Assembly (NCBI GenBank): GCA_963725665.1
Contig: CAVRZA010000002.1
Span: 1-64,000 of the forward strand
DNA: 64,000 bases
Direction of reading: 5' to 3'
Source: an uncultured Actinomycetes bacterium
GTDB taxonomy: Bacteria; Actinomycetota; Thermoleophilia; UBA2241
Shown here: in pieces, positions 1 to 64,000 of the stretch
Layout: every line of letters begins with the position of its first letter
How positions within the stretch are numbered: the first letter of the stretch is position 1
Program-made: the position numbers and the translations under genes
The notes under the pieces: model-generated
The model's input: only the letters and a program-made list of their open reading frames with translations
What the model was told of the DNA's origin: nothing
Database searches by the model: none

Positions 1-281
1 GCGGAGTGGCACGCCAACCCCGCCCATCGGCAAGCGGTCGCGATCGCGCCACGTCACTATGAATGGGTGCGACTGCACAAGGGGCAGATCCCCGGGCCGT
101 TTCTGCGCGGCGGGGAGCCGCAGATCGAGCGCACCCTGTGCCTCGACTTTCGCGGCAAGGATGCCTGGCGCGCCGTGCGCTTGTATCGCCGCGGCGCGCT
201 GGGTCATTCCCCCGCCGAATGACTCTCCGGTCCGAGCAGGATCAGGACCAGCGCCGGTACGCTTGTCGCGTCTGGGCGCTT

Positions 282-1260
282 CTAGAGGCTTGATGTGGGT
301 TCAGCGTCCGTCGTAGGCGGCGAGTGCTCGCGGTGGGCGGCCGAGGAGGGTGTTGATGAACATGCCGAGGGTCAGCGCCAGCAGTCGTTGGACCACTCGT
401 TGGGCGAGGCCGGGAAGCGTCTTGGCGAGATGGTCCTCCAGGCGCATCTGGCGCTTGAGGTTGGCGAAGACCGACTCGATCACCAGGCGGATGCGCGCCT
501 TGACGATCTCCGCGGCCGGGCGCTCGCCGAGCCTGTGGCGCTCGGGCACGATGAGCTCGACGCCGACCAGCCGCAGGCTGGCGTGATGCTCCTGGCCGCG
601 GTGACCGGCGTCGGCGAATAGGACGCCGCCGGGATGCGCGCAGGCGAGCCGAAACACACCCTCGCGCTCGTTCTCGTTGGCCGGCCGCAGGTCGTAGCCG
701 AGCGGCGCCCCGCGGCTGTCGCTGAGCAGGAGCAGGCGCATGCCCCAGTACCAGCGGCTCTTGGCGGCGCAGTAGCCGTAAGCGGCGTAGCCGGCGAACT
801 CGCTCTTGCTCGCGCAGCCGGCGTAGTTGGCGCAGGAAAGCAGGGTGCCGTCGACCAGGCGTAGGCTGCCGGAGGCGAGCAGCTCGGCGACGCCGAGCTG
901 CACCGTCGTGATCTGCGGCGTCAAGCGCCGCAAGCGGCGGTTGAACTGCGACTGCTCGGGCAGGTCCGGGAAGAACCCCGGCAGCAAGCGCCCGATCGTG
1001 CCCAGGAACTGGCGATCGGAGACCAAGCCGGTGACGGCCTGGGCGACGGCCAGGGCGATCAGCTCCTGGTCGGTCACCTTCCCCACCGGTCCCGGACGAG
1101 GCATCGACAACGAGCAGGCGAACACATAGGCTGCGATAACGAGGGTCTCCAGCGACGCACGCATCTCGTGCTCCAATCACGAGGTTGCAGAGCCGGGGAC
1201 CCTCTTCTCATGACAACTCGCCGCTCCTGCATGGGCGGACAACCCACATCAAGCCTCTAG
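282..1260 (-). mobile_element. IS982-family insertion sequence, apparently complete
   Basis: Perfect 20-bp terminal inverted repeat ctagaggcttgatgtgggtt (282-301) / aacccacatcaagcctctag (1241-1260) enclosing one transposase ORF; the terminal CTAG may be the target duplication. Confidence 0.9.
301..1176 (-). CDS. IS982-family DDE transposase
   Basis: 291 aa; DDE triad (LVDGT, FADAG, VIESVF) and GYCAAKSRWYWG motif typical of actinobacterial IS982 transposases. Confidence 0.85.
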   Translation of the reverse strand: MEHEMRASLETLVIAAYVFACSLSMPRPGPVGKVTDQELIALAVAQAVTGLVSDRQFLGTIGRLLPGFFPDLPEQSQFNRRLRRLTPQITTVQLGVAELLASGSLRLVDGTLLSCANYAGCASKSEFAGYAAYGYCAAKSRWYWGMRLLLLSDSRGAPLGYDLRPANENEREGVFRLACAHPGGVLFADAGHRGQEHHASLRLVGVELIVPERHRLGERPAAEIVKARIRLVIESVFANLKRQMRLEDHLAKTLPGLAQRVVQRLLALTLGMFINTLLGRPPRALAAYDGR

Positions 1261-1285
1261 GTCTCCGCGCCCCTTCACAAGAACA

Positions 1286-1328
1286 GCAACAGGGGCGGCG
1301 CTGGCTCAGCCAGCGCCGCCCCTGTTGC
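1286..1328 (-). terminator. GC-rich hairpin, likely terminator of the oxidoreductase gene
   Basis: Perfect 21-bp inverted repeat gcaacaggggcggcgctggct-c-agccagcgccgcccctgttgc downstream of the minus-strand ORF ending at 1448. Confidence 0.6.
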
Positions 1329-1447
1329 ATGCGCTGCCGGGACCATGCGAGCAGATGCCACGGCAGAATGGACCGGCGAAGCCGGGAAGGCGGCAAGCGG
1401 TTCCCTTCCCCACCCGTCCTGGTGCCTTCTACTATCCCCGCTCTTAG

Positions 1448-2365
1448 TCACACAGTGATTCCGAGCTTGCCGTGGTGCGGGCCGCTGAAGTCGGCGAGCG
1501 CCTGCGGCGCCTCTTCGAGCGGGTAGGTGCGGGTGATCGGCACGCGCAGTCCGCCGCTCGCGGCATCGGCTGCCAGCCGGTCCAGGGTAGCTGCGTCGGG
1601 GTTCGCCATCACAGCCACGGCCGCGGGATGTTGGTCGGGGCCGTAGCCGAGGGTGGAGGCGATGCGTCCGCCCGCGGCGAGAAGGTCGGTGAGCTGCTGG
1701 GCATCGCCGGCCAGGTGCACGATGGCGGGGACGCCCTGCGGCGCGATCGCGCGCACCTGGGCGCTCAGATCGCCGGTGTAGTCGACGACACGCGTCGCCC
1801 CAAGGCCCCGCACGAACTCCTCTTCAGCTCCCGGGCGCGCCGTGGCGATCACCTCGGCGCCCGCGGCCACGGCGTGTTGCAGCGCGATCGCACCCACCCC
1901 GCCGGTGGCGCCCGAGATCAACACAAGCTCACCGGCCGCGGGCGCAATCGCGTCTATCGCGTTTCGTGCGGCGCTGCCGGCCAGGCCGAGCGCTCCTGCG
2001 GCCTGCAGGTCGAGGCCCTCAGGTACGCGAGCGATGCCGTACTGCTCGCCGACCACGAGGTACTCACCCAGGCTGCCGTCGCCGAGGAACGGCTTCATCA
2101 CCACGCCGAACACCTCGTCCCCCGGAGCGAATCGCGACGCTCCCTCGCCGAGCGCCTCGACGACGCCGGCGAAGTCTTTGCCGAGCACGACAGGGAAGCG
2201 GTGTTCCATCATGCCTTTCAGCATCCCGGCGGCGACCGCCCCGTCGAACCCGTTGATCGAGGACGCACGGACGTGGACCAGGACCTCGCCCGGCCCAGGC
2301 GCCGGCTTGGGCAGTTCTGTCAGGGTGGGCGGCGTCCCGAAGTCGTTGACGGCGATGGCGCGCAT
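1448..2365 (-). CDS. NADP-dependent oxidoreductase (MDR / quinone oxidoreductase-like)
   Basis: PGPGEVLVHVRA, LGKDFAGVV, GATGGVG Rossmann motif, GKLGI C-terminus. Confidence 0.9.
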   Translation of the reverse strand: MRAIAVNDFGTPPTLTELPKPAPGPGEVLVHVRASSINGFDGAVAAGMLKGMMEHRFPVVLGKDFAGVVEALGEGASRFAPGDEVFGVVMKPFLGDGSLGEYLVVGEQYGIARVPEGLDLQAAGALGLAGSAARNAIDAIAPAAGELVLISGATGGVGAIALQHAVAAGAEVIATARPGAEEEFVRGLGATRVVDYTGDLSAQVRAIAPQGVPAIVHLAGDAQQLTDLLAAGGRIASTLGYGPDQHPAAVAVMANPDAATLDRLAADAASGGLRVPITRTYPLEEAPQALADFSGPHHGKLGITV

Positions 2366-2389
2366 GCTTGCTTCCTCTCATCGGGGGAA

Positions 2390-2413
2390 TAAGTGGAGCA
2401 CCTATTCCACTTA
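2390..2413. promoter_or_regulatory. Putative TetR operator
   Basis: TAAGTGGA-N8-TCCACTTA inverted repeat in the short gap between the divergent oxidoreductase and tetR genes. Confidence 0.65.
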
Positions 2414-2429
2414 TGCTAGCGTGAGAAAC

Positions 2430-3107
2430 ATGAGCAGCCGTGCCGACAAGGTCCCAGCCGACCGCGTCTCTCTGCGGGCCGATGCCGAACGCAACCGCGG
2501 CCGCATCGTGAAGGCGGCCCGGCGGGTGTTCGCGGAGCAAGGCCTCGATGCCCCCATGAACGAGGTCGCCCGCCGCGCCGGGGTGGGCATCGCCACGCTG
2601 TACCGTCGGTTTCCCACCCGCGAGGACCTGATCACCAGCGTGTTTGCCGAGAAGATGAGTGCTTACGCCGACGCCATCGAGGAGGCTCTCGCTGACCCCG
2701 ACCCCTGGCGCGCCTTCTGCACCTACATCGAGCGTGTCTGCGCCATGCAGGCAGAGGACCACGGCTTCACCGAGGTGCTGACCCTGACATTTCCCACGGC
2801 CAAGGCCTTCGAGGCGAAACGGAACGAGGCGTACCGGGGGTTTGCCGAGTTAATCGTACGCGCCAAAGAGACTGGGCGGCTCAGGCGCGACTTCTCCCCC
2901 GAGGACCTGGTCCTGCTCCTGATGGCCAACGCCGGCGTGGTCGCCGCTACCGCGGGCACAGCCCCCGATGCCTGGCGCCGCCTGGTCGCCTACATGACGC
3001 AGGCCTTCGCCGCCGACCGCTCCGACCCGCTCCCCCCGGCGCCCACGGGGACGTCGCTGTATCAGGCCATGCTGCGCCTCAGCGGCAGGAACGGGACCGG
3101 CGCATAG
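2430..3107 (+). CDS. TetR/AcrR family transcriptional regulator
   Basis: LRADAERNR...VARRAGVGIATLYRRFPTREDL helix-turn-helix; start taken at ATG 2430. Confidence 0.92.
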   Translation: MSSRADKVPADRVSLRADAERNRGRIVKAARRVFAEQGLDAPMNEVARRAGVGIATLYRRFPTREDLITSVFAEKMSAYADAIEEALADPDPWRAFCTYIERVCAMQAEDHGFTEVLTLTFPTAKAFEAKRNEAYRGFAELIVRAKETGRLRRDFSPEDLVLLLMANAGVVAATAGTAPDAWRRLVAYMTQAFAADRSDPLPPAPTGTSLYQAMLRLSGRNGTGA

Positions 3108-3110
3108 GCG

Positions 3111-3604
3111 GTGGTCCGCGCACCTGGCGCCGGACAGCCTGCCCTCGCTGGGTCGCAGGGGCGGGGGGTGGGTGCTCCTGCAGGGTGCTTGCTGGCGGCG
3201 GTCGTGCTGACCGGGCTACTCGGCGCCGCCTGGCCGACCGGCGTGCCGCTGTGGCTTTCCCTGGCGGCCGGCATGATCGCCCTCGTCGGCCTCTACCTGC
3301 TGGTCGGCGGCGGCGTTGGTCTGGGCCGACAGCTGGCTCCGTTCCCGAAGCCGGTTTCTCACGGGACCCTTAGGCAGCGGGGAGCCTATCGGCTCGTGCG
3401 TCACCCCATGTACGGCGGGGCTCTGTTGCTCGTCTTGGCGTGGTCGCTGGTCTCCTCGCCGGTCGCGCTGCTGTCCTGGGCTTTGGCGCTGCTTTCCTCC
3501 AGGCCAAAGCACGTCGTGAAGAGGCCTGGCTGTGCGAGCAGCATGCCGACTACGATGAGTACCGGCGATGTGTGGGACGAAGGTTCGTGCCGTTCCTCTG
3601 GTGA
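3111..3604 (+). pseudogene. Isoprenylcysteine carboxylmethyltransferase (ICMT/PEMT) family, frameshifted
   Basis: GAYRLVRHPMYGG motif; N-terminal LPSLGRRGGGWV and C-terminal KARREEAWL..YDEYRR..RFVPFLW lie in other frames (shifts near 3185 and 3490). Confidence 0.7.
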
Positions 3605-4159
3605 CTACTCTGTCGGTCTGTCGAATGGGGCGACTTCGCGTTTCTGTTCTGCCTTGAGCAGAAGCGGCGTCCACAGGCCGATGCCGGCGCCAAAGGCGAT
3701 GTGGCCGAGCAGCATGATGCGCGCCATGCGCCAGGCCTCGTTGCTGCGCAGCCCGAACCAGCCGTAGCCCCACGAGGGATAGAGGATCAGCAGCGGCAGC
3801 AGGGCCGTGGCGGCGCCGAACGCCGTGGCTTTGAGGGGATTCGGCCTGAGGCCCAGCCGATTGAGCATCGTGAAATAGCACTGCGCCAGAGCGATCCCGG
3901 TCAGGTAGTGAGTGGTGAGACCGATGCCGGCCTCGCCCTGTAGCCTCGGCTCATTGGCGATATCCGAGTAGCGCCATCGGCCTCGGACCAGGTTGCCCGC
4001 CCAGCGCCCAATGAATTCGGGCCCGGCCTTCTCCGAGGTGAAGGCCTCGCCGCCGAGCCGGCTCGCGAGCACGAAGAACGTGTCCATCGTGAGAGTTGCC
4101 AGCACGCCGACCGAGACGCTCGTTGGCACAGCGGGGACTCGTCTCTTCGATGAGCTCAT
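3605..4159 (-). CDS. DUF2938-like membrane protein
   Basis: GVLATLTMD..IGRW..HYLTGI..PSWGYGWFG..LLGHIAFGAG pattern with several hydrophobic segments. Confidence 0.65.
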   Translation of the reverse strand: MSSSKRRVPAVPTSVSVGVLATLTMDTFFVLASRLGGEAFTSEKAGPEFIGRWAGNLVRGRWRYSDIANEPRLQGEAGIGLTTHYLTGIALAQCYFTMLNRLGLRPNPLKATAFGAATALLPLLILYPSWGYGWFGLRSNEAWRMARIMLLGHIAFGAGIGLWTPLLLKAEQKREVAPFDRPTE

Positions 4160-4381
4160 CGTACGCGCATTGTACACACTGGGCACACGCGCGCGGGGGT
4201 GAAGCAGCGCACACGTCACCACGCGGCGAAGGTGCCATGCAACTGCTCCCTTTCGCGAGGTTGTCAAGGCTATCCCGATCGGCAAGCGCCAAGGATCCCT
4301 CTGGAGCCGAAGTCGTGATTCCCGACGTCACCGGCCTCCGGCGGGAGAATATGCCGTTTTGCCGAGGCGTATGCTCGCCCG

Positions 4382-5334
4382 ATGGCAAAGAAGCGTGTCC
4401 TGGTCCTGGGAGCAGGTTTCGCCGGCCTAGAGCTCACCACGATGTTGTCTGAGATCCTGGGCGACGACATCGATGTGGCCCTGATCGACAAGAACGACTC
4501 GTTCGTCTTCAGTTTCTCGAAACTGGACGTGTTGTTCGGCCGAAAGACGCCCGATGCGGTGCGTCTCGGCTACCGCGACTTCGTGAAGCCCGGCGTGCGC
4601 TTCTTGCAGGAAACGATCACCGCGATCGATCCAGTGGCGCGGCGCGTCACAACCGACGTGGACACCTATGAGGCTAACGTCCTGGTCGTGGCGCTTGGTG
4701 CCGACTACGACCTGGACGCCACGCCGGGACTTGCCGAGGGCAACAACGAGTTCTACTCCGTCGCCGGTGCCGAGCGGCTGCGCCACGCGCTGCCCACGTT
4801 CTCGAGCGGCCGAGCGATCGTCGGCGTCTGCGGGCGCCGTTCAAGTGCCCGCCGGCGCCGAGCGAGGCCGCGTTGCTGCTCCACGACTACCTCATGGCGC
4901 GGGGTGTCCGCGACGACTGCGAGATCTCCCTCGTGATCCCCTTCGGGAGCCCGGTCCCTCCGTCACCCGACACGTCCCGTGCGCTGGTCGCCGGCTTTGT
5001 GGAGCGCGACATCAGGTTCGTCCCTGGCCGCCGCGTGAGCTCGCTCGACCCGGCACGGCGCGTCGCCGTGCTCGACGACGGCAGCGAGATGCCCTACGAC
5101 CTGTTCCTGGGCGTCCCCAAGCACCGCGCCCCTGATGTGGTCCCGGCGAGCGGCATGGCCGAAGACGGCTATGTGCCCGTGAAGTCGGAGACGCTTGAGA
5201 CGCGGTTTCCGGGCGTGTATGCGGTCGGAGACGTTGCGACTGTCGGTGTGCCCAAGGCCGGCGTGTTCGCCGAAGTGGACGTCTTTCGCGGCCTCCGCGC
5301 TCTCGCGGGCCGCCCGCGAACCAGCGTTTCATGA
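4382..5334 (+). pseudogene. Sulfide:quinone oxidoreductase-like FAD oxidoreductase, frameshifted and C-terminally truncated
   Basis: VLVLGAGFAG FAD motif; PFKCPPAPSE restored by adding one G in the G-run near 4831; VYAVGD..PKAGVFAE, then similarity is lost. Confidence 0.75.
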
Positions 5335-5479
5335 TGAGGGCAAGCTCGCGGCGCGCAACCCTCCCCTCGAACGTCGGGGCTCGGTGGCATCTCTCCTGGC
5401 GAGTGCTCAACGGCTTGGGGCATCCTCGCGGTGGAAACGAAGCTCGTGGCAGATGGACAGATTGAGCGGGAGGTCAACA

Positions 5480-5851
5480 ATGATCAGTGCAACGATGGTG
5501 GTGGCAACGCTGCCCGTCACCGACCTCGAGCGAGCGAAGGCCTTCTACGGCGAGACGCTTGGATTTGACCTCCTGTGGGAGAACCCGGCCAGCGTCCGCT
5601 TCCGCTGCGGGGAGGTCAGCGAACTGTCGATCTTCAAGCGCCCTGCGACGGTCACTGAACACACGCTTGCCCACTTCGAGGTGACCGATCTCGAGGCCGC
5701 GGTCCGCGACCTCGAAGCCAAAGGCGTCGCGTTCATCGATTACGCCGAAGGACCACTCAAGACGACGGGCCACATCGCGCAGATCGGCCCTGCGCGGGGT
5801 GCGTGGTTCCGCGACCCCGACGGGAACACCCTCGGCATCCGACAGGGCTAG
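5480..5851 (+). CDS. VOC/glyoxalase family protein
   Basis: LPVTDLERAKAFY...AWFRDPDGNTLGI; GGAGG ribosome-binding site. Confidence 0.9.
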   Translation: MISATMVVATLPVTDLERAKAFYGETLGFDLLWENPASVRFRCGEVSELSIFKRPATVTEHTLAHFEVTDLEAAVRDLEAKGVAFIDYAEGPLKTTGHIAQIGPARGAWFRDPDGNTLGIRQG

Positions 5852-6115
5852 GGCCACAACGCTCCTGGCTACTCTGCTGCGGCGACCAGCTAGCGATCCT
5901 GGCCGCCGACTCCTCACGCATCGCCGGGATGGTCTGCGGCCGCATCGACGCGAGCGAACTGGATATCACCAACCCCGCAACGGCGTGACCTGCAGGCCTT
6001 CAAGGGTAAGGAGCCGCACATCAGGCCGGAAGCACGGGGCTCGGCGTCGGGTCGCACGCGCTCGTCTGGCAAACAAGCAAGTCCCAGCGAGACCTCTGGC
6101 ATCAAGGAGTGACGC

Positions 6116-6544
6116 ATGTCATCGGAAGACGAAGTCCGCAAAGCGTCAGCACAGTTCTACGCGGCGTTGAACCGCATGCTCGATGGCGAGATGGCGCCCC
6201 TGGCGGCCGTCTGGTCACACAGCGCGGCCGTGTCGACCATGCACCCGATCGGCGGCCGGGAGGCCGGATGGGACGAAGTCCAAGGATCGTTCGCGGGGGT
6301 GGCCCAGCTCGCGTCGGGAGGGCACGTCGAACTGCGTGACCAAAGCATCCAGGCCGCCGGTGATCTGGCCTACGAAGTGGGTGTCGAGCAAGGGCAGGCG
6401 AAGATCGCCGGAGAGCAGATCGCCATCGAGCATCGCGTCACGAACATCTACCGACGTGAGGCGGGGGAGTGGAAGGTAGTGCATCACCACACCGATGTCT
6501 CTCCGGCGATGGTAGATATTCTCAGACGCCTGCAGGCCGCGTAG
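6116..6544 (+). CDS. SnoaL-like / NTF2 family protein
   Basis: FYAALN...GDLAY...RVTNIYRREAGEWKVVHHH; AAGGAG ribosome-binding site. Confidence 0.88.
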   Translation: MSSEDEVRKASAQFYAALNRMLDGEMAPLAAVWSHSAAVSTMHPIGGREAGWDEVQGSFAGVAQLASGGHVELRDQSIQAAGDLAYEVGVEQGQAKIAGEQIAIEHRVTNIYRREAGEWKVVHHHTDVSPAMVDILRRLQAA

Positions 6545-6619
6545 GCGACCAACGGGCGGGCAGACTGTTGCCACGTCGAGGGCGATGACACTGGGTCCTG
6601 CGGCGTCTTGAGCTCGGCT

Positions 6620-6678
6620 GCAGCATGCGGGGCGACCTCCGGCCTCCTTCGGCTGCCGGAGGTCGCCCCGCATGCTGC
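6620..6678. repeat. Perfect 24-bp inverted repeat between convergent genes (terminator or REP-like)
   Basis: gcagcatgcggggcgacctccggc-N11-gccggaggtcgccccgcatgctgc. Confidence 0.75.
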
Positions 6679-6737
6679 TCGAGCTAGGGCACCCGCCTTT
6701 CGCACGCTGGCATTCCCGGGGCCATCACATACGCAGC

Positions 6738-6990
6738 TCAGCTCGCGCCGTCTGGCTGAGTCTGCGAGTCCGTCTCCCCAAGGCGCCGCAGCAGCTCGCG
6801 GAAGGCGGCGCTCGCCCCGTGGCGGATGGGCCGACCGTGCGCGAAGCAGGCCACCTCGAACTCCAGGGCGGCCAGCTTCTCCAGGCTGTGTCGACTCTCG
6901 GCTGCGTCTTCGCGCAGGCTGCCCAGGGAGAGCCGCAGCCAGTTGTTGGCCGCATCACCGACGAAGAGCACGCCACCGGCTTGATCGCGC
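6738..6990 (-). pseudogene. C-terminal fragment of an MBL-fold metallo-hydrolase
   Basis: GGVLFVGDA...SLEKLAALEFEVACFAHGRPI; no HxHxDH-containing N-terminal half upstream. Confidence 0.6.
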
Positions 6991-7026
6991 GTCGAGGTCC
7001 GGTCGGGTGCGCCGCCGGCCCGCAGG

Positions 7027-7305
7027 CTAGTCGAACACGGGGCCTCGATACGGCGCGCCCTTCGCCTTGCACGGCTTGCAGAGCACCCCGAATCGCTGGC
7101 CCACTTTGACCACGGTGAGTCGTGAACGGGACGACACGATGTGCCGAGAGCCGTACCCGCCGTGGCCGGGGCAGGTGAGTCCGCAGGCCAGCCGCCACCG
7201 GAACAGCACACGTTCGATGACGGGCCTGGGGATGCGGTGAGCGGGGTTCGGGCAATGGAGCACGCCGCAGGTGGAGCAGGGCGGATCCGGCGTCCAGGAG
7301 GTCAC
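7027..7305 (-). CDS. Small Cys/His-rich hypothetical protein (92 aa)
   Basis: GTG start with GAAGGAG ribosome-binding site; CSTC..HC..H, C-x3-C-x2-H and CKPC clusters. Confidence 0.45.
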   Translation of the reverse strand: MTSWTPDPPCSTCGVLHCPNPAHRIPRPVIERVLFRWRLACGLTCPGHGGYGSRHIVSSRSRLTVVKVGQRFGVLCKPCKAKGAPYRGPVFD

Positions 7306-7756
7306 GGGAGAGCTCCTTCCTCTAGGTATTCCTCGATAGCATAGCCGAGAGGACTCTGGCGGCGGCCGTCTGCGACGGCTCCGAGCGGCCAGGCGGTGCC
7401 GGCACGCAAGAGCCCGCCGCGGCCTGGGAGATTGCAGACAAGACAGCCGTGCTAAGACGTGCCTACCTTGTCGCGCCTCGGACGCGTCACGCCGGGCCTG
7501 ATCCTGCTTGCACGACTGGTCCTGTCTAGCGTGCCACGCCTCGCCATACCAAGCACCTGCGACGGGCACCCCCACAATGCGCGCCGCCGCCTGGTTCTGC
7601 AAGCGTTGCCCCTCCGCCAGTTCTTCGGGCGGCCCGGTGCGCGTCCCCGGATTGACGCCCCCTATAATCGAGTGGGGTATGCACTGGAGAACCGCGGTGG
7701 AGGCTAGTGGAGGGTGAGATCTGCCAAGTGGCGAGAAGCAGAAGAAGGAGGGTGCG

Positions 7757-7987
7757 ATGCCGATCATCGAGGTCAAGCTTTGGGCAGGCCGGACTCGGGA
7801 GCAGAAGGCCGAGCTGGCGCGAAGGTTCACTGAGGCCATGGTCGAGGTCGTCGGCTGCCCACCCAAGGCCGTCACCGACCATGACCGAGTGATTCCGGCG
7901 TTTCTGCCCCCCAGGACCCTGATGCGGATGCGCAGGATTCGTCCGTCCGTGGCGCTGCAGTCGGTCCCGCGCGTATCGTGCCCGTGA
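7757..7987 (+). pseudogene. 4-oxalocrotonate tautomerase family protein with a degenerate C-terminus
   Basis: MPIIEVKLWAGRTREQKAELARRFTEAMVEV with catalytic Pro1 and a strong ribosome-binding site; family-like sequence stops after ~40 aa. Confidence 0.65.
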
Positions 7988-8214
7988 AGCGGTCAAGAGC
8001 GAGGTGGCGCGCGAGATGAAGCTTGAGGAGTGGAAGAAGGCCGTGGTGCACCTTGAGGCCGCCGCTGACGAGGCGACCTTCGAGGAGAGGATGGCGAGTC
8101 CGCTCCTCGTGGGTCGCGACCTGCTCGCGAAAGCCGAAGCTGCTGCCAGCCCCGGGGTGTGGCGCTTCGGCCGGTGTCCCTCGGCAATAGGTGTCAACGG
8201 GGACGTGGAGGGAC

Positions 8215-9573
8215 ATGTCAGAGGAATCCCAGACACCCAAGCCGCCTGAACTCAGCACCGAGAACGCGCGCGAGGAGGCGCCGGGCGTCGAGCCCAAAGA
8301 GACCGGCGGCCCAGCGCTCGCACGCGAGAACGCCCGTCTCCGTGCCGAGCTGGCGCGGCGCGAGCAGCTGGGCGAGGTGATGGCCGCTGTTGTCGCGGCT
8401 ATCACCTCCCGCCGCGATCAGCGGGAGATGATGACGAAGGTCGTCGCCTTGGCCGGAGAGGCGTTAGGTGCGGACTCGTCGTACATCGCGCTGCTCAAAC
8501 GCGGAGCTTGGAAGCCAGTGCACGTCTGGCAGATGCCTTCGGGGCTCCGGCACAAGAGCATTCCGATCGGACTGACCCCCTTCGCCGCCCTCGCCTTGCA
8601 GGCCGGGCGACCCGTGGCGGTCGACGACTGCACGGACGATCAAAGGGTCGATCCTGAGCTGCAGAGGACGTGGGGCGTGCGGGCGGTGATGATGGCCCCC
8701 ATGGTCGTGCGCGGTGAGTTCCTCGGCGGCCTCTTCTTCCACTACGGCCAGGGGCCGCACCACTTCTCCAAGAGCGAGATCGCCTTTGCCGAAAGTGTCG
8801 CGGGCGCCACCTCACAGGCGCTCCAGGCGGCGCGGCTCTTCGAGCAGCAGCGTCGTATCGCCGTGACGCTGCAGGAGAACCTCATTCACCCCCTGCCCGA
8901 GGTGGAGGGTCTCGAGCTGAGCGTGGTCGGCAGCACGGCCTATGAACCCGAGCTTGTGGGAGGCGACTTCAGCGACGTGTTCCTGCTCGACAGCCGGCGC
9001 GTTGCGATCCTCATCGGAGATGTGGCCGGCAAGGGCATTCGCGCGGCCGGGCTGACCGAGACGGTACGGAGCACCGTGCGAGCCTTCGCCGCGGTCGACT
9101 CCTCGCCGGCGTTCGTTTTGAGGATGACCAACCAACTCCTTCTGCGGCGGGATGTTGGGGACGATCTCGTGACTGCGTTCCTGGTCACCCTCGACACGCG
9201 GTCCGGGCGTACCATCTTCGCCAGCGCTGCTCACCCCCCGCCCGTTCATCTCGGACCCGCATCGTGCCGGTTGCTGGAGCTGCCGTTCGGCGTCCCACTA
9301 GGCTCGTTCGACGAGGAGTACCTGGAATCTCGGCTTCAGCTCACCCCTGATGATGCTCTCGTGCTCTACACCGATGGGGTCACCGAGGCACGGCGCGGCC
9401 GCGAGTTGTTCGGTTACGACCGACTCGTGGAGGCTGTGTCCGCGATGCGCCGTCGCACGGTGGAGGAACTGGCGGAAGGCGTGCGTGATGCCGCTGTCGG
9501 CTTCTCCGGTAGATTGAAGGATGACCTGCATGTGGCCGCCTTTCGGCTGGTCGGAGGGATGCGGCGGAAGTAG
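8215..9573 (+). CDS. GAF + SpoIIE/PP2C serine phosphatase (RsbU-like)
   Basis: GAF region, then VGGDFSD, IGDVAGKG, LYTDGVTEAR and KDD motifs. Confidence 0.92.
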   Translation: MSEESQTPKPPELSTENAREEAPGVEPKETGGPALARENARLRAELARREQLGEVMAAVVAAITSRRDQREMMTKVVALAGEALGADSSYIALLKRGAWKPVHVWQMPSGLRHKSIPIGLTPFAALALQAGRPVAVDDCTDDQRVDPELQRTWGVRAVMMAPMVVRGEFLGGLFFHYGQGPHHFSKSEIAFAESVAGATSQALQAARLFEQQRRIAVTLQENLIHPLPEVEGLELSVVGSTAYEPELVGGDFSDVFLLDSRRVAILIGDVAGKGIRAAGLTETVRSTVRAFAAVDSSPAFVLRMTNQLLLRRDVGDDLVTAFLVTLDTRSGRTIFASAAHPPPVHLGPASCRLLELPFGVPLGSFDEEYLESRLQLTPDDALVLYTDGVTEARRGRELFGYDRLVEAVSAMRRRTVEELAEGVRDAAVGFSGRLKDDLHVAAFRLVGGMRRK

Positions 9574-9771
9574 GGTGTGCCAAGCCAGGCAGCTGGCTGG
9601 CCCTCCGAGCTTGCCCATGAACGCCGCCACGCCTCACAATCCGCTGCCCAGGGAAGACTACCTGGTGGCGAAAGCGGTCGAAGGCGGTCCTTGCCTCTTC
9701 TTCTGCCTCCCAGCTGCCGCGAGAAGCGGGACGGGTCTTGGCGACTGACAAGGGCGAGAGGATGAGCCCGC

Positions 9772-10248
9772 ATGGCTTCGCCGGAACTCCGTCTCTGCAT
9801 TCCGATCGATGCCGGACAGCTCGAGGGGAGTCGCGAACGCGTACGGATGTTCCTGCGCGTCCACGGCGTCGATGAGCCAAGCGCGCACGACGTTCTCCTC
9901 TGCGTGCACGAAGCGTGCGCCAATGCGCTCGAGCACAGCCGCAGCACGACCGCAGTCGACGTCGAGCTGTGTGTGGGGCCGACGAGCGTCTCTGTTGTCG
10001 TCGCCGACAAGGGCCTGGGACTCGACCTCGATCTCCACGACCCGCGGCGCGCGCCCACGCCGCTGCAACCGGATGGCCGGGGCCTGTACGTCATGGCTTG
10101 CCTCATGGACGAGCTCGAGGTGCACATCGACGGCGGCACGATGATTCGCATGCAGAAGCGGTTCACGCCGCCGCGGCTCCCACGCGACGGTCTGGAGAGT
10201 CTACCGCGATCGCCACCACCGGCGGCGTTGCACGACCGACCCGAGTGA
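9772..10248 (+). CDS. Anti-sigma factor kinase (RsbW-like HATPase_c)
   Basis: EACANALEH N-box, DKGLG, GRGLYVM, GGT. Confidence 0.85.
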   Translation: MASPELRLCIPIDAGQLEGSRERVRMFLRVHGVDEPSAHDVLLCVHEACANALEHSRSTTAVDVELCVGPTSVSVVVADKGLGLDLDLHDPRRAPTPLQPDGRGLYVMACLMDELEVHIDGGTMIRMQKRFTPPRLPRDGLESLPRSPPPAALHDRPE

Positions 10249-10674
10249 GCCTGGACTAGCAGATGCCGGCGCAGGCGTCGGCGAGAGCTGAGACCCCGGG
10301 CCGCTAGACCGAGCCTACACACACGAGACGGGGCGTATTGGCCACGTATTTCGTTGAACGAAGGATGGCAGCGAGGATGGTATCCGCCCTATCAAGGCGC
10401 CTGGGTCGCCTTCAGAGCTCCATGGTACGGGCTGAACTGCCTTGCCGGCCACCACGTGCTCCGCAAGAAGATGCCGCTCATGCGCGAGCTTGTGCTCACC
10501 AACCGCTGCAACCTGCATTGCCCAGCACTGTAACATGGGCGCGCGCGGCTGCCGAGACCGTCGGCGTAGTCGACGATGTCGTCGAGCCGGCGGGGTCCAT
10601 CCTGCCACCGTGAAGAGGCCACTGTTCCCGGGCGCGGCGTCATCGTCCTGGCGCCCCTCTGGCCGTCGTCTAGA

Positions 10675-10722
10675 ATGAGTTGAGCGATGACCGCACCCAT
10701 GAGTTGAGCGATGACCGCACCC
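10675..10722. repeat. Tandem direct repeat, 2 x 24 bp
   Basis: atgagttgagcgatgaccgcaccc repeated exactly twice. Confidence 0.9.
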
Positions 10723-10926
10723 GCTGCTAGAGGTTCCAGACGACTCAGCTGTCTCTCGATGTGTTCTACGGTGATAACCTGGAGGTCCTGCGCTCAAAGG
10801 GGGCTGCGAGCGCTGACTTGATGTACGTCGGCCCGCCGCTCGATGCGGGCAAGGTCCGTACTGTCGGCCTCCTGCCGAGGTAGAAGGAGCAGAAACCATG
10901 TTTCCAGCAACGAGCGCGAGCCCACC

Positions 10927-12321
10927 ATGCGACTGGATCTGATCAACCCATCCAACCCGCTTGTCAGCGTCGTTAGAGTCAAGGAGAACCGCTGGAACCG
11001 TTACCGCGTGTGGAAGCCGCTCAGCCTTATGGTTCTGGCGGGTCTGACCCCACCGGGGTGGGAGATCTCGATCGTGGACGAGAACCTCGGCGCGCCGGAC
11101 TACTCGGCCATGCCTCGGCCGGACGTGGTGGGCATTACCGCTTTCACCTCGCAGGCGAACCGCGCCTACGAAGTGGCTGCTCACTTCCGGCATCTGGGCG
11201 TCCCCGTCGTCATGGGCGGCATTCACGCGTCCGCCTGCGTAGAGGAGGTAATGGAGCGTGTTGATTCGGTGGTCACGGGGGAAGCCGAGGCGATCTGGCC
11301 GCAGGTCCTGGACGATGCCCGGCACGGCAACCTGAAACGCCGGTATGACGGAGGGCAGTGCGAGCTGAACGACGTCCCGCCGGCACGTCATGACTTGCTG
11401 CCGACGGGATATGCCTTCGGAGCCATTCAGACGACGCGCGGATGTCCATTGAACTGCAGCTTCTGCAGTGTGACGGCGTTCAACGGAGCACGCTACCGGC
11501 AACGACCCATTGCTGATGTAATGCGAGAATTTCGCTTGATTCGTGAAGATCGCGTTCTTGTCGTGGACGACAACCTGATTGGCACGCGACCTGAACACAT
11601 CGCCCGCGCCAAGGACCTGTTCCGCGCCATGGCACAGGCGCACCTGCGAAAAGAATGGATTGCCCAGGTCACCATCAACTTCGCCGATGACGAGGAACTC
11701 ATGACGTTGGCTGCAAGAGCCGGATGCAGGGGTGTCTTCATCGGCTTTGAGTCCCCCACGCCGGAAGGGCTTCGGGAGCTCGGCAAGAAGTTCAACCTTC
11801 TGGGAGACCGCGACTTTCGCGCCTCCGTACGGCGCATTCAGCAGCACAACATCTTGGTCGTGGGTTCCTTTGTCATCGGTTTGGACCTGGACGAACCGGG
11901 AATCGGCAGGCGTATCGCCGAGACGGCCAGCCGGTATGGAGTGACCAATCTCAACGCGCTGTTTCTGACACCCCTGCCCGGCACTCGCCTGTGGGACCAG
12001 ATGAAAGCGGAGAACCGCATCGCCCTTGATCAGTTCCCGGAGGACTGGAAACACTACACTCTGACGTTCCCGGTGGCCCGCTACAAGCATCTGTCGACGG
12101 ACGACATCATCGAAGAGATGTGTGCCTGCAATCGAGACTTCTACTCCATGCCTCGCATTGTCCGCCGGGCTTGCGGCAATCTGTGGGGAGGCCGCCAGCC
12201 ACTGCGAGGTCTGGTGAGCAATCTCTCATACCGAGGTAATGTTCGGCTGAGCCGCAAGGCGTGGGCTGAATTCAAGCGTCAACAGGGCACTAGGTGCGAT
12301 TCGAGAGCGTCTTTGACGTGA
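10927..12321 (+). CDS. Cobalamin-binding radical SAM protein
   Basis: N-terminal B12-binding domain (DVVGIT..VVMGGIHAS..GEAE) and TRGCPLNCSFC CxxxCxxC motif. Confidence 0.9.
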   Translation: MRLDLINPSNPLVSVVRVKENRWNRYRVWKPLSLMVLAGLTPPGWEISIVDENLGAPDYSAMPRPDVVGITAFTSQANRAYEVAAHFRHLGVPVVMGGIHASACVEEVMERVDSVVTGEAEAIWPQVLDDARHGNLKRRYDGGQCELNDVPPARHDLLPTGYAFGAIQTTRGCPLNCSFCSVTAFNGARYRQRPIADVMREFRLIREDRVLVVDDNLIGTRPEHIARAKDLFRAMAQAHLRKEWIAQVTINFADDEELMTLAARAGCRGVFIGFESPTPEGLRELGKKFNLLGDRDFRASVRRIQQHNILVVGSFVIGLDLDEPGIGRRIAETASRYGVTNLNALFLTPLPGTRLWDQMKAENRIALDQFPEDWKHYTLTFPVARYKHLSTDDIIEEMCACNRDFYSMPRIVRRACGNLWGGRQPLRGLVSNLSYRGNVRLSRKAWAEFKRQQGTRCDSRASLT

Positions 12322-12379
12322 AGGACCTCCGTCTCCGGGCGCCGACGCGGGTGTGCGCGCAGGTGGTCGCGCAGGGTGC

Positions 12380-13261
12380 ATGAAGATCCATCTGGTGGAC
12401 GGGACCTACGAGCTCTTTCGCAGCTACTTCGGCTCCCCTTCGAGGAAGGGCTCCGACGGTCGTGAGGTCGGCGCGACCGTCGGCCTCCTGAGGAGTCTCG
12501 TCTCGCTCGTTTCAACGCCCGGCGTAACGCACGTCGCCTGCGCCTTCGACCACGTGATCGAATCCTTCCGCAACGATCTCTTTCCTGGATACAAGACTGG
12601 CGAGGGCGTCGAGACAGACCTGCTGGATCAGTTCCCTCTGGCGGAAAGAGCCGTCGCTGCGCTTGGCATCGTGGTCTGGTCCATGGTGGAGTTCGAGGCC
12701 GACGATGCCCTGGCAACCGGTGCGGCCCGCTTCAAGGGCCAGCCGGGCGTCGAGCAGATCGTGATCTGTTCGCCCGACAAGGACCTGGCACAGTCGGTCT
12801 CCGGCGTGAGTGTCGTTTGCTGGGACCGTCGCCGCGGCGTCTTCCTGGATGAGGAAGGCGTGATCGCCAAGTTCGGCGTCCGACCACACTCCATGCCGGA
12901 TTGGCTGGCGCTGGTGGGGGACGCCGCTGACGGTTATCCGGGGATTCCCGCCTGGGGAGCCAAGTCGGCCGCGGCGGCACTTAGGCGATTCGATCATCTC
13001 GAGTCCATCCCGGAAGACCCCCAGCGATTGGGCCTTCCCCTTGGACGCGCTGCCCGCCTCGTCGAGAGCTTGGCGGCCCACCGTCAAGAGGCCCTTCTCT
13101 ACCGACGCTTGGCACGCCTCCGAGGCGATGTTCCACTGCAGGAAGGGATCGCCGATCTCGAGTGGCGCGGTGCGAGGGCGGGGTTCGGTGAGGTCTGCCG
13201 CGAATTGGGCGATCGGGACCTGCCGCAGCGCATCACCAGACGCCGAGACACTGCTGCTTAG
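12380..13261 (+). CDS. Stand-alone 5'-3' exonuclease / flap endonuclease
   Basis: HLVDGT, FRNDLFPGYK, EADDALAT, SPDKDLAQ, LVGDAADGYPGIP H3TH motifs. Confidence 0.92.
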   Translation: MKIHLVDGTYELFRSYFGSPSRKGSDGREVGATVGLLRSLVSLVSTPGVTHVACAFDHVIESFRNDLFPGYKTGEGVETDLLDQFPLAERAVAALGIVVWSMVEFEADDALATGAARFKGQPGVEQIVICSPDKDLAQSVSGVSVVCWDRRRGVFLDEEGVIAKFGVRPHSMPDWLALVGDAADGYPGIPAWGAKSAAAALRRFDHLESIPEDPQRLGLPLGRAARLVESLAAHRQEALLYRRLARLRGDVPLQEGIADLEWRGARAGFGEVCRELGDRDLPQRITRRRDTAA

Positions 13262-13416
13262 AGGATTGCCAAGCCCTCGTCGAAGAGCCGCCGGCCCGGG
13301 CGGCCCGGCGGCAGTCGCGCCGCTGCTATCGACGCGTTCGTCGACGGGTTTTCGACTCGGGCCGCAGAGGAACCATGCCGGCAAGTCCCATCCGTGAACA
13401 ATCTGGCGAGGAGACG

Positions 13417-13800
13417 ATGATGGCTTCCGCAATCACCTGGTTCCAGATCCCTGCGACCGATATGGAACGCGCGAAGACGTTCTACGAGACGATCTGCGGT
13501 TTCTCGCTGGAGAAGCTGGACAGCCCGCCCGAGATGCAGATGTGGAGCTTTCCCGCCGACTGGCGTAGCGGCGAGATCAGTGGTGCCGTCGTGGCCGGCG
13601 AGGGTGCTGTACCCAGCGCCACCGGCACGGCGGTCTTCCTCAACGCCAACCCCGATCTGCAAGTCGTGCTCGACCGCGTCGAAGGTGCCGGCGGCAAGAT
13701 CCTCATGCCCAAGACGGCCATCGGCATGGAGGACTCCGGCTACTTCGCCATGATCTCGGACACCGAGGGCAACACGGTCGGGCTTCATTCGCAGGGGTGA
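13417..13800 (+). CDS. VOC/glyoxalase family protein
   Basis: ITWFQIPATDMERAKTFY...DTEGNTVGLHS. Confidence 0.9.
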   Translation: MMASAITWFQIPATDMERAKTFYETICGFSLEKLDSPPEMQMWSFPADWRSGEISGAVVAGEGAVPSATGTAVFLNANPDLQVVLDRVEGAGGKILMPKTAIGMEDSGYFAMISDTEGNTVGLHSQG

Positions 13801-14096
13801 CACGGCGGGACGCACGGTCGTCCCGAAGCACATCGTCGTTCTTCGAAGGCTCGCCACAGCTCAGCCCAGCTTGGCACGAGTGTCAATGAGCCGCGCAGGC
13901 GCCTGACCGCGCGGCTCGATCGTCCACGGCCAGCCACAGTCACGCCCGCCGCGTGATTCCCAGACCTGCTGTCGCCGGTTCGATCCCAGGTAGGACATCG
14001 GTCAAACTCCGGCCCTCCAGTTCGCGGGTTGCGGAGTCGTCGTTCACCACGTATTTTACGTTGCTGACGTTCATTCCGCGTCAAGACGGAGAGCAC

Positions 14097-14618
14097 ATGG
14101 ACGAGCGACAGAGGGCTCGCGAGCAGAGGCTCCTCGCCGAGGAGTTCGGGTTGCTCTACGAAGAGCTGGGCGGCACCCGGATGGCCGGCCGCGTCGCCGC
14201 CTGGCTGCTGCTGAGCGATCCGCCGGTGCAGTCGCTCACGGACATCGCGGGCGCGCTCGGAGTCAGCAAGGCGGCCGTGAGCACGGCGGCGCGCTCGCTG
14301 CTCCAGGCCGGTCACGTGGAACGCGTGAGCGAGCCGGGCAGGCGCGGCGACTACTATCGGTCCCGCGGCACGCGCAACGACGCAGTGCTGCAACTTGACC
14401 ACATACAGGCGATGGGAAGGCTCATTCACCGCTGCCTTCGTCTCGTCGCCGACAAGGATCAAACGCAGTCCAACTACGCGCTGCTTCACGAGATGGGGAA
14501 CTTCCTCGATTTCCTCGAGACCGAGGTCCCCGGGCTCGTGGAGCGCTGGCAGACCGTGCGTGCCGCGAGGCAGACCGCCGACGTCGATGACACCCCTGAC
14601 CGTGGAGGCGACTCTTGA
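14097..14618 (+). CDS. GbsR/MarR family transcriptional regulator
   Basis: RMAGRVAAWLL..SLTDIAGALGVSKAAVS..PGRRGDYY winged helix. Confidence 0.85.
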   Translation: MDERQRAREQRLLAEEFGLLYEELGGTRMAGRVAAWLLLSDPPVQSLTDIAGALGVSKAAVSTAARSLLQAGHVERVSEPGRRGDYYRSRGTRNDAVLQLDHIQAMGRLIHRCLRLVADKDQTQSNYALLHEMGNFLDFLETEVPGLVERWQTVRAARQTADVDDTPDRGGDS

Positions 14619-17600
14619 GCTGGCTGACGAAGATCTCGTTGCGCAACCGATCAATCGTCGGCCTAGTGGTCGTCGCCTTGATCGTCGCGGGGGTGTACGC
14701 CGTCTCCTCCCTCAAGCAAGAGCTCATCCCGGACCTCACATTCCCCTACCTCACCGTGTTCACAGTCGACCAGGGGTCTTCGCCGGCCGCCGTCGAGCGC
14801 ACTGTGACCACGCCGCTCGAGCAGGCGATCAAGACATCGAGCGGCGTGAAGCAGTTCGATTCGTTCTCCAACGACGGCATGAGCATCATCACCGTGGAGT
14901 ACGAGTTCGGGACGGACATGAAGGCCAAGGAGGCCGAGGTACAGCAAGCGGTAGCGGCGATCCCGCTGCCGGCAACAGCCCTGACTCCCGAGGTCGCGGC
15001 CCTCAACTTCAACAGCCTGCCGGTCGTGCAGCTGGCCGTGTCGTCGTCGCTGCCCTCCCAGCAACTGGCGGCGCTCCTCGGCGCGCGCGTGGTGCCGCGT
15101 CTGCAGGCCATCGACGGCGTCCAGGCTGTGACTCTGTCGGGCGTGCAGCAGATGCAGCTCGAGATCAGGCTCAAGGCGCAGAAGGCCGCGGTGCTGGGCG
15201 TCTCGCCCACGCAGATCATGGCGGCTCTTCAGCAGGCCAACCTGACCACCGGGGCCGGGTCGGTGACGTCCGGAAGCATCGTCTATCCCATCACCGTCAG
15301 CGCCAGAGCCGAGACGGTCAGGGCGATCGAGAATCTGGTGCTGCCGGTCGCGACTGTTGCGCTGAGCGATGGCACCGCCGCGAGCTGCGGCGTCGGCATC
15401 GGCGGCCGGCGCGGCCGGCGTGACTGCCGTCGCGCCGGCCGCAGCGCCCGTCACGATCGGCGACGTCGCCGTCGTGCACATAGCGGCCGCGCCGCTCACG
15501 GCGATCACGCGCACCAACGGCCAAGCGTCCATCGGCATCTCGGTGAGCAAGTCGTCTAGCGGCAACACTGTGGACATTGCCAACGCCGTCGCCGACGCGC
15601 TGCCGGCGATCTCGCGGGACCTGGGCGGCAAGGCTCAGGTGACCACGGTCATCGATCAATCCGTTTTCATCAAGGACAGCATCCGCTCGCTGTGGCAAGA
15701 GGGGCTCCTGGGAGCGGTGTTCGCGGTGCTCATCATCTGGGTCTTCCTGCGCAGCTGGCGCCCGACCCTCATCGCGAGCCTCTCGATCCCCCTCAGTGTG
15801 ATCGGCGCGCTCATCATCCTGTACTCGCGCGGCGGGTCGTTGAACATGCTGACACTCGGGGGCCTCACCATCGCCATCGGCCGCGTGATCGACGACTCCA
15901 TCGTCGTGATCGAGAACATCTACCGGCATCTGCAGGAGGGCGACGACGTGCGGCGCGCGGCCTACACCGGCACGCGCGAGGTGGCCGGCGCCATCACGGC
16001 GAGCACGCTCACCACGGTCGCCGTCTTCCTGCCCCTGGGGCTCGTCCATGGGCTGGCGTCCGAGTTCTTCCGGCCTTTCGCCCTCACGGTGACGTTCGCC
16101 CTGCTCTGCAGCCTCGGGGTAGCGCTCATGGTCGTCCCGGTGGCGGCGACCTGGGTGCTCTCCAAGCGACACGTGGGCCACCGCGACGCCAAGGAGCTGA
16201 CGCGCCTGCAGAACGCATACCTGCCCGCTCTCAAGCTGGGTCTCGAGCACAAGGCTGTCACGATCATCGCCGCCGTCGCGATCTTCGTCGGTGCGATGGC
16301 GCTGACTCCTCTGCTCAAGGTCAACTTGTTCGACAACTCCGAGCAGAACACCATGAGCATCACCCAGACCATGCCGCCGGGCACGAGCCTCGACGCCACT
16401 ATGGCGGCCGCCGCCAAGGTCGAGGACGTCCTGAAGAGCACCGACGGCGTGGACATCTACCAAGTGACCGCCGGCAGCACGGGCAGCCTCTTCGGCGCCG
16501 GCGGCGGCACCAGTGCCTCGTCTAGCCTGGCGACATTCGCCATCACCACCGATCCGGCGATGGACAAGAACGCCATCGTGGAGCGAGTACGCGCCGAGGT
16601 CGCGAAGCTGACCGATGTGGGCACCGTGACGGTGACTGGAGAGGATTCCTCTATGGGCAGCACGTCGCTGATCGAGGTGCGGATCTCGGCCGCCGACCCC
16701 GCAGTGCTCAAGGCGGCCAACGACGCCGTCCTCGCCCGCATGAAGACCGTAGAGGGCCTCGCCGACGTGACGTCCAACCTGAGCGAGGGTCGTCCGTCGG
16801 CGACGGTGTTGGTAGACCAGGCCAAGGCCACCGTTGCCGGCGTGAGTGCCTCGACGCTCAGCCAGTACACCACGCTGGTGCTCAACGGCTACAGCCTAGG
16901 CACGATGCCCATCGACGGCGGGGTGCTGCCGGCCGTCTTGACCGTGGGCGAGATCACGGTGCCACCCAACCCCGGGGCCGTGAGCGACGTGCTGCAGCAG
17001 CTCCAGATGCCTGGGGCGACCGGCATGGTGCCGCTCGGCTCCGTAGCGACGATCGCCGAGGTGAAGGCGCCGGTGCAGGTCACGCATGTGGACGGCGAGC
17101 GTACAGCGAGCGTGACGGCCACCCCCGTCGAGAACAACATCGGCGCGGCCTCCTCGGCCGTGAGGGCCGCACTCGCGCAGGTCGACATGCCTGCGGGCGC
17201 CACCTGGGAGCTCGCCGGCGCCACCGAGGTGACCGGCGAGGTGTTCCGTTCGCTGGGCATCGCCATGCTGGTCGCCATCCTTCTGGTGTACGTCATCATG
17301 GTGGCGACCTTCCGCAGCCTCATGAACCCGCTCATCCTGCTCGTCAGCATCCCGTTCGCCGCCGTCGGCGCCGTGATCCTCCTGCTGATCACCGGCACGA
17401 GCCTGGGCATGCCGAGCCTCGTCGGTCTCCTCATGCTCATCGGCATCGTGGTGACCAACGCGATCGTGTTGCTCGATCTCGTGGAGCAGTTCCGGCGCAG
17501 GGGCATGGACGCCCGCAGCGCCGTGATCGAGGGGGGGCGGCGGCGCCTGCGTCCCATCCTCATGACCGCGGTGGCGACGATCCTCGCCCTCACCCCGATG

Positions 17601-17801
17601 GCGATCGGCATCGGTGGCAAGGGGGGCTTTCTGTCTACACCGCTGGCCGTCGTCGTCATCGGCGGGCTGTTCACCTCCACGTTCCTGACGCTGATCCTGG
17701 TGCCGGTGCTCTACATGGCGCTCGACCGGTTGCGGCCGGCGAACGCATACGAGGCCCAGGATTGGCATGATGAGCCGGCAGTCGGGATCGCCGGGGAGTA
17801 G
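14615..17801 (+). CDS. AcrB/SwrC-family RND efflux permease, split by a frameshift near 15350-15400
   Basis: ORFs 14615-15559 and 15369-17801 give complementary halves; IGRVIDDSIVVIENI, GIVVTNAIVL and RLRPILMT motifs. Confidence 0.88.
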
Positions 17802-17839
17802 ACTCGGCCCCAGAGCGTCGCCGCGGCTATACTGGGTTC

Positions 17840-19375
17840 GTGCCGCTGATCACTCGCATCGGCCCCGACGAGCTCTACGCGCGACGCTGGCAGCTGCTCG
17901 CCCTCACGTCGGTGGGCGCCTTCATGGGTCCGCTCGACGCCTCCATCGTCTCGGTGGCGCTGCCCCAGATGGCCCCGAGTCTCCATCTGAGCTTCACGGC
18001 CTCCATCTGGGTCCAGGCGGTCTATCTGCTCGTGATGGCGGTGCTCCTCATCCCGCTGGGGCGTCTGGCCGACCAGCGGGGACGGGTGCACTACTACCTC
18101 GCCGGCATTGCGATCTTCACCGCCGGCTCGCTCTCCGCGGCGTTGAGTATGAACGCGGCCTGGCTCATCGCCAGCCGTGCCGTGCAGGGAGCCGGCGCCG
18201 CGCTGCTCGGGGCCACCTCCGTCGCGATCGTCACCGCCGTGTTCCCCCCGCAGGAGCGCGGCCGCGCTTTGGGCTTCAACGTCACGGCGGTCTACCTCGG
18301 TCTGAGCGTGGGGCCGCCCCTGGGCGGCTTCCTCACCGACCACCTGGGGTGGCGATCGATCTTCTTGGTCAACCTGCCCATCGGTATCGCGGTCGCGGGC
18401 TGCGGCTACCTCCTTCTGCCCCGCCACGAGCGCGGCGACGAACGCGCCCTGCGTCCCGACCCCGTCGGCACGGTCCTGTGGGGCCTGACTCTCGTCTGCC
18501 TGCTGGTGCCGCTGACCTTCGCCGCACAGTGGGGCTGGACGTCACCCCGCACGCTGGGCCTGCTGGGAGTCGCCGTCGTCAGCGCGGTGGCCTTCGTCGT
18601 GGCCGAGCTGCGCGCCCACGATCCGATGCTCGATCTCGACTTGCTGTTCCACAATCGGCTCTTCGCGGCCGCGAACACCGCCTCCCTGCTCAACTACATG
18701 GCCCTCGGAGCGATCAGTATCCTGACGGCTGTCTACCTCGAGGTCGTACAGGGACGCTCGGCGAGCCTCACCGGTTGGCTCATGCTCGCCCAGCCGGCCA
18801 TGATGGCGGCGCTGAGTCCCTTCAGCGGACGTCTGAGCGACAGGGTCGGGTCTCGCGTGCTGTCGAGCGTCGGCATGGTCATCGTGGCCGCTGGGATGCT
18901 GCTTCTCGCCACCCTCCCGACTACTTCGAGCTTGGCGCGCGTCATCGTCAGCCTGGCTGTGGTCGGCCTCGGCATGGCCGCCTTCAGCGCCCCCAACGTG
19001 AGCGCCATCATGGGCAGCGTCGAGAAGCGCCAGCTCGGTATCGCCAGCGCCTTCATGGGCACCACACGTGTCACCGGACAGGCGCTGAGCGTGGCGGTCC
19101 TGGGCGGTATCGCGGCCAGCAGCCTGGGACCACTGGGCGGCCGTCTGCTGCTGACCCACGGTGCGAGCGTCGCCGGCCAGAGCAATGCCGCGGCGCAGGT
19201 TGCCGCCGCCTACGTGCTGCACCACTACGCCCACGGGTACCACTACGCCATGCTCACCGGCGCCGGCCTCGCTCTCGTTGGTGCGCTCGCCTCACTGACG
19301 CGCGGCCAGCATGTGCCGGCGACCGTGGCCGGCGGACCACGGCCTCCAGGCGAAGAGGCGCGGGCAGGCTCGTGA
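17840..19375 (+). CDS. MFS drug:H+ antiporter (DHA2, 14-TM type)
   Basis: LDASIVSVALP, GRLADQRGR, WRSIFLVNLPIG motifs. Confidence 0.9.
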   Translation: MPLITRIGPDELYARRWQLLALTSVGAFMGPLDASIVSVALPQMAPSLHLSFTASIWVQAVYLLVMAVLLIPLGRLADQRGRVHYYLAGIAIFTAGSLSAALSMNAAWLIASRAVQGAGAALLGATSVAIVTAVFPPQERGRALGFNVTAVYLGLSVGPPLGGFLTDHLGWRSIFLVNLPIGIAVAGCGYLLLPRHERGDERALRPDPVGTVLWGLTLVCLLVPLTFAAQWGWTSPRTLGLLGVAVVSAVAFVVAELRAHDPMLDLDLLFHNRLFAAANTASLLNYMALGAISILTAVYLEVVQGRSASLTGWLMLAQPAMMAALSPFSGRLSDRVGSRVLSSVGMVIVAAGMLLLATLPTTSSLARVIVSLAVVGLGMAAFSAPNVSAIMGSVEKRQLGIASAFMGTTRVTGQALSVAVLGGIAASSLGPLGGRLLLTHGASVAGQSNAAAQVAAAYVLHHYAHGYHYAMLTGAGLALVGALASLTRGQHVPATVAGGPRPPGEEARAGS

Positions 19376-19520
19376 AGGATCGCTAGGGGGCTTCATCGCC
19401 CGCGGGGCGTCGGTGGCTGGGTGTCGTCGCGCCGTGCCACCGTCGCTCTTGCGAGAGACTTCACGAGGTCCAGCGCAGCCCCGATATCCTGCGCGATCAT
19501 TGCGCTTGCGAGCGTGACTC

Positions 19521-19554
19521 GGGGGCCCCGCCGACGTCCGTCAGCGGGGCCCCC
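19521..19554. terminator. GC-rich hairpin
   Basis: gggggccccgc...gcggggccccc downstream of the MFS gene. Confidence 0.5.
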
Positions 19555-19647
19555 TCTCCGTTTTCGCACCTTGAGTGGCAGACGAGGGAGAGGCGCGGCG
19601 GTGCGGTTCAACGGCCGCACCCCGCCCTCTGCCAGCCCACGTTGCCG

Positions 19648-19800
19648 ATGGCAATGACCCAGACGAGCTTGCCGCCTGTGACGGGCGCGGGGGCGTACCC
19701 TCCTACGTGGCCTGCGCGGGCAGGGTATACGACGTCGGCGAGAGCTTCGTGTGGCGGCGCGGCCGGCAGATGGCAACGCAGAAGAGGCCCGCGTCGCAGC
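19648..19800 (+). pseudogene. Cytochrome b5-like heme/steroid-binding domain fragment
   Basis: DELAACDGRGGVPSYVACAGRVYDVGESFVWRRG; start is out of frame and the sequence is truncated. Confidence 0.55.
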
Positions 19801-19871
19801 GGGTCGTTCCGCTGCCGGCGACGAAGCGGCGTCGAGCCACCAACAGAGCCCCCGTCAGAGCGCGGCCCCTG

Positions 19872-20510
19872 CTACGGTCTCCTCCAGGCTGCGGCGAACT
19901 CCCGCACGGCGGACTCCGTGAGAGGGTGCGCCGGGAGACCGACCAAGACCTCGAGCGGGGCCGTGACGTCGTGTGCGCCGTGGAGTATCGACTCCACCAC
20001 TTGTGGGCCGTTCTTCAAGCTGGCGGCGAGGATGCGCGTGCTGCTCTGCAGCCGCGCGAGGATCGCCGCCAGCTCTTCAACGACGCCACCCGCCGAATGC
20101 CGGGCCGCTCTGTCGACGTAGGGGATGATCCAGACGCAGCCCACCTCGTGAGCGAGCAGCGCCTGGGCGGGCGAGTAGACGGCGGTGAGGGCGCAGCGGA
20201 TGCCGTCGTCGGCAAGGGAGGCAGCCAGCTTGATGGCGTCCAGCGTAGCGGGCAGCTTGGCGACGACGCGGTCCGGCGCGAGTGCCGCGGCGGCTCGCGC
20301 CTCGTCGTTCATCTCGGCGAACGAGGTGCCCGTCGGCTCATAGCAGATCGGGCCGCCGGGGAAGGCGCTCAGAAGCCGCTCGAGATGAGTGACCGGCTCC
20401 TTCGTCTCCCGGGCCATGAGTGCCGGGTTCGTGGTGATGCCACGGACGAAGCCGAGCTCGGCAGCCGCCGCCGCGTCGTCCAGGGATGCTGAGTCAAGCA
20501 AGACCGTCAT
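19872..20510 (-). CDS. Transaldolase / fructose-6-phosphate aldolase family protein
   Basis: LLDSA, GITTNP, VAKLP Schiff-base Lys, PYVDR, ILAASLK. Confidence 0.88.
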   Translation of the reverse strand: MTVLLDSASLDDAAAAAELGFVRGITTNPALMARETKEPVTHLERLLSAFPGGPICYEPTGTSFAEMNDEARAAAALAPDRVVAKLPATLDAIKLAASLADDGIRCALTAVYSPAQALLAHEVGCVWIIPYVDRAARHSAGGVVEELAAILARLQSSTRILAASLKNGPQVVESILHGAHDVTAPLEVLVGLPAHPLTESAVREFAAAWRRP

Positions 20511-20636
20511 GGTGCCCTTCCAGTCTCCTCGGTTCGCGAGTGAACATGAGCGGGGGCCGCTGTGGCCTGTCCCCGCCAGCGCAAGACTGGCACCATCCGT
20601 TTGCTGCTTCAAGCGTCGCACGCGGGCGGCGGGTAT

Positions 20637-20721
20637 AGAGAGACGGTGGTCCGGTAGAGAAGAGAGACGGTGGTCCGGTAGAGAGACGGCGGTCCGCCGC
20701 CGGCGGTCCGCCGCCTCTCTC
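20637..20721. repeat. Short iterated repeats merging into a hairpin downstream of the HtrA gene
   Basis: agagagacggtggtccggt x2 plus a variant, ggcggtccgccgcc x2, closing tctctc. Confidence 0.7.
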
Positions 20722-20736
20722 GAATCGCCTTGGGAC

Positions 20737-21984
20737 TCAGGCAGGCGGTCCGCTGGCGAGCTTCACCGCGGCAGTGTGCGCCTGCCCTGCCGGGTCGATC
20801 CAGCGGAGCTGCACAGTGTCCCCCGGATGGCGTGCCGACAGCAGGTCGGTGAGTCCGCTCGCCGAGGTCACGGCCTGCCCGTCAACCGTTGTGATCACGT
20901 CGCCCTGTGCAAGCCCGGCTTGCTGTGCCGGATACCCCTGGATGACGCCGCCCACGACGGCTCCTCTAGCTTGGGATGTGCTGCCGCCCCCGAAGCCGCC
21001 CAGCTGCGCGGATGGGACGACCTGCACCCCGAGGAAGCCGGTCGGCCCGATGTGCACGGTCGATGAGGCGCTCCCCGCTTCGATCTGCCTGACGATCGCG
21101 ATCGCGGCGTTGATCGGTATGGCGTACCCCTGGGTGGCGGCAGGCTGCATGGCGAAGCGTGCCGACGCTGCGGCGTCCATGCCGATGACCTGGCCGGTGT
21201 TGTTGACCAGGGGGCCGCCAGAGTCGCCCGGCCTGATATCGGCGTTCGTCTCGACGAGTCCGTCCAATTGCTCCGCGTTGGCGCCACCCAGGTCGCTCGC
21301 CGTGATCGTCTGATCGAGGGCGACGATCGATCCGCGGGCGACGCGAGGGGCGCCGCCGACGCCGCCGGCGTTGCCGATGGCCGTGACGCGCGCCCCCACG
21401 GACACCGTGGAGGAGTCGCCCAAGGGCACCGTCTGCAGGCCGCTGGCGCCGTGCAACTGCAACACTGCCACATCGCTGGTGCGGTCATAGCCGACGACGC
21501 TCGCGGAGTACTTCTTGCCGTTGCCGATGTCGGTCACGCTGATGCTGGTCGCGCCCTGGACGACGTGGTTGTTGGTGAGGACCTCTCCCGACTGCGTCAG
21601 CACCATGCCGGTGGCGGCCCCGCGTCCCCTGGCGAGGCCGAAGACGACGTTGATATCGACCAAGCCGGGGTCCACCTTCGCCGCGATGGCGGAGGTGGTC
21701 AAAGGACGTGACGAAGAGCCGGACTGGCCGGCAGAAGAGGTGCCGGGGGTCGAAGACGACGTCGGGGTCGACGACGACTGCGGTGTCGAGGCGGTGGCTG
21801 GTCGGCCGAAGAACAGGTGGCCGGGGCCGATCGCAGCCAGTGCGGCCGCCCCGGCTACCAACAGCCCCGCTAACACGACGGCGGTGTGGGATCGTCTTGG
21901 GCGTCGTGGGGTCGGTGGGTCTGCTCCGCCGGCGTCGTCTCGGTCGTCATCGGTTCTTATGGGAGGAAGGTCGATCTCGGTCAT
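20737..21984 (-). CDS. HtrA/DegP-like S1C serine protease with PDZ domain
   Basis: N-terminal TM helix, Ser/Thr linker, LTNNHVV, DVAVL, PGDSGGPL, C-terminal PDZ. Confidence 0.93.
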   Translation of the reverse strand: MTEIDLPPIRTDDDRDDAGGADPPTPRRPRRSHTAVVLAGLLVAGAAALAAIGPGHLFFGRPATASTPQSSSTPTSSSTPGTSSAGQSGSSSRPLTTSAIAAKVDPGLVDINVVFGLARGRGAATGMVLTQSGEVLTNNHVVQGATSISVTDIGNGKKYSASVVGYDRTSDVAVLQLHGASGLQTVPLGDSSTVSVGARVTAIGNAGGVGGAPRVARGSIVALDQTITASDLGGANAEQLDGLVETNADIRPGDSGGPLVNNTGQVIGMDAAASARFAMQPAATQGYAIPINAAIAIVRQIEAGSASSTVHIGPTGFLGVQVVPSAQLGGFGGGSTSQARGAVVGGVIQGYPAQQAGLAQGDVITTVDGQAVTSASGLTDLLSARHPGDTVQLRWIDPAGQAHTAAVKLASGPPA

Positions 21985-22329
21985 GATGCGCTCTCATCTT
22001 CTGGGCTCTGGCCACCGGCACGGTCCCACGCGGGAGCCGGCCTTGGTCGGCGGTGAACGGAAGTACTCGTCCTCGCAATCATCCCCAGAAGAGCGGCGGC
22101 TAAGCTGAACAGACGCTGTGAAGATCATTAAGAGAAGTGAAGGCGGTGCACGAGGCCGCGCGGGAGACGCGCGCCGGGGCTGCCACGGGAGGCGAGGCGC
22201 CGAGGCCGCGTGAGGAGGTTGGTGCGCTGCCGCGACCACGAGAGCAGGCCGAGCTCGCTGAGCTGACGTCGCGCGTCGCGACGGCGCCTCAGGCGTGAGT
22301 CGCCTGAAGGACGTCGATCGGCAGGGGAA

Positions 22330-22346
22330 AGTTAGCTTTGCTAACT
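22330..22346. promoter_or_regulatory. Putative MarR operator
   Basis: Perfect AGTTAGC-ttt-GCTAACT palindrome 18 bp upstream of the marR start. Confidence 0.65.
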
Positions 22347-22364
22347 ACTGGGTATCCACTGCGT

Positions 22365-22844
22365 ATGACTAGCTCCGCTCGACAGCCCGCGACGATCTCG
22401 TCGCCGCCTGCGCCATCGCGATCCGGTGACGAGGAGCTCGCTGCTCGCCTGCGTCTCGTCGTGATGCGGCTCGGCCGACGCCTGCGCCAACAGGCCGGCG
22501 ACGACTTGAGCCCGACCTTGATCTCGGCCCTGGTCACCATCGAGCGTCACGGCCCGCTGACGCTCGGCCGCTTGGCCGAGCTCGAGCGGGTCAAGCGCCC
22601 GAGCGTGACGCGCATAGTCGCGGCGCTCGAGAGGCGGGGTCTCGTCGCTTGTGAGGTCGACACAGCCGACAGGAGGGTGCGCATGGTGGCCGTCACGGCG
22701 ACGGCCCGGCGTCTCCTACAGGACAGCCGCACGCGCAAGACGGCGTACCTCGCGCGTCACTTGCGTGAGCTCTCCGGGGGCGACAACGACTGCCTCGCGG
22801 CTGCCGTCGACGTGCTCGAGCGACTCCTTGAGGGCGACGATTGA
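22365..22844 (+). CDS. MarR family transcriptional regulator
   Basis: GPLTLGRLAELERVKRPSVTRIVAALERRGLV..DRR. Confidence 0.9.
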   Translation: MTSSARQPATISSPPAPSRSGDEELAARLRLVVMRLGRRLRQQAGDDLSPTLISALVTIERHGPLTLGRLAELERVKRPSVTRIVAALERRGLVACEVDTADRRVRMVAVTATARRLLQDSRTRKTAYLARHLRELSGGDNDCLAAAVDVLERLLEGDD

Positions 22845-24310
22845 CTGCCCACGGTGAGGTCGAAGAGGCGCCCGGCACGGACTCTGGGGCGACCTCTGGT
22901 GCAGACGCCGATGCGACCACTCGGGCCCACCGGGGCCCGGCCAGCGCGGGGCTCATTGCGGCGCCTCTGACGCGGGGAGCGCGTGGCGTGTCCGCAAGCG
23001 CGGCCAGGCTCTTCACGCGTACCTTCTGGTCGCTGCGCGTGCGCAACTACCGCCTCTGGTTCACCGGACAGATCATCTCCACGACCGGCACCTGGATGCA
23101 GTCGGTCGCCCAGGGTTGGCTGGTCCTGAAGATGACCGGCAGCGCCGTCGACCTAGGCATCACCGTCGCGCTGCAGTTCGCGCCCATCCTCGTGCTCGGC
23201 GCCTATGGAGGTGTGATCGCCGACCGCTACGACAAGCGGCGGGTGCTCATCGGCACGCAGACGGCGGCCCTCGTCCAGGCGCTGGTCATCGGCCTGCTTA
23301 CGCTCACCGGCGTCGTCCAGCTCTGGATGGTGTGGATGCTGGCTCTCGTGCTCGGCTTCATCAACGTCGTGGACAACCCGACGCGGCAGAGCTTCGCCGT
23401 CGAGATGGTCGGCCGCGAGGATCTCGGCAACGCCGTCGCCCTGAACAGCGTGGTCATCAACTCGTCGCGCATCATCGGTCCGGCGATCGCCGGCCTGCTG
23501 ATCGCGGTGACGAACCTCGCCTCGACCTTTCTCGTCAACGCGGCCTCGTTCGTGGCCGTCATCGTCTGCCTGGCGCTGATGGAGCCGGCGGCGCTGCATC
23601 GTTCCAAGCCGGTGCCGCGGGCCAAGGGGCAGGTGCGCGCCGGGCTGCGCTTCGCCTGGCGTACGTGGGAGCTGCGGCTGCCGCTGCTGATGATGGGCGT
23701 GGTGGGCGTACTGGGCTACAACTTCTCGGTGATCCTGCCCTTGCTGGCCAGGTACTCGTTCCATCGCGGCGCCGGGACGTACGGCGCGCTGGCCGCGGCG
23801 ATGGGCGTCGGCGCCCTCGCCGGCGCCCTCTTCGCCGCGGCCCGCAACCGGCCCACCCACCGCCTGCTCGCCGCCGCCACGCTTGTCTTCGGCGTCTGGA
23901 GCATCCTGGTGGCTGTGGCGCCGACGCTGCACCTGGCGCTCGTCTTGCTCGTGCCGATGGGGGCCAGCGGCATCGTGTTCGTGGCCACGACCAACTCTCT
24001 CCTGCAGCTCCATTCGACGGGCGCCATGCGCGGCCGGGTCATGGCCCTCTGGGCGGTCGTCTTCCTCGGCAGCACGCCCATCGGCGGTCCGTTCACCGGT
24101 CTGGTCGCCGGCCGGTTCGGACCGCGCACGGCGCTGGCCCTCGGCGGAGTTGCCACAGTCCTCACAGCCATCGCGGCCTTTTGGGCGCTGCGCCGGCTGC
24201 GCCGTGGCGGCGCAGCCGGCGCAGCGCCCCTGCCCTTAAGGCGCGCCCACGAGGCGTCGCCGATCTTAGCGCGCTCGCGTCCGCCGGCGCCGCGCGACGA
24301 CCGCTCCTGA
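22841..24310 (+). CDS. MFS transporter
   Basis: RNYRLWFTGQIISTTGTWMQ, GVIADRYDKRR, MRGRVM; about 12 TM segments. Confidence 0.9.
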   Translation: MTAHGEVEEAPGTDSGATSGADADATTRAHRGPASAGLIAAPLTRGARGVSASAARLFTRTFWSLRVRNYRLWFTGQIISTTGTWMQSVAQGWLVLKMTGSAVDLGITVALQFAPILVLGAYGGVIADRYDKRRVLIGTQTAALVQALVIGLLTLTGVVQLWMVWMLALVLGFINVVDNPTRQSFAVEMVGREDLGNAVALNSVVINSSRIIGPAIAGLLIAVTNLASTFLVNAASFVAVIVCLALMEPAALHRSKPVPRAKGQVRAGLRFAWRTWELRLPLLMMGVVGVLGYNFSVILPLLARYSFHRGAGTYGALAAAMGVGALAGALFAAARNRPTHRLLAAATLVFGVWSILVAVAPTLHLALVLLVPMGASGIVFVATTNSLLQLHSTGAMRGRVMALWAVVFLGSTPIGGPFTGLVAGRFGPRTALALGGVATVLTAIAAFWALRRLRRGGAAGAAPLPLRRAHEASPILARSRPPAPRDDRS

Positions 24311-24519
24311 CGCCCGGCGGTGCCCTCCCGACCCGTCGCGCGCCGTCTCGCCGTCCGCGTGGCCCTCAATGTATGAGGCCCTTCCGCCGATGAACTAGAC
24401 GGCGCGGGCCGGCCGCGACGGGCTGCCCACAGACGTGCCGGTACGCTCTCGTAGAGAGCCGCGAGGGCCCGCCGTCGCCGGCGACGTCGAGAACGAGCGA
24501 CGAGGAGAGAGGCCCGGGG

Positions 24520-25767
24520 ATGCTGCTCAGGGGCAACCTCAAGGAGTTCAGCCTTCCGAACGTGTTCCAGCTCGTCAAGATGAGCGCCAAGACGGGCTGC
24601 CTGACGCTCGTGCGTGAGGGCGAGGAAGGCAAGGTCTTCTTCCGCGACGGCCGGATCCACTACGCCAGCTCCTCGCCGCAGGGGGTCCCCCTGGGGGAGC
24701 GTCTCGTGAAGGCCGGCCGGATCACGACGAAGCAGCTCAAGACCGCCCTGGCTGAGCAGCGCATCTCTGAAGACGCGGGGCGCCTGGGCGCCATTCTCAT
24801 CGAGCGCGGGGCCATCGACAGGGCCACGCTCGAACAGGCCGTGCGAGAGCAGATCGAGGATGTGACCTTCAACTTCTTCAGCTGGTCCGACGGCGAGTTC
24901 GCCTTCGCGGCCGATGAGACCGTCGATGCCGAGGACATCGTCCTCGAGATGAACGTGGAGAACGTCATCATGGAGGGCTGTCGCCGCATCGACGAATGGG
25001 AGCTCATCTTCGAGAAGCTCGGTTCGCTGGAGAAGGTGCCCCACCTGGCGATGAGCGAGGCGGTCGAGGATGCGGGCGAGGTGGGTCTCACCGCCGACGA
25101 GTGGCGGGTCGTCTGCTCCATCGACGACCGCTGCGACATCGGCACTGTCCTCAAGGAGTGCGGCCTCGACCGCTTCAACGGCGCCAAGGTCATCTACAGC
25201 CTCTTCTCGGCTGGGCTCGTCGGCGTCAGCGACCCCGTGATCGAGAACCTGGGCAGCCGCAGGGCGGTCGTCGTGCGCGGACCGATCGACATCTACAACG
25301 AGGTCTTCCTCAACACGCTCACCGACACCGGCGTGACCGAGCATCTGCGCGTTGAGATGATCGACGGGAAGGAGGTCGAGATCCCCATCCACGCGGCCAC
25401 CTTCTGCTCCAACGGAGGCGGCGAAGGGGATGAGACGCTGGTGTTCACCACCACCGTGGGCGCTCCCGAGCAAGTCTGGCGTCACCTGGCGAGCGAGGGA
25501 TCGGCGTTCGTGGTGCTCGTCAACGCCAACTCGACCGACAGCCTACGCGTCTCGGCGCGCGACTTCGAGTTCGTGCGCAGCCTCGGGGAGCCGCCGCTCG
25601 TCGTGGCCACGTATGTATCGATGGACGAGGATGCGGTGGGACCCGACGCGGTGCGCAAGGCGTTCGACCTGCCGGAGACCATCCCCGTGCTGCGCTGCGG
25701 CCTGCGCGACCGCGAGTCGGTGGTCGGGGTCGTCGAGGCCGCCGTGCGGCTGCTCCCCGACGCCTGA
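24520..25767 (+). CDS. DUF4388 protein with tandem MshEN-like motifs and a degenerate small-GTPase-like C-terminal domain
   Basis: LRGNLKEFSLPNVFQL..KTGCL..G.VFFRDG.I N-terminus; LGERLVKAGRIT..L..AL.EQ and RLGAILIERGAI..L..A..EQ. Confidence 0.75.
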   Translation: MLLRGNLKEFSLPNVFQLVKMSAKTGCLTLVREGEEGKVFFRDGRIHYASSSPQGVPLGERLVKAGRITTKQLKTALAEQRISEDAGRLGAILIERGAIDRATLEQAVREQIEDVTFNFFSWSDGEFAFAADETVDAEDIVLEMNVENVIMEGCRRIDEWELIFEKLGSLEKVPHLAMSEAVEDAGEVGLTADEWRVVCSIDDRCDIGTVLKECGLDRFNGAKVIYSLFSAGLVGVSDPVIENLGSRRAVVVRGPIDIYNEVFLNTLTDTGVTEHLRVEMIDGKEVEIPIHAATFCSNGGGEGDETLVFTTTVGAPEQVWRHLASEGSAFVVLVNANSTDSLRVSARDFEFVRSLGEPPLVVATYVSMDEDAVGPDAVRKAFDLPETIPVLRCGLRDRESVVGVVEAAVRLLPDA

Positions 25768-25888
25768 AGCCGGACTCGATCCGGCGCCACACGCCCCCCG
25801 TCTTGTAAGCTCCCCCGCTGCGGAGTACATTGTCAGGTCGTACGTCGCGCCGCGACCGTTTGCCCCGCTCCTGAAAGGACTCGCTCGC

Positions 25889-26860
25889 ATGTACTACCCT
25901 ACGTACCGCATGAGGCGCCTGCGCCGCACCGATACGCTGCGCCGGATGCTGCGCGAGACTACGCTCTCGCCCGACGACTTCATCTACCCCCTCTTCGTGT
26001 CGCACGGCGAGAACGTGCGCAACCCGATCGGGTCGATGCCTGGCTGTTACCAGCTCTCGATCGGGAACCTGCTGCCGGAGATCCGCGAGCTCCGCGAGCT
26101 GGGCATCGTCTCGGTGATCCTCTTCGGCATCCCCGCCTACAAGGACTCGGCCGCGACGGCGGCCTACGACCCCGAGGGCGTGGTGCAGATGGCGCTCAAG
26201 GCCGTCAAGGACGCGGCGCCGGAGATGGTCGTGATGACCGACGTCTGCCTCTGCGAGTACATGGATCACGGCCACTGCGGCGTCGTGCAGGACGGGCAGA
26301 TCGTGAACGACGTCACACTCGAGCTGCTGGCGAAGATGGCCATCACGCATGCCGAGGCGGGTGCAGACGTGGTCGCGCCGTCCGACATGATGGACGGACG
26401 CGTGGCGGCCATCCGCGGGGCGCTCGATGACGAGGGACTGACCGACACGATCATCATGGCCTACTCGGCGAAGTTCGCCTCGGCCTTCTACGGGCCGTTC
26501 CGGGAGGCGGCCGAGTCGCCGCCCGCCTTCGGTGACCGCAAGACTTATCAGATGGATCCCCCCAACGGGGAGGAGGCGGTGCGCGAAGCGCTGCTCGACA
26601 TAGAGGAGGGGGCCGACATCATCATGGTCAAGCCCGCGCTGCCCTATCTCGACATCGTGCATGCCGTCAAACAGGAGACAAAGTTCCCGCTCGCGGCCTA
26701 CAACGTGAGCGGCGAGTACGCGATGATCAAGGCCGCGGCCGAGAAGGGTTGGCTCGACGAGCAGGGCTGCGTGCTCGAGGCTATGACGGGCATCAGGCGC
26801 GCCGGCGCCGACCTGATCCTGAGCTACCACGCCAAGGACGTCGCCCGCTGGCTCCAGTGA
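25889..26860 (+). CDS. hemB: Porphobilinogen synthase
   Basis: RMRRLR, DVCLCEYMDHGHCG, APSDMMDGRV, MVKPAL, AYNVSGEY. Confidence 0.97.
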   Translation: MYYPTYRMRRLRRTDTLRRMLRETTLSPDDFIYPLFVSHGENVRNPIGSMPGCYQLSIGNLLPEIRELRELGIVSVILFGIPAYKDSAATAAYDPEGVVQMALKAVKDAAPEMVVMTDVCLCEYMDHGHCGVVQDGQIVNDVTLELLAKMAITHAEAGADVVAPSDMMDGRVAAIRGALDDEGLTDTIIMAYSAKFASAFYGPFREAAESPPAFGDRKTYQMDPPNGEEAVREALLDIEEGADIIMVKPALPYLDIVHAVKQETKFPLAAYNVSGEYAMIKAAAEKGWLDEQGCVLEAMTGIRRAGADLILSYHAKDVARWLQ

Positions 26861-27027
26861 GCGGCGTGCGGCGCGCCAGTGCTGAGTGTGGCGGGCGGCG
26901 CCGGGTGCCGGTCGCGACACTGGGGCAAACGCCGTCCCCTGTTGCCCGGCGCAGCGCCTGCCGCCATACTTTGTGAGCGGCTCGGTACACGTAACCTGCT
27001 ATCGCGACCCCTTGGAGTGAGCGCCGG

Positions 27028-28140
27028 ATGACCGTCCAACAGCACGGTGAGAGACCACCGCCCGCCCACACCCTCGCGGCCGACGCGCCGCGCGTCGTCG
27101 CCTGGGAGGTCACGCGGAGCTGCAACCTCGCCTGCGCCCACTGCCGCGCGTCAGCCCTCTGCGGGCCTTACGAGGGGGAGCTTACGACCGATGAGGCCCT
27201 CCGCCTCGTCGACCAGATCGCCGAGCTCGGGCGGCCGATCCTCATCCTGACCGGTGGGGAGCCGCTCATGCGCGCCGATATCTGGCAGATCGCCGAGCAT
27301 GCCATGGCACGCGGCCTGCACGCGGTCATGGCCCCCAACGGCACGCTCGTCACTCCCGAGGTCGCGGCGCGCATGCGCGAGGTCGGCATCAGGCGCATCT
27401 CCATCTCGATCGACTTTCCCAACGCGGAGGAGCACGACGTCTTCCGCGGCGTGCCGGGTGCCTTCGAGGGAGCGCTGGACGGCGTACGCAACGCCATCGC
27501 CGCCGGCGTCGAGGTGCAGATCAACTCGACCATCACGAAGATGAACGTGCGTCACCTGCCGGCGCTGCTGGCCCTCGCCGAGCGCGTCGGGGCGGTGAGC
27601 TTCCATCCCTTCCTGCTCGTGCCCACGGGGCGCGGCAAGGAGCTCGAGGAGCAGGAGCTGCCGCCCGAGGAGTACGAGAGCGCATTGAACTGGATGTACG
27701 ACGCGCAACAGTCGTCGGCGCTCTTCTTCAAGCCGACCGACGTGCCCCACTACTGGCGCGTGATGCGCCAGCGCGCCAAGGCCGACGGCAAGAAGCTCGA
27801 GGTGCACCCGCACTCGCACGGCGGCATGAACACGCTCTCCCGCGGCTGCCTGGCGGGGGTCGGCTTCTGCTTCATCTCGCACCGCGGCGAGGTGCAGCCT
27901 TGTGGCTACTTCGACGTGGTGGCGGGCGACGTGCGCCAGACCTCGTTCGGCGAGGTCTGGCGCACGTCGCCCCTCTTCCTTACTCTGCGCGATCTCTCGC
28001 AGCTCAAGGGTAAGTGCGGCGCGTGCGAGTACCGCCGCGTCTGCGGCGGCTGCCGCGCACGCGCCTACGAGGTCACGGGCGACTACATGGCTGAGGAGCC
28101 CTACTGCGTCCACGTCCCCAAAGGGTGGACGGGGGTCTAG
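27028..28140 (+). CDS. ahbD: Radical SAM heme b synthase (siroheme-dependent pathway)
   Basis: VAWEVTRSCNLACAHCRASA, GCLAGVGFCFISHRGEVQPCGY, SPASM CGAC..CGGCRARA; located beside hemB and hemL. Confidence 0.8.
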   Translation: MTVQQHGERPPPAHTLAADAPRVVAWEVTRSCNLACAHCRASALCGPYEGELTTDEALRLVDQIAELGRPILILTGGEPLMRADIWQIAEHAMARGLHAVMAPNGTLVTPEVAARMREVGIRRISISIDFPNAEEHDVFRGVPGAFEGALDGVRNAIAAGVEVQINSTITKMNVRHLPALLALAERVGAVSFHPFLLVPTGRGKELEEQELPPEEYESALNWMYDAQQSSALFFKPTDVPHYWRVMRQRAKADGKKLEVHPHSHGGMNTLSRGCLAGVGFCFISHRGEVQPCGYFDVVAGDVRQTSFGEVWRTSPLFLTLRDLSQLKGKCGACEYRRVCGGCRARAYEVTGDYMAEEPYCVHVPKGWTGV

Positions 28141-28228
28141 CTCAAGCTGGCCCCGCCGAGTTCATCCCCACGTCCCGGCGCGTAGTCGCGTAGCTCCCCA
28201 GTCCTCGCGCAACACCGTCGCCCAGTCC

Positions 28229-28721
28229 TCAGTCCTCGCCGCGTAGGCGTAGCCGCATCGTGATCGACCCGCCCTCGCGGGCGACCGGCTCGAACCCGAC
28301 CCGCACGTAAAGTCGTCGGGCGCCATGGTTCCCCAGCTCCACGCTCAAGCTCACTGCCGGGGCGCCGCTCATCCTGAGTGCCGCCACCGTGGCCTCGAGC
28401 AGCCTCGCGCCGATACCCCGCCGACGAAAACCCTCACGCACGGCGAGGCCGATCCCGGGCACGTCCTCGCCGAGGAAGCCATAGCCGGGGTGGACCGCGG
28501 TGAAGCGCCTGAACCAGCACGCCCCCACGGGCTGGGCGTCCCACTCGGCGATCACCCCGCCGTCGCCGTCGCGCCCCCAGTCCTCGACGTAGTCGGCCAC
28601 CTGGGGCGTGACGAGCACCGTCGAGGGGTGGGGGCGGCTCGCCCTGCGGCCGGCCCCACGAGGCGGCCTCCGTAAGCATCTCGGCCAGGAACGTCGCGTC
28701 GCCGGGTCGGGCCGGCCGCAT
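28229..28721 (-). CDS. GNAT acetyltransferase, frameshifted near 28620
   Basis: MRPARPGD..LAEML.EAASW in one frame; YVEDWGRDGD..RRRGIG..LY..VGF in another; shift lies at G-runs. Confidence 0.7.
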
Positions 28722-28737
28722 GCGCAGAGGAGCGGGG

Positions 28738-29232
28738 CTAGAAGTGGCGCTCGAGGAAGAGGGCCTCATCGACCATCCCGTGCTTTCTATACAGGGTCCT
28801 GGCGGCCTCGTTGTCGGGCATCGTCGAGACCGAGGCCTCGACACAGCCGGCGGCCACGAAGCGAGTCATGACTGCCTCGAGCAGTGCGTCGGCCACGCCC
28901 CGGCGTCGCGCGTGCTCGCGCACGGTGAGCTCGTCGATATAGCCCCAGCGCCCGCCGTGGAACAGTCCGGGGCGCACGAACCACGTGAGCAGCCCCACAG
29001 TCTGCCCATCGAGCTCAGCGAGAAGTGCTCCGCTCAGGGGAAACGTGAGGTACTCGGCCACGAGCTCCGGCGTCGCTGCGGCGGTCTCGCCCTCGAGGCG
29101 CGCGAGCTCGTGTACGAGCTCGGCGACGATCGCCTCGTCCCCGCGGCCGGCTTCGCGGACGCTCACGCCGCTCCGCTTGGCTTCATCTCTCTGCACCGTC
29201 GGCCCGCCTTCGCCGGACGCGTCACCGATCAT
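28738..29232 (-). CDS. GNAT acetyltransferase
   Basis: IDELTVREHARRRGVA..N.AARTLYRKHG. Confidence 0.85.
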   Translation of the reverse strand: MIGDASGEGGPTVQRDEAKRSGVSVREAGRGDEAIVAELVHELARLEGETAAATPELVAEYLTFPLSGALLAELDGQTVGLLTWFVRPGLFHGGRWGYIDELTVREHARRRGVADALLEAVMTRFVAAGCVEASVSTMPDNEAARTLYRKHGMVDEALFLERHF

Positions 29233-29354
29233 TCGCGCTCCTCCACGTTCCCTCCTTCGCGAGGTCCCTACCGCGGTCGGCTCGGCGGTCGCACGCCTGG
29301 CAACGGAGTATTATGTACCGTCAGTCACATGCTCGGCTCGATTCGGGAGGACAC

Positions 29355-30638
29355 GTGGACACTGAGGCTTCCCAGCGGCTGTTCCAGGAGGCGCTGCGCT
29401 ATATCCCTGGGGGCGTGAACTCGCCCGTGCGCGCGATGAAGAGTGTCGGTATGGACTGCCCGCTCTTCATCGCGCGTGGCAAGGGCGCCCACGTCTGGGA
29501 CGCCGACGGCAACGAGTTCATCGACTTCGTCTCGTCGTGGGGGCCGATGATCCTGGGCTTCGGGCATCCCAGCGTGCTGGCACGGCTGCACACCGTCCTC
29601 GAGGACGGCACCAGCTTCGGTGCGCCGACGGCCCTCGAAGTGGAGATGGCGAAGCTCGTGTGCGAGGCCGTTCCGTCCGTGGAGATGGTGCGCATGGTCA
29701 ACTCGGGCACCGAGGCGACGATGAGCGCTACCCGCGTCGCGCGCGGCTTCACCGGCCGCGAGAAGGTCGTCAAGTTCATCGGTTGCTACCACGGTCACTC
29801 CGACGCCTTCCTCGCCGCTGCGGGCAGCGGGGTGCTCACGCTGGCGCTGCCCGACAGCCCCGGCGTCACCGCGGGGACCACGGCCGCCACCATCCTCGTC
29901 GAGTTCAACGACGTCGCCGCGCTCGAGGCACTGTTCGCCGAGCGCGGCGAAGAGATCGCCTGCGTGATCGTCGAGCCCGTGGCCGGCAACATGGGCGTCG
30001 TTCCGCCTCGCCCCGGCTTCCTCGAGACGCTGCGCCGGCTCTGCAGCGACTACGGAGCCGTACTCATCTTCGACGAGGTCATCACCGGCTTCAGGATCGC
30101 CTGGGGAGGCGCTCAAGAGCGTTATGGGGTGCGGCCCGACTTGACGACCCTGGGCAAGATCATCGGCGGCGGCCTGCCGGTCGGAGCCTTCGGCGGCCGC
30201 CGCGACATCATGGAGACCGTCGCGCCACTCGGTGCGACGTACCAGGCGGGGACGCTGTCGGGTAACCCGCTGGCCATGGCGGCGGGCCTCGCGACGCTGG
30301 AGGTACTGCGCCAGCCGGGGAACTACGAGCGTCTCGAGAGCATCGCGGACCGCGTCGCGGCGGGGCTGCGCGACGCGCTGTCCCAGGGATCTGTCGCCGC
30401 TACGCTGAATCAGGTGGGGGCGATGATGACTCTGTTCTTTTGCGAGGGCCCCGTGGCCGATTTCGCGGCGGCGAAGGCGGCCGACACCGCGACGTACGCT
30501 CGCTATTGGCGCCACATGCTCGAGCGCGGAGTCTACCTGGCGCCGTCCCAGTTCGAGTCTACTATGATATCGCTGGCATTGAGCGATGACGACCTCGCCC
30601 GCGCCGCAGAGGCGGCGAGCGAGTTCTTCAGGGGCTAG
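29355..30638 (+). CDS. hemL: Glutamate-1-semialdehyde 2,1-aminomutase
   Basis: IPGGVNSPVRA, NSGTEATM, FDEVITGFR, GKIIGGGLPVG, GTLSGNP. Confidence 0.97.
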   Translation: MDTEASQRLFQEALRYIPGGVNSPVRAMKSVGMDCPLFIARGKGAHVWDADGNEFIDFVSSWGPMILGFGHPSVLARLHTVLEDGTSFGAPTALEVEMAKLVCEAVPSVEMVRMVNSGTEATMSATRVARGFTGREKVVKFIGCYHGHSDAFLAAAGSGVLTLALPDSPGVTAGTTAATILVEFNDVAALEALFAERGEEIACVIVEPVAGNMGVVPPRPGFLETLRRLCSDYGAVLIFDEVITGFRIAWGGAQERYGVRPDLTTLGKIIGGGLPVGAFGGRRDIMETVAPLGATYQAGTLSGNPLAMAAGLATLEVLRQPGNYERLESIADRVAAGLRDALSQGSVAATLNQVGAMMTLFFCEGPVADFAAAKAADTATYARYWRHMLERGVYLAPSQFESTMISLALSDDDLARAAEAASEFFRG

Positions 30639-30673
30639 GGGATCGGGCCCGGGGGCAGGAGGAAGGGAGAGGC

Positions 30674-31321
30674 ATGCGCAGTGTCGACAAGAGTATGGTG
30701 CCGGCGGTCACCGTCCCGCGCCTGGCGCTGTACTTGCGCAAGCTGCGCGAGCTGCAGGGGCGGGGCGTGCAGACGGTCTCGTCCAAGGAGCTGGCGGAGA
30801 GGATCGACCTCAACGCCGCGCAGATCCGCAAGGACTTCTCCTACTTCGGCGAGTTCGGAGTGCGCGGGGTCGGCTACGATGTCCCGCGTCTCATCGCCGA
30901 GATCACCAAGTCCCTGGGCCTCCACCGTTCCTGGAACGTTATCATCGTCGGCGCCGGCCTCCTGGGCACCGCGCTGGCGCGCTACAAGGGGTTCTCGGAG
31001 CAGGGCTTCCGGCTGGTGGGGATGTTCGACAGCTCGCCCAAGGTCGTGGGAAAGAGCTACGGACAAGGCAAGGTGAGCGACATCGGCGAACTCGAGGCGT
31101 TCGCCAGTGCCGAGACCGTCGACATCGCCATCATCACCGTTCCCGCCCACGCCGCCCAGGCCACCATCGACCGTGTCGTGGCGCCCACCGTCGGTGTCAC
31201 GGCTGTGCTCAACTTCGCTCCGGTGAAGGCCTTCGCTCCCAGGGACGTGATCGTGCGCCAGGTCGATCTCTCCAGCGAGCTCATGTTCCTATCGTTCTAC
31301 CTCGACAGGGAGCAGGTCTAA
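30674..31321 (+). CDS. rex: Redox-sensing transcriptional repressor Rex
   Basis: RLALYLR.L, VSSKELA, QIRKDFSYFGEFGVRGVGY, IVGAGLLG, LNFAP. Confidence 0.96.
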   Translation: MRSVDKSMVPAVTVPRLALYLRKLRELQGRGVQTVSSKELAERIDLNAAQIRKDFSYFGEFGVRGVGYDVPRLIAEITKSLGLHRSWNVIIVGAGLLGTALARYKGFSEQGFRLVGMFDSSPKVVGKSYGQGKVSDIGELEAFASAETVDIAIITVPAHAAQATIDRVVAPTVGVTAVLNFAPVKAFAPRDVIVRQVDLSSELMFLSFYLDREQV

Positions 31322-31358
31322 GTGCGCCTGCGCCGACGCGCGGTGCGCAGGTAACGGC

Positions 31359-31988
31359 GTGGTGCTCGCGGCCATCCACGAGGCGCTGGTCTCCGCCGCG
31401 GTGTCCTTCTCGATCCTAGCGCCGCTGCCGCGGCTAGACGCCGAGGGGGAGCGCTACTCGCCCCTGTTCACGGCGCTCGTCGCGGAGGGCAAGGACGCAG
31501 ACGGGGACGCTGAGGCGGCAGCGGGGCCGGCCGACTACCCGCTCGCCATCGAGCTCATCTACGAAGGCTACCTGCTCCACTACCGGCGCAGCAGGGTCGC
31601 CTCGCCGGGCGGTGACGAAGCTAGCCGGCTGCTCGCCGGCGACTACCTGTACGCCCGCGGTCTGCGCGTTGTCGCCGCCGCCGGCGACGTCGACTCCGTG
31701 CGCCTTCTGACGCGGCTCATGGCAGTCTGCTCTTACCTGCGCGCGGAGGGCGCCGACTTCTCCTTCGACGACGACGTCTGGGCGTTCACCGTCGCCGCTC
31801 TCGCGGCCCTGCGCCTGGGATGCCCCGTGACGCGGCCCGAGGCGACCTTCGCTGCCGTCGAGGGGGCCATCGTCGAGGGCGAGCTCGGGCTCGTGCCCGG
31901 GTTGTTGCGCGATGGTGCGGCCGCGCTCGCGCTGCGCGATGCGCGGCCGCTCGAGGCCCACCTGCGCGGCTTCAGGGCCGCGGCCTGA
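31359..31988 (+). CDS. Hypothetical protein, possibly a polyprenyl-PP synthase small subunit (HepS-like)
   Basis: Helical protein with AIELIY..LLH..LLAGDYLY, no DDxxD motif; heads the menaquinone gene run. Confidence 0.5.
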   Translation: MVLAAIHEALVSAAVSFSILAPLPRLDAEGERYSPLFTALVAEGKDADGDAEAAAGPADYPLAIELIYEGYLLHYRRSRVASPGGDEASRLLAGDYLYARGLRVVAAAGDVDSVRLLTRLMAVCSYLRAEGADFSFDDDVWAFTVAALAALRLGCPVTRPEATFAAVEGAIVEGELGLVPGLLRDGAAALALRDARPLEAHLRGFRAAA

Positions 31989-32010
31989 ACGAGGCGTCAG
32001 TTCAGCTGTC

Positions 32011-33444
32011 GTGGATCTGCGCGACTTCATCGAACTGCTCGACGCCGAGGGCGAGCTGGCGCGTGTGCCGGCGCAGGTCGACCCCTACCTCGAGATGGCC
32101 GAGGTCGCCGATCGAGCCAGCAAGGCCCACGGGCCGGCCATCCTCTTCGAGAGCGCAAGAGGTAGCGAGCTTCCCGTCCTCATGAACCAGTTCGGCTCCT
32201 TCCGTCGCCTCGAGCTCGCGCTCGGGGCGCCGCTCGACGAGACCGCCGGCCGCATCGGTGCTCTCGTCGAGCTGCAGGTGCCGAAGGGCTTGGTCGGCAA
32301 GGTCAAGGCGCTGGGACAGCTCCGCGAGCTGGCCTCGTTCGCGCCGAAGACGGGCGCCAAGCCGCGCTTCCGCGAGGTCGTGATCGAGCCGCCCGATCTC
32401 CGCCGGCTGCCGGTGCTCACCACGTGGCCGGGTGACGGTGGCCCCTTCATCACGCTGCCGGTCGTGGTCACCAAGGACCGCGAGGGGCGCCGCAACGCGG
32501 GCATGTACCGCCTGCAGGTCTACGACGAGCGCACCACCGGGATGCACTGGCACGTCCACCACGACGGGGCCGCCAACTTCAGGCAGTCCGACGGGCGTCT
32601 CGAGGTCGCCGTCGCGCTCGGCACCGACCCCACCGTGACCTACGCCGCCACGGCGCCGCTTCCTCCCGGCATCGACGAGCTCATGTTCGCGGGCTTCCTG
32701 CGTGGCAAGCAGGTGGAGTTGGCCGCCTGTTCCACCGTCGATCTCGAGGTCCCGGCCGACGCCGAGATCGTCCTCGAGGGCTACGTCGAACGCGGCGAGC
32801 TGCGACGCGAGGGGCCGTTCGGCGACCACACGGGGTACTACTGCCTGGCCGACGACTACCCTGTCTTTCACCTCACGGCGATGAGCCACCGTCGCGACCC
32901 TGTCTATCCCGCGACCATCGTCGGCAAGCCACCCATGGAGGACGCCTACCTGGGCAAGGCTACCGAACGTCTCTTCTTGCCGCTCCTCAAGCTGACGCTG
33001 CCCGAGATCGTCGATCTCGAGCTGCCCATCGAGGGCGTGTTCCACAACTGCGCCGTAGTCGCGATCCGCAAGGCGTACCCAGGCCACGCGCGGAAGGTGA
33101 TGAACGCCGTGTGGGGCATGGGGCAGATGATGTTCACCAAGTTCGTGGTCGTCGTCGACGAGCACGTCGACGTGCACGACCCGCGCGAGGTGACCTGGCG
33201 CGTGTTCAACAACGTCGACCCGCGCCGCGATTGTGTCATCGTCGAGGGCCCGCTCGACGCGCTCGACCACGCCAGCCCCACGCCTCGGTACGGCGGCAAG
33301 ATGGGCATCGACGCGACCAAGACGTGGCTCGAGGAGGGGCAACCGCGCGAGTGGCCCGACGAGATCGCCATGGATCCGGCCGTCGTCGCCAAGGTCAGCG
33401 AGCGCTGGGCGGAGTTCAGGCTGCCCTTCTCGTCGGGGTCCTGA
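32011..33444 (+). CDS. ubiD: UbiD-family menaquinone biosynthesis decarboxylase
   Basis: DLRDFIELL, GMYRLQ, EGPFGDHTGYY, GKPPMED, GKMGIDAT. Confidence 0.93.
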   Translation: MDLRDFIELLDAEGELARVPAQVDPYLEMAEVADRASKAHGPAILFESARGSELPVLMNQFGSFRRLELALGAPLDETAGRIGALVELQVPKGLVGKVKALGQLRELASFAPKTGAKPRFREVVIEPPDLRRLPVLTTWPGDGGPFITLPVVVTKDREGRRNAGMYRLQVYDERTTGMHWHVHHDGAANFRQSDGRLEVAVALGTDPTVTYAATAPLPPGIDELMFAGFLRGKQVELAACSTVDLEVPADAEIVLEGYVERGELRREGPFGDHTGYYCLADDYPVFHLTAMSHRRDPVYPATIVGKPPMEDAYLGKATERLFLPLLKLTLPEIVDLELPIEGVFHNCAVVAIRKAYPGHARKVMNAVWGMGQMMFTKFVVVVDEHVDVHDPREVTWRVFNNVDPRRDCVIVEGPLDALDHASPTPRYGGKMGIDATKTWLEEGQPREWPDEIAMDPAVVAKVSERWAEFRLPFSSGS

Positions 33445-33465
33445 CCGTCTACACTTGAGTCCGTC

Positions 33466-33753
33466 ATGGTGCACAGGCGTAGATTCCTCGTCTTCTCGCT
33501 GGCCAACTGGGCGCTCGCCGTCGCCCTGTGGAGCATCAGCGCCTACCTCGGCATAACGTCGCCCACGAGCCTGTTCGTGTACTCGGTGCTGTTCGTGGTC
33601 GCCCTGGTCGCGGTCGTCGTGGGCATCATCTCGTGGCTCGTTTGGCGTTTCGGGCGCGACCTGCAGCCGGCGTCGGCCGACTCGGCGCCGCCCGCGGGCG
33701 GCGCCGAGTCGGCCGACGCCGGCGACCAGCGCGCGCCCGTCCCCAGCCGCTAG
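33466..33753 (+). CDS. Small membrane protein with two TM helices
   Basis: Two hydrophobic helices; tightly packed between ubiD and ubiA. Confidence 0.65.
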   Translation: MVHRRRFLVFSLANWALAVALWSISAYLGITSPTSLFVYSVLFVVALVAVVVGIISWLVWRFGRDLQPASADSAPPAGGAESADAGDQRAPVPSR

Positions 33754-33763
33754 CACCGCTCGC

Positions 33764-34651
33764 ATGGCCGACCATAGCGCCGCCCCGGCGAGCCAGCGCG
33801 CGGCCAGGCCGGTCCTCTTCGCGCGCCTCATCAAGGTCGAGCACAGCGTCTACGCGCTGCCCTTCGCCTATGCAGGGGCCATCCTCGCCGGTCTCGAGAT
33901 GCCGTCCTGGCAGGCGCTCGTCTGGATCACCGTGGCCATGGTGGCCGGACGAAGCGCGGCCATGGCCCTCAACCGGCTCATCGACGCCGAGCTCGACGCA
34001 CGCAACCCGCGCACGGCTTCTCGGGAGCTGCCAGCCGGCCGCCTGCGTCGTGGGGAAGTCGTCGCCTTCACTGCGGTCTCGCTCGGCGTCCTTGTGCTGG
34101 CCGCCTTCAACCTGTCACCGCCCTGCCGCTACCTGTGGCCGATCGTCGTCGCAGCCTTCGTGCTCTACCCCTACACTAAGCGTTTCACGTGGCTCTGCCA
34201 CTACGCGCTCGGGCTCACCGACGGACTCGCGCCGGCCGCGGCTTGGATCGCTGTCAGCGGATCGCTCGCCCTCGCGCCTGTGCTGCTCTTCTTCGCGGTA
34301 GGGCTCTGGGTGGGCGGTTTCGACGCCATCTACGGCTGCTTCGATGTCGACTTCGACCGTCGCGAGGGGATCCACTCGATCGCGGCCCGCTTCGGTGAAG
34401 CGGCGGCCTTGCGCGCCGCTGCCGCCTCGCACGTCGCCGCGGTCGGGCTGCTCGTGTGGGCCGGAGTCTCCTTGCGGCTCCCGATCGCCTATTGTGCCGG
34501 CATGGTCCTCGTTGGGGCGTTGCTGATGTGGTCGTCACTGGACATCGCGCGACGTGGCCTCTCACAGGTGGGGATGCGCTTCATGACCGCGAACGGCCTC
34601 GTGGGAATCGTCTACCTGGGGGTCGTCATGGTGGCGGTCCTGGCGTTCTAG
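33764..34651 (+). CDS. ubiA: UbiA-family prenyltransferase (MqnP-like)
   Basis: IKVEHSVYALPFA, NRLIDAELDARNPRT..RELPAG, YPYTKRF, FDAIY..D..FD. Confidence 0.92.
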   Translation: MADHSAAPASQRAARPVLFARLIKVEHSVYALPFAYAGAILAGLEMPSWQALVWITVAMVAGRSAAMALNRLIDAELDARNPRTASRELPAGRLRRGEVVAFTAVSLGVLVLAAFNLSPPCRYLWPIVVAAFVLYPYTKRFTWLCHYALGLTDGLAPAAAWIAVSGSLALAPVLLFFAVGLWVGGFDAIYGCFDVDFDRREGIHSIAARFGEAAALRAAAASHVAAVGLLVWAGVSLRLPIAYCAGMVLVGALLMWSSLDIARRGLSQVGMRFMTANGLVGIVYLGVVMVAVLAF

Positions 34652-34847
34652 CCAAGTCTCCTGCCCCGATCTCGGCTAACGCGCGCCGGGAAGTCCTTCT
34701 CCTGTCGTCGTGGCACGCTGTAACGTGCCGGTCGGGGCCTCAACGAGACATGCGGATCCACCCGCGGACGCCGAAAGGACGTAGAGTCAGCACCTGGTTT
34801 TCGCCTGGGACAAGCACCTAGTTTCGTGTTTGACTCGACCTTAGGCA

Positions 34848-34865
34848 TTGTGGCACCCTTCACAA
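34848..34865. promoter_or_regulatory. Putative Rex operator upstream of cytochrome cassette 1
   Basis: TTGTGGCACCCTTCACAA matches TTGTGAA-N4-TTCACAA at 12/14 positions. Confidence 0.65.
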
Positions 34866-34993
34866 AGCGCGTTCGTTCGACAAGCCGTATTCGCGAGCCG
34901 CCTTCTTAGCGCGAGTGAGAACGAGCGTGCGCCGAGCCGTGGGAGACATGAGGGAATGAGTCCGCAGACCGGCCGTGGCCGGAGAGCAGCGAG

Positions 34994-35926
34994 ATGAGCG
35001 CGCGCCTGCGCCGCTGGCTGCCCGTCTTCGCCGTCGTGGGCGCCGCCTTCCTGCTGGCCGCCGCCGTCTACGTCCCCGTACGGCTGACCTCCACGACCTC
35101 CTACTGTACCTCCTGCCACGAGATGAAGCTGGCCGGCGACAGCCTGAAGCGCTCCCCGCATCGCAACGTCGACTGCCTCTCGTGCCACGTCGACCCGGGA
35201 GTGGGCAACGCCATCACCTGGCGCCTGCAAGAGTCGAAGAACATCTGGGCGTCCTACCTCAACATGCCGGTCAACGAGGGCATGAGCAAGGAGGTGCACG
35301 TCCCCAGCAAGGCAGCCTGCACGCGCAGCGGCTGCCACGACCTGAGCTCGCTGGGCACGACCTTCGGCAACGTGAAGATGAACCACGCCCGGCACGTCGA
35401 GATGCGCGGGCTGACCTGCATCGATTGCCACAGTAGGGTCTCGCACGCCAAACAGGGAGAATCGACCGCCGTCTCCATGGCCTCCTGCTTCATGTGCCAC
35501 AACGGCGCCGCGGCCCCCAACCAGTGCAGCCTCTGCCACGTGACCGTGCCCGCTCAGGCCTCGCATCCACCCAACTACGTCCAGGACCACGGCCGCTTCG
35601 CGCTTCTCAACGAGGCTGAGTGCCTGCGCTGCCACCACGACAAGAAGGCCTTCTGCGACGCCTGCCACGCCAAGCCCACGCCGGCTCACTACTCCGGCAC
35701 CTGGCGCTACACCCACGGACCCACGGCGAGCGCCGACCGCGTCAGCTGTCTCGGCTGTCATGACTACCAGAGCTTCTGCGTCCAGTGCCACCAGGTCGAC
35801 CACCCGAGCGACTGGTCCTCGAGCCACGCAGCGGTGGCCACCAAGGGCGACGAGTCCTGCCTCGTCTGCCACCCGCGCAGCATGTGCAGCGATTGCCACC
35901 AGCAGCGGGGAGTCACCGCCCCGTGA
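34994..35926 (+). CDS. Membrane-anchored NapC/NirT-like multiheme cytochrome c (11 CXXCH + 1 CX4CH), copy 1
   Basis: N-terminal TM helix; first motif CTSCHEM (CXXCHXM); motifs counted by hand. Confidence 0.9.
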   Translation: MSARLRRWLPVFAVVGAAFLLAAAVYVPVRLTSTTSYCTSCHEMKLAGDSLKRSPHRNVDCLSCHVDPGVGNAITWRLQESKNIWASYLNMPVNEGMSKEVHVPSKAACTRSGCHDLSSLGTTFGNVKMNHARHVEMRGLTCIDCHSRVSHAKQGESTAVSMASCFMCHNGAAAPNQCSLCHVTVPAQASHPPNYVQDHGRFALLNEAECLRCHHDKKAFCDACHAKPTPAHYSGTWRYTHGPTASADRVSCLGCHDYQSFCVQCHQVDHPSDWSSSHAAVATKGDESCLVCHPRSMCSDCHQQRGVTAP

Positions 35927-36795
35927 GCCACCGCCGCCTGCTGGCCTTCGCCCTGGCCGCCGCTCTGGCGGCGCTCGCCGCCTGGGCGATGCTCCCCCGA
36001 GAGGCGTTCGCGCAGACGGCTCAGAATCAGAACCAGCGCTGCTTCGCCTGTCACGCGCAGAAGGGTCTGAGCACGGTAGAAGTGAACGGGGCGCTGCGCA
36101 GCGTGGAGGTGAACACCGACTACTGGGCGAGGTCGGTGCACTCGCGTCTCGACTGCACCGCCTGCCACGTCGGCTTCATTCCCGGCAAGCACACCGCCGC
36201 TCAGACCGAAGGCTGGTGGCAGCAGGCGGCGCTCAAGTCGTGCGCCAACTGCCACGCCAACGAGTTCGCCATGTACAAGGGCTCCTTCCACGGCAACTTG
36301 GTCATGAACGAGCAGTCCACGAACGCCCCGACCTGTGGTGACTGCCACGGATCCCACGCCATAGTGGCTACCAATGGCGCGGAGTTCCGAGGCTCTGTAC
36401 CCAGCATCTGCGGTCGCTGCCATCGTGAGCGCTCCTTCACGTACTCCGACACCTATCACGGGCAGGCTACCGAGCTCGGTGGTACTGCGGCCGCAGTGTG
36501 CACGGACTGCCACGGGAACCACAAGATCCTCCCGGCCTCGAACCCTCAGAGCCTCGTCTCTGACAAGCACATCGTGGCTACGTGCCGCAAGTGTCACCCA
36601 AAGGCCAACGCGCTTTTCGCCACCTACCTCGTACACGTCGATCGCGGCGACCCGAGGTCGTCGTTCATCATCTGGCTCTCCGACCTCGCCCACGCCGTTC
36701 TCATCGGCGTCCTCTTCGTGTTCGCCGGTTCGCACTCCCTGCTGTACTTCTATCGAGGACGACGGGAGGGGATCTATGGCCGCCGCACCCACTGA
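35923..36795 (+). CDS. Heptaheme cytochrome c with signal peptide and C-terminal TM helix (CbcA/CbcL-like), copy 1
   Basis: AFA|Q signal peptide, 7 CXXCH, C-terminal hydrophobic helix; GTGA overlap with the upstream gene. Confidence 0.88.
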   Translation: MSHRRLLAFALAAALAALAAWAMLPREAFAQTAQNQNQRCFACHAQKGLSTVEVNGALRSVEVNTDYWARSVHSRLDCTACHVGFIPGKHTAAQTEGWWQQAALKSCANCHANEFAMYKGSFHGNLVMNEQSTNAPTCGDCHGSHAIVATNGAEFRGSVPSICGRCHRERSFTYSDTYHGQATELGGTAAAVCTDCHGNHKILPASNPQSLVSDKHIVATCRKCHPKANALFATYLVHVDRGDPRSSFIIWLSDLAHAVLIGVLFVFAGSHSLLYFYRGRREGIYGRRTH

Positions 36796-37693
36796 CGTTC
36801 GGCCGACAAGGCAGCAGACGCACCCGTCGCGCACGGAGCAAGCGGTGGACGTCGGCAGCCTCGAGTACCGCCGCTTCGGGCCATTTCATCGCTGGGTGCA
36901 CTTCTTCGTGATGGCCAGCTTCACGGTCCTGGTCTTCACGGGCATGCCGCTCAAGTACAAGGATGCAGGGTGGGCCAGGACCGAGATGGACTTCATCGGC
37001 GGCGTGCAGGCGGCCGGGGTGTTCCACCGCTTTGCGGCGATGATCATGGTCTCGTGCGTTGTGTGCGAGCTGTTCTACTTCGCTCGCTATATCCTGGGCC
37101 GAAAGGGCCCTCTATGGGGTCCGGGTACGATGGTTCCCACGCGCAACGACTGGGCGGACATGAAGGCGATGTACCGCTGGTTCTTCGGCCTGGGACCCAA
37201 GCCTGAGGGATTCGACCGCTACACCTACTGGGAGAAGTTCGAGTTCTGGGCTGCCTCGGGCGGCGTGATGACGATGGTCGCCACCGGCTTCATGTTGTGG
37301 TTTCCTGTGCAGACCGCGCGGTTCCTGCCCGGCGTCTTCCTCAACTTGGCCATGGTGAACCATGCGGGCGGCGCCTTACTCGCCATGGGGTTCGTGTTCG
37401 TCTTCTGGCACGTCTTTCACGCCCACTTCAGGCCCGAGGTGTTCCCCTTCGACAAGGTGATGTTCGATGGCACGATGCCGGCTCCGGAGTATGCCGAAGA
37501 GCGGTCCGTGGAGTACCAGCGCCGCGTGCGCTCGGGCACGCTCAGCGAAGTGCTCGTCGAACCTGCTGGGCATACGCGCAAGGCGTTCGAGAACGTCGTT
37601 TGGTGGGCGATCACCCTCATTGCCATGGTCGTCTGGACCATCTTCGCTGTGTTCACGGCGTGGATCACGCTGCTTTGGATCGGCGTACTCTAG
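36776..37693 (+). CDS. Di-heme cytochrome b (FdnI/HydC/CbcB-like), copy 1
   Basis: RRF..FHRWVH..TGMPLKY, FHRFAA, FDRYTYWEKFEFW, NHA and FWH His ligands. Confidence 0.87.
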   Translation: MAAAPTDVRPTRQQTHPSRTEQAVDVGSLEYRRFGPFHRWVHFFVMASFTVLVFTGMPLKYKDAGWARTEMDFIGGVQAAGVFHRFAAMIMVSCVVCELFYFARYILGRKGPLWGPGTMVPTRNDWADMKAMYRWFFGLGPKPEGFDRYTYWEKFEFWAASGGVMTMVATGFMLWFPVQTARFLPGVFLNLAMVNHAGGALLAMGFVFVFWHVFHAHFRPEVFPFDKVMFDGTMPAPEYAEERSVEYQRRVRSGTLSEVLVEPAGHTRKAFENVVWWAITLIAMVVWTIFAVFTAWITLLWIGVL

Positions 37694-38242
37694 GAGCGCC
37701 GTGACCAAAGGCTTGCGCTCCGGCGTACGGCCCCGCCTTGCCCAGAGGGCCGGATCTCGATCCGAACCGCCCCGTGTAGCGCGAATGGGCACACGGCCCC
37801 GCCGTTGCGACCTGCGTCAGACGTGACTACCAGGTCTGTGGCACCCAGCGGTCTGCCAGAGTGTGACAAGCGCGCCGCTTCCTCACTGCGCTCGTACCGT
37901 CCGGCCTAGACCCCACTTATGTCCTGGGCGATGCTCTAGGAGGAGCGTCAGCCGCGGCTCTTCCGTGGGCTTGCGTCAGGTCTTGTCCCCCATCCCCATG
38001 GGGAATGCGAGAGAAACGACAGCCTGACCTCGACCCGTACTCCGCAGTGTCACCTCGCCGCTGTCATGATGCGACGATTTCCCTGCATATCGGGATGCAC
38101 GTGGACGGCGTACCCTAGAAGCTTCTGGGGTTACTACCCTAGACACTAGGGTGGTACTCCTGGGGTAAATTGGGGTGCTGACGCACGTCAGAATGGGACG
38201 AGCAACCGAGTCTCACCGCGCCCCCCCATCGGTACACTAGTT

Positions 38243-38260
38243 ATGTGACTTGAAGCACAA
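38243..38260. promoter_or_regulatory. Weak Rex-like operator upstream of the small ORF at 38285
   Basis: ATGTGACTTGAAGCACAA, 10/14 match to consensus. Confidence 0.4.
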
Positions 38261-38284
38261 GCTAGCGCCAGAGAGGAGGCGACG

Positions 38285-38467
38285 ATGGGCATAGTCGAGT
38301 TGCTTGCATGGGTGGTGTTCGGTGCGATCTGGGTGGGTCTCGTCACGGTGGCGATTCTCGTCATCCTGATGGCGTTCGGGGTCACTCGGTCGGTCATCGC
38401 TGCTCGGGCTGCCGCGGTCACCAAGTCCTTGGTCCCAGCGCGGCATCAGAGCCCGCAGACGCGGTAG
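38285..38467 (+). CDS. Small single-TM protein (60 aa)
   Basis: GAGGAGG ribosome-binding site; LAWVVFG hydrophobic helix. Confidence 0.65.
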   Translation: MGIVELLAWVVFGAIWVGLVTVAILVILMAFGVTRSVIAARAAAVTKSLVPARHQSPQTR

Positions 38468-38765
38468 TCGTCCTTGGCCTGCCCCCCCGGCCGCGGAAGC
38501 GTCTGGGATTCGCAGACCGGCCGAGTGAACATGTGTCTCGCCGGTCGGTGTCAGGGAAAGGGGCGGGGCGCCTTGGGACCGGCTCACGCCTTGGAGGGAG
38601 TCCTGCCGGCGCCCCGGGGACGGATGCTGTTGGCTGACTGAGCGTGTCCGCGCTCGGTCCTCAGCCGCCGCCCTTCTTCGAAGTCTCGCGAGTTCAAGCG
38701 CCACGCGTCGCTCGTCGCGGAGTCTCCGTCTTTCAGCTCGTTCTCTTCAGCCCATCCTGTGTGAG

Positions 38766-38897
38766 CTACTCGTCCGGCTCCTGCTGCTTGCGTCGCCCCG
38801 GAAGCACGATCTTCAAGAGGACCACTACCACGAAAGCGACGCCCGCTGCGAGTACCAAGCCGAACGGGATCCACGCCAGTGACTTGATGAGTTCCAC
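38766..38897 (-). CDS. Small single-TM protein (43 aa), below the ORF-track size cutoff
   Basis: GGAGG ribosome-binding site + GTG; MELIKSLAWIPFGLVLAAGVAFVVVVLLKIVLPGRRKQQEPDE. Confidence 0.6.
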   Translation of the reverse strand: MELIKSLAWIPFGLVLAAGVAFVVVVLLKIVLPGRRKQQEPDE

Positions 38898-38993
38898 CGT
38901 CGCCTCCCCAGGGGTCAGCACCAGCCTTGATCTGACCTCGCCTCCGGTCGACCGCTGCCCCTACATCAGGAGCGTGCTCTCGTGATCACCGGA

Positions 38994-39011
38994 TTGAGGC
39001 ACCCTTCACAG
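38994..39011. promoter_or_regulatory. Putative Rex-like operator
   Basis: TTGAGGCACCCTTCACAG, 16/18 identical to the site at 34848. Confidence 0.55.
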
Positions 39012-39251
39012 GGAGCACTAGCCTATCGGCAAACGACCCTCCGGTAAAGACTGTACTCGTCTGGGGTGTTGTCCCATTCCCCGCTGACGTGACGATCTGT
39101 GGCTGGAGGTCCGTGCGTGCGACTCCGAGCGTTCGTCTCACCGGTACGCCCGCCGCTTTCGAGTCTATTCAGGTTCGGGTCGGGATCGAAGCAAAGCTTC
39201 GGCTCTGCGCGTCATAACGGAGGCTGGGGTGGGTTTGACACCGGACCCAGC

Positions 39252-39269
39252 CTGAGGCATTGTTCACAA
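39252..39269. promoter_or_regulatory. Putative Rex-like operator overlapping the promoter of cassette 2
   Basis: CTGAGGCATTGTTCACAA with a perfect right half-site; TTGACA (39235-39240) lies 17 bp before CATTGT. Confidence 0.5.
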
Positions 39270-39397
39270 GCGTTTTCGATTTCGTGTGTCGGCGCCGTCG
39301 TTACACCATTCTTCCTGTATCTTCGCCGGCGGCGCGCGAGGAGCCATCGGGGGATTGACGGATGAGTGGGCGGTACCCTACCCGGCGCGATGGGAAG

Positions 39398-40331
39398 ATG
39401 AGCGCGCGCCTGCGCCGCTGGCTGCCCGTCTTCGCCGTCGTGGGCGCCGCCTTTCTGCTGGCCGCCGCCGTCTACGTCCCCGTACGGCTGACCTCCACGA
39501 CCTCCTACTGCACCTCCTGCCACGAGATGAAGCTGGCCGGCGACAGCCTGAAGCGCTCCCCGCATCGCAACGTCGACTGCCTCTCGTGCCACGTCGACCC
39601 GGGAGTGGGCAACGCCATCACCTGGCGCCTGCAGGAGTCGAAGAACATCTGGGCGTCCTACCTCAACATGCCGGTCAACGAGGGCATGAGCAAGGAGGTG
39701 CACGTCCCCAGCAAGGCGGCCTGCACGCGCAGCGGCTGCCACGACCTGAGCTCGCTGGGCACGACCTTCGGCAACGTGAAGATGAACCACGCCCGGCACG
39801 TGCAGATAGCCGGGCTGACCTGCATCGACTGTCACAAGACCACCGCCCATTCCGCCAAGGGCCAGTCCGCCGTCGGTCTCCATGGCCTCCTGCTTCATGT
39901 GCCACAACGGCGCCGCGGCCCCCAACCAGTGCAGCCTCTGCCACGTGACCGTGCCCGCTCAGGCCTCGCATCCACCCAACTACGTCCAGGACCACGGCCG
40001 CTTCGCGCTTCTCAACGAGGCTGAGTGCCTGCGCTGCCACCACGACAAGAAGGCCTTCTGCGACGCCTGCCACGCCAAGCCCACGCCGGCTCACTACTCC
40101 GGCACCTGGCGCTACACCCACGGACCCACGGCGAGCGCCGACCGCGTCAGCTGTCTCGGCTGTCATGACTACCAGAGCTTCTGCGTCCAGTGCCACCAGG
40201 TCGACCACCCGAGCGACTGGTCCTCGAGCCACGGTCAAGCCGCGACCGCAGCCCCGAAGTCCTGCCTCGTCTGCCACCCGCGCAGCATGTGCAGCGATTG
40301 CCACCAGCAGCGGGGAGTCACCGCCCCGTGA
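39398..40331 (+). CDS. NapC/NirT-like 12-heme cytochrome c, copy 2, frameshifted near 39860-39875
   Basis: Near-identical to 34994-35926; split over ORFs 39362-40024 and 39882-40331; alternative in-frame start at 39362. Confidence 0.87.
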
Positions 40332-41194
40332 GCCACCGCCGCCTGCTGGCCTTCGCCCTGGCCGCCGCTCTGGCGGCGCTCGCCGCCTGGGCGATGCTCC
40401 CCCGAGAGGCGTTTGCGCAGACGAACCAGGACAACGAACGCTGCCTTCGCTGTCACGCCGACATGTCGGGCACAGTCTCCGCCAACGGCACGCACGCGAG
40501 CCTCGCGGTGTCGCCCGAGACGTACGGCTCCTCGGTGCACTCGCTCCTCGACTGCACCAGTTGCCATCCCAACTTCACCGCGGGTGAGCATTCGGCGGCG
40601 CAGACCGCGGACTGGTGGCGCAAGGCGACTCTTGAATCCTGCGCCAACTGCCACTCCGGCCAGGCCGCGATGTACAAGGGCTCCTTCCACGGCAACCTGG
40701 TCATGAACCAGGGTGCGACCAACGTCCCTACCTGCGGAGGTTGCCACGGCTCACACGGCATCATGAGCACGACGACGAGGAAGTTCCGCGTCTCCATCCT
40801 AGACATGTGCGGTCGCTGTCACGGCGGGCGTGCTGCAAGCTATCTCGATGTGTATCACGGCAAGGCGTTCAAGCTAGGCGACGACTCAGCGGCTGTGTGC
40901 ACGGATTGCCACGGCGCGCATAGGATCCTGCCGGCCTCGAATCCCCAGAGCCTCGTCTCCAGTGAGCACATCGTAGCCACGTGCGCAAAGTGCCATCCCG
41001 GCGCGAATGCTCAGTTCGCCACCTACCTCGTGCACGTCGATCCAAGCTCACCGAAATCGTCCCTGACGGTGTGGCTGTTCTATGCCGCCTACTTCCTGCT
41101 GATCGCCGTCATCTTCACGTTCGGTGCAGTACACAGCGCGATGTACTTCTACAGGGGGCGAAAGGAGGGGATGTATAGCCGTGGCGCAGACTGA
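40328..41194 (+). CDS. Heptaheme cytochrome c (CbcA-like), copy 2
   Basis: Signal peptide identical to copy 1, 7 CXXCH, C-terminal TM helix. Confidence 0.88.
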   Translation: MSHRRLLAFALAAALAALAAWAMLPREAFAQTNQDNERCLRCHADMSGTVSANGTHASLAVSPETYGSSVHSLLDCTSCHPNFTAGEHSAAQTADWWRKATLESCANCHSGQAAMYKGSFHGNLVMNQGATNVPTCGGCHGSHGIMSTTTRKFRVSILDMCGRCHGGRAASYLDVYHGKAFKLGDDSAAVCTDCHGAHRILPASNPQSLVSSEHIVATCAKCHPGANAQFATYLVHVDPSSPKSSLTVWLFYAAYFLLIAVIFTFGAVHSAMYFYRGRKEGMYSRGAD

Positions 41195-42095
41195 GGTCGA
41201 AGTCGCTCGTGAAAGCGAGAAGCGACCCGTCGCTCTCACTAGAGAATCGACGGGCGTGCGTCTCGAGTACAAGCGGTTCAACGCCTTCCATCGCTGGATG
41301 CACTTCCTCACCATGACGAGCTTCACCGTACTCGTGTTCACCGGCATGCCGCTGAAGTACAAGGACGTCGGGTGGGCGCAGGCGACGATGAACCTCATCG
41401 GCGGTGTGGAGAGCGCAGCGATCCTGCATCGTCTCGCCGCTCTGGTGACATTCTTCGCATTCGGCTGCGAAGCCGTCTACATCGCGCTGTACATCGTCCT
41501 GCGCAGGGGCCCACTCTGGGGCAGCGCCACGATCATGTTCTGCCGCAAGGACCTGGCGGACGTGACGGCCATGTTCAAGTGGTTCTTCGGGCGCGGGCCG
41601 TACCCCAGGTTCGACCGGTTCACCTACTGGGAGAAGTTCGACTTCTGGTCGCTCGCCGGGGGCACCGTGATCATCGGCGGCACCGGCCTCATGATGTGGT
41701 TCCCCGTGCAGACGGCCAAACTGCTGCCCGGCGTCTTCCTCAACATCGCGCTGGTGATCCACTCGAACGAGGCACTCCTGGCCGTGGGGGTGATCTTCAT
41801 CTTCGTCCATCTGTTCAGCGCCCATCTCAAGCCGGGCTCGTTCCCTCTCGACAAGGTCATCTTCGACGGTTCGCTCCCCTATCGAGAGTACGTGCACGAG
41901 AGACCGCTGGAGTACGAACGGCGCATCAAGGAGGGTACCCTGGGGCAGGTGCTCGTTGAGTGCGACACGAGCACGACACGCGCGAAGGCGGCGATGGGTC
42001 TGTGGTACGTCATCACCATCATCGCGTTCGTGTGCGCCGCTGGTTTCGGCGTCTTCCTCGCGTGGGCGACGCTCACGTGGATAGGGCTGCTGTAA
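41181..42095 (+). CDS. Di-heme cytochrome b (CbcB-like), copy 2
   Basis: FHRWMH, LHRLAA, FDRFTYWEKFDFW, IHSNEALL, FVHL. Confidence 0.87.
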   Translation: MAQTEVEVARESEKRPVALTRESTGVRLEYKRFNAFHRWMHFLTMTSFTVLVFTGMPLKYKDVGWAQATMNLIGGVESAAILHRLAALVTFFAFGCEAVYIALYIVLRRGPLWGSATIMFCRKDLADVTAMFKWFFGRGPYPRFDRFTYWEKFDFWSLAGGTVIIGGTGLMMWFPVQTAKLLPGVFLNIALVIHSNEALLAVGVIFIFVHLFSAHLKPGSFPLDKVIFDGSLPYREYVHERPLEYERRIKEGTLGQVLVECDTSTTRAKAAMGLWYVITIIAFVCAAGFGVFLAWATLTWIGLL

Positions 42096-42169
42096 GCTAA
42101 TCGACACGGCGCGCGGCTGGGGACGTCGCCGAAGGGCGACGGCGATCCGCGCGCCGGCGGGAGGTTGAC

Positions 42170-43729
42170 ATGGGAGCCATGGGCGTGAGAGGCAAGAGGC
42201 CGGGACTACTGCGCTGGCTCGCTGTGGTCGCGCTCGCGTGCGCGGGCGCGGCGGCCGGGCTGGCGCTCGCCGCCGCGCCCGCGCACGCCTTCGACCTGTG
42301 GCAGCACGACGGCGCCAGCGACTGCGCGTTCTGCCACAGCGCCGGCACGCCCACGAACGCCGTCTGCACGCAGTGCCACCTCAGCTACAAGACGATAAGC
42401 AGCCTGACGTGCTGGGCATGCCATGCCCCGGGCCAGGATGTCAGTTTCTACCAGACGGCGGCTGGTTGTTCGTCCACATGTCATCTCTACGCCGGCGGCG
42501 GACCTGCCGACTACACGGTCCCCGTGTCACACGGAACGACGCCCCATCTGGGGGCTGACTTCGCGCCGTGCACTGCCTGCCACTCGGTCAGTGCCAGCGC
42601 TACCGACCCCGACGGCAGCCCTCATCACGACGGCGTCCCGCAAGGTGTGCCGACGTGCGAGGACTGTCACGACGGCACCTTCGCCTCGGCCAAGCAGCCT
42701 CACGACGGTCTCTCGTGCCAGACGTGTCACGACAACTCGATGTCGCGTCCGGCGCTGAGCAACGCCTACTGCCTGGCTTGCCACGAGAACGCGAGCGACC
42801 AGACGGGGGCGACCCAGATCGTCTTCACTGGCAGCCTGAACTGCTACGACGCGAGCTGCCACGGCGTCGACGTCCTCCATACCACGTCGCCGCAGATGAC
42901 CAAGACCTGCACCGACTGCCACGCGCCCCACTACCAGGGGCTCGGCACGTGCACGACCTGCCACAGCGATGTCGAGGGCTATCACCACGGGCAGGCTCAT
43001 CCGATCCCGCTCGACGACTGCACGGCGTGCCACAACGGCACCCTCGCCCCCAAGAAAGCGAACCACGACGGGGTGACGCCCACGTGCACAGCCTGCCACA
43101 CCGGCATGGACATCCCGCCGCAGCCCGCGACGTGCACGAAGTGCCATTCGTCGGCCACGTTCGGCGGCAAGACCTGCACGAGCTGTCACAGTCCCGGCGG
43201 CATCTTCAAGCAGGAGCAGGTGCACAACACGGCCCCCAACACGGATCCGTGCACCCGCTGCCACGCCGGGTATCAGAAGCACGCCGGCGCCGTGGCCTGC
43301 AGGACGTGCCACGCGAACGCGACCAAGTTCCACCACAAGGTCGTCTCGAGCCCCGGCTTCAAGAAGTGCACGTCTTGTCACTCCAAGAAGCACGCCGGCC
43401 GAAGCATAGCGGCCTCGAAGTGCTCTGTATGCCACAAGGGCAACCGCCCGACCTCCAAGCCGCGGGCGCAACACTCGGTGACGGTCAGCAAGAAGCGCAC
43501 GTGTTCCGCCTGCCACCGCCAGCGAGCGCACGCGTCGGCCGTGTCGAGTGTCACGTGCACTAACTGCCACGGCAGCGTCTTCCACCGCCGCATGCCCATC
43601 CCCACGAGCTCGGTCTGCTACAGGTGCCACGCGAGTGCGAGATCCCACGCTGTGGGCTTCCCGTGCACGGTCTGTCACCCCAACCTCGAGCACAATCCTC
43701 GCCCGAGCGCCGGGTTCGCGAGGCTCTGA
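42170..43729 (+). CDS. Secreted multiheme cytochrome c (21 CXXCH + CX3CH + CX4CH)
   Basis: Sec signal peptide ending AHA|F; 23 heme motifs in ~480 aa of mature chain; no TM anchor; GGAGG ribosome-binding site. Confidence 0.9.
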   Translation: MGAMGVRGKRPGLLRWLAVVALACAGAAAGLALAAAPAHAFDLWQHDGASDCAFCHSAGTPTNAVCTQCHLSYKTISSLTCWACHAPGQDVSFYQTAAGCSSTCHLYAGGGPADYTVPVSHGTTPHLGADFAPCTACHSVSASATDPDGSPHHDGVPQGVPTCEDCHDGTFASAKQPHDGLSCQTCHDNSMSRPALSNAYCLACHENASDQTGATQIVFTGSLNCYDASCHGVDVLHTTSPQMTKTCTDCHAPHYQGLGTCTTCHSDVEGYHHGQAHPIPLDDCTACHNGTLAPKKANHDGVTPTCTACHTGMDIPPQPATCTKCHSSATFGGKTCTSCHSPGGIFKQEQVHNTAPNTDPCTRCHAGYQKHAGAVACRTCHANATKFHHKVVSSPGFKKCTSCHSKKHAGRSIAASKCSVCHKGNRPTSKPRAQHSVTVSKKRTCSACHRQRAHASAVSSVTCTNCHGSVFHRRMPIPTSSVCYRCHASARSHAVGFPCTVCHPNLEHNPRPSAGFARL

Positions 43730-43731
43730 GC

Positions 43732-44766
43732 TTGCGCATCAGGGTCACCACACGCAAGGTGGTCGTCGCCGCCGTCGTTGTGACGGCGTTCCTCGTTCTC
43801 ACAGGCTTCGCGCTGATCTCGACATCGACCACGGCCTTCTGCGGCCTCTGTCACAACATGAAGCCTTCCGTGGACGCGTTGGAGCGCTCGGCGCACGGCG
43901 GCGTGAACTGCGAGCAGTGCCACAGCAAGCCGGGGCCGTTCTTCTTCCTCACCGCTAAGCTGGAGGCGCTGCAAGAGCCTGTGAAGCAGATCAGCGGCAA
44001 CTATGAGGAGCCCATTCTCGGAGTCGTGCAGAACGCCTCCTGTCGCCGCTGCCACACCGATGAGCAGCTGTTTCCGACGATCTCCCGGAACGGCATCAAC
44101 GTCAATCACAAGCACCTGATCGAGGCCGGCTACCAGTGCGTGACCTGCCACTCCACCGTGGCGCACCTCGACGCCGTGCCGGAGGGCTCGCGCGCCTACC
44201 CGACCATGGACCAGTGTCTCGTGTGCCACAACAACCACTACACGGCCGCCGACGGCACGGTAGCCTACAGCCGCTGCGACCTCTGCCACGTCAAGCCTGC
44301 GGCGGGCACAAAGCCCGCCAACCACGTCGCCGACTGGCTGCGCGTTCACGGCAGCGCCGGCGTCCTCTCGACCTGCACCGCCTGCCACCCGCCCGTCGAG
44401 GGCGCTGCGCCTCCGCCAGGCGGCTGGACATCGCACCTCGACTGCACGGGTTGTCACCGTGGGGTCCTCATGCCGCATCCCGAGGTCTGGCTGCACCTGC
44501 ACGGCGCCGCGTCGCTCAAGAAGGGCGAGCAGAGCTGCGCCCTCTGTCACGATACGAAGACCTACTGCGTCGGCTGCCACCGTGTGCCCCTGCCGCATCC
44601 GGCCGACTGGGTGTCCGCTCATCCCCGGGTCGCGCGCGCGGACGCCGCCACATGCATGAACTGTCACAGGATTGAGAACTGCAACGCTTGCCACGAGGCT
44701 CACCAGAAGGGCTCGCCGCCAGCTCACCGCTTCCTGACCGGGCAGATCACGGGGAACGGGACGTGA
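43732..44766 (+). CDS. Membrane-anchored NapC/NirT-like 12-heme cytochrome c
   Basis: N-terminal TM helix, FCGLCHNM, 12 CXXCH; TTG start inferred. Confidence 0.88.
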   Translation: MRIRVTTRKVVVAAVVVTAFLVLTGFALISTSTTAFCGLCHNMKPSVDALERSAHGGVNCEQCHSKPGPFFFLTAKLEALQEPVKQISGNYEEPILGVVQNASCRRCHTDEQLFPTISRNGINVNHKHLIEAGYQCVTCHSTVAHLDAVPEGSRAYPTMDQCLVCHNNHYTAADGTVAYSRCDLCHVKPAAGTKPANHVADWLRVHGSAGVLSTCTACHPPVEGAAPPPGGWTSHLDCTGCHRGVLMPHPEVWLHLHGAASLKKGEQSCALCHDTKTYCVGCHRVPLPHPADWVSAHPRVARADAATCMNCHRIENCNACHEAHQKGSPPAHRFLTGQITGNGT

Positions 44767-44767
44767 C

Positions 44768-45952
44768 GTGAGCGACCGTGAGCCAATCGACCGTCCGCCG
44801 TACCGGCCGCAGCCGGACCCGACGCCGGAGCCGCCCGTGCCTTCGCGCCCCAAGCGGCGCTCGCGCCACCTGCTCGATCTCGTCCTCTCCAAGGGCTGGA
44901 TCGTCGGCGTACTCCTCGGCGTCGTGGTCGTGTTGATCGTCATCGCGATCGGCTTTGCGGTCGTCTACAACAACGCTTTCTGCGACCGCTGCCACGTGAT
45001 CAAGAAGGAGGTCGCCTCGTTCAACGCCTCGAGCCATCATCGTCCCGGAGTCGTTTGCCAGGACTGCCACACCAAGCCGGGGGTGTTCAACTACTTCATC
45101 CGTAACCTGCAGAGCGCAACGCACATCGTCGAGTACATCTCAGGGCGCTACCAGCGGCCTATCGTCACCTACGTGGCGGTCGAGAACTGCGTCACCTGCC
45201 ACCCCAAGGACCAGATAGAGCGCGACATCGTGGTGGGCAACATCCGCGTCAACCACACGGGTCTGCGGGAGGGAGGCTACCAGTGCATGACGTGTCACTC
45301 GCAGGTCGTCCACGGCGACGTCACGCCGGTCGGCTCGCGGGCTCCGGAGAGCACCATGCACATCTGTTGGCGCTGCCACAACGGCGTCGACCAGCCGCAG
45401 CGTTGCTCCATCTGCCACATCAACGGTGTCCCTCCGGGAACTGCTGAAGTCAAGATCCCGGTGCACATGTCGCAGGGCGACTGTACCGGCTGTCACGACC
45501 AGAAGTTCTGCGCCAAGTGCCACCACGGGCTCACGATGCCGCATCCATCGGGTTGGCTGAAGGCTCATGGCCCGGTGGTCGTCCAGCGTGGCGCGGCGAT
45601 CTGCGCCGACTGTCACACCAAGAAGGACCCCAAGTTCTGCATCCGCTGCCACGGCCTGCCCATGCCGCACCCGCCTCGCTGGCTCGCGACGCATCCGGCC
45701 GTGGCGACGAGCAAGCCGGCCCTGTGCGTCAAGTGTCACGGGCAGGACTCGTGCGTGAGGTGTCACGGCGTCGTGCTTCCGCACTCGGCGTCCTTTATCG
45801 GCAGTCACTGGGTAGAGGCTGCTCGGAGCGGCACCGTGTGCGTGAAGTGCCACGGCAACACGTCAGGCGGGACGACGGGCGCCGCGAGCTGTTACGGCGG
45901 CGACTGCCACGCACCTACACCTTCCGGCACGCTGCCCAACGGCAGACCCTAG
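44768..45952 (+). CDS. Membrane-anchored NapC/NirT-like cytochrome c (13 CXXCH + 1 CX4CH)
   Basis: Pro-rich N-terminal tail, TM helix, repeated PHP..W..H di-heme modules. Confidence 0.88.
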   Translation: MSDREPIDRPPYRPQPDPTPEPPVPSRPKRRSRHLLDLVLSKGWIVGVLLGVVVVLIVIAIGFAVVYNNAFCDRCHVIKKEVASFNASSHHRPGVVCQDCHTKPGVFNYFIRNLQSATHIVEYISGRYQRPIVTYVAVENCVTCHPKDQIERDIVVGNIRVNHTGLREGGYQCMTCHSQVVHGDVTPVGSRAPESTMHICWRCHNGVDQPQRCSICHINGVPPGTAEVKIPVHMSQGDCTGCHDQKFCAKCHHGLTMPHPSGWLKAHGPVVVQRGAAICADCHTKKDPKFCIRCHGLPMPHPPRWLATHPAVATSKPALCVKCHGQDSCVRCHGVVLPHSASFIGSHWVEAARSGTVCVKCHGNTSGGTTGAASCYGGDCHAPTPSGTLPNGRP

Positions 45953-46332
45953 CCGGTAGTGTCTCCGCCCGGCCCGGCCGGGCACGTGCTGTCTGGCCGA
46001 CGATCGCCGCTGCACGGCCTCCGCTGCCCTGATAGAGGCAGACCTCCTGCCTTGTTGAGACCCGGCTGCGACCCAGGTTGACGGAAGACACAATAGCCGC
46101 CGAACAGCGAGCGTTGAACCTGAGTCTGGAGGAGGCGGTGGGACGCGGACGTTACGTCTGCCGCTTCTTTTCTGCCCGAATGCGGTGAAGCCCTTCGTGG
46201 CGGGTGGCACGAAGCGCAAGCGCCCGCGCATATGGGTCGCGACGCCTTCTCTACACGCCTCGAGCCCGCTCTGCACCGCCCCCGTGAAAGCGAGCCGTCA
46301 ACAGGCAATCGAGCGAGCCTCCCTCTTCCCTG

Positions 46333-47589
46333 TCAAGGGGACTCAGTCGAAGGGAAGATCGGCAAGATCTTGGCGTAGAAGTAGAAGAGGACGAACGGGA
46401 ATATCAAGACACCGACAGCACCGACCAGGCCCTCCTTCAGGGTGTCCCAGCCGTGCGGCACTATCGGCAGTACGTAGTGCATGTACCCGGCAAAGGTGAG
46501 AGAGAAAGCCTGACCTCCGATAACGACGTTCCATCGCATCATGAACACGCCGAACAAGACGAGCACGACGCCGACGACGGCCCTTCTGATGGTCAACCGC
46601 GGAGCGAGAAACAGAATCAAGGGGACCAGATTACCAAGACCGTATTGCAGCAAGAATATGGAAGTGAACTCGTTGCCGTAGATGGTGCTCCGCAGGACAT
46701 CCCAGGACTTGACGGCCGTATACCCGCGGAACACGAGGTCGAGAAGCTCAAGACTGATGGCCAGAACCAAGAAGAGCAGGAGGTACCTGGAGGTGATCTT
46801 GATCACGCTAACCTCGACACCGCCGATCTCCTTGCGACGCTCGAGCGGATTCGTGGACGATCGCCTTCTGCGCACCAACAGTTTTCTGAGCTCCATGGTC
46901 ACGATATAGGTCAGCATGCAAAGGGCGATGCCCGACACAATCGCCGACATGATGAAGATGACCGGCATGAGTGGGGTCATCCAGAGAGCATTCGCCTTGA
47001 CCGACCCAAAGATGAAACCGGCGTAGCCGTGCAGGAACAGAGCGACGGGAATGCCTACGCCCGCGAGCAGTCGTATCGCGGTCTGATCTTGGCGCTGCGC
47101 CTTCTCGCTGAGGTCATATGAACCGAGGGTGAGTACGGTGAATATCGCGTACGAGAATCTCTCTCTCAGGGTCCTGTGGGTCTTGGCCCTGAGCGACATG
47201 GATCGCTCGACGAAGTGCCTGCGGTAGAGGAACCAGAGCTCAGAGGCCACGATCGCGAAATACGTCGAGAAGACGATGCCAAAAGCGGCGATCGCCGAAG
47301 TGAAATGGGGGGTCATCAGCACGTTGATGCCTCTGAGCGGATGTTGAAGATGCAGCAGAAGCGGCAAGAGCGCTCCAGGCAGCAGCGCAAAGGAGAACAC
47401 CAGGGCGAAGCGAGCTATGTCTTTGAGCTGCTTGATGCCGAACACATGGTAGAGAGATGACAGTACAAATGCTCCGGCGACAAGGCCGGTCATGAAGGGG
47501 TACATGACGATTTGGATGCTCCAGTAGATGTATTCGTTCGGGAGGACGAAAAGGTCCCTTAGCGTCCAGAGTTCGCCGTGTACTACCAT
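46333..47589 (-). CDS. nrfD: NrfD/PsrC-family quinone-interacting membrane subunit
   Basis: WSIQIVMYPFMTGLVAG, LHLQHPLR, LHGYAGFIF..W, RWNVVIGGQ. Confidence 0.85.
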   Translation of the reverse strand: MVVHGELWTLRDLFVLPNEYIYWSIQIVMYPFMTGLVAGAFVLSSLYHVFGIKQLKDIARFALVFSFALLPGALLPLLLHLQHPLRGINVLMTPHFTSAIAAFGIVFSTYFAIVASELWFLYRRHFVERSMSLRAKTHRTLRERFSYAIFTVLTLGSYDLSEKAQRQDQTAIRLLAGVGIPVALFLHGYAGFIFGSVKANALWMTPLMPVIFIMSAIVSGIALCMLTYIVTMELRKLLVRRRRSSTNPLERRKEIGGVEVSVIKITSRYLLLFLVLAISLELLDLVFRGYTAVKSWDVLRSTIYGNEFTSIFLLQYGLGNLVPLILFLAPRLTIRRAVVGVVLVLFGVFMMRWNVVIGGQAFSLTFAGYMHYVLPIVPHGWDTLKEGLVGAVGVLIFPFVLFYFYAKILPIFPSTESP

Positions 47590-47590
47590 A

Positions 47591-48439
47591 TCAGCGCACC
47601 TCCCAGTCCAGGCCAACATAGTAGACTTGAGGTTTGGTCCCAAATTCGCTCTTGAGGACCGCAACACGCTCGGTTAAGATGGTCTTTGTAACGGGATCGT
47701 ACGGGTCTTTGATATTGGCAATCTGCCGTGCGCCGAATGGGCAAGCCTGCACGCAGGCCGGAGGTAGCTCCTTGGTGATGCGGTGATAGCAGAAATTGCA
47801 TTTTTCCGCCGTGCGATAGATTGGGTTGAAGAACCTGGCTCCATAAGGGCATGCCATGATGCAGTATCCGCAGCCGATGCACCATGTCCTGTCAACGAGA
47901 ACGACACCGTCAGGGGCCTGGTAGGTGGCGCCGACCGGACAGACCTGCACACAGGGGGGATTGGCGCACTGGTTGCATAGCTTGGGGACGAAGAAGGCCT
48001 TTTCGATGTCTTCCTGCTTGATGTCCTGATACTCGCCTGCCTGGGTACCGGCCTTGCCGCCAATCTCGGCCGGTTCCCCCTGCTCGGCGCCCTGACCGAG
48101 GTAGATCCTGGGGTCGACGTAGCCGTCGCGGCCGCCCTTTGGAGAGTCGGCATGAAACCCGCCGTCCTTGGTCAGAACGTACCGCTCTACCCAGGTGCGC
48201 GTGACGTTGGCGTCGTAGGGGATCTCGTTCTCCAGTTTGCACGCCTTCACGCAAAAGCCGCACCCGACGCACTTGAAGGTATCGACCAGGAATACCCAGC
48301 GCACTGCCTTGTCTGTCTTTAGTGCTTGCATGCGTGCCGGGCTCAGGAGTTCGAAGGCCGCCGCCGGCACCATGAGTCCTCCTACGGCTAGGGCCGTCTT
48401 CTTCAGGAAGTCTCGTCTCGATACTCGTCTCGACATCAT
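47591..48439 (-). CDS. nrfC: Tat-exported NrfC/PsrB-like 4x[4Fe-4S] protein
   Basis: SRRDFLK twin-Arg signal; CVGCGFCVKAC, CNQC..PPCVQVCP, CIGCGYCIMACP, KCNFC..PACVQACP. Confidence 0.88.
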   Translation of the reverse strand: MMSRRVSRRDFLKKTALAVGGLMVPAAAFELLSPARMQALKTDKAVRWVFLVDTFKCVGCGFCVKACKLENEIPYDANVTRTWVERYVLTKDGGFHADSPKGGRDGYVDPRIYLGQGAEQGEPAEIGGKAGTQAGEYQDIKQEDIEKAFFVPKLCNQCANPPCVQVCPVGATYQAPDGVVLVDRTWCIGCGYCIMACPYGARFFNPIYRTAEKCNFCYHRITKELPPACVQACPFGARQIANIKDPYDPVTKTILTERVAVLKSEFGTKPQVYYVGLDWEVR

Positions 48440-48456
48440 CTCGGGACCTCGCGAGG

Positions 48457-49209
48457 TCAAGGCTGGAGCCGCAAGAACTGCAGGGCCGGTTTGTGTGGGT
48501 CGTGGCACCTGACGCACGCATAGCCGAGGTTATGACGCGGCTTGTCGTGGCATTTCAGGCAGAGCGCCCGGCTCTTGTCGATGGCAAGCTTCGGGGGGTG
48601 AGATGGATGGTTCTGTGCGGGGCCGTGGCAGTCTTCGCACTGGATGACCTCGTGCGGCATCCCGTTCGTACTGTCGACTTGCTCCTGGTGACAGGTCCTG
48701 CACCACACCTTTCCCTGGCGATGGCGGGACGCCGTTGACTGCAGATAACGCAGGTCCGGCTGGTGCGGGAGGTGGCATCTGACACACTCAAAGCCGGGGT
48801 TGTGAGTCCTTGGGTCGATGCCCCTGATGACCGCCCTTGCGCTTGACGGGTATAGCAGTTTGGCGTGGCATCTCAGGCACAGCGCCCGGCTCCTGTCGAT
48901 AACAAGCTTCGGCGGGTCGGTTGGATGATTCCTTGCGGGGCCGTGGCAGTTCTCGCACTGGATGATGGCGTGCGGCATCTCGCTGATCTTGGCGACCTGC
49001 TCCTGATGGCAGGGCTGGCAGTAGTCCTTTCCCTGATACTTGACCGTGACCTTTTTCCAGTCCTCGATGTTTCCTGCGCGGTACCAGCCGTACGTGTAGC
49101 CACGTGCATGCACGCCGAAATCACTTGGCACATAGAGTTGTCGGAATATGACAAGAATGGCGACGATCCCGATGATGACCAGTAGTGGTCTCAGGACGTG
49201 ACTCCTCAC
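48457..49209 (-). CDS. Membrane-anchored octaheme cytochrome c made of a duplicated tetraheme unit
   Basis: N-terminal TM helix, 8 CXXCH in two homologous halves; GGAGG + GTG start. Confidence 0.87.
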   Translation of the reverse strand: MRSHVLRPLLVIIGIVAILVIFRQLYVPSDFGVHARGYTYGWYRAGNIEDWKKVTVKYQGKDYCQPCHQEQVAKISEMPHAIIQCENCHGPARNHPTDPPKLVIDRSRALCLRCHAKLLYPSSARAVIRGIDPRTHNPGFECVRCHLPHQPDLRYLQSTASRHRQGKVWCRTCHQEQVDSTNGMPHEVIQCEDCHGPAQNHPSHPPKLAIDKSRALCLKCHDKPRHNLGYACVRCHDPHKPALQFLRLQP

Positions 49210-49756
49210 GGGCCGAACCTCCGGGCCCATCCCCGCCGCTCGGGTAGCCGTGGACCGCACGTAGAGCGTTGGGGCCGTGGAGAGCGCGCAGCGATCGAGC
49301 GTCCGCCGGAAGAGGTCCTCGCGCTGCTCGCGGCGATAGGGCCGGTGGCCGTACTCACCAGGTGTGCCTGCAAATGCGTAGGGCCGACCTCGTGGTCAAC
49401 TGGACCTCATCTAGTGCGGAGAGGATTTGACAGGACAGAGTAAAGGGTGTCGCAGTTGCGCACAACCACCTGATTCCCTCACGTCGATGGGCACCGGTCG
49501 CGCCGTCTCGCTTCCTGCCTGCCGCGAGTGACTTGGATGATGAGGGGCTCCGTCAAGACCTGTGCGGTTGAAGCTCGATACGGCGGCCCTGTCGGACAGT
49601 GCCTGCTTCCTGCCCCCGCGGTCAGTTGCGCCGCCTCCGTCGGCGCCCGTTCCTTGCCCTTCCCCGCACCCTGGAGAAGTCCGTGAAGCGCGCGAGATGC
49701 GTAAGCGTGAGGTGCCGGCTGTGGAGCAGACCGACCGGGTGGTAGAGTAGGCAGCC

Positions 49757-50392
49757 GTGCGCGATATACCTTCCTCACTCTTCGTCGGCATCTCGGGGGC
49801 CAGCGGCGCCATTTATGCCCAGCGCCTCGTCGAGCAGTTGGCCTCGTTCGGTTGCGAGCTCTCACTCTCGATATCGGAGACCGGCCTGGTCGTACTGCGC
49901 CACGAGCTTGGCTTCATCGGTACGACGCGCGAGACGATCACGCAGGCGTTCCTGGCACGAGCCGGCGCTGAACTGCAGACGGCGGTCTTCTCGCCCGACG
50001 ACCTCGAAGCGCCGCTGTCGAGTGGGTCGAACTTCCCCGATGCGGCCGTGATCTGTCCCTGCTCCATGTCGACGGTCGCGCACGTCGCCCTCGGGACGAC
50101 GCGCACCCTGTTGCATCGTGCCGGTGAGGTGGCCCTCAAAGAGGGGCGCCCGCTGGTGCTCGTTCCTCGTGAGACCCCGCTCTCAGAGATCCACCTCGCA
50201 CGCATGCTCGACGCGCGCCGTGCCGGGGCCCTTATCGTGCCGGCGTCGCCGGCGTTCTACTTCGGTCCCCAGACGCTCCAGGACCTGGTCGACCACGTCG
50301 TCGGCAAGGTGCTCACGTCGCTCGGGTTCGCCCAGACCCTTTTCACTCCCTGGGCTGCTGCCGGCACCGAGGATGCCGGCGATGACGACTGA
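49757..50392 (+). CDS. ubiX: Flavin prenyltransferase
   Basis: VGISGASGAIY, SSGS, PCSMST, KEGRPLVLVPRETP, PAFY. Confidence 0.94.
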   Translation: MRDIPSSLFVGISGASGAIYAQRLVEQLASFGCELSLSISETGLVVLRHELGFIGTTRETITQAFLARAGAELQTAVFSPDDLEAPLSSGSNFPDAAVICPCSMSTVAHVALGTTRTLLHRAGEVALKEGRPLVLVPRETPLSEIHLARMLDARRAGALIVPASPAFYFGPQTLQDLVDHVVGKVLTSLGFAQTLFTPWAAAGTEDAGDDD

Positions 50393-51227
50393 TCGCGGGC
50401 CAGGCGGAGCCAAGCGGGAGGGGGGAGGCGTCGACCGCCGGCCGGAGCGGGAGAGCGTCGATCCTCGGCGGGAGCGGGAGGGCGTCGACCGGCGGCCGGA
50501 GCGAATCGAGGCCATGTTCGGCAGCATCGCGGCCCGCTACGACCTCATGAACCGGCTCATGACGGCAGGACTCGACCGGCGCTGGCGGCGCGCGGCCGCG
50601 GGAGCGGCCGACCTGCCGCCAGCGCAGCCGGCGCTCGACGTCTGCTGCGGCACCGGCGACCTCGTACTAGCGCTCGCCCGGCGGTACCCCCGCAGTCGCG
50701 TGACCGGCGTCGACTTCAGCGAGGAGATGCTGCGGCTGGCCGTCGTCAAGGCCGAGCGTGCGGGCCTCGCCGACTCCGTGGAGCTCGTGCGCGGCGATCT
50801 GCTCGAGCTGCCTTTCCCCGACGACTCGTTCGCGGCTACCACCGTCGCCTTCGGCGTGCGCAACGTGACCGACCTGCCGCGCGCCTTTGCCGAGATGGCG
50901 CGCGTCACCCGTCCTGGCGGCCGGGTCGTCTGCCTCGAGATCACCTCGCCGCCCAGCGGCTCGGGACGGCGCTTCCATGAGCTCTGGTTCGATCGCCTCG
51001 TGCCGGCGCTGGGACGGTTGGTGGCCGAGGATGGCGCCGCCTACGCCTACCTGCCGGCATCGGTGCGCGCCTTCCCCTCGGCCGAACGCCTCTCGCTCGT
51101 CATGCTCGAGGCGGGGCTCACGGGCGTGCACTTCGTGCGCTTCGGCTTCGGCATCATCGCCATGCACGTGGGGCACATGCCGGGCTCGGGTGCGGGTCGC
51201 GACGGCGGCCCGATGGAGATTGCGTGA
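50382..51227 (+). CDS. menG: Demethylmenaquinone methyltransferase
   Basis: MFGSIAARYDLMNRLMT.GLD..WR, LDVCCGTGD, FGVRNV, YL..SV..FP. Confidence 0.93.
   Translation: MTTDRGPGGAKREGGGVDRRPERESVDPRREREGVDRRPERIEAMFGSIAARYDLMNRLMTAGLDRRWRRAAAGAADLPPAQPALDVCCGTGDLVLALARRYPRSRVTGVDFSEEMLRLAVVKAERAGLADSVELVRGDLLELPFPDDSFAATTVAFGVRNVTDLPRAFAEMARVTRPGGRVVCLEITSPPSGSGRRFHELWFDRLVPALGRLVAEDGAAYAYLPASVRAFPSAERLSLVMLEAGLTGVHFVRFGFGIIAMHVGHMPGSGAGRDGGPMEIA
50424..50504 (+). repeat. In-frame 27-bp tandem repeat x3 in the menG N-terminus
   Basis: Encodes GGVDRRPER / ESVDPRRER / EGVDRRPER. Confidence 0.8.
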
Positions 51228-52210
51228 TGCCGTCGTCGCTGCTCCTTGCTTGGCGCTCGGCAGCGCAGAAGCGCCGTATCACGGACGGTCTCGGGCGTGT
51301 GGAGGAGCTGCTCGCGGAGGTCGCCGGGCAGTATCCGGGAAGCCTCGGCGAGGCCTGCCTCTCGACCCTCGATGCCGGCGGCAAGCGCGTGCGGCCGGCG
51401 CTCGTGCTGCTCGCCGCGCGCAGGACCGGCCCGCTGGGCGGGCCGGTCCTGCGCGCGGCGGCCTCGGTCGAGCTGCTGCACATGGCGACGCTGGTGCACG
51501 ACGACGTGCTCGACGGCGCGGTGCTGCGGCGCGGCCGGCCCACGGTCGCGGCCCAGTCGGGCGTCGGAACGGCCGTCTCGACCGGCAACTACCTTCTCGC
51601 CGAAGCCTTCGCCCAGCTGGCCGCGACCGGCGACGGCCGCGCCGTCGACCTCCTCAGCGGCGTCGCGCTGGGGCTTTCGGAGGGCGAGCTGCTGCAGATG
51701 GACGGCGCCTTCGACGTCACCCTCACGATCGACGACTACTTGCTGCGCTGCCGCCTAAAGACGGCAAACCTCTTCGCCGCTTCGGGGGAGCTCGGAGCGC
51801 TCCTCTCGGGGGTCGACGACGAGAGCGTCGCCGCCTTGGGCGAGTACGGGGAGAGCCTGGGCGTGGCCTTCCAGATCTTCGACGACATCCTGGACTTCTC
51901 GGGCGACGAAGCACGCACCGGCAAGCGCGTGGGCACCGACCTGCGCGACGGTACCGTGACGCTGCCGATCCTGCTTGCCCTCGAGCGACGCCCGCGCCTG
52001 GCGCCGCTTCTCGCGGAATGCGAGGGCTGCGAGGAGCGCGTCGGTGCCATTGTGGCCGAGATCATCGCCAGCGGGGCTCTCGAACGAGCGCGCGAGGTGG
52101 CGCTCGAACACATCGCGCAGGCGCGCGCCGTCCTCTCTCGCTGCAGCGATGAGGTCGAGAGGGACCTGCTTGGGCAGGTCGCCGGCTCCGTGGTGGATCG
52201 CTTCAGCTGA
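51224..52210 (+). CDS. Polyprenyl diphosphate synthase (HepT/IspB-like)
   Basis: GGKRVRP, ELLHMATLVHDDVLD..RRG, KTA, AFQIFDDILD. Confidence 0.93.
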   Translation: MMPSSLLLAWRSAAQKRRITDGLGRVEELLAEVAGQYPGSLGEACLSTLDAGGKRVRPALVLLAARRTGPLGGPVLRAAASVELLHMATLVHDDVLDGAVLRRGRPTVAAQSGVGTAVSTGNYLLAEAFAQLAATGDGRAVDLLSGVALGLSEGELLQMDGAFDVTLTIDDYLLRCRLKTANLFAASGELGALLSGVDDESVAALGEYGESLGVAFQIFDDILDFSGDEARTGKRVGTDLRDGTVTLPILLALERRPRLAPLLAECEGCEERVGAIVAEIIASGALERAREVALEHIAQARAVLSRCSDEVERDLLGQVAGSVVDRFS

Positions 52211-52374
52211 AGTGCCGAGCCGGTTCGCACCCGCCTAGGCGACGCCGAGACGTTTCGCACGCGCCCCAGAGCCGGCTGAGACGCCTCGCACCCGTATCAG
52301 CGGCGGTAGAATAGGGCCTCACCGAGCGACGGACCGGCGCCCGACAGCGCCGTCACTACGACTGGAGCGATCTC

Positions 52375-53502
52375 ATGGACAGCGAGTCGATCTCGCGCCT
52401 TGCTGCGCGTGCCGGCCTGGAGCGTATCTGGGAGAAGGTCGAGGAGGGCGAGCGCCTCACCGAAGGCGAGGCGCTCGCCCTCCTCGACAGCGACGACATC
52501 CTCGCCCTCGGCGCGCTGGCCGACTTCGCCAGACAGCGGACGGTAGGCGACGAGGTCTACTTCATCTGCAACCGCCACATCAACCACACCAACGTGTGCA
52601 AGAACCGCTGCCTGTTCTGCGCCTTCTCCCACGACGACGGCGACGCTGAGGCGTACACCCTGTCCGTCGATGAGGTGATCGAGAAGGCGCGCGAGTCGCT
52701 CACGGGGTCGATCACCGAGATCCACATCGTCGGCGGGGAGCACCCGACACTGCCCTACCACTACTACCTCGAGATGCTGCGCGGTCTGCGCGCGCTGGCT
52801 CCCGACGTACACATCCAGGCCTTCACGGCGAGCGAGATCGCGCACCTTGCCGACGTCGCCGGCAAAGACGTGCCCACGGTGCTGAGGGAGCTCAAGGAGG
52901 CCGGGCTCGGCTCGCTGCCCGGAGGCGGCGCCGAGGTGTTCGCCGGCCGCGTACGCGACCTGGTCTGCAACAAGAAGATCAGCGGCCAGCGCTGGCTCGG
53001 GATCATGCGCGAGGCGCATCGGATCGGTCTGAAGTCGAACGCGACCATGCTCTACGGACACGTCGAGACGCACGCCGAGCTCGCCGATCACCTGCTCCGC
53101 CTGCGCGAGCTGCAGGACGAGACCTCCGGCTTCAACGCCTTCATCCCGCTCTCGTTCCAGCCCTACGAGACGCAGCTCGCCGACCTGCCGGCGCCGACCG
53201 GCTACGACGACCTCAAGATGCTCGCCGTCGGGCGTCTGGTGCTCGACAACTTCAAGCACGTGAAGGCCTTCTGGATCAACGTCGGCGTCAAGCTCGCCCA
53301 GGTGTCGCTCGCCTTCGGCGTCGACGACCTCGACGGCACGGTGGTGGAGGAGCGCATCAGTCACTCCGCCGGCGCCCAGACCGACCAGGTGATCCCGCGA
53401 GAGGAGCTCGTGCGGCTCATTCGCGACGCGGGGCGCATCCCCGTCGAGCGCGACACGCTCTACAACGTGGTGCGTCGCTACGACGAGCCGGTGCTCGCGT
53501 GA
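52375..53502 (+). CDS. mqnE: Aminofutalosine synthase
   Basis: NRHINHTNVCKNRCLFCAF, LPGGGAEVF, NATMLYGHVE, HVKAFW. Confidence 0.92.
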   Translation: MDSESISRLAARAGLERIWEKVEEGERLTEGEALALLDSDDILALGALADFARQRTVGDEVYFICNRHINHTNVCKNRCLFCAFSHDDGDAEAYTLSVDEVIEKARESLTGSITEIHIVGGEHPTLPYHYYLEMLRGLRALAPDVHIQAFTASEIAHLADVAGKDVPTVLRELKEAGLGSLPGGGAEVFAGRVRDLVCNKKISGQRWLGIMREAHRIGLKSNATMLYGHVETHAELADHLLRLRELQDETSGFNAFIPLSFQPYETQLADLPAPTGYDDLKMLAVGRLVLDNFKHVKAFWINVGVKLAQVSLAFGVDDLDGTVVEERISHSAGAQTDQVIPREELVRLIRDAGRIPVERDTLYNVVRRYDEPVLA

Positions 53503-54383
53503 GCTCACGGGCGACGGCCCGCGAGGTTGGCGGCGACGGCGCGCATGCGGCCGTCCGCGTGGGGCGCATCGAGTTCATCAACTGCTTTCCCCTCTACTTG
53601 CACTTCGAGGAGGAGCTGGCGCGCCGCGGAGCTGCCGCCAAGGTCGTCGCCGGCACGCCGGCGGAGCTCAACCGTCTGCTCGTGGGGGGCGAGATCGACG
53701 TCGCGTTGCCGTCGTCGATCGAGTTCGCGCGGCACGCCGACGTCCTGACGCTCCTGCCCCGCGCGTCGATCAGTTCGTTCGGAGCTGTGGACTCTATCCA
53801 GCTCTTCGGCCGCGTGCCCCGTGAGAAGCTGCGCAGCGTCGCGCTGACCGAGAAGAGCGCCACCTCGGTCACGCTGCTGAAGGTCCTGGCGGGGGAGTGG
53901 GGAAGCGAGATGACCTTCGTGCCGCGGGTACCCGGTGAGCGGCTCGCCGAGGTCATGCAGCACCACGACGGCGTGCTCCTGATCGGTGACGACGCCCTGC
54001 ACATCCTGCGTGCCGAGGTCTACCCGTACCACTACGACCTGGGTGAGGAATGGCGCCGCCTCACCGGCCTGCCGATGGTGTATGCGGTGTGCGCTGCGCG
54101 ACGCGACTTCGTGGCCGCCTCGACGGCGGCCGCGGCCGCCGTCGAGGCGGCTCTGGTCGCGTCGCGCGACCGCTGTGCCGCCGATCGCGCGGCGACCGCC
54201 GCCGCCGCGGCGCGTCTCTACGACTTCAGCCAGGCCTTCCTCGAGGGCTACTTCGACCGCCTCAAGTTCGGCTTCACCGATGAGTACCGGCGCGGCCTGG
54301 CGGAGTTCTACCGTCGGTCGATCGCGATCGGCGAGGTCGAGACGGCGCCCGATCTGGCGTCGTCGGCCGTCACCGTGGCGTGA
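53499..54383 (+). CDS. mqnA: Chorismate dehydratase
   Basis: RVGRIEFINCFP, PAELN, SSIE, SATS, LLIGD.AL, DLGEEW...TGLPMVYAV. Confidence 0.9.
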   Translation: MSSRATAREVGGDGAHAAVRVGRIEFINCFPLYLHFEEELARRGAAAKVVAGTPAELNRLLVGGEIDVALPSSIEFARHADVLTLLPRASISSFGAVDSIQLFGRVPREKLRSVALTEKSATSVTLLKVLAGEWGSEMTFVPRVPGERLAEVMQHHDGVLLIGDDALHILRAEVYPYHYDLGEEWRRLTGLPMVYAVCAARRDFVAASTAAAAAVEAALVASRDRCAADRAATAAAAARLYDFSQAFLEGYFDRLKFGFTDEYRRGLAEFYRRSIAIGEVETAPDLASSAVTVA

Positions 54384-54423
54384 CCGTGGCGCCTCGCGCC
54401 CAGTCGGTCGCGGGCGGGACGCC

Positions 54424-55464
54424 GTGAGCGGGCGCCTGGACGACGAGCAGGCGCTCGACCTGCTCCTGCACGGGGATCTGCTCGAGCTCGGCGCCCGCGC
54501 GGGCGAGGTCCGGCGGCGGCTGCACCCCGGCGTTGAGGTCACGTTCATCGTCGACCGCAACATCAACTACACCGACTACTGCCTCTCGGGGTGCCGCTTC
54601 TGCGCCTTCTACAAGAAGCCGGGAAGCGGAGAGGGCTACCTCCTGGCCGAGGAGGACATCCACCGCAAGATCGATGAGACGCTGGCGCTCGGCGGGACCG
54701 CGATCATGATGCAGGGAGGGCTGAACCCTGATCTCGACATCTGCTGGTTCGAGAAAGTCTTCAGCGGCATCCGCGAGCGCTACCCGCAGGTGCACCTGCA
54801 CTGCCTCTCGCCGCCGGAGGTGGTCCACATCGCGCGGCAGAGCGGCCTTGCGATCGACGAGACGCTGCGCCGCCTCCGGGCCGCCGGCCTCGACTCGCTG
54901 CCCGGAGGGGGCGCAGAGGTGCTCGTCGATCGCGTGCGCGGCGAGATCAGCCCGCACAAGATCCCCACCGACACGTGGCTCGAGGTCATGCGCCTCGCGC
55001 ACGGTCTCGGCATGAAGACGACCGCGACCATGATGTTCGGCTCGCTCGACACGCCGGCCGAACGCGTCGAGCACCTGCGCCGCATCCGCGACCTGCAGGA
55101 TGCGACGGGAGGGTTCACGGCCTTCATCCCGTGGACCTTCCAGGCGGGCAACACCGAGCTCGAGAGGGGTCATCTGCCGGCCACGGGCGTCGAGTACCTG
55201 CGTCTGCTCGCGGTCAGCAGGCTGTACCTCGACAACGTGCCCAACGTCCAGGCGTCGTGGGTCACGCAGGGGGTCAAGATGGGACAGGTGGCCCTCGCCT
55301 TCGGCGCCAACGACATGGGCTCGACGATGATCGAGGAGAACGTCGTCAAGGCGGCGGGTGTGAGCCACACCATCACCGTCGACGAGATGGTGCGGCTCAT
55401 CCGCGCCGCCGGTTTCAGGCCGGCGCAGCGCGACACGCTATATCGCGCGGTCCGTCCCTACTGA
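54424..55464 (+). CDS. mqnC: Cyclic dehypoxanthine futalosine synthase
   Basis: VTFIVDRNINYTDYCLSGCRFCAFY, TATMMFG, FIPWTFQ, QASWVTQG; start uncertain. Confidence 0.92.
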   Translation: MSGRLDDEQALDLLLHGDLLELGARAGEVRRRLHPGVEVTFIVDRNINYTDYCLSGCRFCAFYKKPGSGEGYLLAEEDIHRKIDETLALGGTAIMMQGGLNPDLDICWFEKVFSGIRERYPQVHLHCLSPPEVVHIARQSGLAIDETLRRLRAAGLDSLPGGGAEVLVDRVRGEISPHKIPTDTWLEVMRLAHGLGMKTTATMMFGSLDTPAERVEHLRRIRDLQDATGGFTAFIPWTFQAGNTELERGHLPATGVEYLRLLAVSRLYLDNVPNVQASWVTQGVKMGQVALAFGANDMGSTMIEENVVKAAGVSHTITVDEMVRLIRAAGFRPAQRDTLYRAVRPY

Positions 55465-55734
55465 TCGCTGGCGCGCCGCGAGTCACAGGCGGCGGGCATG
55501 CGCCTCGCTCGCGCCGGCAAACCTCTCGCGAGCCTGCGCGACGGCGCTCCTGGCCAGTCGGACCGCAGCGCCGCCCTGTCCGGTCAATCTTGTGGCCGGC
55601 GTCCTTCGTCCATGGGCAGGCCCCCGCTCGTAGACGTTGCCTAGGTGCGCCTGCCGCGCCGCGATAGCATAGGTCGGCGAAGGTCGGCGGCCGCTCACAA
55701 CGGCTGTCCGTCAGCGGCTCGGCGCAGGGGGTGC

Positions 55735-57006
55735 GTGGTGAGACAGCAGTGCTTCTGGACCAGGGATTGGCCGGCCGAGAGTACCATCGAGGCGGTCACG
55801 CCGCCGACGGAGGTCGACGTCGCTGTCATCGGCGCCGGCCTGACCGGGCTCTCGGCCGCCCTTACGCTCGCCCGCGGAGGAGCGAGCGTGGCCGTCTTCG
55901 ACACGCACGCGGTGGGCTGGGGCGCCTCGAGCCGCAACGGCGGCATGGTGTCGGGCAGCGCCAAGCGCGGTCTGGCGCAGTGGATCGCCGACTACGGGCG
56001 CGAGCGGGCCCACGCCATGTGGCGAGCCACGCACGAGGCCGTCGACCTCGTCGACGACCTCGTCCGGCGCGAGAAGATTGACTGCGACTGGTCGATGACG
56101 GGCGCTTTCACCGCCGCGTGGAAGGCGGAGCACTTCGGGCGCCTCGCCGAGGAGCAGCGTTTTCTCTTGAACGAGGTCGGTCACGAGACCGTCCTGGTGG
56201 CGCCCAAAGACGTGGAGCAAGAGGTGGGCACGCAGCGCTACTATGGCGGCCTCGTGGACGAGCACGCGGGCCTTCTCGATCCGGCGCGCTACACGCGCGG
56301 CCTCGCAGATGCCGCCCGCTCCGCCGGGGCTCACATCTGCGAGCTCACCACAGTTCAGGCCATCACGCCCGGCCCGAAGGGACGCCATCTGACGACGTCG
56401 AGAGGCGCGGTCGACGCGGCCGAGGTCCTGGTGGCGACGAACGGCTACACGGGTGAGGTGACCCCGCGTCTGCGGCGCTCGGTCATCCCCATCGGGAGCC
56501 ACATCATCGCCACCGAGCCGCTCGGCCGCGACCTCGCCGCGAAGCTCATCCCGCACCGGCGCATGGTCTCCGACACAAAGTACATGCTCTACTACTTCAG
56601 TCTCTCGCCTGACGACCGCATGCTGTTCGGCGGGCGCGCCGCCTATCGCACGGTGTCGACACTGAAGAGCGGAGCGATCCTGCAGCGCAAGATGCTCGAG
56701 CTCTTCCCGGAGCTCGCCCCGATGACCGTGGAGTACACGTGGGACGGCTACGTCGGCTTCACCTGGGACTGGGATCCCGTGGTCGGCCGCGTCGATGGCC
56801 TCTTCTGCTCGCTGGGATACTGCGGCCACGGCGTGGCCTTGGGGACCTACCTCGGCGACCGGGTAGCGCGGGCCATCGCGGGAGAGCCGGTCGAGAACCC
56901 CTTCTTCGACCTGCGGACTCCGCCGACCAACCCCGTCTACCGCGGCAGGCCCTGGTTCTTGCCTCTGGGCGACCTCTACTACCGGGCGAAGGACAAGGTC
57001 TCATAG
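55735..57006 (+). CDS. FAD-dependent oxidoreductase (DAO / PuuB-like amine oxidase)
   Basis: DVAVIGAGLTGLSAA, GASSRNGG, VATNGY, GYCGHGV. Confidence 0.88.
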   Translation: MVRQQCFWTRDWPAESTIEAVTPPTEVDVAVIGAGLTGLSAALTLARGGASVAVFDTHAVGWGASSRNGGMVSGSAKRGLAQWIADYGRERAHAMWRATHEAVDLVDDLVRREKIDCDWSMTGAFTAAWKAEHFGRLAEEQRFLLNEVGHETVLVAPKDVEQEVGTQRYYGGLVDEHAGLLDPARYTRGLADAARSAGAHICELTTVQAITPGPKGRHLTTSRGAVDAAEVLVATNGYTGEVTPRLRRSVIPIGSHIIATEPLGRDLAAKLIPHRRMVSDTKYMLYYFSLSPDDRMLFGGRAAYRTVSTLKSGAILQRKMLELFPELAPMTVEYTWDGYVGFTWDWDPVVGRVDGLFCSLGYCGHGVALGTYLGDRVARAIAGEPVENPFFDLRTPPTNPVYRGRPWFLPLGDLYYRAKDKVS

Positions 57007-57124
57007 GCACCGAGACAGGTCGGCACGAAGATTGGCGGTCGGGGGGCTCGTCTGGGGCGTCCGGTGCTCCTGCGTGGCCGGCAACGCTTGTCTCTCTTGC
57101 TCGCCCGGGGCTTTTGCGGCAAAC

Positions 57125-57142
57125 TTGTGAAGGCCAGAACAA
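57125..57142. promoter_or_regulatory. Putative Rex-like operator upstream of hdrA
   Basis: TTGTGAAGGCCAGAACAA, 11/14 match with a perfect left half-site. Confidence 0.45.
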
Positions 57143-57255
57143 GTCTGGCGATTTTGCGGCCCGCGTCCACGTTTCGCAGAGGCCGCGGGCCTGCAACTGA
57201 CGGACGTGGAGTGTAAGATTCTTCGTCGTTCTCCTCTCGCTGACCGGAGTCTCCT

Positions 57256-59217
57256 ATGCGCATAGGCGTTTTCGTTTGTCGCTGCGGTAGCAACATCGCC
57301 GGGACGGTCGACACTGCGGCCGTCGCCGAACGCATGCTGCACGAGCCCAACGTCGTCCACTCCGAGGACGTCACCTATTCCTGCTCGCAGCCCGGGCAGG
57401 ATGCGATCAAGAACGCCATCCACGAGAAGGGCCTGACGCGCGTCGTCGTCGCCTCGTGCTCGCCGCGCATGCACGAGCCGACGTTCCGGCGCGCCGTGGC
57501 CGAGGGCGGGCTCAACCCCTACCTCATGGACATGGTGAACATCCGTGAGCAGTGCTCGTGGATCCACGACGACAAGGACGTCGCGACCGCCAAGGCGATC
57601 GACCTCGTGCTCATGGGCATCGAGCGCGTGCGCCGCCAGCGCGAGTTGCAGTCGAGCACGGCGCCGATCACCAAGCGTGCGCTGGTCATCGGCGGCGGCG
57701 TCGCCGGCATCCAGGCTGCGCTCGATATCGCCGACTCCGGCATCCCCGTCGCGCTCGTCGACCGTGACGTCACCATCGGCGGCAAGATGGCCAAGCTCGA
57801 CAAGACCTTCCCCACCCTCGACTGCTCGGCCTGCATCCTCACGCCGCGCATGGTCGAGGCGGCCCAGCACCCGAACATCACCCTCATGACCTACTCCGAG
57901 GTCGTCGAGGTGCGCGGCTACGTGGGCAACTTCCAGGTCGACATCAAGCACAAGGCGGCCTACGTCGACTTCGACAAGTGCGTCGGCTGCGGGATCTGCG
58001 AGGAGAAGTGCCCAAGGAAGGCGCCCGACCTCTTCAACGGCGGCGACTACAAGTCCAAGGCGATCTACATCCCCTTCCCGCAGGCGGTCCCCAAGGTCGC
58101 CGTGCTGCGACCCGAGTACTGCACGTACTTCGAGAAGGGCAAGTGCAAGGTCTGCCAGAAGTTCTGTGAGGCCGGCGCGATCGACTACGAGCAGCAGGAC
58201 CGTGTCGTCACCGAGGAGTTCGGCGCTATCGTGGTCGCCACCGGCTACGACCTCTTCGACTACACCAAGTACTACCCCGAGTACGGCATGGGCCGCTTCA
58301 AGAACGTGATCAGCGGCCTCGAGTACGAGCGCCTCATGTGCGCCTCGGGACCGACGCAGGGTCACATCGTCAAGGCCGGCGACGGCGAAGAGCCCAAGAC
58401 GGTCGTCTTCGTGCAGTGCGTCGGCTCGCGCGACGACAAGGTGGGCCGCCCGTACTGCTCCGGCGTCTGCTGCATGTACACCGCGAAGCAGGCGATCATG
58501 ACCAAGGAGCACGACCCGGAGGCGCACACCTACGTCTTCTACATCGACATCCGCGCCGGCGGCAAAGGCTATGAGGACTTCGTCACCCGTGCCCAGTCGG
58601 AGTACGGCGTGACCTACATCCGTGGCCGTGTGGCCAAGATCTACGAACAAGACGGCAAGACTATGGTGCGCGGTGAGGACACGCTGCTCGGCGAACAAGT
58701 CGAGATCGCCGCCGACCTCGTCGTGCTGGCGACGGGCATCGAGCCCAGCGAAGGAGCCAAGCAGCTCGCCTCGACGCTGCACTGCTCGAGCGACGGCTAC
58801 GGCTTCTTCACCGAGAGTCACCCCAAGCTGCGCCCGGTCGAGACGCAGACTGCCGGCGTCTTCCTCGCCGGCTGCGCCATCGCGCCGCGCGACATCCCGT
58901 CCTCGGTCGCCGACGGCTCGGCGGCTGCGTCCAAGGCGACACAGCTCCTGCTCAAGGATTTCATGGTGACCAACCCGCAGACCTCGCGCGTCGACCGCTC
59001 GCGCTGCATCGGCTGCTACAAGTGCGCTGAGGTTTGCCCCTACAGCGCCATCGAGAAGGTCGAGGACATCGACGGGCGACCCGTGGCCAACGTGCTCTCG
59101 ACCGTCTGCCAAGGCTGCGGCCTGTGCGTCGCCGCCTGCACGACGGGCGCCATGACCCTGGAGGGGTTCACGAGCGAGCAGCTCATCGCGGAGGTGGAGA
59201 GCCTGTGCCGCTTGTAG
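57256..59217 (+). CDS. hdrA: Heterodisulfide reductase subunit A (electron-bifurcating flavoprotein)
   Basis: RIGVFVCRCGSNIAG, CSPRMHEPTF, GGGVAGI, LDKTFPTLDCSACIL, QCVGSRD..YCSGVCCMY, ferredoxin motifs. Confidence 0.95.
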   Translation: MRIGVFVCRCGSNIAGTVDTAAVAERMLHEPNVVHSEDVTYSCSQPGQDAIKNAIHEKGLTRVVVASCSPRMHEPTFRRAVAEGGLNPYLMDMVNIREQCSWIHDDKDVATAKAIDLVLMGIERVRRQRELQSSTAPITKRALVIGGGVAGIQAALDIADSGIPVALVDRDVTIGGKMAKLDKTFPTLDCSACILTPRMVEAAQHPNITLMTYSEVVEVRGYVGNFQVDIKHKAAYVDFDKCVGCGICEEKCPRKAPDLFNGGDYKSKAIYIPFPQAVPKVAVLRPEYCTYFEKGKCKVCQKFCEAGAIDYEQQDRVVTEEFGAIVVATGYDLFDYTKYYPEYGMGRFKNVISGLEYERLMCASGPTQGHIVKAGDGEEPKTVVFVQCVGSRDDKVGRPYCSGVCCMYTAKQAIMTKEHDPEAHTYVFYIDIRAGGKGYEDFVTRAQSEYGVTYIRGRVAKIYEQDGKTMVRGEDTLLGEQVEIAADLVVLATGIEPSEGAKQLASTLHCSSDGYGFFTESHPKLRPVETQTAGVFLAGCAIAPRDIPSSVADGSAAASKATQLLLKDFMVTNPQTSRVDRSRCIGCYKCAEVCPYSAIEKVEDIDGRPVANVLSTVCQGCGLCVAACTTGAMTLEGFTSEQLIAEVESLCRL

Positions 59218-59642
59218 CCGAGACCAAGAAGAGGGTCGTCAAAGATAAGCCGACCATCGTCGCCTTCCTCTGCAACTGGTGCTCCTACGCGGGCGCCGAC
59301 ATGGCCGGCACGTCGCGCTTCAAGCAGCCGGCCGACATCCGCATCATCCGCGTGCCCTGCTCGGGGCGCCTCGACTGGCTGCTGCTCGCCAAAGCATTCA
59401 AGGAGGGTGCCGACGGGGTGCTGGTGAGCGGCTGCCATCCCGGCGACTGCCACTACACCGAGGGCAACTACCACGCCCGTCGCAAGCTCGAGGGGCTCAA
59501 GCGCTACCTGCCGCTTTTCGGCATCGAGGAGGGCCGCTTCGAGTACACGTGGGTGAGCGCCTCCGAGGGAAAGCGCTGGTCCGAGGTGGTCGAGGGGTTC
59601 ACGAACCAGATCCACGCACTCGGCGTGAGGCGGGCGGGATGA
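59205..59642 (+). CDS. mvhD: MvhD/FlxD-like [2Fe-2S] subunit
   Basis: FLCNWCSYAGAD.AG, RVPCSGR, GADGV.V.GCHPGDCHY..GN, WVSASEG. Confidence 0.93.
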   Translation: MPLVAETKKRVVKDKPTIVAFLCNWCSYAGADMAGTSRFKQPADIRIIRVPCSGRLDWLLLAKAFKEGADGVLVSGCHPGDCHYTEGNYHARRKLEGLKRYLPLFGIEEGRFEYTWVSASEGKRWSEVVEGFTNQIHALGVRRAG

Positions 59643-60574
59643 GCGAGACCACAATCGCGGGCGCGCCTCCGACAGTCATGGAGCTGGGCGAGGCGATCAA
59701 GCTGGGACTCGAGAGGTTCGGCCTGGTCGTGGGCTGGGTCCCAGGGCGCGACGGTAACCTGGCGCCGGGGTTCGCGCGCTCGGCCGAACAAGCCGAGAAG
59801 CTCGGCTTCGGGCCGAGCGCGGTCTACAACGTGGCGCGCTACGTGCGCGACAAGGCTCCCTGCGCCGTCGTCGCCAAGCCGTGCGACATCCGCTCGCTGA
59901 CGCAGATGATCGCCGAGGACATGCTCAAGCGCGAGGAACTCTTCATCATCGGCCTGCGCTGCGAGGGTGTCGCCGACATGAAGAAGGTCGCCGAGCAGTA
60001 CGGGTTCGGCGCGCGCGTCGAGGCAGTCGGCTCCGACTGGCTGGTCAACGGCGAGCGCGTCGACAAGGCCGACCTCCTCGACGCGCGCTGCAAGAAGTGC
60101 TTGCGTCGCGAGCCGCTGCTCGCCGACGTTGTCGTCGGCGAGCCGGTGACGCCGCCGGCCGAGGCGGTCCGGTTCGCGGGGCTGCCCGAGACCGCCGCCG
60201 AGCGGGCCGCCTTCTGGGAGCGCGAGATGGCAAAGTGCATCCGCTGCTACGCCTGCCGCAACGCCTGCCCGCTCTGCTACTGCCAGGACGTCTGCGTCGT
60301 CCAGTCGCGCAACCCGCACTGGGTGACCGACGAGGCGACGCCGGCGGAGAACTGGATGTGGCAGATGATCCGCATGGCGCACCTGGCGGGGCGCTGTACG
60401 GAGTGCGGCGAGTGCAACCGCGCCTGTCCCGTTGGTATCAGGCTCGATCTGATGACCCAGGACCTGGTCGACATGGCGCGTGACCTCTTCGACTACGAGG
60501 CGGGGCTCGACCCCGAGCAGAAGCCGCCGTTCGTCACCTACGACAAGGAGCGCGACGAGTGGCCGGTAAGGTGA
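59639..60574 (+). CDS. flxC: FlxC-like 4Fe-4S protein
   Basis: KPCD, CIRCYACRNACPLCYC, HLAGRCTECGECNRACP. Confidence 0.75.
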   Translation: MSETTIAGAPPTVMELGEAIKLGLERFGLVVGWVPGRDGNLAPGFARSAEQAEKLGFGPSAVYNVARYVRDKAPCAVVAKPCDIRSLTQMIAEDMLKREELFIIGLRCEGVADMKKVAEQYGFGARVEAVGSDWLVNGERVDKADLLDARCKKCLRREPLLADVVVGEPVTPPAEAVRFAGLPETAAERAAFWEREMAKCIRCYACRNACPLCYCQDVCVVQSRNPHWVTDEATPAENWMWQMIRMAHLAGRCTECGECNRACPVGIRLDLMTQDLVDMARDLFDYEAGLDPEQKPPFVTYDKERDEWPVR

Positions 60575-61596
60575 AGACCGCGGTGAAGACGAAGCTGAGC
60601 TTCCTGGCGGCCGACCGGCTCGAGGCGTGGCTCGAAGCGCTCGCCTCCGGCGAGACCCAGCTCTTGGTGCCGAGCAAGCCCGACGGCACGTTCGTGACCT
60701 GGCAGGGCGGCGAACCCGATCTGAGGGGGATCACAGCGACGTCCTCGAAGTCCCTGGTGTTACCACAGCACGAGACTTTCCTGAGCTACAAGTACCAGGA
60801 GGGCGGCGCGGTCGAGGTGACGCCCGTCGTCGACGAGACCGAGCGCGTCGTCTTCGGGGCGCGTCTCTGCGACATGCACGGCCTGCGCTGCATCGACCAG
60901 ACGTTCGGCGAGACTGGTCCCAGCGGCGGCGACGCGAACTACTTGGCGCGCCGCGAGCGCACGACGTTCGTGTCCGTGGCCTGCACGGAGGCCGACGTCG
61001 ACGGCGCCTGCTTCTGCGCCACGTTCTTCACTCCGGACTCGTACGGCGCCGCCGACGCCGTTGTGCACCCGGTCGCGGACGGCTACGTGCTGCGCGCCCT
61101 GACCGAGAAGGGCGAGCGGGTCGTCGAGCTGGCCGCGGGCGCCGGCGCCTCGACGGCGTCCGTGCCCGAGGCGCCGGCGCCCGCGCAGGGCTCGTCCATC
61201 GAGATCAAAGGCATCGAGGAGAAGCTCCTCACCGTCTTCAACGACGACGAGCTCTGGGACGACGTCACCGAAGGCTGCCTCTCGTGCGGCGCCTGCAGCT
61301 TCGTCTGCCCGACCTGCTACTGCTTCTCGATCACCGACGAGGCCCGCGGCAGCGACTGCGGCGATCGCCTGCGCTGCTGGGACTCCTGCGGCTTCGCCTG
61401 CTACACCAAGGAGGCCAGCGGGCACAACCCGCGCAGCCGCAACGCCAAGCGTTTCCGCAACCGTGTGAACCACAAGTTCACCTACTACCCCGAGCTCTAC
61501 AACCTCGAGAGCTGCGTGGGCTGCGGGCGCTGCGTGCGCGCCTGCCCCGCCGCCGTCGATATCCGCGACATGGTCGAGGCGGTGATGGCGCGTTGA
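60559..61596 (+). CDS. flxB: FlxB/AsrA-like 4Fe-4S protein
   Basis: FGARLCD, CFC, CLSCGACSFVCPTCYCF, RCWDSC, CVGCGRCVRACP. Confidence 0.78.
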   Translation: MAGKVKTAVKTKLSFLAADRLEAWLEALASGETQLLVPSKPDGTFVTWQGGEPDLRGITATSSKSLVLPQHETFLSYKYQEGGAVEVTPVVDETERVVFGARLCDMHGLRCIDQTFGETGPSGGDANYLARRERTTFVSVACTEADVDGACFCATFFTPDSYGAADAVVHPVADGYVLRALTEKGERVVELAAGAGASTASVPEAPAPAQGSSIEIKGIEEKLLTVFNDDELWDDVTEGCLSCGACSFVCPTCYCFSITDEARGSDCGDRLRCWDSCGFACYTKEASGHNPRSRNAKRFRNRVNHKFTYYPELYNLESCVGCGRCVRACPAAVDIRDMVEAVMAR

Positions 61597-62441
61597 GCGA
61601 TCCCACGGCCCTGTACCCGGCGGCTGCGGCCCGGGGCAAGCTGATCCCCCAGGTCGGCCGGGTCCTCGACGTCGTCCCCGAGGCGACCGACATCGTGAGC
61701 CTCCGTGTCGAGCTCCCCGAGCTGCCCACCTTCGAGCCCGGTCAGGTCGGCCAGCTGGGCATCTTCGGCATCGGCGAGGCGACCTTCGTCATCAGCTCCG
61801 CGCCACACGAGCGCGAGTACCTGCAGTTCACCGTGGCCAAGGTGGGCGAGGTCACTCAGGCCATCCACGACCTCTCGCCCGGGGACGCCGTCGGCGTGCG
61901 CGCCCCTCTCGGCAAGGGCTTCCTCTATCGCGACTGGTACGGGAAGAACATCGTCATCGCCGGCGGCGGCATCGGCATGGCGCCGCTGCGGCCCCTGCTC
62001 CAGACGCTGCTCCATGAGCGCGACAAGTTCGGCGACATCACGCTGATCAACGGCGCCCGCGCGCCCGAGCTGCTCTCGTACGGCGCCGACCGCGCCGACT
62101 GGACCCAGCGCGGCGACCTTCTCTACGTGGAGACCGTCGACGTGCCGGTCGAGGGCTGGGAGGGACGCACCGGCTTCGTGCCGGCCGTTCTCGAGGAGGA
62201 GGCGCCGAGCGCCGACAACGCCGTCGCCGTCACCTGCGGGCCGCCGATCATGATCAAGTTCACGCTGCCGGTCTTCGAGAAGCTCGGCTTCGCACCCGAC
62301 GCTGTCGTGACGACGCTGGAGCGGCGGATGAAGTGCGGCATCGGCATCTGCGGGCGCTGCAACATCGGCCACAAGTACGTCTGCGTCGACGGGCCGGTGT
62401 TCACGCTGGCCGAGCTGAATGAGCTGCCGGCGGAGCTCTAG
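61593..62441 (+). CDS. flxA: FlxA/AsrB-like FAD/NAD-binding subunit
   Basis: FEPGQ, GGGIGMAPLR, CGPPIM, LERRMKCGIGICGRC..VCVDGPVF. Confidence 0.8.
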   Translation: MSDPTALYPAAAARGKLIPQVGRVLDVVPEATDIVSLRVELPELPTFEPGQVGQLGIFGIGEATFVISSAPHEREYLQFTVAKVGEVTQAIHDLSPGDAVGVRAPLGKGFLYRDWYGKNIVIAGGGIGMAPLRPLLQTLLHERDKFGDITLINGARAPELLSYGADRADWTQRGDLLYVETVDVPVEGWEGRTGFVPAVLEEEAPSADNAVAVTCGPPIMIKFTLPVFEKLGFAPDAVVTTLERRMKCGIGICGRCNIGHKYVCVDGPVFTLAELNELPAEL

Positions 62442-62659
62442 AGAGCAGGGGTAGCTTCAAGGCGGCTTTGGCAGCATCCAAACTCGCCGCTCGGTGAAAG
62501 GGGGACAAGCGGGTCGTCGCGCTGGCGGGTCGGCGAGCGAAGACGGCGACCTGAGTCATCGCCGCCGACGACGATCAGTCATCGAAGCCCCAACACGGGG
62601 AGCCATGGTAGCGGGCGAGGCCTTTCGGCCTCGCCCGCACTGCGTTCGCGGCCGGGTGA

Positions 62660-63982
62660 CTACTCGGCCCGTGGCTCGGGCGCCACGAACTGCTCCTGGG
62701 GGTGCTGGTGGGCGAGCCGGTCGGCCTCGGCGGCTGGGAGGATCCGTCCCGAGCTCCTGATCTCTTGCCAGGCCGCATGCAGGATCGGCGCCGCGATGGC
62801 CAGACCGGCGAGGTTGAAGATGCCGCCGAGGGCGATCACCCAACCGCCGATCACGCTGTAGAGGAGTGGCGAGACGAGGGTGCCGACGAGCGCCGCCAGC
62901 TGCATCGCGGTCGTTTCGAGCCCCTGGATCGTGCCCAGCCAGCGCTGCGGGCTGACCTGCACGAGGAACGCCTGCTTGGCCGGGTACGAGTAGGCGATGG
63001 CGATGCCCTCGATCACGCTGAAGAGCAGCAGCACCCACAGCACGGTCACCGTGCCGTAGATGACCCACGTCACGCCGGAGATGGCGTAGCCCGAGAACAT
63101 GAGCAGGAACCGGTTGCCGCGGTCGGCAATGTAGCCGCCGACGAACGACAGCAGCATCGGGACGCTGAAGGCGATCCACGTCCAGCCGACGAACGCCATC
63201 GAGGCGCCAAGGTGGCGTAGGTAGATGCTCCAGATCACGTCCCACGTGCCCATGGCGAAGTGGCCCGCGGCGGCGACGAGTATGAAGGCGAGGATAGGGC
63301 GGTTCAGGAGCGTGCGTAGGGGAGGTCGCTTCACCTTCTCGCGACGGCGACGGCGGCCACGTTCGGGCTCCTTGAGTCTGAGCAGCAGGACCAGCGCGAC
63401 TATGGCCGACGCGGCGCTGCCGAAGAGGAAGATCGAGTAGAAGGCCCACTTGCCCTCTCCGCCTCCGAGCGAGTAGAGGGGCCAGGCGAGCGCCGGCCCT
63501 GCTACGAGGCCGCCGAACTGGGCCGTGGTCAGCCAACCGTAGGCGCGGCTGCGGTTCTCGTCGATCGTGATGTCGGCGATGAACGCCTGGCCGGCGGGGC
63601 CGACGGCAGCCGCGCCGACGCCCTCGAGGAACCGGAAGAGGAGGAACCACGCCGGCTCCGTGGTGCTCACGAAGAGCAGCGTGGCGACGGCGTACAGCAC
63701 GACGCCGGCGACGATGACCGGCTTGCGCCCGATCGTGTCGCTGAGCCGCCCGAGAGGGGTCGAGAAGAGGAACGTGCCGACGAAGTAGCCGGCGGCGATC
63801 ACGCCGATGAGCCACAGGGAGGCGTGCGCCTGCTCCTGGAGGAAGACCGGCAGGTACGGCAGGATCGCTCCGAAGCCCGCCCAGACGACGAAGCTGGCGA
63901 GGCAGACGATGTAGAGCTGGCCCCAGTCGGTGTCGCGTCCGGACGCGGCCGGCGGCGCAGCGATGTCGGCAAGGTGGGGCAC
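62660..63982 (-). CDS. MFS transporter (DHA1-like)
   Basis: GRLSDTIGRKP motif A; about 12 hydrophobic segments. Confidence 0.88.
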   Translation of the reverse strand: MPHLADIAAPPAASGRDTDWGQLYIVCLASFVVWAGFGAILPYLPVFLQEQAHASLWLIGVIAAGYFVGTFLFSTPLGRLSDTIGRKPVIVAGVVLYAVATLLFVSTTEPAWFLLFRFLEGVGAAAVGPAGQAFIADITIDENRSRAYGWLTTAQFGGLVAGPALAWPLYSLGGGEGKWAFYSIFLFGSAASAIVALVLLLRLKEPERGRRRRREKVKRPPLRTLLNRPILAFILVAAAGHFAMGTWDVIWSIYLRHLGASMAFVGWTWIAFSVPMLLSFVGGYIADRGNRFLLMFSGYAISGVTWVIYGTVTVLWVLLLFSVIEGIAIAYSYPAKQAFLVQVSPQRWLGTIQGLETTAMQLAALVGTLVSPLLYSVIGGWVIALGGIFNLAGLAIAAPILHAAWQEIRSSGRILPAAEADRLAHQHPQEQFVAPEPRAE

Positions 63983-64000
63983 GCGGACTCTCTCCCGGCG

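Follow-up and report, generated by a model that had tools for sequence, protein, structure and literature searches.

What does an uncultured actinomycete of the class Thermoleophilia do with eight multihaem cytochrome c genes set between its menaquinone biosynthesis genes? We addressed this question in a window of DNA, meaning the whole 64-kb stretch that was analysed, and in 53 related loci, nearly all of them in Thermoleophilia MAGs whose source titles name peat, lake sediment and soil. The features of the locus are collected in Table 1. An IS982 transposase gene lies near the start of the window, at 301-1176.

Table 1. Features of the cytochrome cluster and its flanks, with positions in the window.
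Feature	Position	Strand	Basis or remark
Rex redox-sensing repressor gene, possible cluster regulator	30674..31321	+	NCBIfam NF003992, 251 bits vs cut-off 226
Menaquinone biosynthesis decarboxylase (SCO4490/UbiD type)	31912..33444	+	TIGR03701, 616 bits vs 495.9
MqnP-like menaquinone prenyltransferase	33764..34651	+	directly 5' of cytochrome genes; position kept in related loci
Rex-operator-like inverted repeat, candidate	34848..34865	.	~130 bp 5' of A1
A1, membrane-anchored 12-haem cytochrome c, NapC/NirT-type N-terminus	34994..35926	+	PF03264, 51 bits vs 24.1
A2, 7-haem cytochrome c, signal peptide and C-terminal TM helix, CbcA-like	35923..36795	+	
A3, FdnI-fold cytochrome b, A2 partner	36776..37693	+	PF01292 (Ni_hydr_CYTB), 29.0 bits, just below cut-off 30.1
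Spacer without family-matched ORF	37694..39397	.	
B1, second 12-haem NapC/NirT-like copy, frameshifted	39398..40331 (about)	+	
B2, 7-haem cytochrome c with C-terminal TM helix	40328..41194	+	start inferred by analogy with A2
B3, FdnI-fold cytochrome b	41181..42095	+	PF01292, 35.0 bits vs 30.1
C, secreted soluble 23-haem cytochrome c, CbcC-like position	42170..43729	+	signal peptide
D, membrane-anchored 12-haem NapC/NirT-like cytochrome	43714..44766	+	start approximate; PF03264, 61 bits
E, membrane-anchored 14-haem NapC/NirT-like cytochrome	44768..45952	+	PF03264, 41 bits
Terminator-like hairpin 3' of E, in convergent E/F gap	46145..46161	+	consensus match only
F, NrfD-family integral membrane subunit, 418 aa	46333..47589	-	PF03916, 129 bits; identical to record P0121
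G, NrfC/DsrO/TtrB-like, four Cys cluster motifs, twin-arginine signal	47591..48439	-	start inferred at MMSRR stretch
H, 8-haem cytochrome c, N-terminal TM anchor	48457..49260	-	4-haem unit duplicated internally
UbiX-family flavin prenyltransferase	49757..50392	+	TIGR00421, 168 bits vs 108.9; downstream flank kept in related loci
MenG/UbiE-type methyltransferase, downstream flank	50490..51227	+	start approximate; TIGR01934, 225 bits vs 158; synteny

Counting motifs in the ORFs gave 12, 7, 12, 7, 23, 12, 14 and 8 haems for the eight cytochrome c genes in order, a total of 95 (90 CXXCH and 5 CX3-4CH) that exactly reproduces the counts of a sequence-only reading made earlier. A1 carries 11 CXXCH and one CX4CH motif, B1 3 + 1 in one ORF and 8 in the other, C 21 + 1 + 1 and E 13 + 1; A2 and B2 have 7 each, D 12 and H 8. 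Since the listed ORFs outside the region (GC3 > 0.8, at least 90 aa) contained no CXXCH, the motif density within it is far beyond chance. The eight genes of the earlier reading thus hold as motif counts, but the third is not intact, as a 1-bp insertion near 39875 splits B1 across two ORFs; its DNA matches A1 at 98-100% identity along most of the gene, and B1 may be a pseudogene unless the insertion is an assembly indel. Pfam bore out that reading's two cytochrome b genes and NrfC/NrfD (Ni_hydr_CYTB, 4Fe-4S dicluster, NrfD). It had also reported neither a catalytic subunit nor a porin, and scans of the window ORFs with Pfam and NCBIfam profiles likewise turned up no porin and no molybdopterin or NiFe subunit; the cluster has no CXXCK motif. 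In the related clusters, the unmatched coding-like ORFs were BNR propellers and small unknown proteins alone. No cytochrome c maturation genes were found within the 64-kb window, and none of the 13 cluster proteins reached a specific NCBIfam equivalog cut-off.

The three quinone-interacting families named by the sequence-only reading are all present: NapC/NirT-type cytochromes (A1, B1, D and E), FdnI-fold cytochromes b with a 7-haem cytochrome, and NrfD/NrfC with an 8-haem cytochrome. Scores above the Pfam cut-off for NapC/NirT (PF03264) were reached by A1, D, E and the N-terminal part of B1; D is a paralogue of A1 (33% identity, E = 9e-37) and E of D (38% identity, E = 4e-59). A1 has a single N-terminal TM helix and 24 His. 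Its first haem motif is CXXCHxM, and among orthologues of these NapC/NirT-like cytochromes this motif varies between CXXCHxM and CXXCK. In NrfH, the first haem position is that of the quinol-site haem.

The GTG start of A2 overlaps the A1 stop codon. In the 7-haem protein, a His in the C-terminal helix is invariant in 20/20 aligned sequences and in 22 fused forms, and the A3-type cytochrome b has five invariant His in alignment. A quick tree grouped A3 with 17 sequences of other loci in a paralogue clade of 18 rows (SH-aLRT 100), B3 has 899 relatives with E ≤ 0.001, and at least two cytochrome b modules occur in 19/53 related loci. As 24 of 68 adjacent pairs of 7-haem and cytochrome b genes are fused as a single ORF, and 19 further fused proteins were found (336-932 aa, one named candidate division KSB1), the two genes form one unit. 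When a natural fusion was modelled with AF2 (pLDDT 71, pTM 0.69), the best structural match was E. coli FdnI (1kqf_C; TM-score 0.72 on target, probability 1.00). The spacer between A3 and B1 matched neither Rfam nor any DNA of the 53 loci; at the equivalent position, the related loci L004 and L035 carry a BNR/Ycf48-like propeller gene. In the third family, G matched 4Fe-4S dicluster domains in Pfam and scored 187.5 bits against DsrO (cut-off 200) and 204.7 against TtrB (cut-off 416).

Seven of the eight cytochromes are predicted to be membrane-anchored, and C alone is soluble. The secreted many-haem protein of the sequence-only reading is recognisable in C, which has a signal peptide and, in 519 aa, 23 haems and exactly 46 His, a number that allows each haem two. 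Neither an LPXTG motif nor a lipobox was present in the 20 C orthologues checked, so that in a true monoderm the protein could diffuse away unless docked on the anchored cytochromes. A preprint labels the class Thermoleophilia gram-negative, and reports 'CbcL homologues' and other EET proteins in 8/19 of its MAGs.

A core of the 12-haem NapC/NirT-like, 7-haem, cytochrome b and D-type 12-haem genes was found in 41/53 related loci, and in 39/53, from different species-level MAGs, it has menaquinone (futalosine) genes on both sides. The core is therefore a lineage-wide trait inside the futalosine menaquinone operon; assignment of the host to Actinomycetota was also supported. The decarboxylase flank is kept upstream by tblastn synteny. 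The prenyltransferase scored 294 bits against the best MqnP model (NF041586), below its cut-off of 430, and 263 bits vs 180.8 against the UbiA-like TIGR01475. The nearby Rex gene and the Rex-like repeat 5' of A1 make regulation of the cluster by Rex a lead only. The repeat lies 13 bp downstream of a TTGACT hexamer (34830-34835) and has 1 mismatch to a Rex consensus. Sites with ≤2 mismatches number 5 in the window vs a mean of 0.68 in shuffles, and such a site is at the matching place in 5 related loci only. The count of terminator-like hairpin sites was not above shuffles.

The sequence-only reading had known of no described system with this arrangement, but published descriptions provide close parallels. 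The order 7-haem / cytochrome b / soluble multihaem is that of Geobacter Cbc5 (CbcA-CbcB-CbcC); as the ORF in the C position has 12-17 haem motifs in 37/44 loci, the related loci keep the 7-haem / b / ~12-haem order of cbcA-cbcB-cbcC. The bc-type architecture described for Geobacter CbcBA resembles that of A2/A3 and B2/B3, and Cbc4, again as described, combines an anchored multihaem cytochrome, an FeS protein and an integral membrane subunit like H/G/F. There are differences: published CbcB has four helices and three His, whereas in the cytochrome b here five His are invariant and there is an additional helix at the C-terminus, and Cbc5 contains the monohaem CbcD and the membrane protein CbcE, while D and E of the cluster lack a counterpart there. 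A porin-free organism with several menaquinone:cytochrome c oxidoreductase clusters in parallel is also on record from the Methanoperedenaceae. By analogy, the cluster appears to consist of parts known in Geobacter, arranged in its own lineage-wide way.

From the parts, predicted topology, paralogy, conservation and gene order described above, we infer a direction of flow, partners, an acceptor and any surface exposure. On the outer side of the cytoplasmic membrane, modules of three kinds would take electrons from menaquinol: two bc-type units, each an FdnI-fold cytochrome b with a 7-haem cytochrome c anchored by the C-terminal helix that bears the invariant His; three or four paralogous cytochromes derived from NapC/NirT (A1, B1, D, E), with 12-14 haems and a single anchor helix at the N-terminus; and an apparently acquired module in which the anchored 8-haem cytochrome joins the NrfD-type subunit and the Tat-exported protein that bears four Cys cluster motifs. 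Electrons would next pass through the haems, whose bis-His ligation the His counts permit, to secreted C. C would then hand them to an extramembrane acceptor, with Fe(III), humic matter or some other extracellular oxidant as the most plausible candidates.

Soluble reductases are the classical partners of NapC/NirT proteins, and the cluster could instead be a menaquinol:cytochrome c hub feeding soluble or wall-space reductases encoded elsewhere (nitrite, nitrous oxide, sulfur-compound or metalloid), which we consider unlikely. This would suit the nearest NCBIfam models (NrfH, TorC and NapC, all under cut-off), the preponderance of membrane-anchored cytochromes, a C without a surface anchor, and the placement within the menaquinone operon throughout a clade, which fits a housekeeping role; the window also spans just 64 kb of the contig, whose reported length is 593 kb. 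However, profile scans of the window found no reductase gene in or beside the cluster, nor was there one among the unmatched ORFs inside the related-locus cluster bounds. The ~60-95 haems per cluster far exceed what a simple quinol dehydrogenase needs, and the variable haem number of C, 12-23 across loci, may resemble that of fast-evolving outward-facing cytochromes.

Flow in the opposite direction, from Fe(II), reduced humics, a partner cell or a cathode to the menaquinone pool, seems improbable to us. Multihaem chains are reversible in principle, and NrfD/NrfC modules can be quinone reductases in other complexes (QrcC/QrcD models were nearest, far below cut-off). Against this, unless some further driving force is supplied, the energetics of reducing menaquinone with Fe(II) or humics are unfavourable. 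The Methanoperedenaceae paper quotes about -80 mV for menaquinone. A 2026 Geobacter review does describe reversible redox equilibria between CbcA, CbcC and PpcA; CbcBA, the closest characterised analogue, nevertheless acts in the reduction of extracellular acceptors, and no Cyc2 or other oxidation-type marker appeared in profile scans of the window.

That the locus is a recently acquired one-off island forming a system without precedent we regard as very improbable. GC falls to 0.58-0.67 at 36-48 kb vs ~0.69 in the flanks, GC3 is 0.71-0.76 in F, G and H (0.76 in F) vs 0.85-0.92 in A1, C, D and E, MAGs named Nitrospirota/Thermodesulfovibrionales, and not only Thermoleophilia, contain NrfD relatives of 73-92% identity, and the IS982 transposase lies in the same window. 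Yet the core with the same flanks recurs across species-level MAGs, the A3 clade is shared with other loci, and the modules match the published Geobacter and Methanoperedenaceae designs. Recent acquisition suits F, G and H only: this module alone looks acquired, and as it was absent within ±10 kb of all Thermoleophilia loci, its linkage here may be an accident of insertion. In an Opitutales locus, NapC-like, fused c-b, 4-haem, NrfC and NrfD genes form one co-directional row, so the association of these three types of module is found elsewhere too. Finally, that the haems chiefly store charge or guard against oxidants, with no dedicated respiratory route, is hardly credible despite the very high haem density of C and the 'dynamic electron buffering' stressed in the Geobacter review, since it leaves three quinone-interacting module kinds and a strict linkage to menaquinone synthesis unexplained, and storage and conduction are not mutually exclusive.

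On balance, we lean towards the cluster being a menaquinol-oxidising, electron-exporting cytochrome network that would serve as the respiratory apparatus of uncultured, probably anaerobic Thermoleophilia.

Open reading frames (ORFs) in the window were chosen by GC3 and haem motifs were then counted on the chosen frames. The counts reproduced exactly the totals of the sequence-only reading, which had proposed a porin-free electron conduit of about 95 haems, namely 90 CXXCH and five CX3-4CH motifs; zero CXXCH motifs occur in any listed window ORF outside the cytochrome region. Two paralogous modules (A1–A3 and B1–B3), each encoding a 12-haem protein, a 7-haem protein and a cytochrome b, are followed by genes for a soluble multihaem protein (C) and two anchored proteins (D and E), and the minus-strand genes H, G and F converge on E. 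The G+C content of the window, about 68%, dips to 0.58–0.67 across 36–48 kb. The earlier description of the cluster held with two corrections: B1 is frameshifted, and the spacer between the modules contains no family-matched ORF. We conclude that the cytochrome cluster is a real, strongly non-random and well-conserved feature.

Genes and spacer of the cytochrome cluster, with positions in the window
Feature	Position	Strand	Description
A1	34994-35926	+	12 haem motifs, single N-terminal helix
A2	35923-36795	+	7 haems, signal peptide, C-terminal helix; GTG start overlaps A1 stop codon
A3	36776-37693	+	cytochrome b; Ni_hydr_CYTB 29.0 bits, just below cut-off 30.1
Spacer, 1.7 kb	37694-39397		between A3 and B1
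B1	about 39398-40331	+	12 motifs, split across two ORFs
B2	about 40328-41194	+	7 haems
B3	41181-42095	+	cytochrome b; Ni_hydr_CYTB 35.0 bits, cut-off 30.1
C	42170-43729	+	23 motifs; signal peptide only
D	about 43714-44766	+	12 motifs, N-terminal helix
E	44768-45952	+	14 motifs, N-terminal helix
F	46333-47589	-	NrfD family
G	about 47591-48439	-	four Cys cluster motifs, twin-arginine signal; NrfC/DsrO/TtrB-like ferredoxin
H	48457-49260	-	8 haems, N-terminal helix

A1, D, E and the N-terminal part of B1 matched the NapC/NirT family (PF03264, cut-off 24.1) with 51.0, 61.1, 41.1 and 56.6 bits, respectively, and each of these four proteins has one N-terminal helix. None of the 13 proteins reached an NCBIfam equivalog cut-off, and no named NapC/NirT equivalog (NrfH, NapC, TorC or CymA type) was assigned, the best being NrfH (TIGR03153) at 39–58 bits versus a cut-off of 134. 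Pfam matches to MtrC/MtrF domains were at or below the cut-off of 30, except for B2 (35.8 bits) and D (30.1 bits). In agreement with the sequence-only reading, no molybdopterin subunit, NiFe subunit or porin was found among the scanned window ORFs, and a beta-barrel porin gene was likewise absent from the unmatched coding-like ORFs inside related clusters. A cytochrome c nitrite reductase or octahaem enzyme was ruled out, as the window's cytochromes have no CXXCK motif and no catalytic subunit was found among the scanned ORFs, and Alternative complex III was ruled out by the absence of a molybdopterin-like ActB domain. Rfam gave zero matches over the whole window, and promoter and terminator counts in the window were not above those of shuffles.

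A word-indexed search returned 899 relatives of the cytochrome b at E ≤ 0.001, with 52–90% identity among the 120 matches listed. With an alignment of cytochrome b relatives as query, a scan of one genome per GTDB species yielded 53 loci; 49 are titled as Thermoleophilia, Actinomycetes or Actinomycetota metagenome-assembled genomes (MAGs), three are Opitutales MAGs and one is titled Acidobacteriota, and none is from an isolate. According to the record titles, the cluster-bearing Thermoleophilia MAGs come from peat, permafrost, lake sediment and soil, and excerpts of McDaniel et al. (PMC7438021) assign Thermoleophilia MAGs from lakes and permafrost, including the one that holds locus L033, to UBA2241, an uncultured order. 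When the window's proteins were compared with the 53 loci by tblastn, the core (12-haem NapC/NirT-like, 7-haem, cytochrome b and D-type genes) was found in 41 loci, and in 39 of the 53 it has menaquinone genes on both flanks. Thirty loci also score for both C and E, and 19 have at least two cytochrome b modules, and of the 12 loci that lack the core, six are short contigs and six are divergent. Two loci, L004 and L035, have the same layout as the window, with MqnP, module, gap, module, C, D, E and UbiX in this order. In a quick tree with SH-aLRT support values, A3 fell within an 18-row clade (support 100) together with second-module cytochromes b of other loci, and B3 sat on a long branch with L001 and L005 as its nearest neighbors. 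Conservation, shared flanks and paralogue clades therefore argue that the core is an old, vertically kept trait of a Thermoleophilia lineage, with old paralogous modules, and not a private island. We did not find the cluster described in the literature on multihaem cytochromes, extracellular electron transfer (EET) and futalosine in Thermoleophilia, UBA2241 or Actinomycetota, where preprint supplements may list these genes, nor did we find its placement inside a menaquinone operon described in the literature on multihaem cytochromes and EET.

The cytochrome genes are flanked by genes for a UbiA-type prenyltransferase (best match MqnP, under the equivalog cut-off) and UbiX. An SCO4490-type decarboxylase gene lies upstream of the cluster, with hemB, a gene for an AhbD-like haem b synthase, hemL and the gene for Rex further upstream, and genes for MenG/UbiE, a polyprenyl synthase, MqnE, an MqnA-like protein and MqnC lie downstream. 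Since menaquinone and haem genes make up its flanks, the cluster lies within a block of respiratory cofactor genes. The AhbD-like gene is a radical-SAM gene at 27028–28140, between hemB and hemL (25430–26860 and 29313–30638), and its score of 498 bits against a cut-off of 500 for the AhbD model hints at a siroheme-dependent haem route, which is atypical for Actinomycetota. Next to the menaquinone genes, 57256–61596 encodes an HdrA2-like flavoprotein (832 bits, cut-off 1100) and, after it, two further proteins, one an FrhB-like FeS protein and the other AsrA/HydB-like; the three may form a module of the electron-bifurcating or heterodisulfide-reductase-like kind. An IS982-family transposase gene (301–1176; 154 bits versus a cut-off of 130) is located at the window edge, far from the cluster.

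No sigma-54-dependent regulator of the BccR type was found among the scanned window ORFs; a Rex gene (30674–31321) and a Rex-like site are present instead. This site, a Rex-operator-like inverted repeat with one mismatch (34848–34865), lies about 130 bp upstream of A1 and 13 bp downstream of a TTGACT hexamer. Scored against a Rex operator consensus, the window has five Rex-like sites with at most two mismatches versus a mean of 0.68 in shuffles, including repeats with two mismatches each upstream of the HdrA-like gene (57125–57142) and in the spacer between the modules (38243–38260). Among the related loci, a Rex-like site 130–175 bp upstream of the first 12-haem gene was present only in L001, L005, L006, L011 and L024 (weak), a count whose denominator of 139 ‘starts’ is inflated by paralogue cross-hits.

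Each of the 7-haem proteins A2 and B2 carries a signal peptide, seven CXXCH motifs and a single hydrophobic helix at the C terminus. Seven haems are found in all 20 aligned A2/B2-type orthologues, and a His in the C-terminal helix is invariant in these 20 sequences and in 22 fused forms; by analogy, we propose this residue as a putative b-haem ligand. In 24 of 68 adjacent pairs, one ORF encodes both the 7-haem protein and the cytochrome b, and a length-restricted search returned 19 further fused c–b proteins, one named candidate division KSB1 and none named Geobacter. The frequency of c–b fusion indicates that the two genes form a single unit. Just after the fused gene and before mqnP, eight loci (L016, L020, L025, L026, L031, L032, L037 and L052) have a small ORF of 159–224 aa that matches no Pfam family, except that in two of them an extensin-like model scored weakly, under its cut-off.

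In the cytochrome b, five His are invariant and there is an additional helix at the C terminus. When the natural c–b fusion from L035 was modelled with AF2 (pLDDT 71, pTM 0.69), the best fold match was E. coli FdnI (1kqf_C; TM-score 0.72 on target, probability 1.00, Foldseek E = 4.4e-3), followed by the hydrogenase-1 cytochrome b (4gd3_A, 0.56). In E. coli formate dehydrogenase-N, the C-terminal helix of a partner subunit packs beside the b subunit. The likeness to FdnI concerns the cytochrome b domain; the catalytic and FeS subunits of formate dehydrogenase are absent here, and the partner is instead a 7-haem cytochrome. At the sequence level, a PDB search with the cytochrome b profile returned nothing at E ≤ 1, and the best match of the 7-haem profile was 28pb_A (‘Cytochrome c’, 278 aa; E = 2.6e-10), covering profile positions 37–197.

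The sequence-only reading had considered the arrangement to be without precedent, a view contradicted by the match of its modules to the published Geobacter architectures Cbc5 and Cbc4. Excerpts of Joshi et al. (bioRxiv 10.1101/2021.04.15.440034) describe CbcB as a dihaem b-type cytochrome with four helices and three conserved His, and CbcA as a seven-haem protein whose C-terminal helix anchor apparently supplies the fourth. They report that CbcBA is needed for extracellular-acceptor respiration by G. sulfurreducens below about -0.21 V, and that Verrucomicrobia have CbcBA homologues and Chloroflexi have fused ones. Excerpts of a 2026 review (PMC13591261) and of PMC10470525 and PMC11434368 list the Cbc5 components as CbcA with 7 haems, b-type CbcB, periplasmic CbcC with 11–12 haems, monohaem CbcD and the membrane protein CbcE. 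Compared by these published descriptions of architecture, the likeness to Cbc5 (CbcBA, GSU0593/GSU0594; CbcC, GSU0592) lies in the gene order of 7-haem protein, PF01292-type b and soluble protein of about 12 haems, here A2–A3 (or B2–B3) and then C, in a 7-haem cytochrome c held by a His-carrying C-terminal transmembrane helix, and in the existence of c–b fusions and Verrucomicrobia forms. Relative to the same descriptions, the window's system differs in the five invariant His and extra C-terminal helix of its cytochrome b, in the 12-haem NapC/NirT-like gene that precedes the trio, and in having two NapC/NirT-like genes (12 and 14–16 haems) in place of CbcD and CbcE. It also differs in the 23 haems of C and in its actinobacterial host, with no sigma-54 type regulator seen in the window and no porin-cytochrome genes seen.

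Turning to the NapC/NirT-like proteins, D shares 33% identity with A1 (E = 9e-37) and 38% with protein E (E = 4e-59), and all three have a common haem spacing; judged by these sequences, they are paralogues. At E ≤ 1e-30 the 12-haem family profile recovered 279 representative clusters, and at E ≤ 1e-10 it recovered 2428; as a lead, Actinomycetota was the commonest phylum among the nearest 12-haem clusters in the Atlas, one row being mostly Archaea at 0.89. The first haem motif, which follows the anchor helix directly, is variable in orthologues and reads CXXCHxM in the window's A1 and D. In 62 A1-type orthologues this motif was CXXCHxM in 21, CXXCKxT in 20, CXXCKxM in 17, another in one and not found in three; the corresponding numbers for 42 D-type orthologues were CXXCKxH in 36, CXXCKxM in two, CXXCHxM in three and not found in one, and for 37 E-type orthologues CXXCHx[I/V/L] in 32 and not found in five. 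CXXCK is the first motif in 37/62 A1-type and 38/42 D-type orthologues, and orthologues carry it only at this first, membrane-proximal position of the anchored A1- and D-type proteins. This ligand switch presumably fits a special quinol-facing haem, as in NrfH, and Lys ligation of the haem at this presumed quinol site would be uncommon among NapC/NirT-like proteins. E matched NrfH weakly (2j7a_C, E = 0.0019). A1, B1, D and E thus resemble NapC, NirT, NrfH, CymA and ImcH in anchor and family, but they carry 12–14 haems (16 in most E-type orthologues) rather than 4–7, many of their orthologues are CXXCK-first, and no partner reductase is encoded nearby.

The soluble protein C contains 46 His along with its 23 haems. 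C is conserved over its N-terminal 155 and C-terminal 160 residues but variable in between, and the ORF at the C position has 12–17 haem motifs in 37 of the 44 loci examined, the window's copy being the largest. Neither an LPXTG-like motif nor a lipobox was found in any of 20 C-type proteins. An AF2 model of C from a 20-row alignment was unusable (mean pLDDT 42), and a PDB sequence search with C gave haem-motif-level matches only (3ov0_A, E = 5e-4).

The H–G–F genes, for an 8-haem cytochrome, an NrfC-like protein and an NrfD-family protein, have a GC3 of 0.71–0.76, versus 0.85–0.92 for A1, C, D and E, and counterparts were absent within 10 kb of any Thermoleophilia locus. Relatives of F that are 73–92% identical occur in MAGs named Nitrospirota/Thermodesulfovibrionales and Thermoleophilia, and in the genomes of related loci such as L015, L034 and L035 the NrfCD module may often lie elsewhere. 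F matched PF03916 with 129 bits (cut-off 25.8), G matched Fer4_11 with 82.8 bits and has four Cys cluster motifs and an RRxFLK signal, and H consists of a duplicated 4-haem unit. No single characterised complex was reached, with scores of 187.5 versus 200 for DsrO, 204.7 versus 416 for TtrB, 40 versus 347.6 for NrfD and 29.5 versus 570 for QrcD. In the Opitutales locus L043, genes for a NapC-like 7-haem protein, an 11-haem–cytochrome b fusion, a 4-haem protein, NrfC and NrfD form one co-directional row (7178–13674), and no porin was found within 10 kb of this type of row. L047 has a similar row, and the three module types are thus linked in a diderm phylum.

Excerpts of the CbcS preprint (10.1101/2025.04.14.648717) describe Cbc4 as an anchored tetrahaem CbcS, CbcT with four [4Fe-4S] clusters and the integral membrane protein CbcU. 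Compared by published architecture, H–G–F follow the same three-part plan, but H has 8 haems and no PF03264 match, whereas CbcS is described as a NapC/NirT-type tetrahaem. Five kinds of menaquinone:cytochrome c oxidoreductase clusters, of bc and NrfD type, are described in Methanoperedenaceae in excerpts of Leu et al. (PMC7327174), where most genomes hold several such clusters, proposed to carry electrons out of the membrane. Compared by description, these archaea share with the window futalosine menaquinone, the lack of a porin and parallel b plus multihaem and NrfD plus FeS plus multihaem clusters; they differ in the archaeal host, in 6-haem cytochromes and in clusters that are scattered and not in a menaquinone operon.

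The frameshift in B1 results from a single additional base near 39875, bordering a short patch in which B1 and A1 diverge. Three window genes are each split into two overlapping ORFs: B1 (39860–39890), an RND permease gene (14615–17801; profile positions 12–244 and 249–1009) and a type III sulfide:quinone-reductase-like gene (4382–5334). As the latter two are also split, assembly indels are a live alternative to a B1 pseudogene, and the three split genes point to faulty indels in the assembly no less than to true pseudogenes. The DNA of A1/B1 and the first codons of A2/B2 is 98–100% identical over most of about 1 kb (34994–35930 versus 39398–40335, with one diverged patch within), while the remainder of the A and B modules is only 58–80% identical and the A3 and B3 proteins are 53% identical. 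Recent duplication of the whole A module was ruled out, since the near-identity is confined to this 5' 1 kb. The identity pattern would fit recent gene conversion between paralogues of old origin, or else an assembly effect such as collapse or chimerism. The spacer matched no Rfam family and had no DNA match in the related loci. L004 (4902–7982) and L035 (5767–7728) have, between the two cytochrome modules, a gene for a large BNR/Ycf48-like beta-propeller with an N-terminal helix; the window has the spacer at that position and no such gene.

By analogy with the published architectures, we regard the cluster as a combination, in an uncultured actinobacterial lineage, of inner-membrane cytochrome modules of the Geobacter type with long NapC/NirT derivatives, fixed inside a menaquinone operon. 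The reading that we favor, with modest confidence, is one of electron export, in which a menaquinol-oxidising network passes electrons to an acceptor beyond the membrane. The bc units, the NrfCD module and at least one of the NapC/NirT-like proteins would oxidise menaquinol, and the electrons would then travel through a chain of probably bis-His-ligated haems to C and from there to the acceptor. A stronger version, which we advance tentatively, is that an uncultured anaerobic Thermoleophilia clade respires extracellular Fe(III) or humics, porin-free, across the actinobacterial wall. Here the apparatus would be hard-wired into the menaquinone operon, and a Cbc5-like bc core would deliver electrons to membrane-anchored, NapC/NirT-derived ‘stilts’ of 12–16 haems and to soluble C; the stilts and this rapidly expanding soluble cytochrome (12–23 haems) would together bridge the wall. 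Porin-free multihaem electron export in a monoderm has a parallel in OcwA of the Gram-positive Thermincola potens, presumably the protein of PDB entry 6i5b. The 7-haem profile matched 6i5b_A weakly, in haem-motif stretches only (E = 1.7e-5); the proteins and the phylum are different, and no terminal surface reductase was identified in the window's system. On the nature of the envelope, excerpts of the Olmsted et al. preprint call the class Thermoleophilia gram-negative; the same preprint names DFE_0448, for which the main text of Deng et al. gave no explanation.

Among the alternatives, it is unlikely, though deserving of most weight, that the cluster is a hub for soluble reductases encoded elsewhere; the scanned window ORFs include no catalytic subunit. 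If it fed soluble reductases only, the cluster would be an ordinary, though unusually haem-rich, quinol dehydrogenase set. That the system serves electron uptake seems to us improbable. A one-off novel island is contradicted for the core by the 39 loci that hold it between menaquinone genes, and we give this explanation very little credence. Charge storage, equally, we consider highly improbable.

If the cluster exports electrons, it would place an abundant uncultured actinobacterial lineage in the iron and humic cycling of methane-relevant habitats. For the evolution of EET, it would show Geobacter-type inner-membrane modules working without an outer-membrane conduit. Entry points for biochemistry are offered by the fixed position in the menaquinone operon, by the natural c–b fusions and by the switch between His and Lys in the first haem motif of the NapC/NirT-like proteins. 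Were the stronger version, respiration of extracellular Fe(III) or humics across the wall, to be true, the cluster would represent the first case in Actinomycetota of extracellular electron transfer by a multihaem system, and a 7-haem/cytochrome b pair next to mqnP/ubiX would be a genetic marker for overlooked, widespread metal and humic reducers of soils and sediments.

What the first reader, a model, noticed from the sequence alone, without database searches (positions are those of the whole stretch)
34652..49756. Top candidate: ~95-heme, porin-free multiheme cytochrome island as a quinone-to-surface electron conduit
Seen: 8 c-type cytochrome genes (12, 7, 12, 7, 23, 12, 14 and 8 heme motifs; 90 CXXCH + 5 CX3-4CH), two cytochrome b genes and NrfC/NrfD. 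No catalytic subunit (molybdopterin, NiFe, CXXCK) and no beta-barrel porin is visible. Established: NapC/NirT, FdnI-type cytochrome b and NrfD are three distinct quinone-interacting families, and Geobacter uses ImcH, CbcL and CbcBA for acceptors of different potential. Inference: several parallel quinol oxidase/reductase entry points feed a long secreted heme wire for extracellular electron transfer in a probable monoderm. I know of no described system with this arrangement.
Basis: partly seen in the sequence, partly recalled or inferred. Interest (0 to 1): 0.92.

Follow-up and report, generated by a model that had tools for sequence, protein, structure and literature searches.

The report
Thermoleophilia multiheme quinol-to-surface cytochrome operon
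An uncultured actinobacterium without an outer membrane carries, inside its menaquinone-synthesis genes, an enlarged copy of a family-wide set of heme proteins that most likely passes respiratory electrons out through the cell wall; it is built from known kinds of parts in an undescribed arrangement.

Summary
The heme counts are exact (90 CXXCH + 5 CX3-4CH), but this is not a unique island and one of the 8 genes is frame-broken. It is an enlarged copy of a six-gene block set between mqnP and ubiX in 20 of 24 family loci examined. The host is most likely Thermoleophilia, a monoderm with Ccm maturation genes. Each 7-heme gene plus its cytochrome b is a split CbcL/MtrH/MtoC quinol oxidoreductase, naturally fused in 10 relatives. 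The two copies are old paralogs; one lacks a Glu that is otherwise conserved. Two NapC classes keep NrfH quinol-site features. The 23-heme protein is secreted and varies in length among orthologs. The NrfD/NrfC/8-heme unit is a Cbc4-like, low-GC addition. A Rex-like operator precedes the block. Best reading (0.6): a menaquinol-oxidising hub feeding extracellular acceptors, working like the Geobacter Cbc modules joined to a Thermincola-type wall conduit; surface exposure, direction and acceptor are inferred. CbcL homologues in Thermoleophilia MAGs are already mentioned in a preprint, and this scan noted the same block in four other genomes. New variant of a known kind; interest 0.5.

The parts
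30674..31321 (+). rex, NADH/NAD+ sensing repressor, upstream in the same gene run
   Evidence: NCBIfam Rex 251 bits, cut-off 226
33764..34651 (+). mqnP/ubiA-type prenyltransferase, left flank (futalosine menaquinone pathway)
34848..34865 (.). Rex-operator-like palindrome, 2 mismatches to the consensus, 128 bases before the first gene
   Evidence: one of 3 sites with 2 or fewer mismatches in 3.7 Mb, against 0-3 in 5 shuffles; weaker sites in relatives; binding not tested
34994..35926 (+). N12a: membrane-anchored NapC/NirT-type 12-heme cytochrome, heme 1 motif CxxCHxM
   Evidence: PF03264 51 bits; family profile hits NrfH 2J7A at E 6.9e-15; one N-terminal helix
35923..36795 (+). A7a: 7-heme c domain of split CbcL-family protein 1; signal peptide and C-terminal helix with His
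   Evidence: 30% to P0173 residues 94-352, E 4e-37
36776..37693 (+). B1: cytochrome b half of split CbcL-family protein 1; paralog class without the H-x-x-E glutamate
   Evidence: 41% to P0173 368-600, E 4e-48; 11-member clade, support 99
38285..38467 (+). possible 60-residue hydrophobic protein in the spacer; status unknown
   Evidence: sequence only
39252..39269 (.). second, degenerate Rex-like site (4 mismatches) before module 2
39398..40331 (+). N12b: near-identical copy of N12a, frame-broken near 39875 in this assembly
   Evidence: frame not tested by reads
40328..41194 (+). A7b: 7-heme c domain of split CbcL-family protein 2
   Evidence: 31% to P0173 89-351, E 1e-37; last five heme spacings 29,31,25,30,28 against 28,31,25,30,28
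41181..42095 (+). B2: cytochrome b half of split CbcL-family protein 2; core class with H-x-x-E
   Evidence: 36% to P0173 344-600, E 5e-50
42170..43729 (+). H23: secreted 23-heme cytochrome, cleavable signal, acidic first half and basic last third, no membrane anchor
   Evidence: orthologs carry 12-17 motifs
43726..44766 (+). N12c: membrane-anchored NapC/NirT-type 12-heme cytochrome, CxxCHxM and Lys at the NrfH K82 position (start codon uncertain)
   Evidence: PF03264 61 bits; NrfH alignment; Lys in 22 of 22 rows
44768..45952 (+). N14: membrane-anchored NapC-like 14-heme cytochrome without the +2 Met; probable relay
   Evidence: PF03264 41 bits; 21 of 21 orthologs have Ile/Val/Leu at +2
46333..47586 (-). 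NrfD-family integral membrane subunit (CbcU-like)
   Evidence: PF03916 129 bits; GC 56%
47591..48439 (-). NrfC/DsrO-like four-cluster Fe-S protein with twin-arginine motif (CbcT-like)
48457..49200 (-). S8: membrane-anchored 8-heme cytochrome (two 4-heme repeats; CbcS-like position; start approximate)
   Evidence: relatives have 4 or 8 hemes
49757..50392 (+). ubiX, right flank; menG, hepT, mqnE, mqnA, mqnC follow

Best explanation
A menaquinol-oxidising hub with an outward heme chain, used as an electron sink when oxygen is short. Shown: gene content, family membership, topology signals, synteny. Inferred: complex I and other dehydrogenases reduce menaquinone; the two split CbcL-family pairs (A7+B) and the NapC-type N12a/b and N12c oxidise menaquinol; their 8-10 extra hemes and N14 carry electrons away from the membrane; the secreted H23 and, in some genomes, Ig-tailed cytochromes or an OcwA-like protein encoded elsewhere take them through the wall to humic quinones, Fe(III)/Mn(IV) or other cells. 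The Cbc4-like NrfD unit is an optional extra entry. Rex would switch the block on when NADH builds up. It works like Geobacter's inner-membrane Cbc modules joined to a Thermincola-type wall conduit.
For: A7+B align end to end with a listed CbcL/MtrH/MtoC member; that family's proteobacterial members in L018 and L024 lie beside DmsE/MtrA-family decahemes above cut-off. N12a and N12c keep the NrfH heme-1 pattern (NrfH ligands from 10.1101/2025.04.14.648717). The block sits in the heme and menaquinone gene run in 22 of 24 family loci examined, 20 with all six genes; two further loci hold only remnants. No catalytic subunit travels with it. H-family proteins vary in length and carry alternative Ig-like or hydrophobic tails, as a wire would and an enzyme would not. 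The genome has Ccm genes, no outer-membrane markers, an OcwA homolog (6I5B, E 1.8e-18) and two Ig-tailed relatives of H23. The oxygen branch has its own cytochrome bc genes next to the oxidase, and 11 of 44 CbcL-bearing family genomes show no COX1 match. Rex-like sites with 4 or fewer mismatches occur in 8 of 32 upstream regions against 0.65 in shuffles; rex lies near NapC pairs in 6 of 18 loci from other families of the phylum.
Against: No expression, localisation or activity data. H23 has no lipobox, LPxTG or Ig tail, so its attachment is unknown, and its model was too poor to show a wire (pLDDT 60.5, pTM 0.39). The OcwA-like gene is found in only 10 of 44 CbcL-bearing genomes. The CbcL/MtrH/MtoC family serves both directions with no distinguishing feature (PMC6295460). 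Multiheme clusters do not guarantee metal reduction: Anaerosoma tenue has 18 multihemes and does not reduce Fe(III), and deleting such clusters in D. ferrophilus had no effect (PMC9769857). The Rex-like site is absent from 24 of 32 upstream regions, no relative's locus reaches 3 or fewer mismatches, and kin are not independent.
Confidence: 0.6

Rival explanations
1. The block is mainly an electron store or a contact for partner cells: about 60-95 hemes per set buffer the quinone pool across oxic-anoxic swings, or pass electrons to syntrophic partners, without respiring minerals or humics.
For: Very high heme load with freely varying chain length; host has both an oxidase and Wood-Ljungdahl and Hdr/Mvh-type genes; no terminal reductase is co-distributed.
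Against: Storage alone would not need a cleaved, secreted member with surface-type tails in paralogs, nor two old CbcL paralogs kept in 10 of 16 loci.
Confidence: 0.15
2. The chain feeds a dedicated catalytic enzyme encoded elsewhere: the OcwA/MccA/NrfA-fold protein acting on nitrite or hydroxylamine, a molybdopterin enzyme, or the heme-copper oxidase.
For: NapC/NrfH proteins classically feed soluble reductases (established knowledge); OcwA reduces nitrite slowly (PMC6703420); 33 of 44 CbcL-bearing genomes have a COX1-family match; the genome has many molybdopterin genes.
Against: OcwA-like gene in only 10 of 44; none of 5 molybdopterin subunits and 1 Fe-S partner checked shows a twin-arginine motif; the oxidase has adjacent cytochrome bc genes; 20 of the 44 genomes without the CbcL gene still have COX1.
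Confidence: 0.13
3. The chain runs inward: electrons from Fe(II), reduced humics or conductive particles reduce menaquinone, to drive oxygen respiration or carbon fixation.
For: MtoC of Fe(II) oxidisers belongs to the same family; the host has an oxidase and acetyl-CoA synthase; NapC-type CymA is reversible (passage).
Against: A Rex operator would switch the block on when the cell is over-reduced, which fits a sink (Rex behaviour from PMC2883068; site evidence moderate); 11 of 44 carriers show no oxidase match.
Confidence: 0.12

Closest known systems
CbcL (GSU0274) / MtrH / MtoC family of bc-type quinol oxidoreductases (PMC6295460; 10.1101/2021.04.15.440034)
   Same: [quoted passage not shown]
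   Different: Split into two genes after the first helix; 7 hemes instead of 9; always preceded by a NapC-type 12-heme gene; two old paralogs, one lacking the H-x-x-E glutamate; monoderm host without porin. The 2018 survey listed 0 in Actinobacteria; a 2022 preprint mentions CbcL homologues in Thermoleophilia MAGs.
Geobacter CbcBA / Cbc5 (CbcA 7 hemes, CbcB, CbcC 12 hemes)
   Same: Separate 7-heme protein with a C-terminal helix that carries a His, a separate cytochrome b and a neighbouring 12-heme gene.
   Different: CbcB has four helices, B has five by alignment with fused orthologs; likeness to PDB 28PB (taken to be CbcA) covers only the first hemes (E 1e-6 and 7e-9); the 12-heme proteins here are membrane-anchored NapC types.
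Thermincola ImdcA-PdcA-CwcA-OcwA pathway (PMC7911101, PMC6703420)
   Same: Monoderm host, membrane multiheme entry, secreted multiheme relay, OcwA homolog in the genome.
   Different: No OmcS/CwcA match for H23 in solved structures; OcwA-like gene is patchy; CbcL-type and NrfD-type entries added; homology to ImdcA and PdcA not tested.
Geobacter Cbc4 (CbcS-CbcT-CbcU)
   Same: Anchored c-type cytochrome, four-cluster Fe-S protein and integral membrane subunit without a catalytic subunit.
   Different: 8 hemes (duplicated 4-heme unit) instead of 4; sequence homology to the Geobacter proteins not tested; function of Cbc4 itself is unproven.
Multiheme clusters of Anaerosomatales (Parvivirga hydrogeniphila, Anaerosoma tenue; PMC9686372)
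   Same: Actinomycetota; clusters of two putative quinol-oxidising multihemes with a third multiheme, and a cluster with maturation genes and Rex; tandem NapC-type pairs recur in most of the 18 phylum loci fetched.
   Different: No CbcL-type cytochrome b in those 18 loci; direct homology to the published loci could not be checked (their sequences were not at hand; the supplement held as text had no match).

Membership tests
CbcL/MtrH/MtoC | N-terminal c domain with 3-23 CxxCH motifs | tested here: met
   7 motifs in A7a and A7b; range from PMC6295460
CbcL/MtrH/MtoC | Sequence homology over both domains to a listed member | tested here: met
   P0173 agrees in organism name, length (637) and all nine motif positions with row OFW44602.1 of Table S2; A7 30-31% (E 1e-37), B 36-41% (E 1e-48 to 1e-50)
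CbcL/MtrH/MtoC | Six transmembrane helices | tested here: met
   Fused ortholog L040:4816-6648 shows signal plus six helices; the simple scan found only 1+4 and 1+3 in the window's pairs, which align along the whole fused protein
CbcL/MtrH/MtoC | His in helices 1, 2, 3 and two His in helix 5 | tested here: met
   (all 35 cytochrome b rows; A7 C-terminal His in both copies); pattern
CbcL/MtrH/MtoC | Single polypeptide | tested here: not met
   Two overlapping genes in both window copies; fused in one module of 10 of 16 loci
CbcL/MtrH/MtoC | Menaquinol oxidation in a defined potential window | not testable with these tools
   needs biochemistry
CbcBA (Cbc5) | Seven-heme subunit with C-terminal helix | tested here: met
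CbcBA (Cbc5) | Cytochrome b with four helices and three His, unrelated in sequence to CbcL | tested here: not met
   B has four conserved His, five helices by alignment, and clear homology to the CbcL family
CbcBA (Cbc5) | Full-length homology to CbcA | tested here: inconclusive
   28PB hit covers residues 36-184 only; that 28PB is CbcA is my inference: the entry is named 'Cytochrome c' and the review prints '2BPB'
NapC/NirT (NrfH type) | N-terminal anchor and PF03264 domain above cut-off | tested here: met
   51, 57, 61, 41 bits against 24.1; one helix each
NapC/NirT (NrfH type) | Heme 1 with Met two residues after the motif, and a basic residue at the NrfH K82 position (numbering recalled) | tested here: met
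   N12a/b: Met and Arg; N12c: Met and Lys. N14 has neither and fails this row
NapC/NirT (NrfH type) | Partner catalytic subunit (NrfA, NapA, TorA) encoded alongside | tested here: not met
   none in the block or in the 24 family loci
ImcH | Three N-terminal helices, one CX3CH and six CX2CH | tested here: not met
   one helix and 12-14 motifs; definition
Cbc4 (CbcSTU) | Anchored c cytochrome + four-cluster Fe-S protein + integral membrane subunit, no catalytic subunit | tested here: met
   same trio in 9 of 9 related loci
Cbc4 (CbcSTU) | Tetraheme CbcS | tested here: not met
   8 hemes here; 8 in five related loci, 7 in a frame-broken one, 4 visible in three whose loci may cut the gene
Cbc4 (CbcSTU) | Sequence homology to GSU0068-0070 | not tested
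Thermincola-type wall conduit | OcwA-type surface reductase in the genome | tested here: met
   G000:C1:225736-228351, 9 hemes, E 1.8e-18 to 6I5B; 6I5B named as OcwA
Thermincola-type wall conduit | OmcS-like CwcA wall filament | tested here: inconclusive
   H23 gave no OmcS match by sequence; model too weak for fold comparison
Porin-cytochrome conduit (MtrCAB, Pcc) | Beta-barrel porin and outer membrane | tested here: not met
   no PF11854, no PF01103, no PF03331 over cut-off in a 97.5% complete genome

The most novel reading that the evidence does not exclude
A Rex-controlled, potential-tuned quinone hub in monoderm Actinomycetota. The two old CbcL paralogs differ at the glutamate next to a heme b ligand (absent in 11 of 11 B1-type, present in 20 of 20 B2-type), and many NapC orthologs swap the heme-1 His for Lys (CxxCKxM, CxxCKxH, CxxCKxT). 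These could set different potentials or opposite directions, letting the cell both unload electrons onto and recover them from humic or mineral surfaces through one porin-free wire: a Geobacter-like branched entry system evolved in a Gram-positive lineage of freshwater sediments.
Probability: 0.2. Interest if true: 0.78.

Novelty: new variant of a known kind. Interest (0 to 1): 0.5.

Why it matters
Gram-positive extracellular electron transfer is characterised in very few organisms. A conserved operon in about half of one Thermoleophilia family (cytochrome b in 44 of 88 genomes; secreted cytochrome in 53 of 88) would mark a common uncultured sediment lineage as a likely humic or metal reducer, and gives marker genes and expressible proteins to test. 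The natural split and fused CbcL forms, the Glu-less paralog and the His-to-Lys heme-1 variants are ready-made comparisons for the open question of what sets the potential window and direction of these quinol oxidoreductases.

Tried and rejected
Single-sequence structure prediction of H23 failed (pLDDT 32); the 50-sequence model reached pLDDT 60.5, pTM 0.39; Foldseek gave no match at E 0.001 and VIA-align only Z 3.7 (rmsd 3.6, 75 aligned) to NrfB over residues 403-479, which shows nothing about novelty of fold. The ESM Atlas gave only generic multiheme clusters under 0.9 for H23. No complex prediction could be obtained, so binding of N12a to A7+B is open. Giant 60-130-heme proteins hit by the H profile score weakly per domain (best domain E 2e-7 or weaker) and are not claimed as homologs. 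Filing A7+B as CbcBA was rejected. Treating the duplication as a recent tandem copy or a mis-assembly was rejected: paralogs are old and both copies appear in other runs. Using the one-base deletion seen in three runs as proof of an intact N12b was rejected: those contigs differ from copy 2 by 30, 26 and 40 letters, close to the 31, 22 and 43 expected of copy 1. No RNA holder listed. The sigma-70 and terminator scan was at chance level. No solved structure matched the cytochrome b or NrfD sequences. The one supplement of PMC9686372 held as text had no cytochrome table; supplements of bioRxiv preprints were not visible and may list Thermoleophilia CbcL loci.

Full report
Observation. The region holds 93 six-frame CXXCH against 0.9 in shuffles and 1 in the rest of the window. 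Pfam and NCBIfam confirm four NapC/NirT-type genes, two cytochrome b genes, an NrfC-like and an NrfD gene, and no catalytic subunit. One gene, the second 12-heme copy (39398-40331), is broken by one extra base near 39875. A rough paralog-based count finds 51 frame breaks among 364 testable loci in this assembly, so an error is likely. Contigs of three other runs lack the base, but their difference counts show they are the first copy, so the frame is untested.

Host. The closest named loci are titled Actinomycetes or Thermoleophilia (3 of 11 loci); I take the host to be Thermoleophilia. The genome is 97.5% complete with 5% contamination. It has no Omp85, no MtrB/PioB and no LpxC over cut-off. 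It has CcmE-, CcmF-, CcmB-, CcmC- and CcsB-like genes in one cluster (all NCBIfam scores but CcmC's near miss are well below curated cut-offs, the Pfam assembly family is above), acetyl-CoA synthase, complex I, a heme-copper oxidase with adjacent cytochrome bc genes and a second cytochrome b cluster. Hdr/Mvh-type genes near C2:521-527 kb are read from sequence and one NiFe match.

Context and spread. The block lies between mqnP and ubiX in a run of heme and futalosine menaquinone genes that includes rex. Of 8 same-family loci, 6 hold all six core genes (12-heme NapC, 7-heme, cytochrome b, secreted multiheme, 12-heme NapC, 14-16-heme NapC) and 2 hold only remnants at the same site. Of 16 further same-family loci, chosen because they had strong N14 hits, 14 hold all six and 2 hold only the last three; 10 hold two copies of the first three. 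Across genomes: N14 matches 33 of 55 in the family, 20 of 55 in one other family and 0 of 190 in the rest of the class; the cytochrome b 44 of 88; the secreted cytochrome 53 of 88. N12c relatives occur in 43 of 400 phylum genomes, mostly as tandem pairs, with rex nearby in 6 of 18 loci fetched. The NrfD/NrfC/8-heme unit is on the other strand, has lower GC, occurs in 9 of 300 other class genomes and is not part of the block in any of the 24 family loci. It is an addition in this genome.

The cytochrome b pairs. A7 and B align in order along P0173, which agrees in organism, length and nine motif positions with a member listed in the CbcL/MtrH/MtoC survey. Ten family loci carry a natural one-chain version with 7 hemes and six helices. 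The His pattern is the one described for CbcL. A quick tree of 44 rows (the careful search did not finish) puts B1 in an 11-member clade with support 99, apart from the B2 type; fused forms lie inside split forms in two places. All 11 B1-type proteins lack the Glu three residues after a heme ligand; all 20 B2-type and 120 of 120 hits keep it. In 9 of 9 other two-module genomes compared, the two 12-heme paralogs are 45-49% identical, whereas here they differ at 47 bases; gene conversion is the simplest reading, and mosaic contigs in other runs fit it. One contig of run X3 bridges the end of N12b and A7b with no difference, so the second module exists outside this assembly.

The NapC-type proteins. 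N12a and N12c have Met two residues after heme motif 1 and a basic residue where NrfH has its quinol-site Lys (NrfH residue numbers recalled; ligands). Among orthologs the motif His is often Lys: N12a class 14 HxM, 8 KxM, 8 KxT of 30; N12c class 17 KxH, 3 HxM, 1 KxM of 21. That the His can be lost while position +2 stays Met or His fits an NrfH-type heme 1. N14 has Ile, Val or Leu at +2 in 21 of 21 orthologs, so it is more likely a tethered relay (inference).

The secreted cytochrome. H23 has a cleavable signal, no lipobox or anchor, 22 spare His in the mature chain for 23 hemes, an acidic first half and a very basic last third. Orthologs have 12-17 motifs (22 rows; one frame-broken row with 5 left out) and share the basic end; a 519-residue relative with 22 CxxCH exists elsewhere, so the long form is real. 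Other family members end in Ig-like or hydrophobic tails, and two Ig-tailed relatives are in this genome. An OcwA homolog with the same kind of tail lies on C1 but is found in only 14 of 88 family genomes, 10 of them among the 44 CbcL carriers. Structure prediction did not settle the shape.

Regulation. An 18-base palindrome at 34848 is two mismatches from the Rex consensus (PMC2883068) and one of three such sites in the genome. Sites with 4 or fewer mismatches occur in 8 of 32 upstream regions, two of them this window's, against 0.65 in shuffles; 24 have none, mostly from the largest genus. This is moderate evidence only.

Mechanism. Shown: parts, families, topology signals, synteny. Inferred: menaquinol is oxidised at the CbcL-type and NapC-type sites; electrons run along anchored and secreted heme chains to external acceptors when oxygen is short (0.6). 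Rivals: storage or partner contact (0.15), feeding a catalytic enzyme elsewhere (0.13), inward flow (0.12). Against the main reading, the family works in both directions, and multiheme clusters did not predict or were not needed for Fe(III) reduction in two cultured organisms.

Known and new. Papers seen as passages: PMC9686372 (one supplement searched), PMC10376724, PMC13591261, 10.1101/2021.04.15.440034 (29), PMC7911101, PMC6295460 (passages 54, section 10 in 57, rows of Table S2 in 61), 10.1101/2022.08.31.506072 (55), PMC6703420, PMC13503563, 10.1101/2025.04.14.648717 (90), 10.1101/2022.03.26.485925 (114), PMC9769857, PMC2883068. None was read whole. Searches turned up no description of this operon; the library lacks most subscription journals. 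The lake preprint reports CbcL homologues and outer-surface multihemes in 8 of 19 Thermoleophilia MAGs. Four earlier notes of this scan describe the same block or the split CbcL pair in other genomes; I had reached that reading before seeing them and count them as no support.

Verdict. A real, conserved respiratory operon made of known module types in an undescribed, porin-free arrangement; this genome's 95 hemes come from a second CbcL module, a longer secreted chain and an added Cbc4-like unit.

Noticed in passing
G000:C1:225736-228351 and C2:467963-470527: Two secreted OcwA-like multiheme cytochromes (9 and 8 motifs) with a C-terminal Ig-like tail; the second looks split from its tail by a frame break. 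Only the first was tested against solved structures.
   Followed up: partly
G000:C11:412643-415155: A second tandem pair of NapC-type genes with 18 and 9 CXXCH motifs and a different repeat unit.
   Followed up: no
G000:C4:369751-370905, C11:14030-15271 and seven other ORFs: A basic C-terminal Ig-like domain of about 90 residues shared by secreted cytochromes and other secreted proteins; possible surface-targeting tail.
   Followed up: partly
L040-L055 (family loci): Heme-1 motif of NapC-type proteins is often CxxCK followed by Met, His or Thr at +2; motif counters that look only for CxxCH miss this heme, and CxxCK here need not mean an NrfA-type catalytic site.
   Followed up: partly
L038 (G021) and L039 (G016): Near-complete genomes in which the block between mqnP and ubiX has decayed to fused or short remnants.
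   Followed up: no
G000:C11:114449-116997 and C4:579850-587358: Two separate cytochrome bc-type clusters, one next to a heme-copper oxidase.
   Followed up: no
G000:C6:69564-72215: ORF with an NrfD-like start joined to a PhsA-like molybdopterin domain, after a DsrO-like Fe-S gene; may be two genes merged by a frame error.
   Followed up: no
window 301-1176, 4382-5334, 14615-17801: IS982 transposase; a sulfide:quinone reductase-like gene and an RND permease gene each split across two frames.
   Followed up: no
L025:324-7102: A Myxococcales locus holds both a split pair (9-heme + cytochrome b) and a fused CbcL-type gene around a 33-heme gene, so split forms occur outside Actinomycetota.
   Followed up: no
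G000:C11:295564: One of the other two best Rex-like matches lies between dnaA- and dnaN-like genes and may be an origin feature, not an operator.
   Followed up: no
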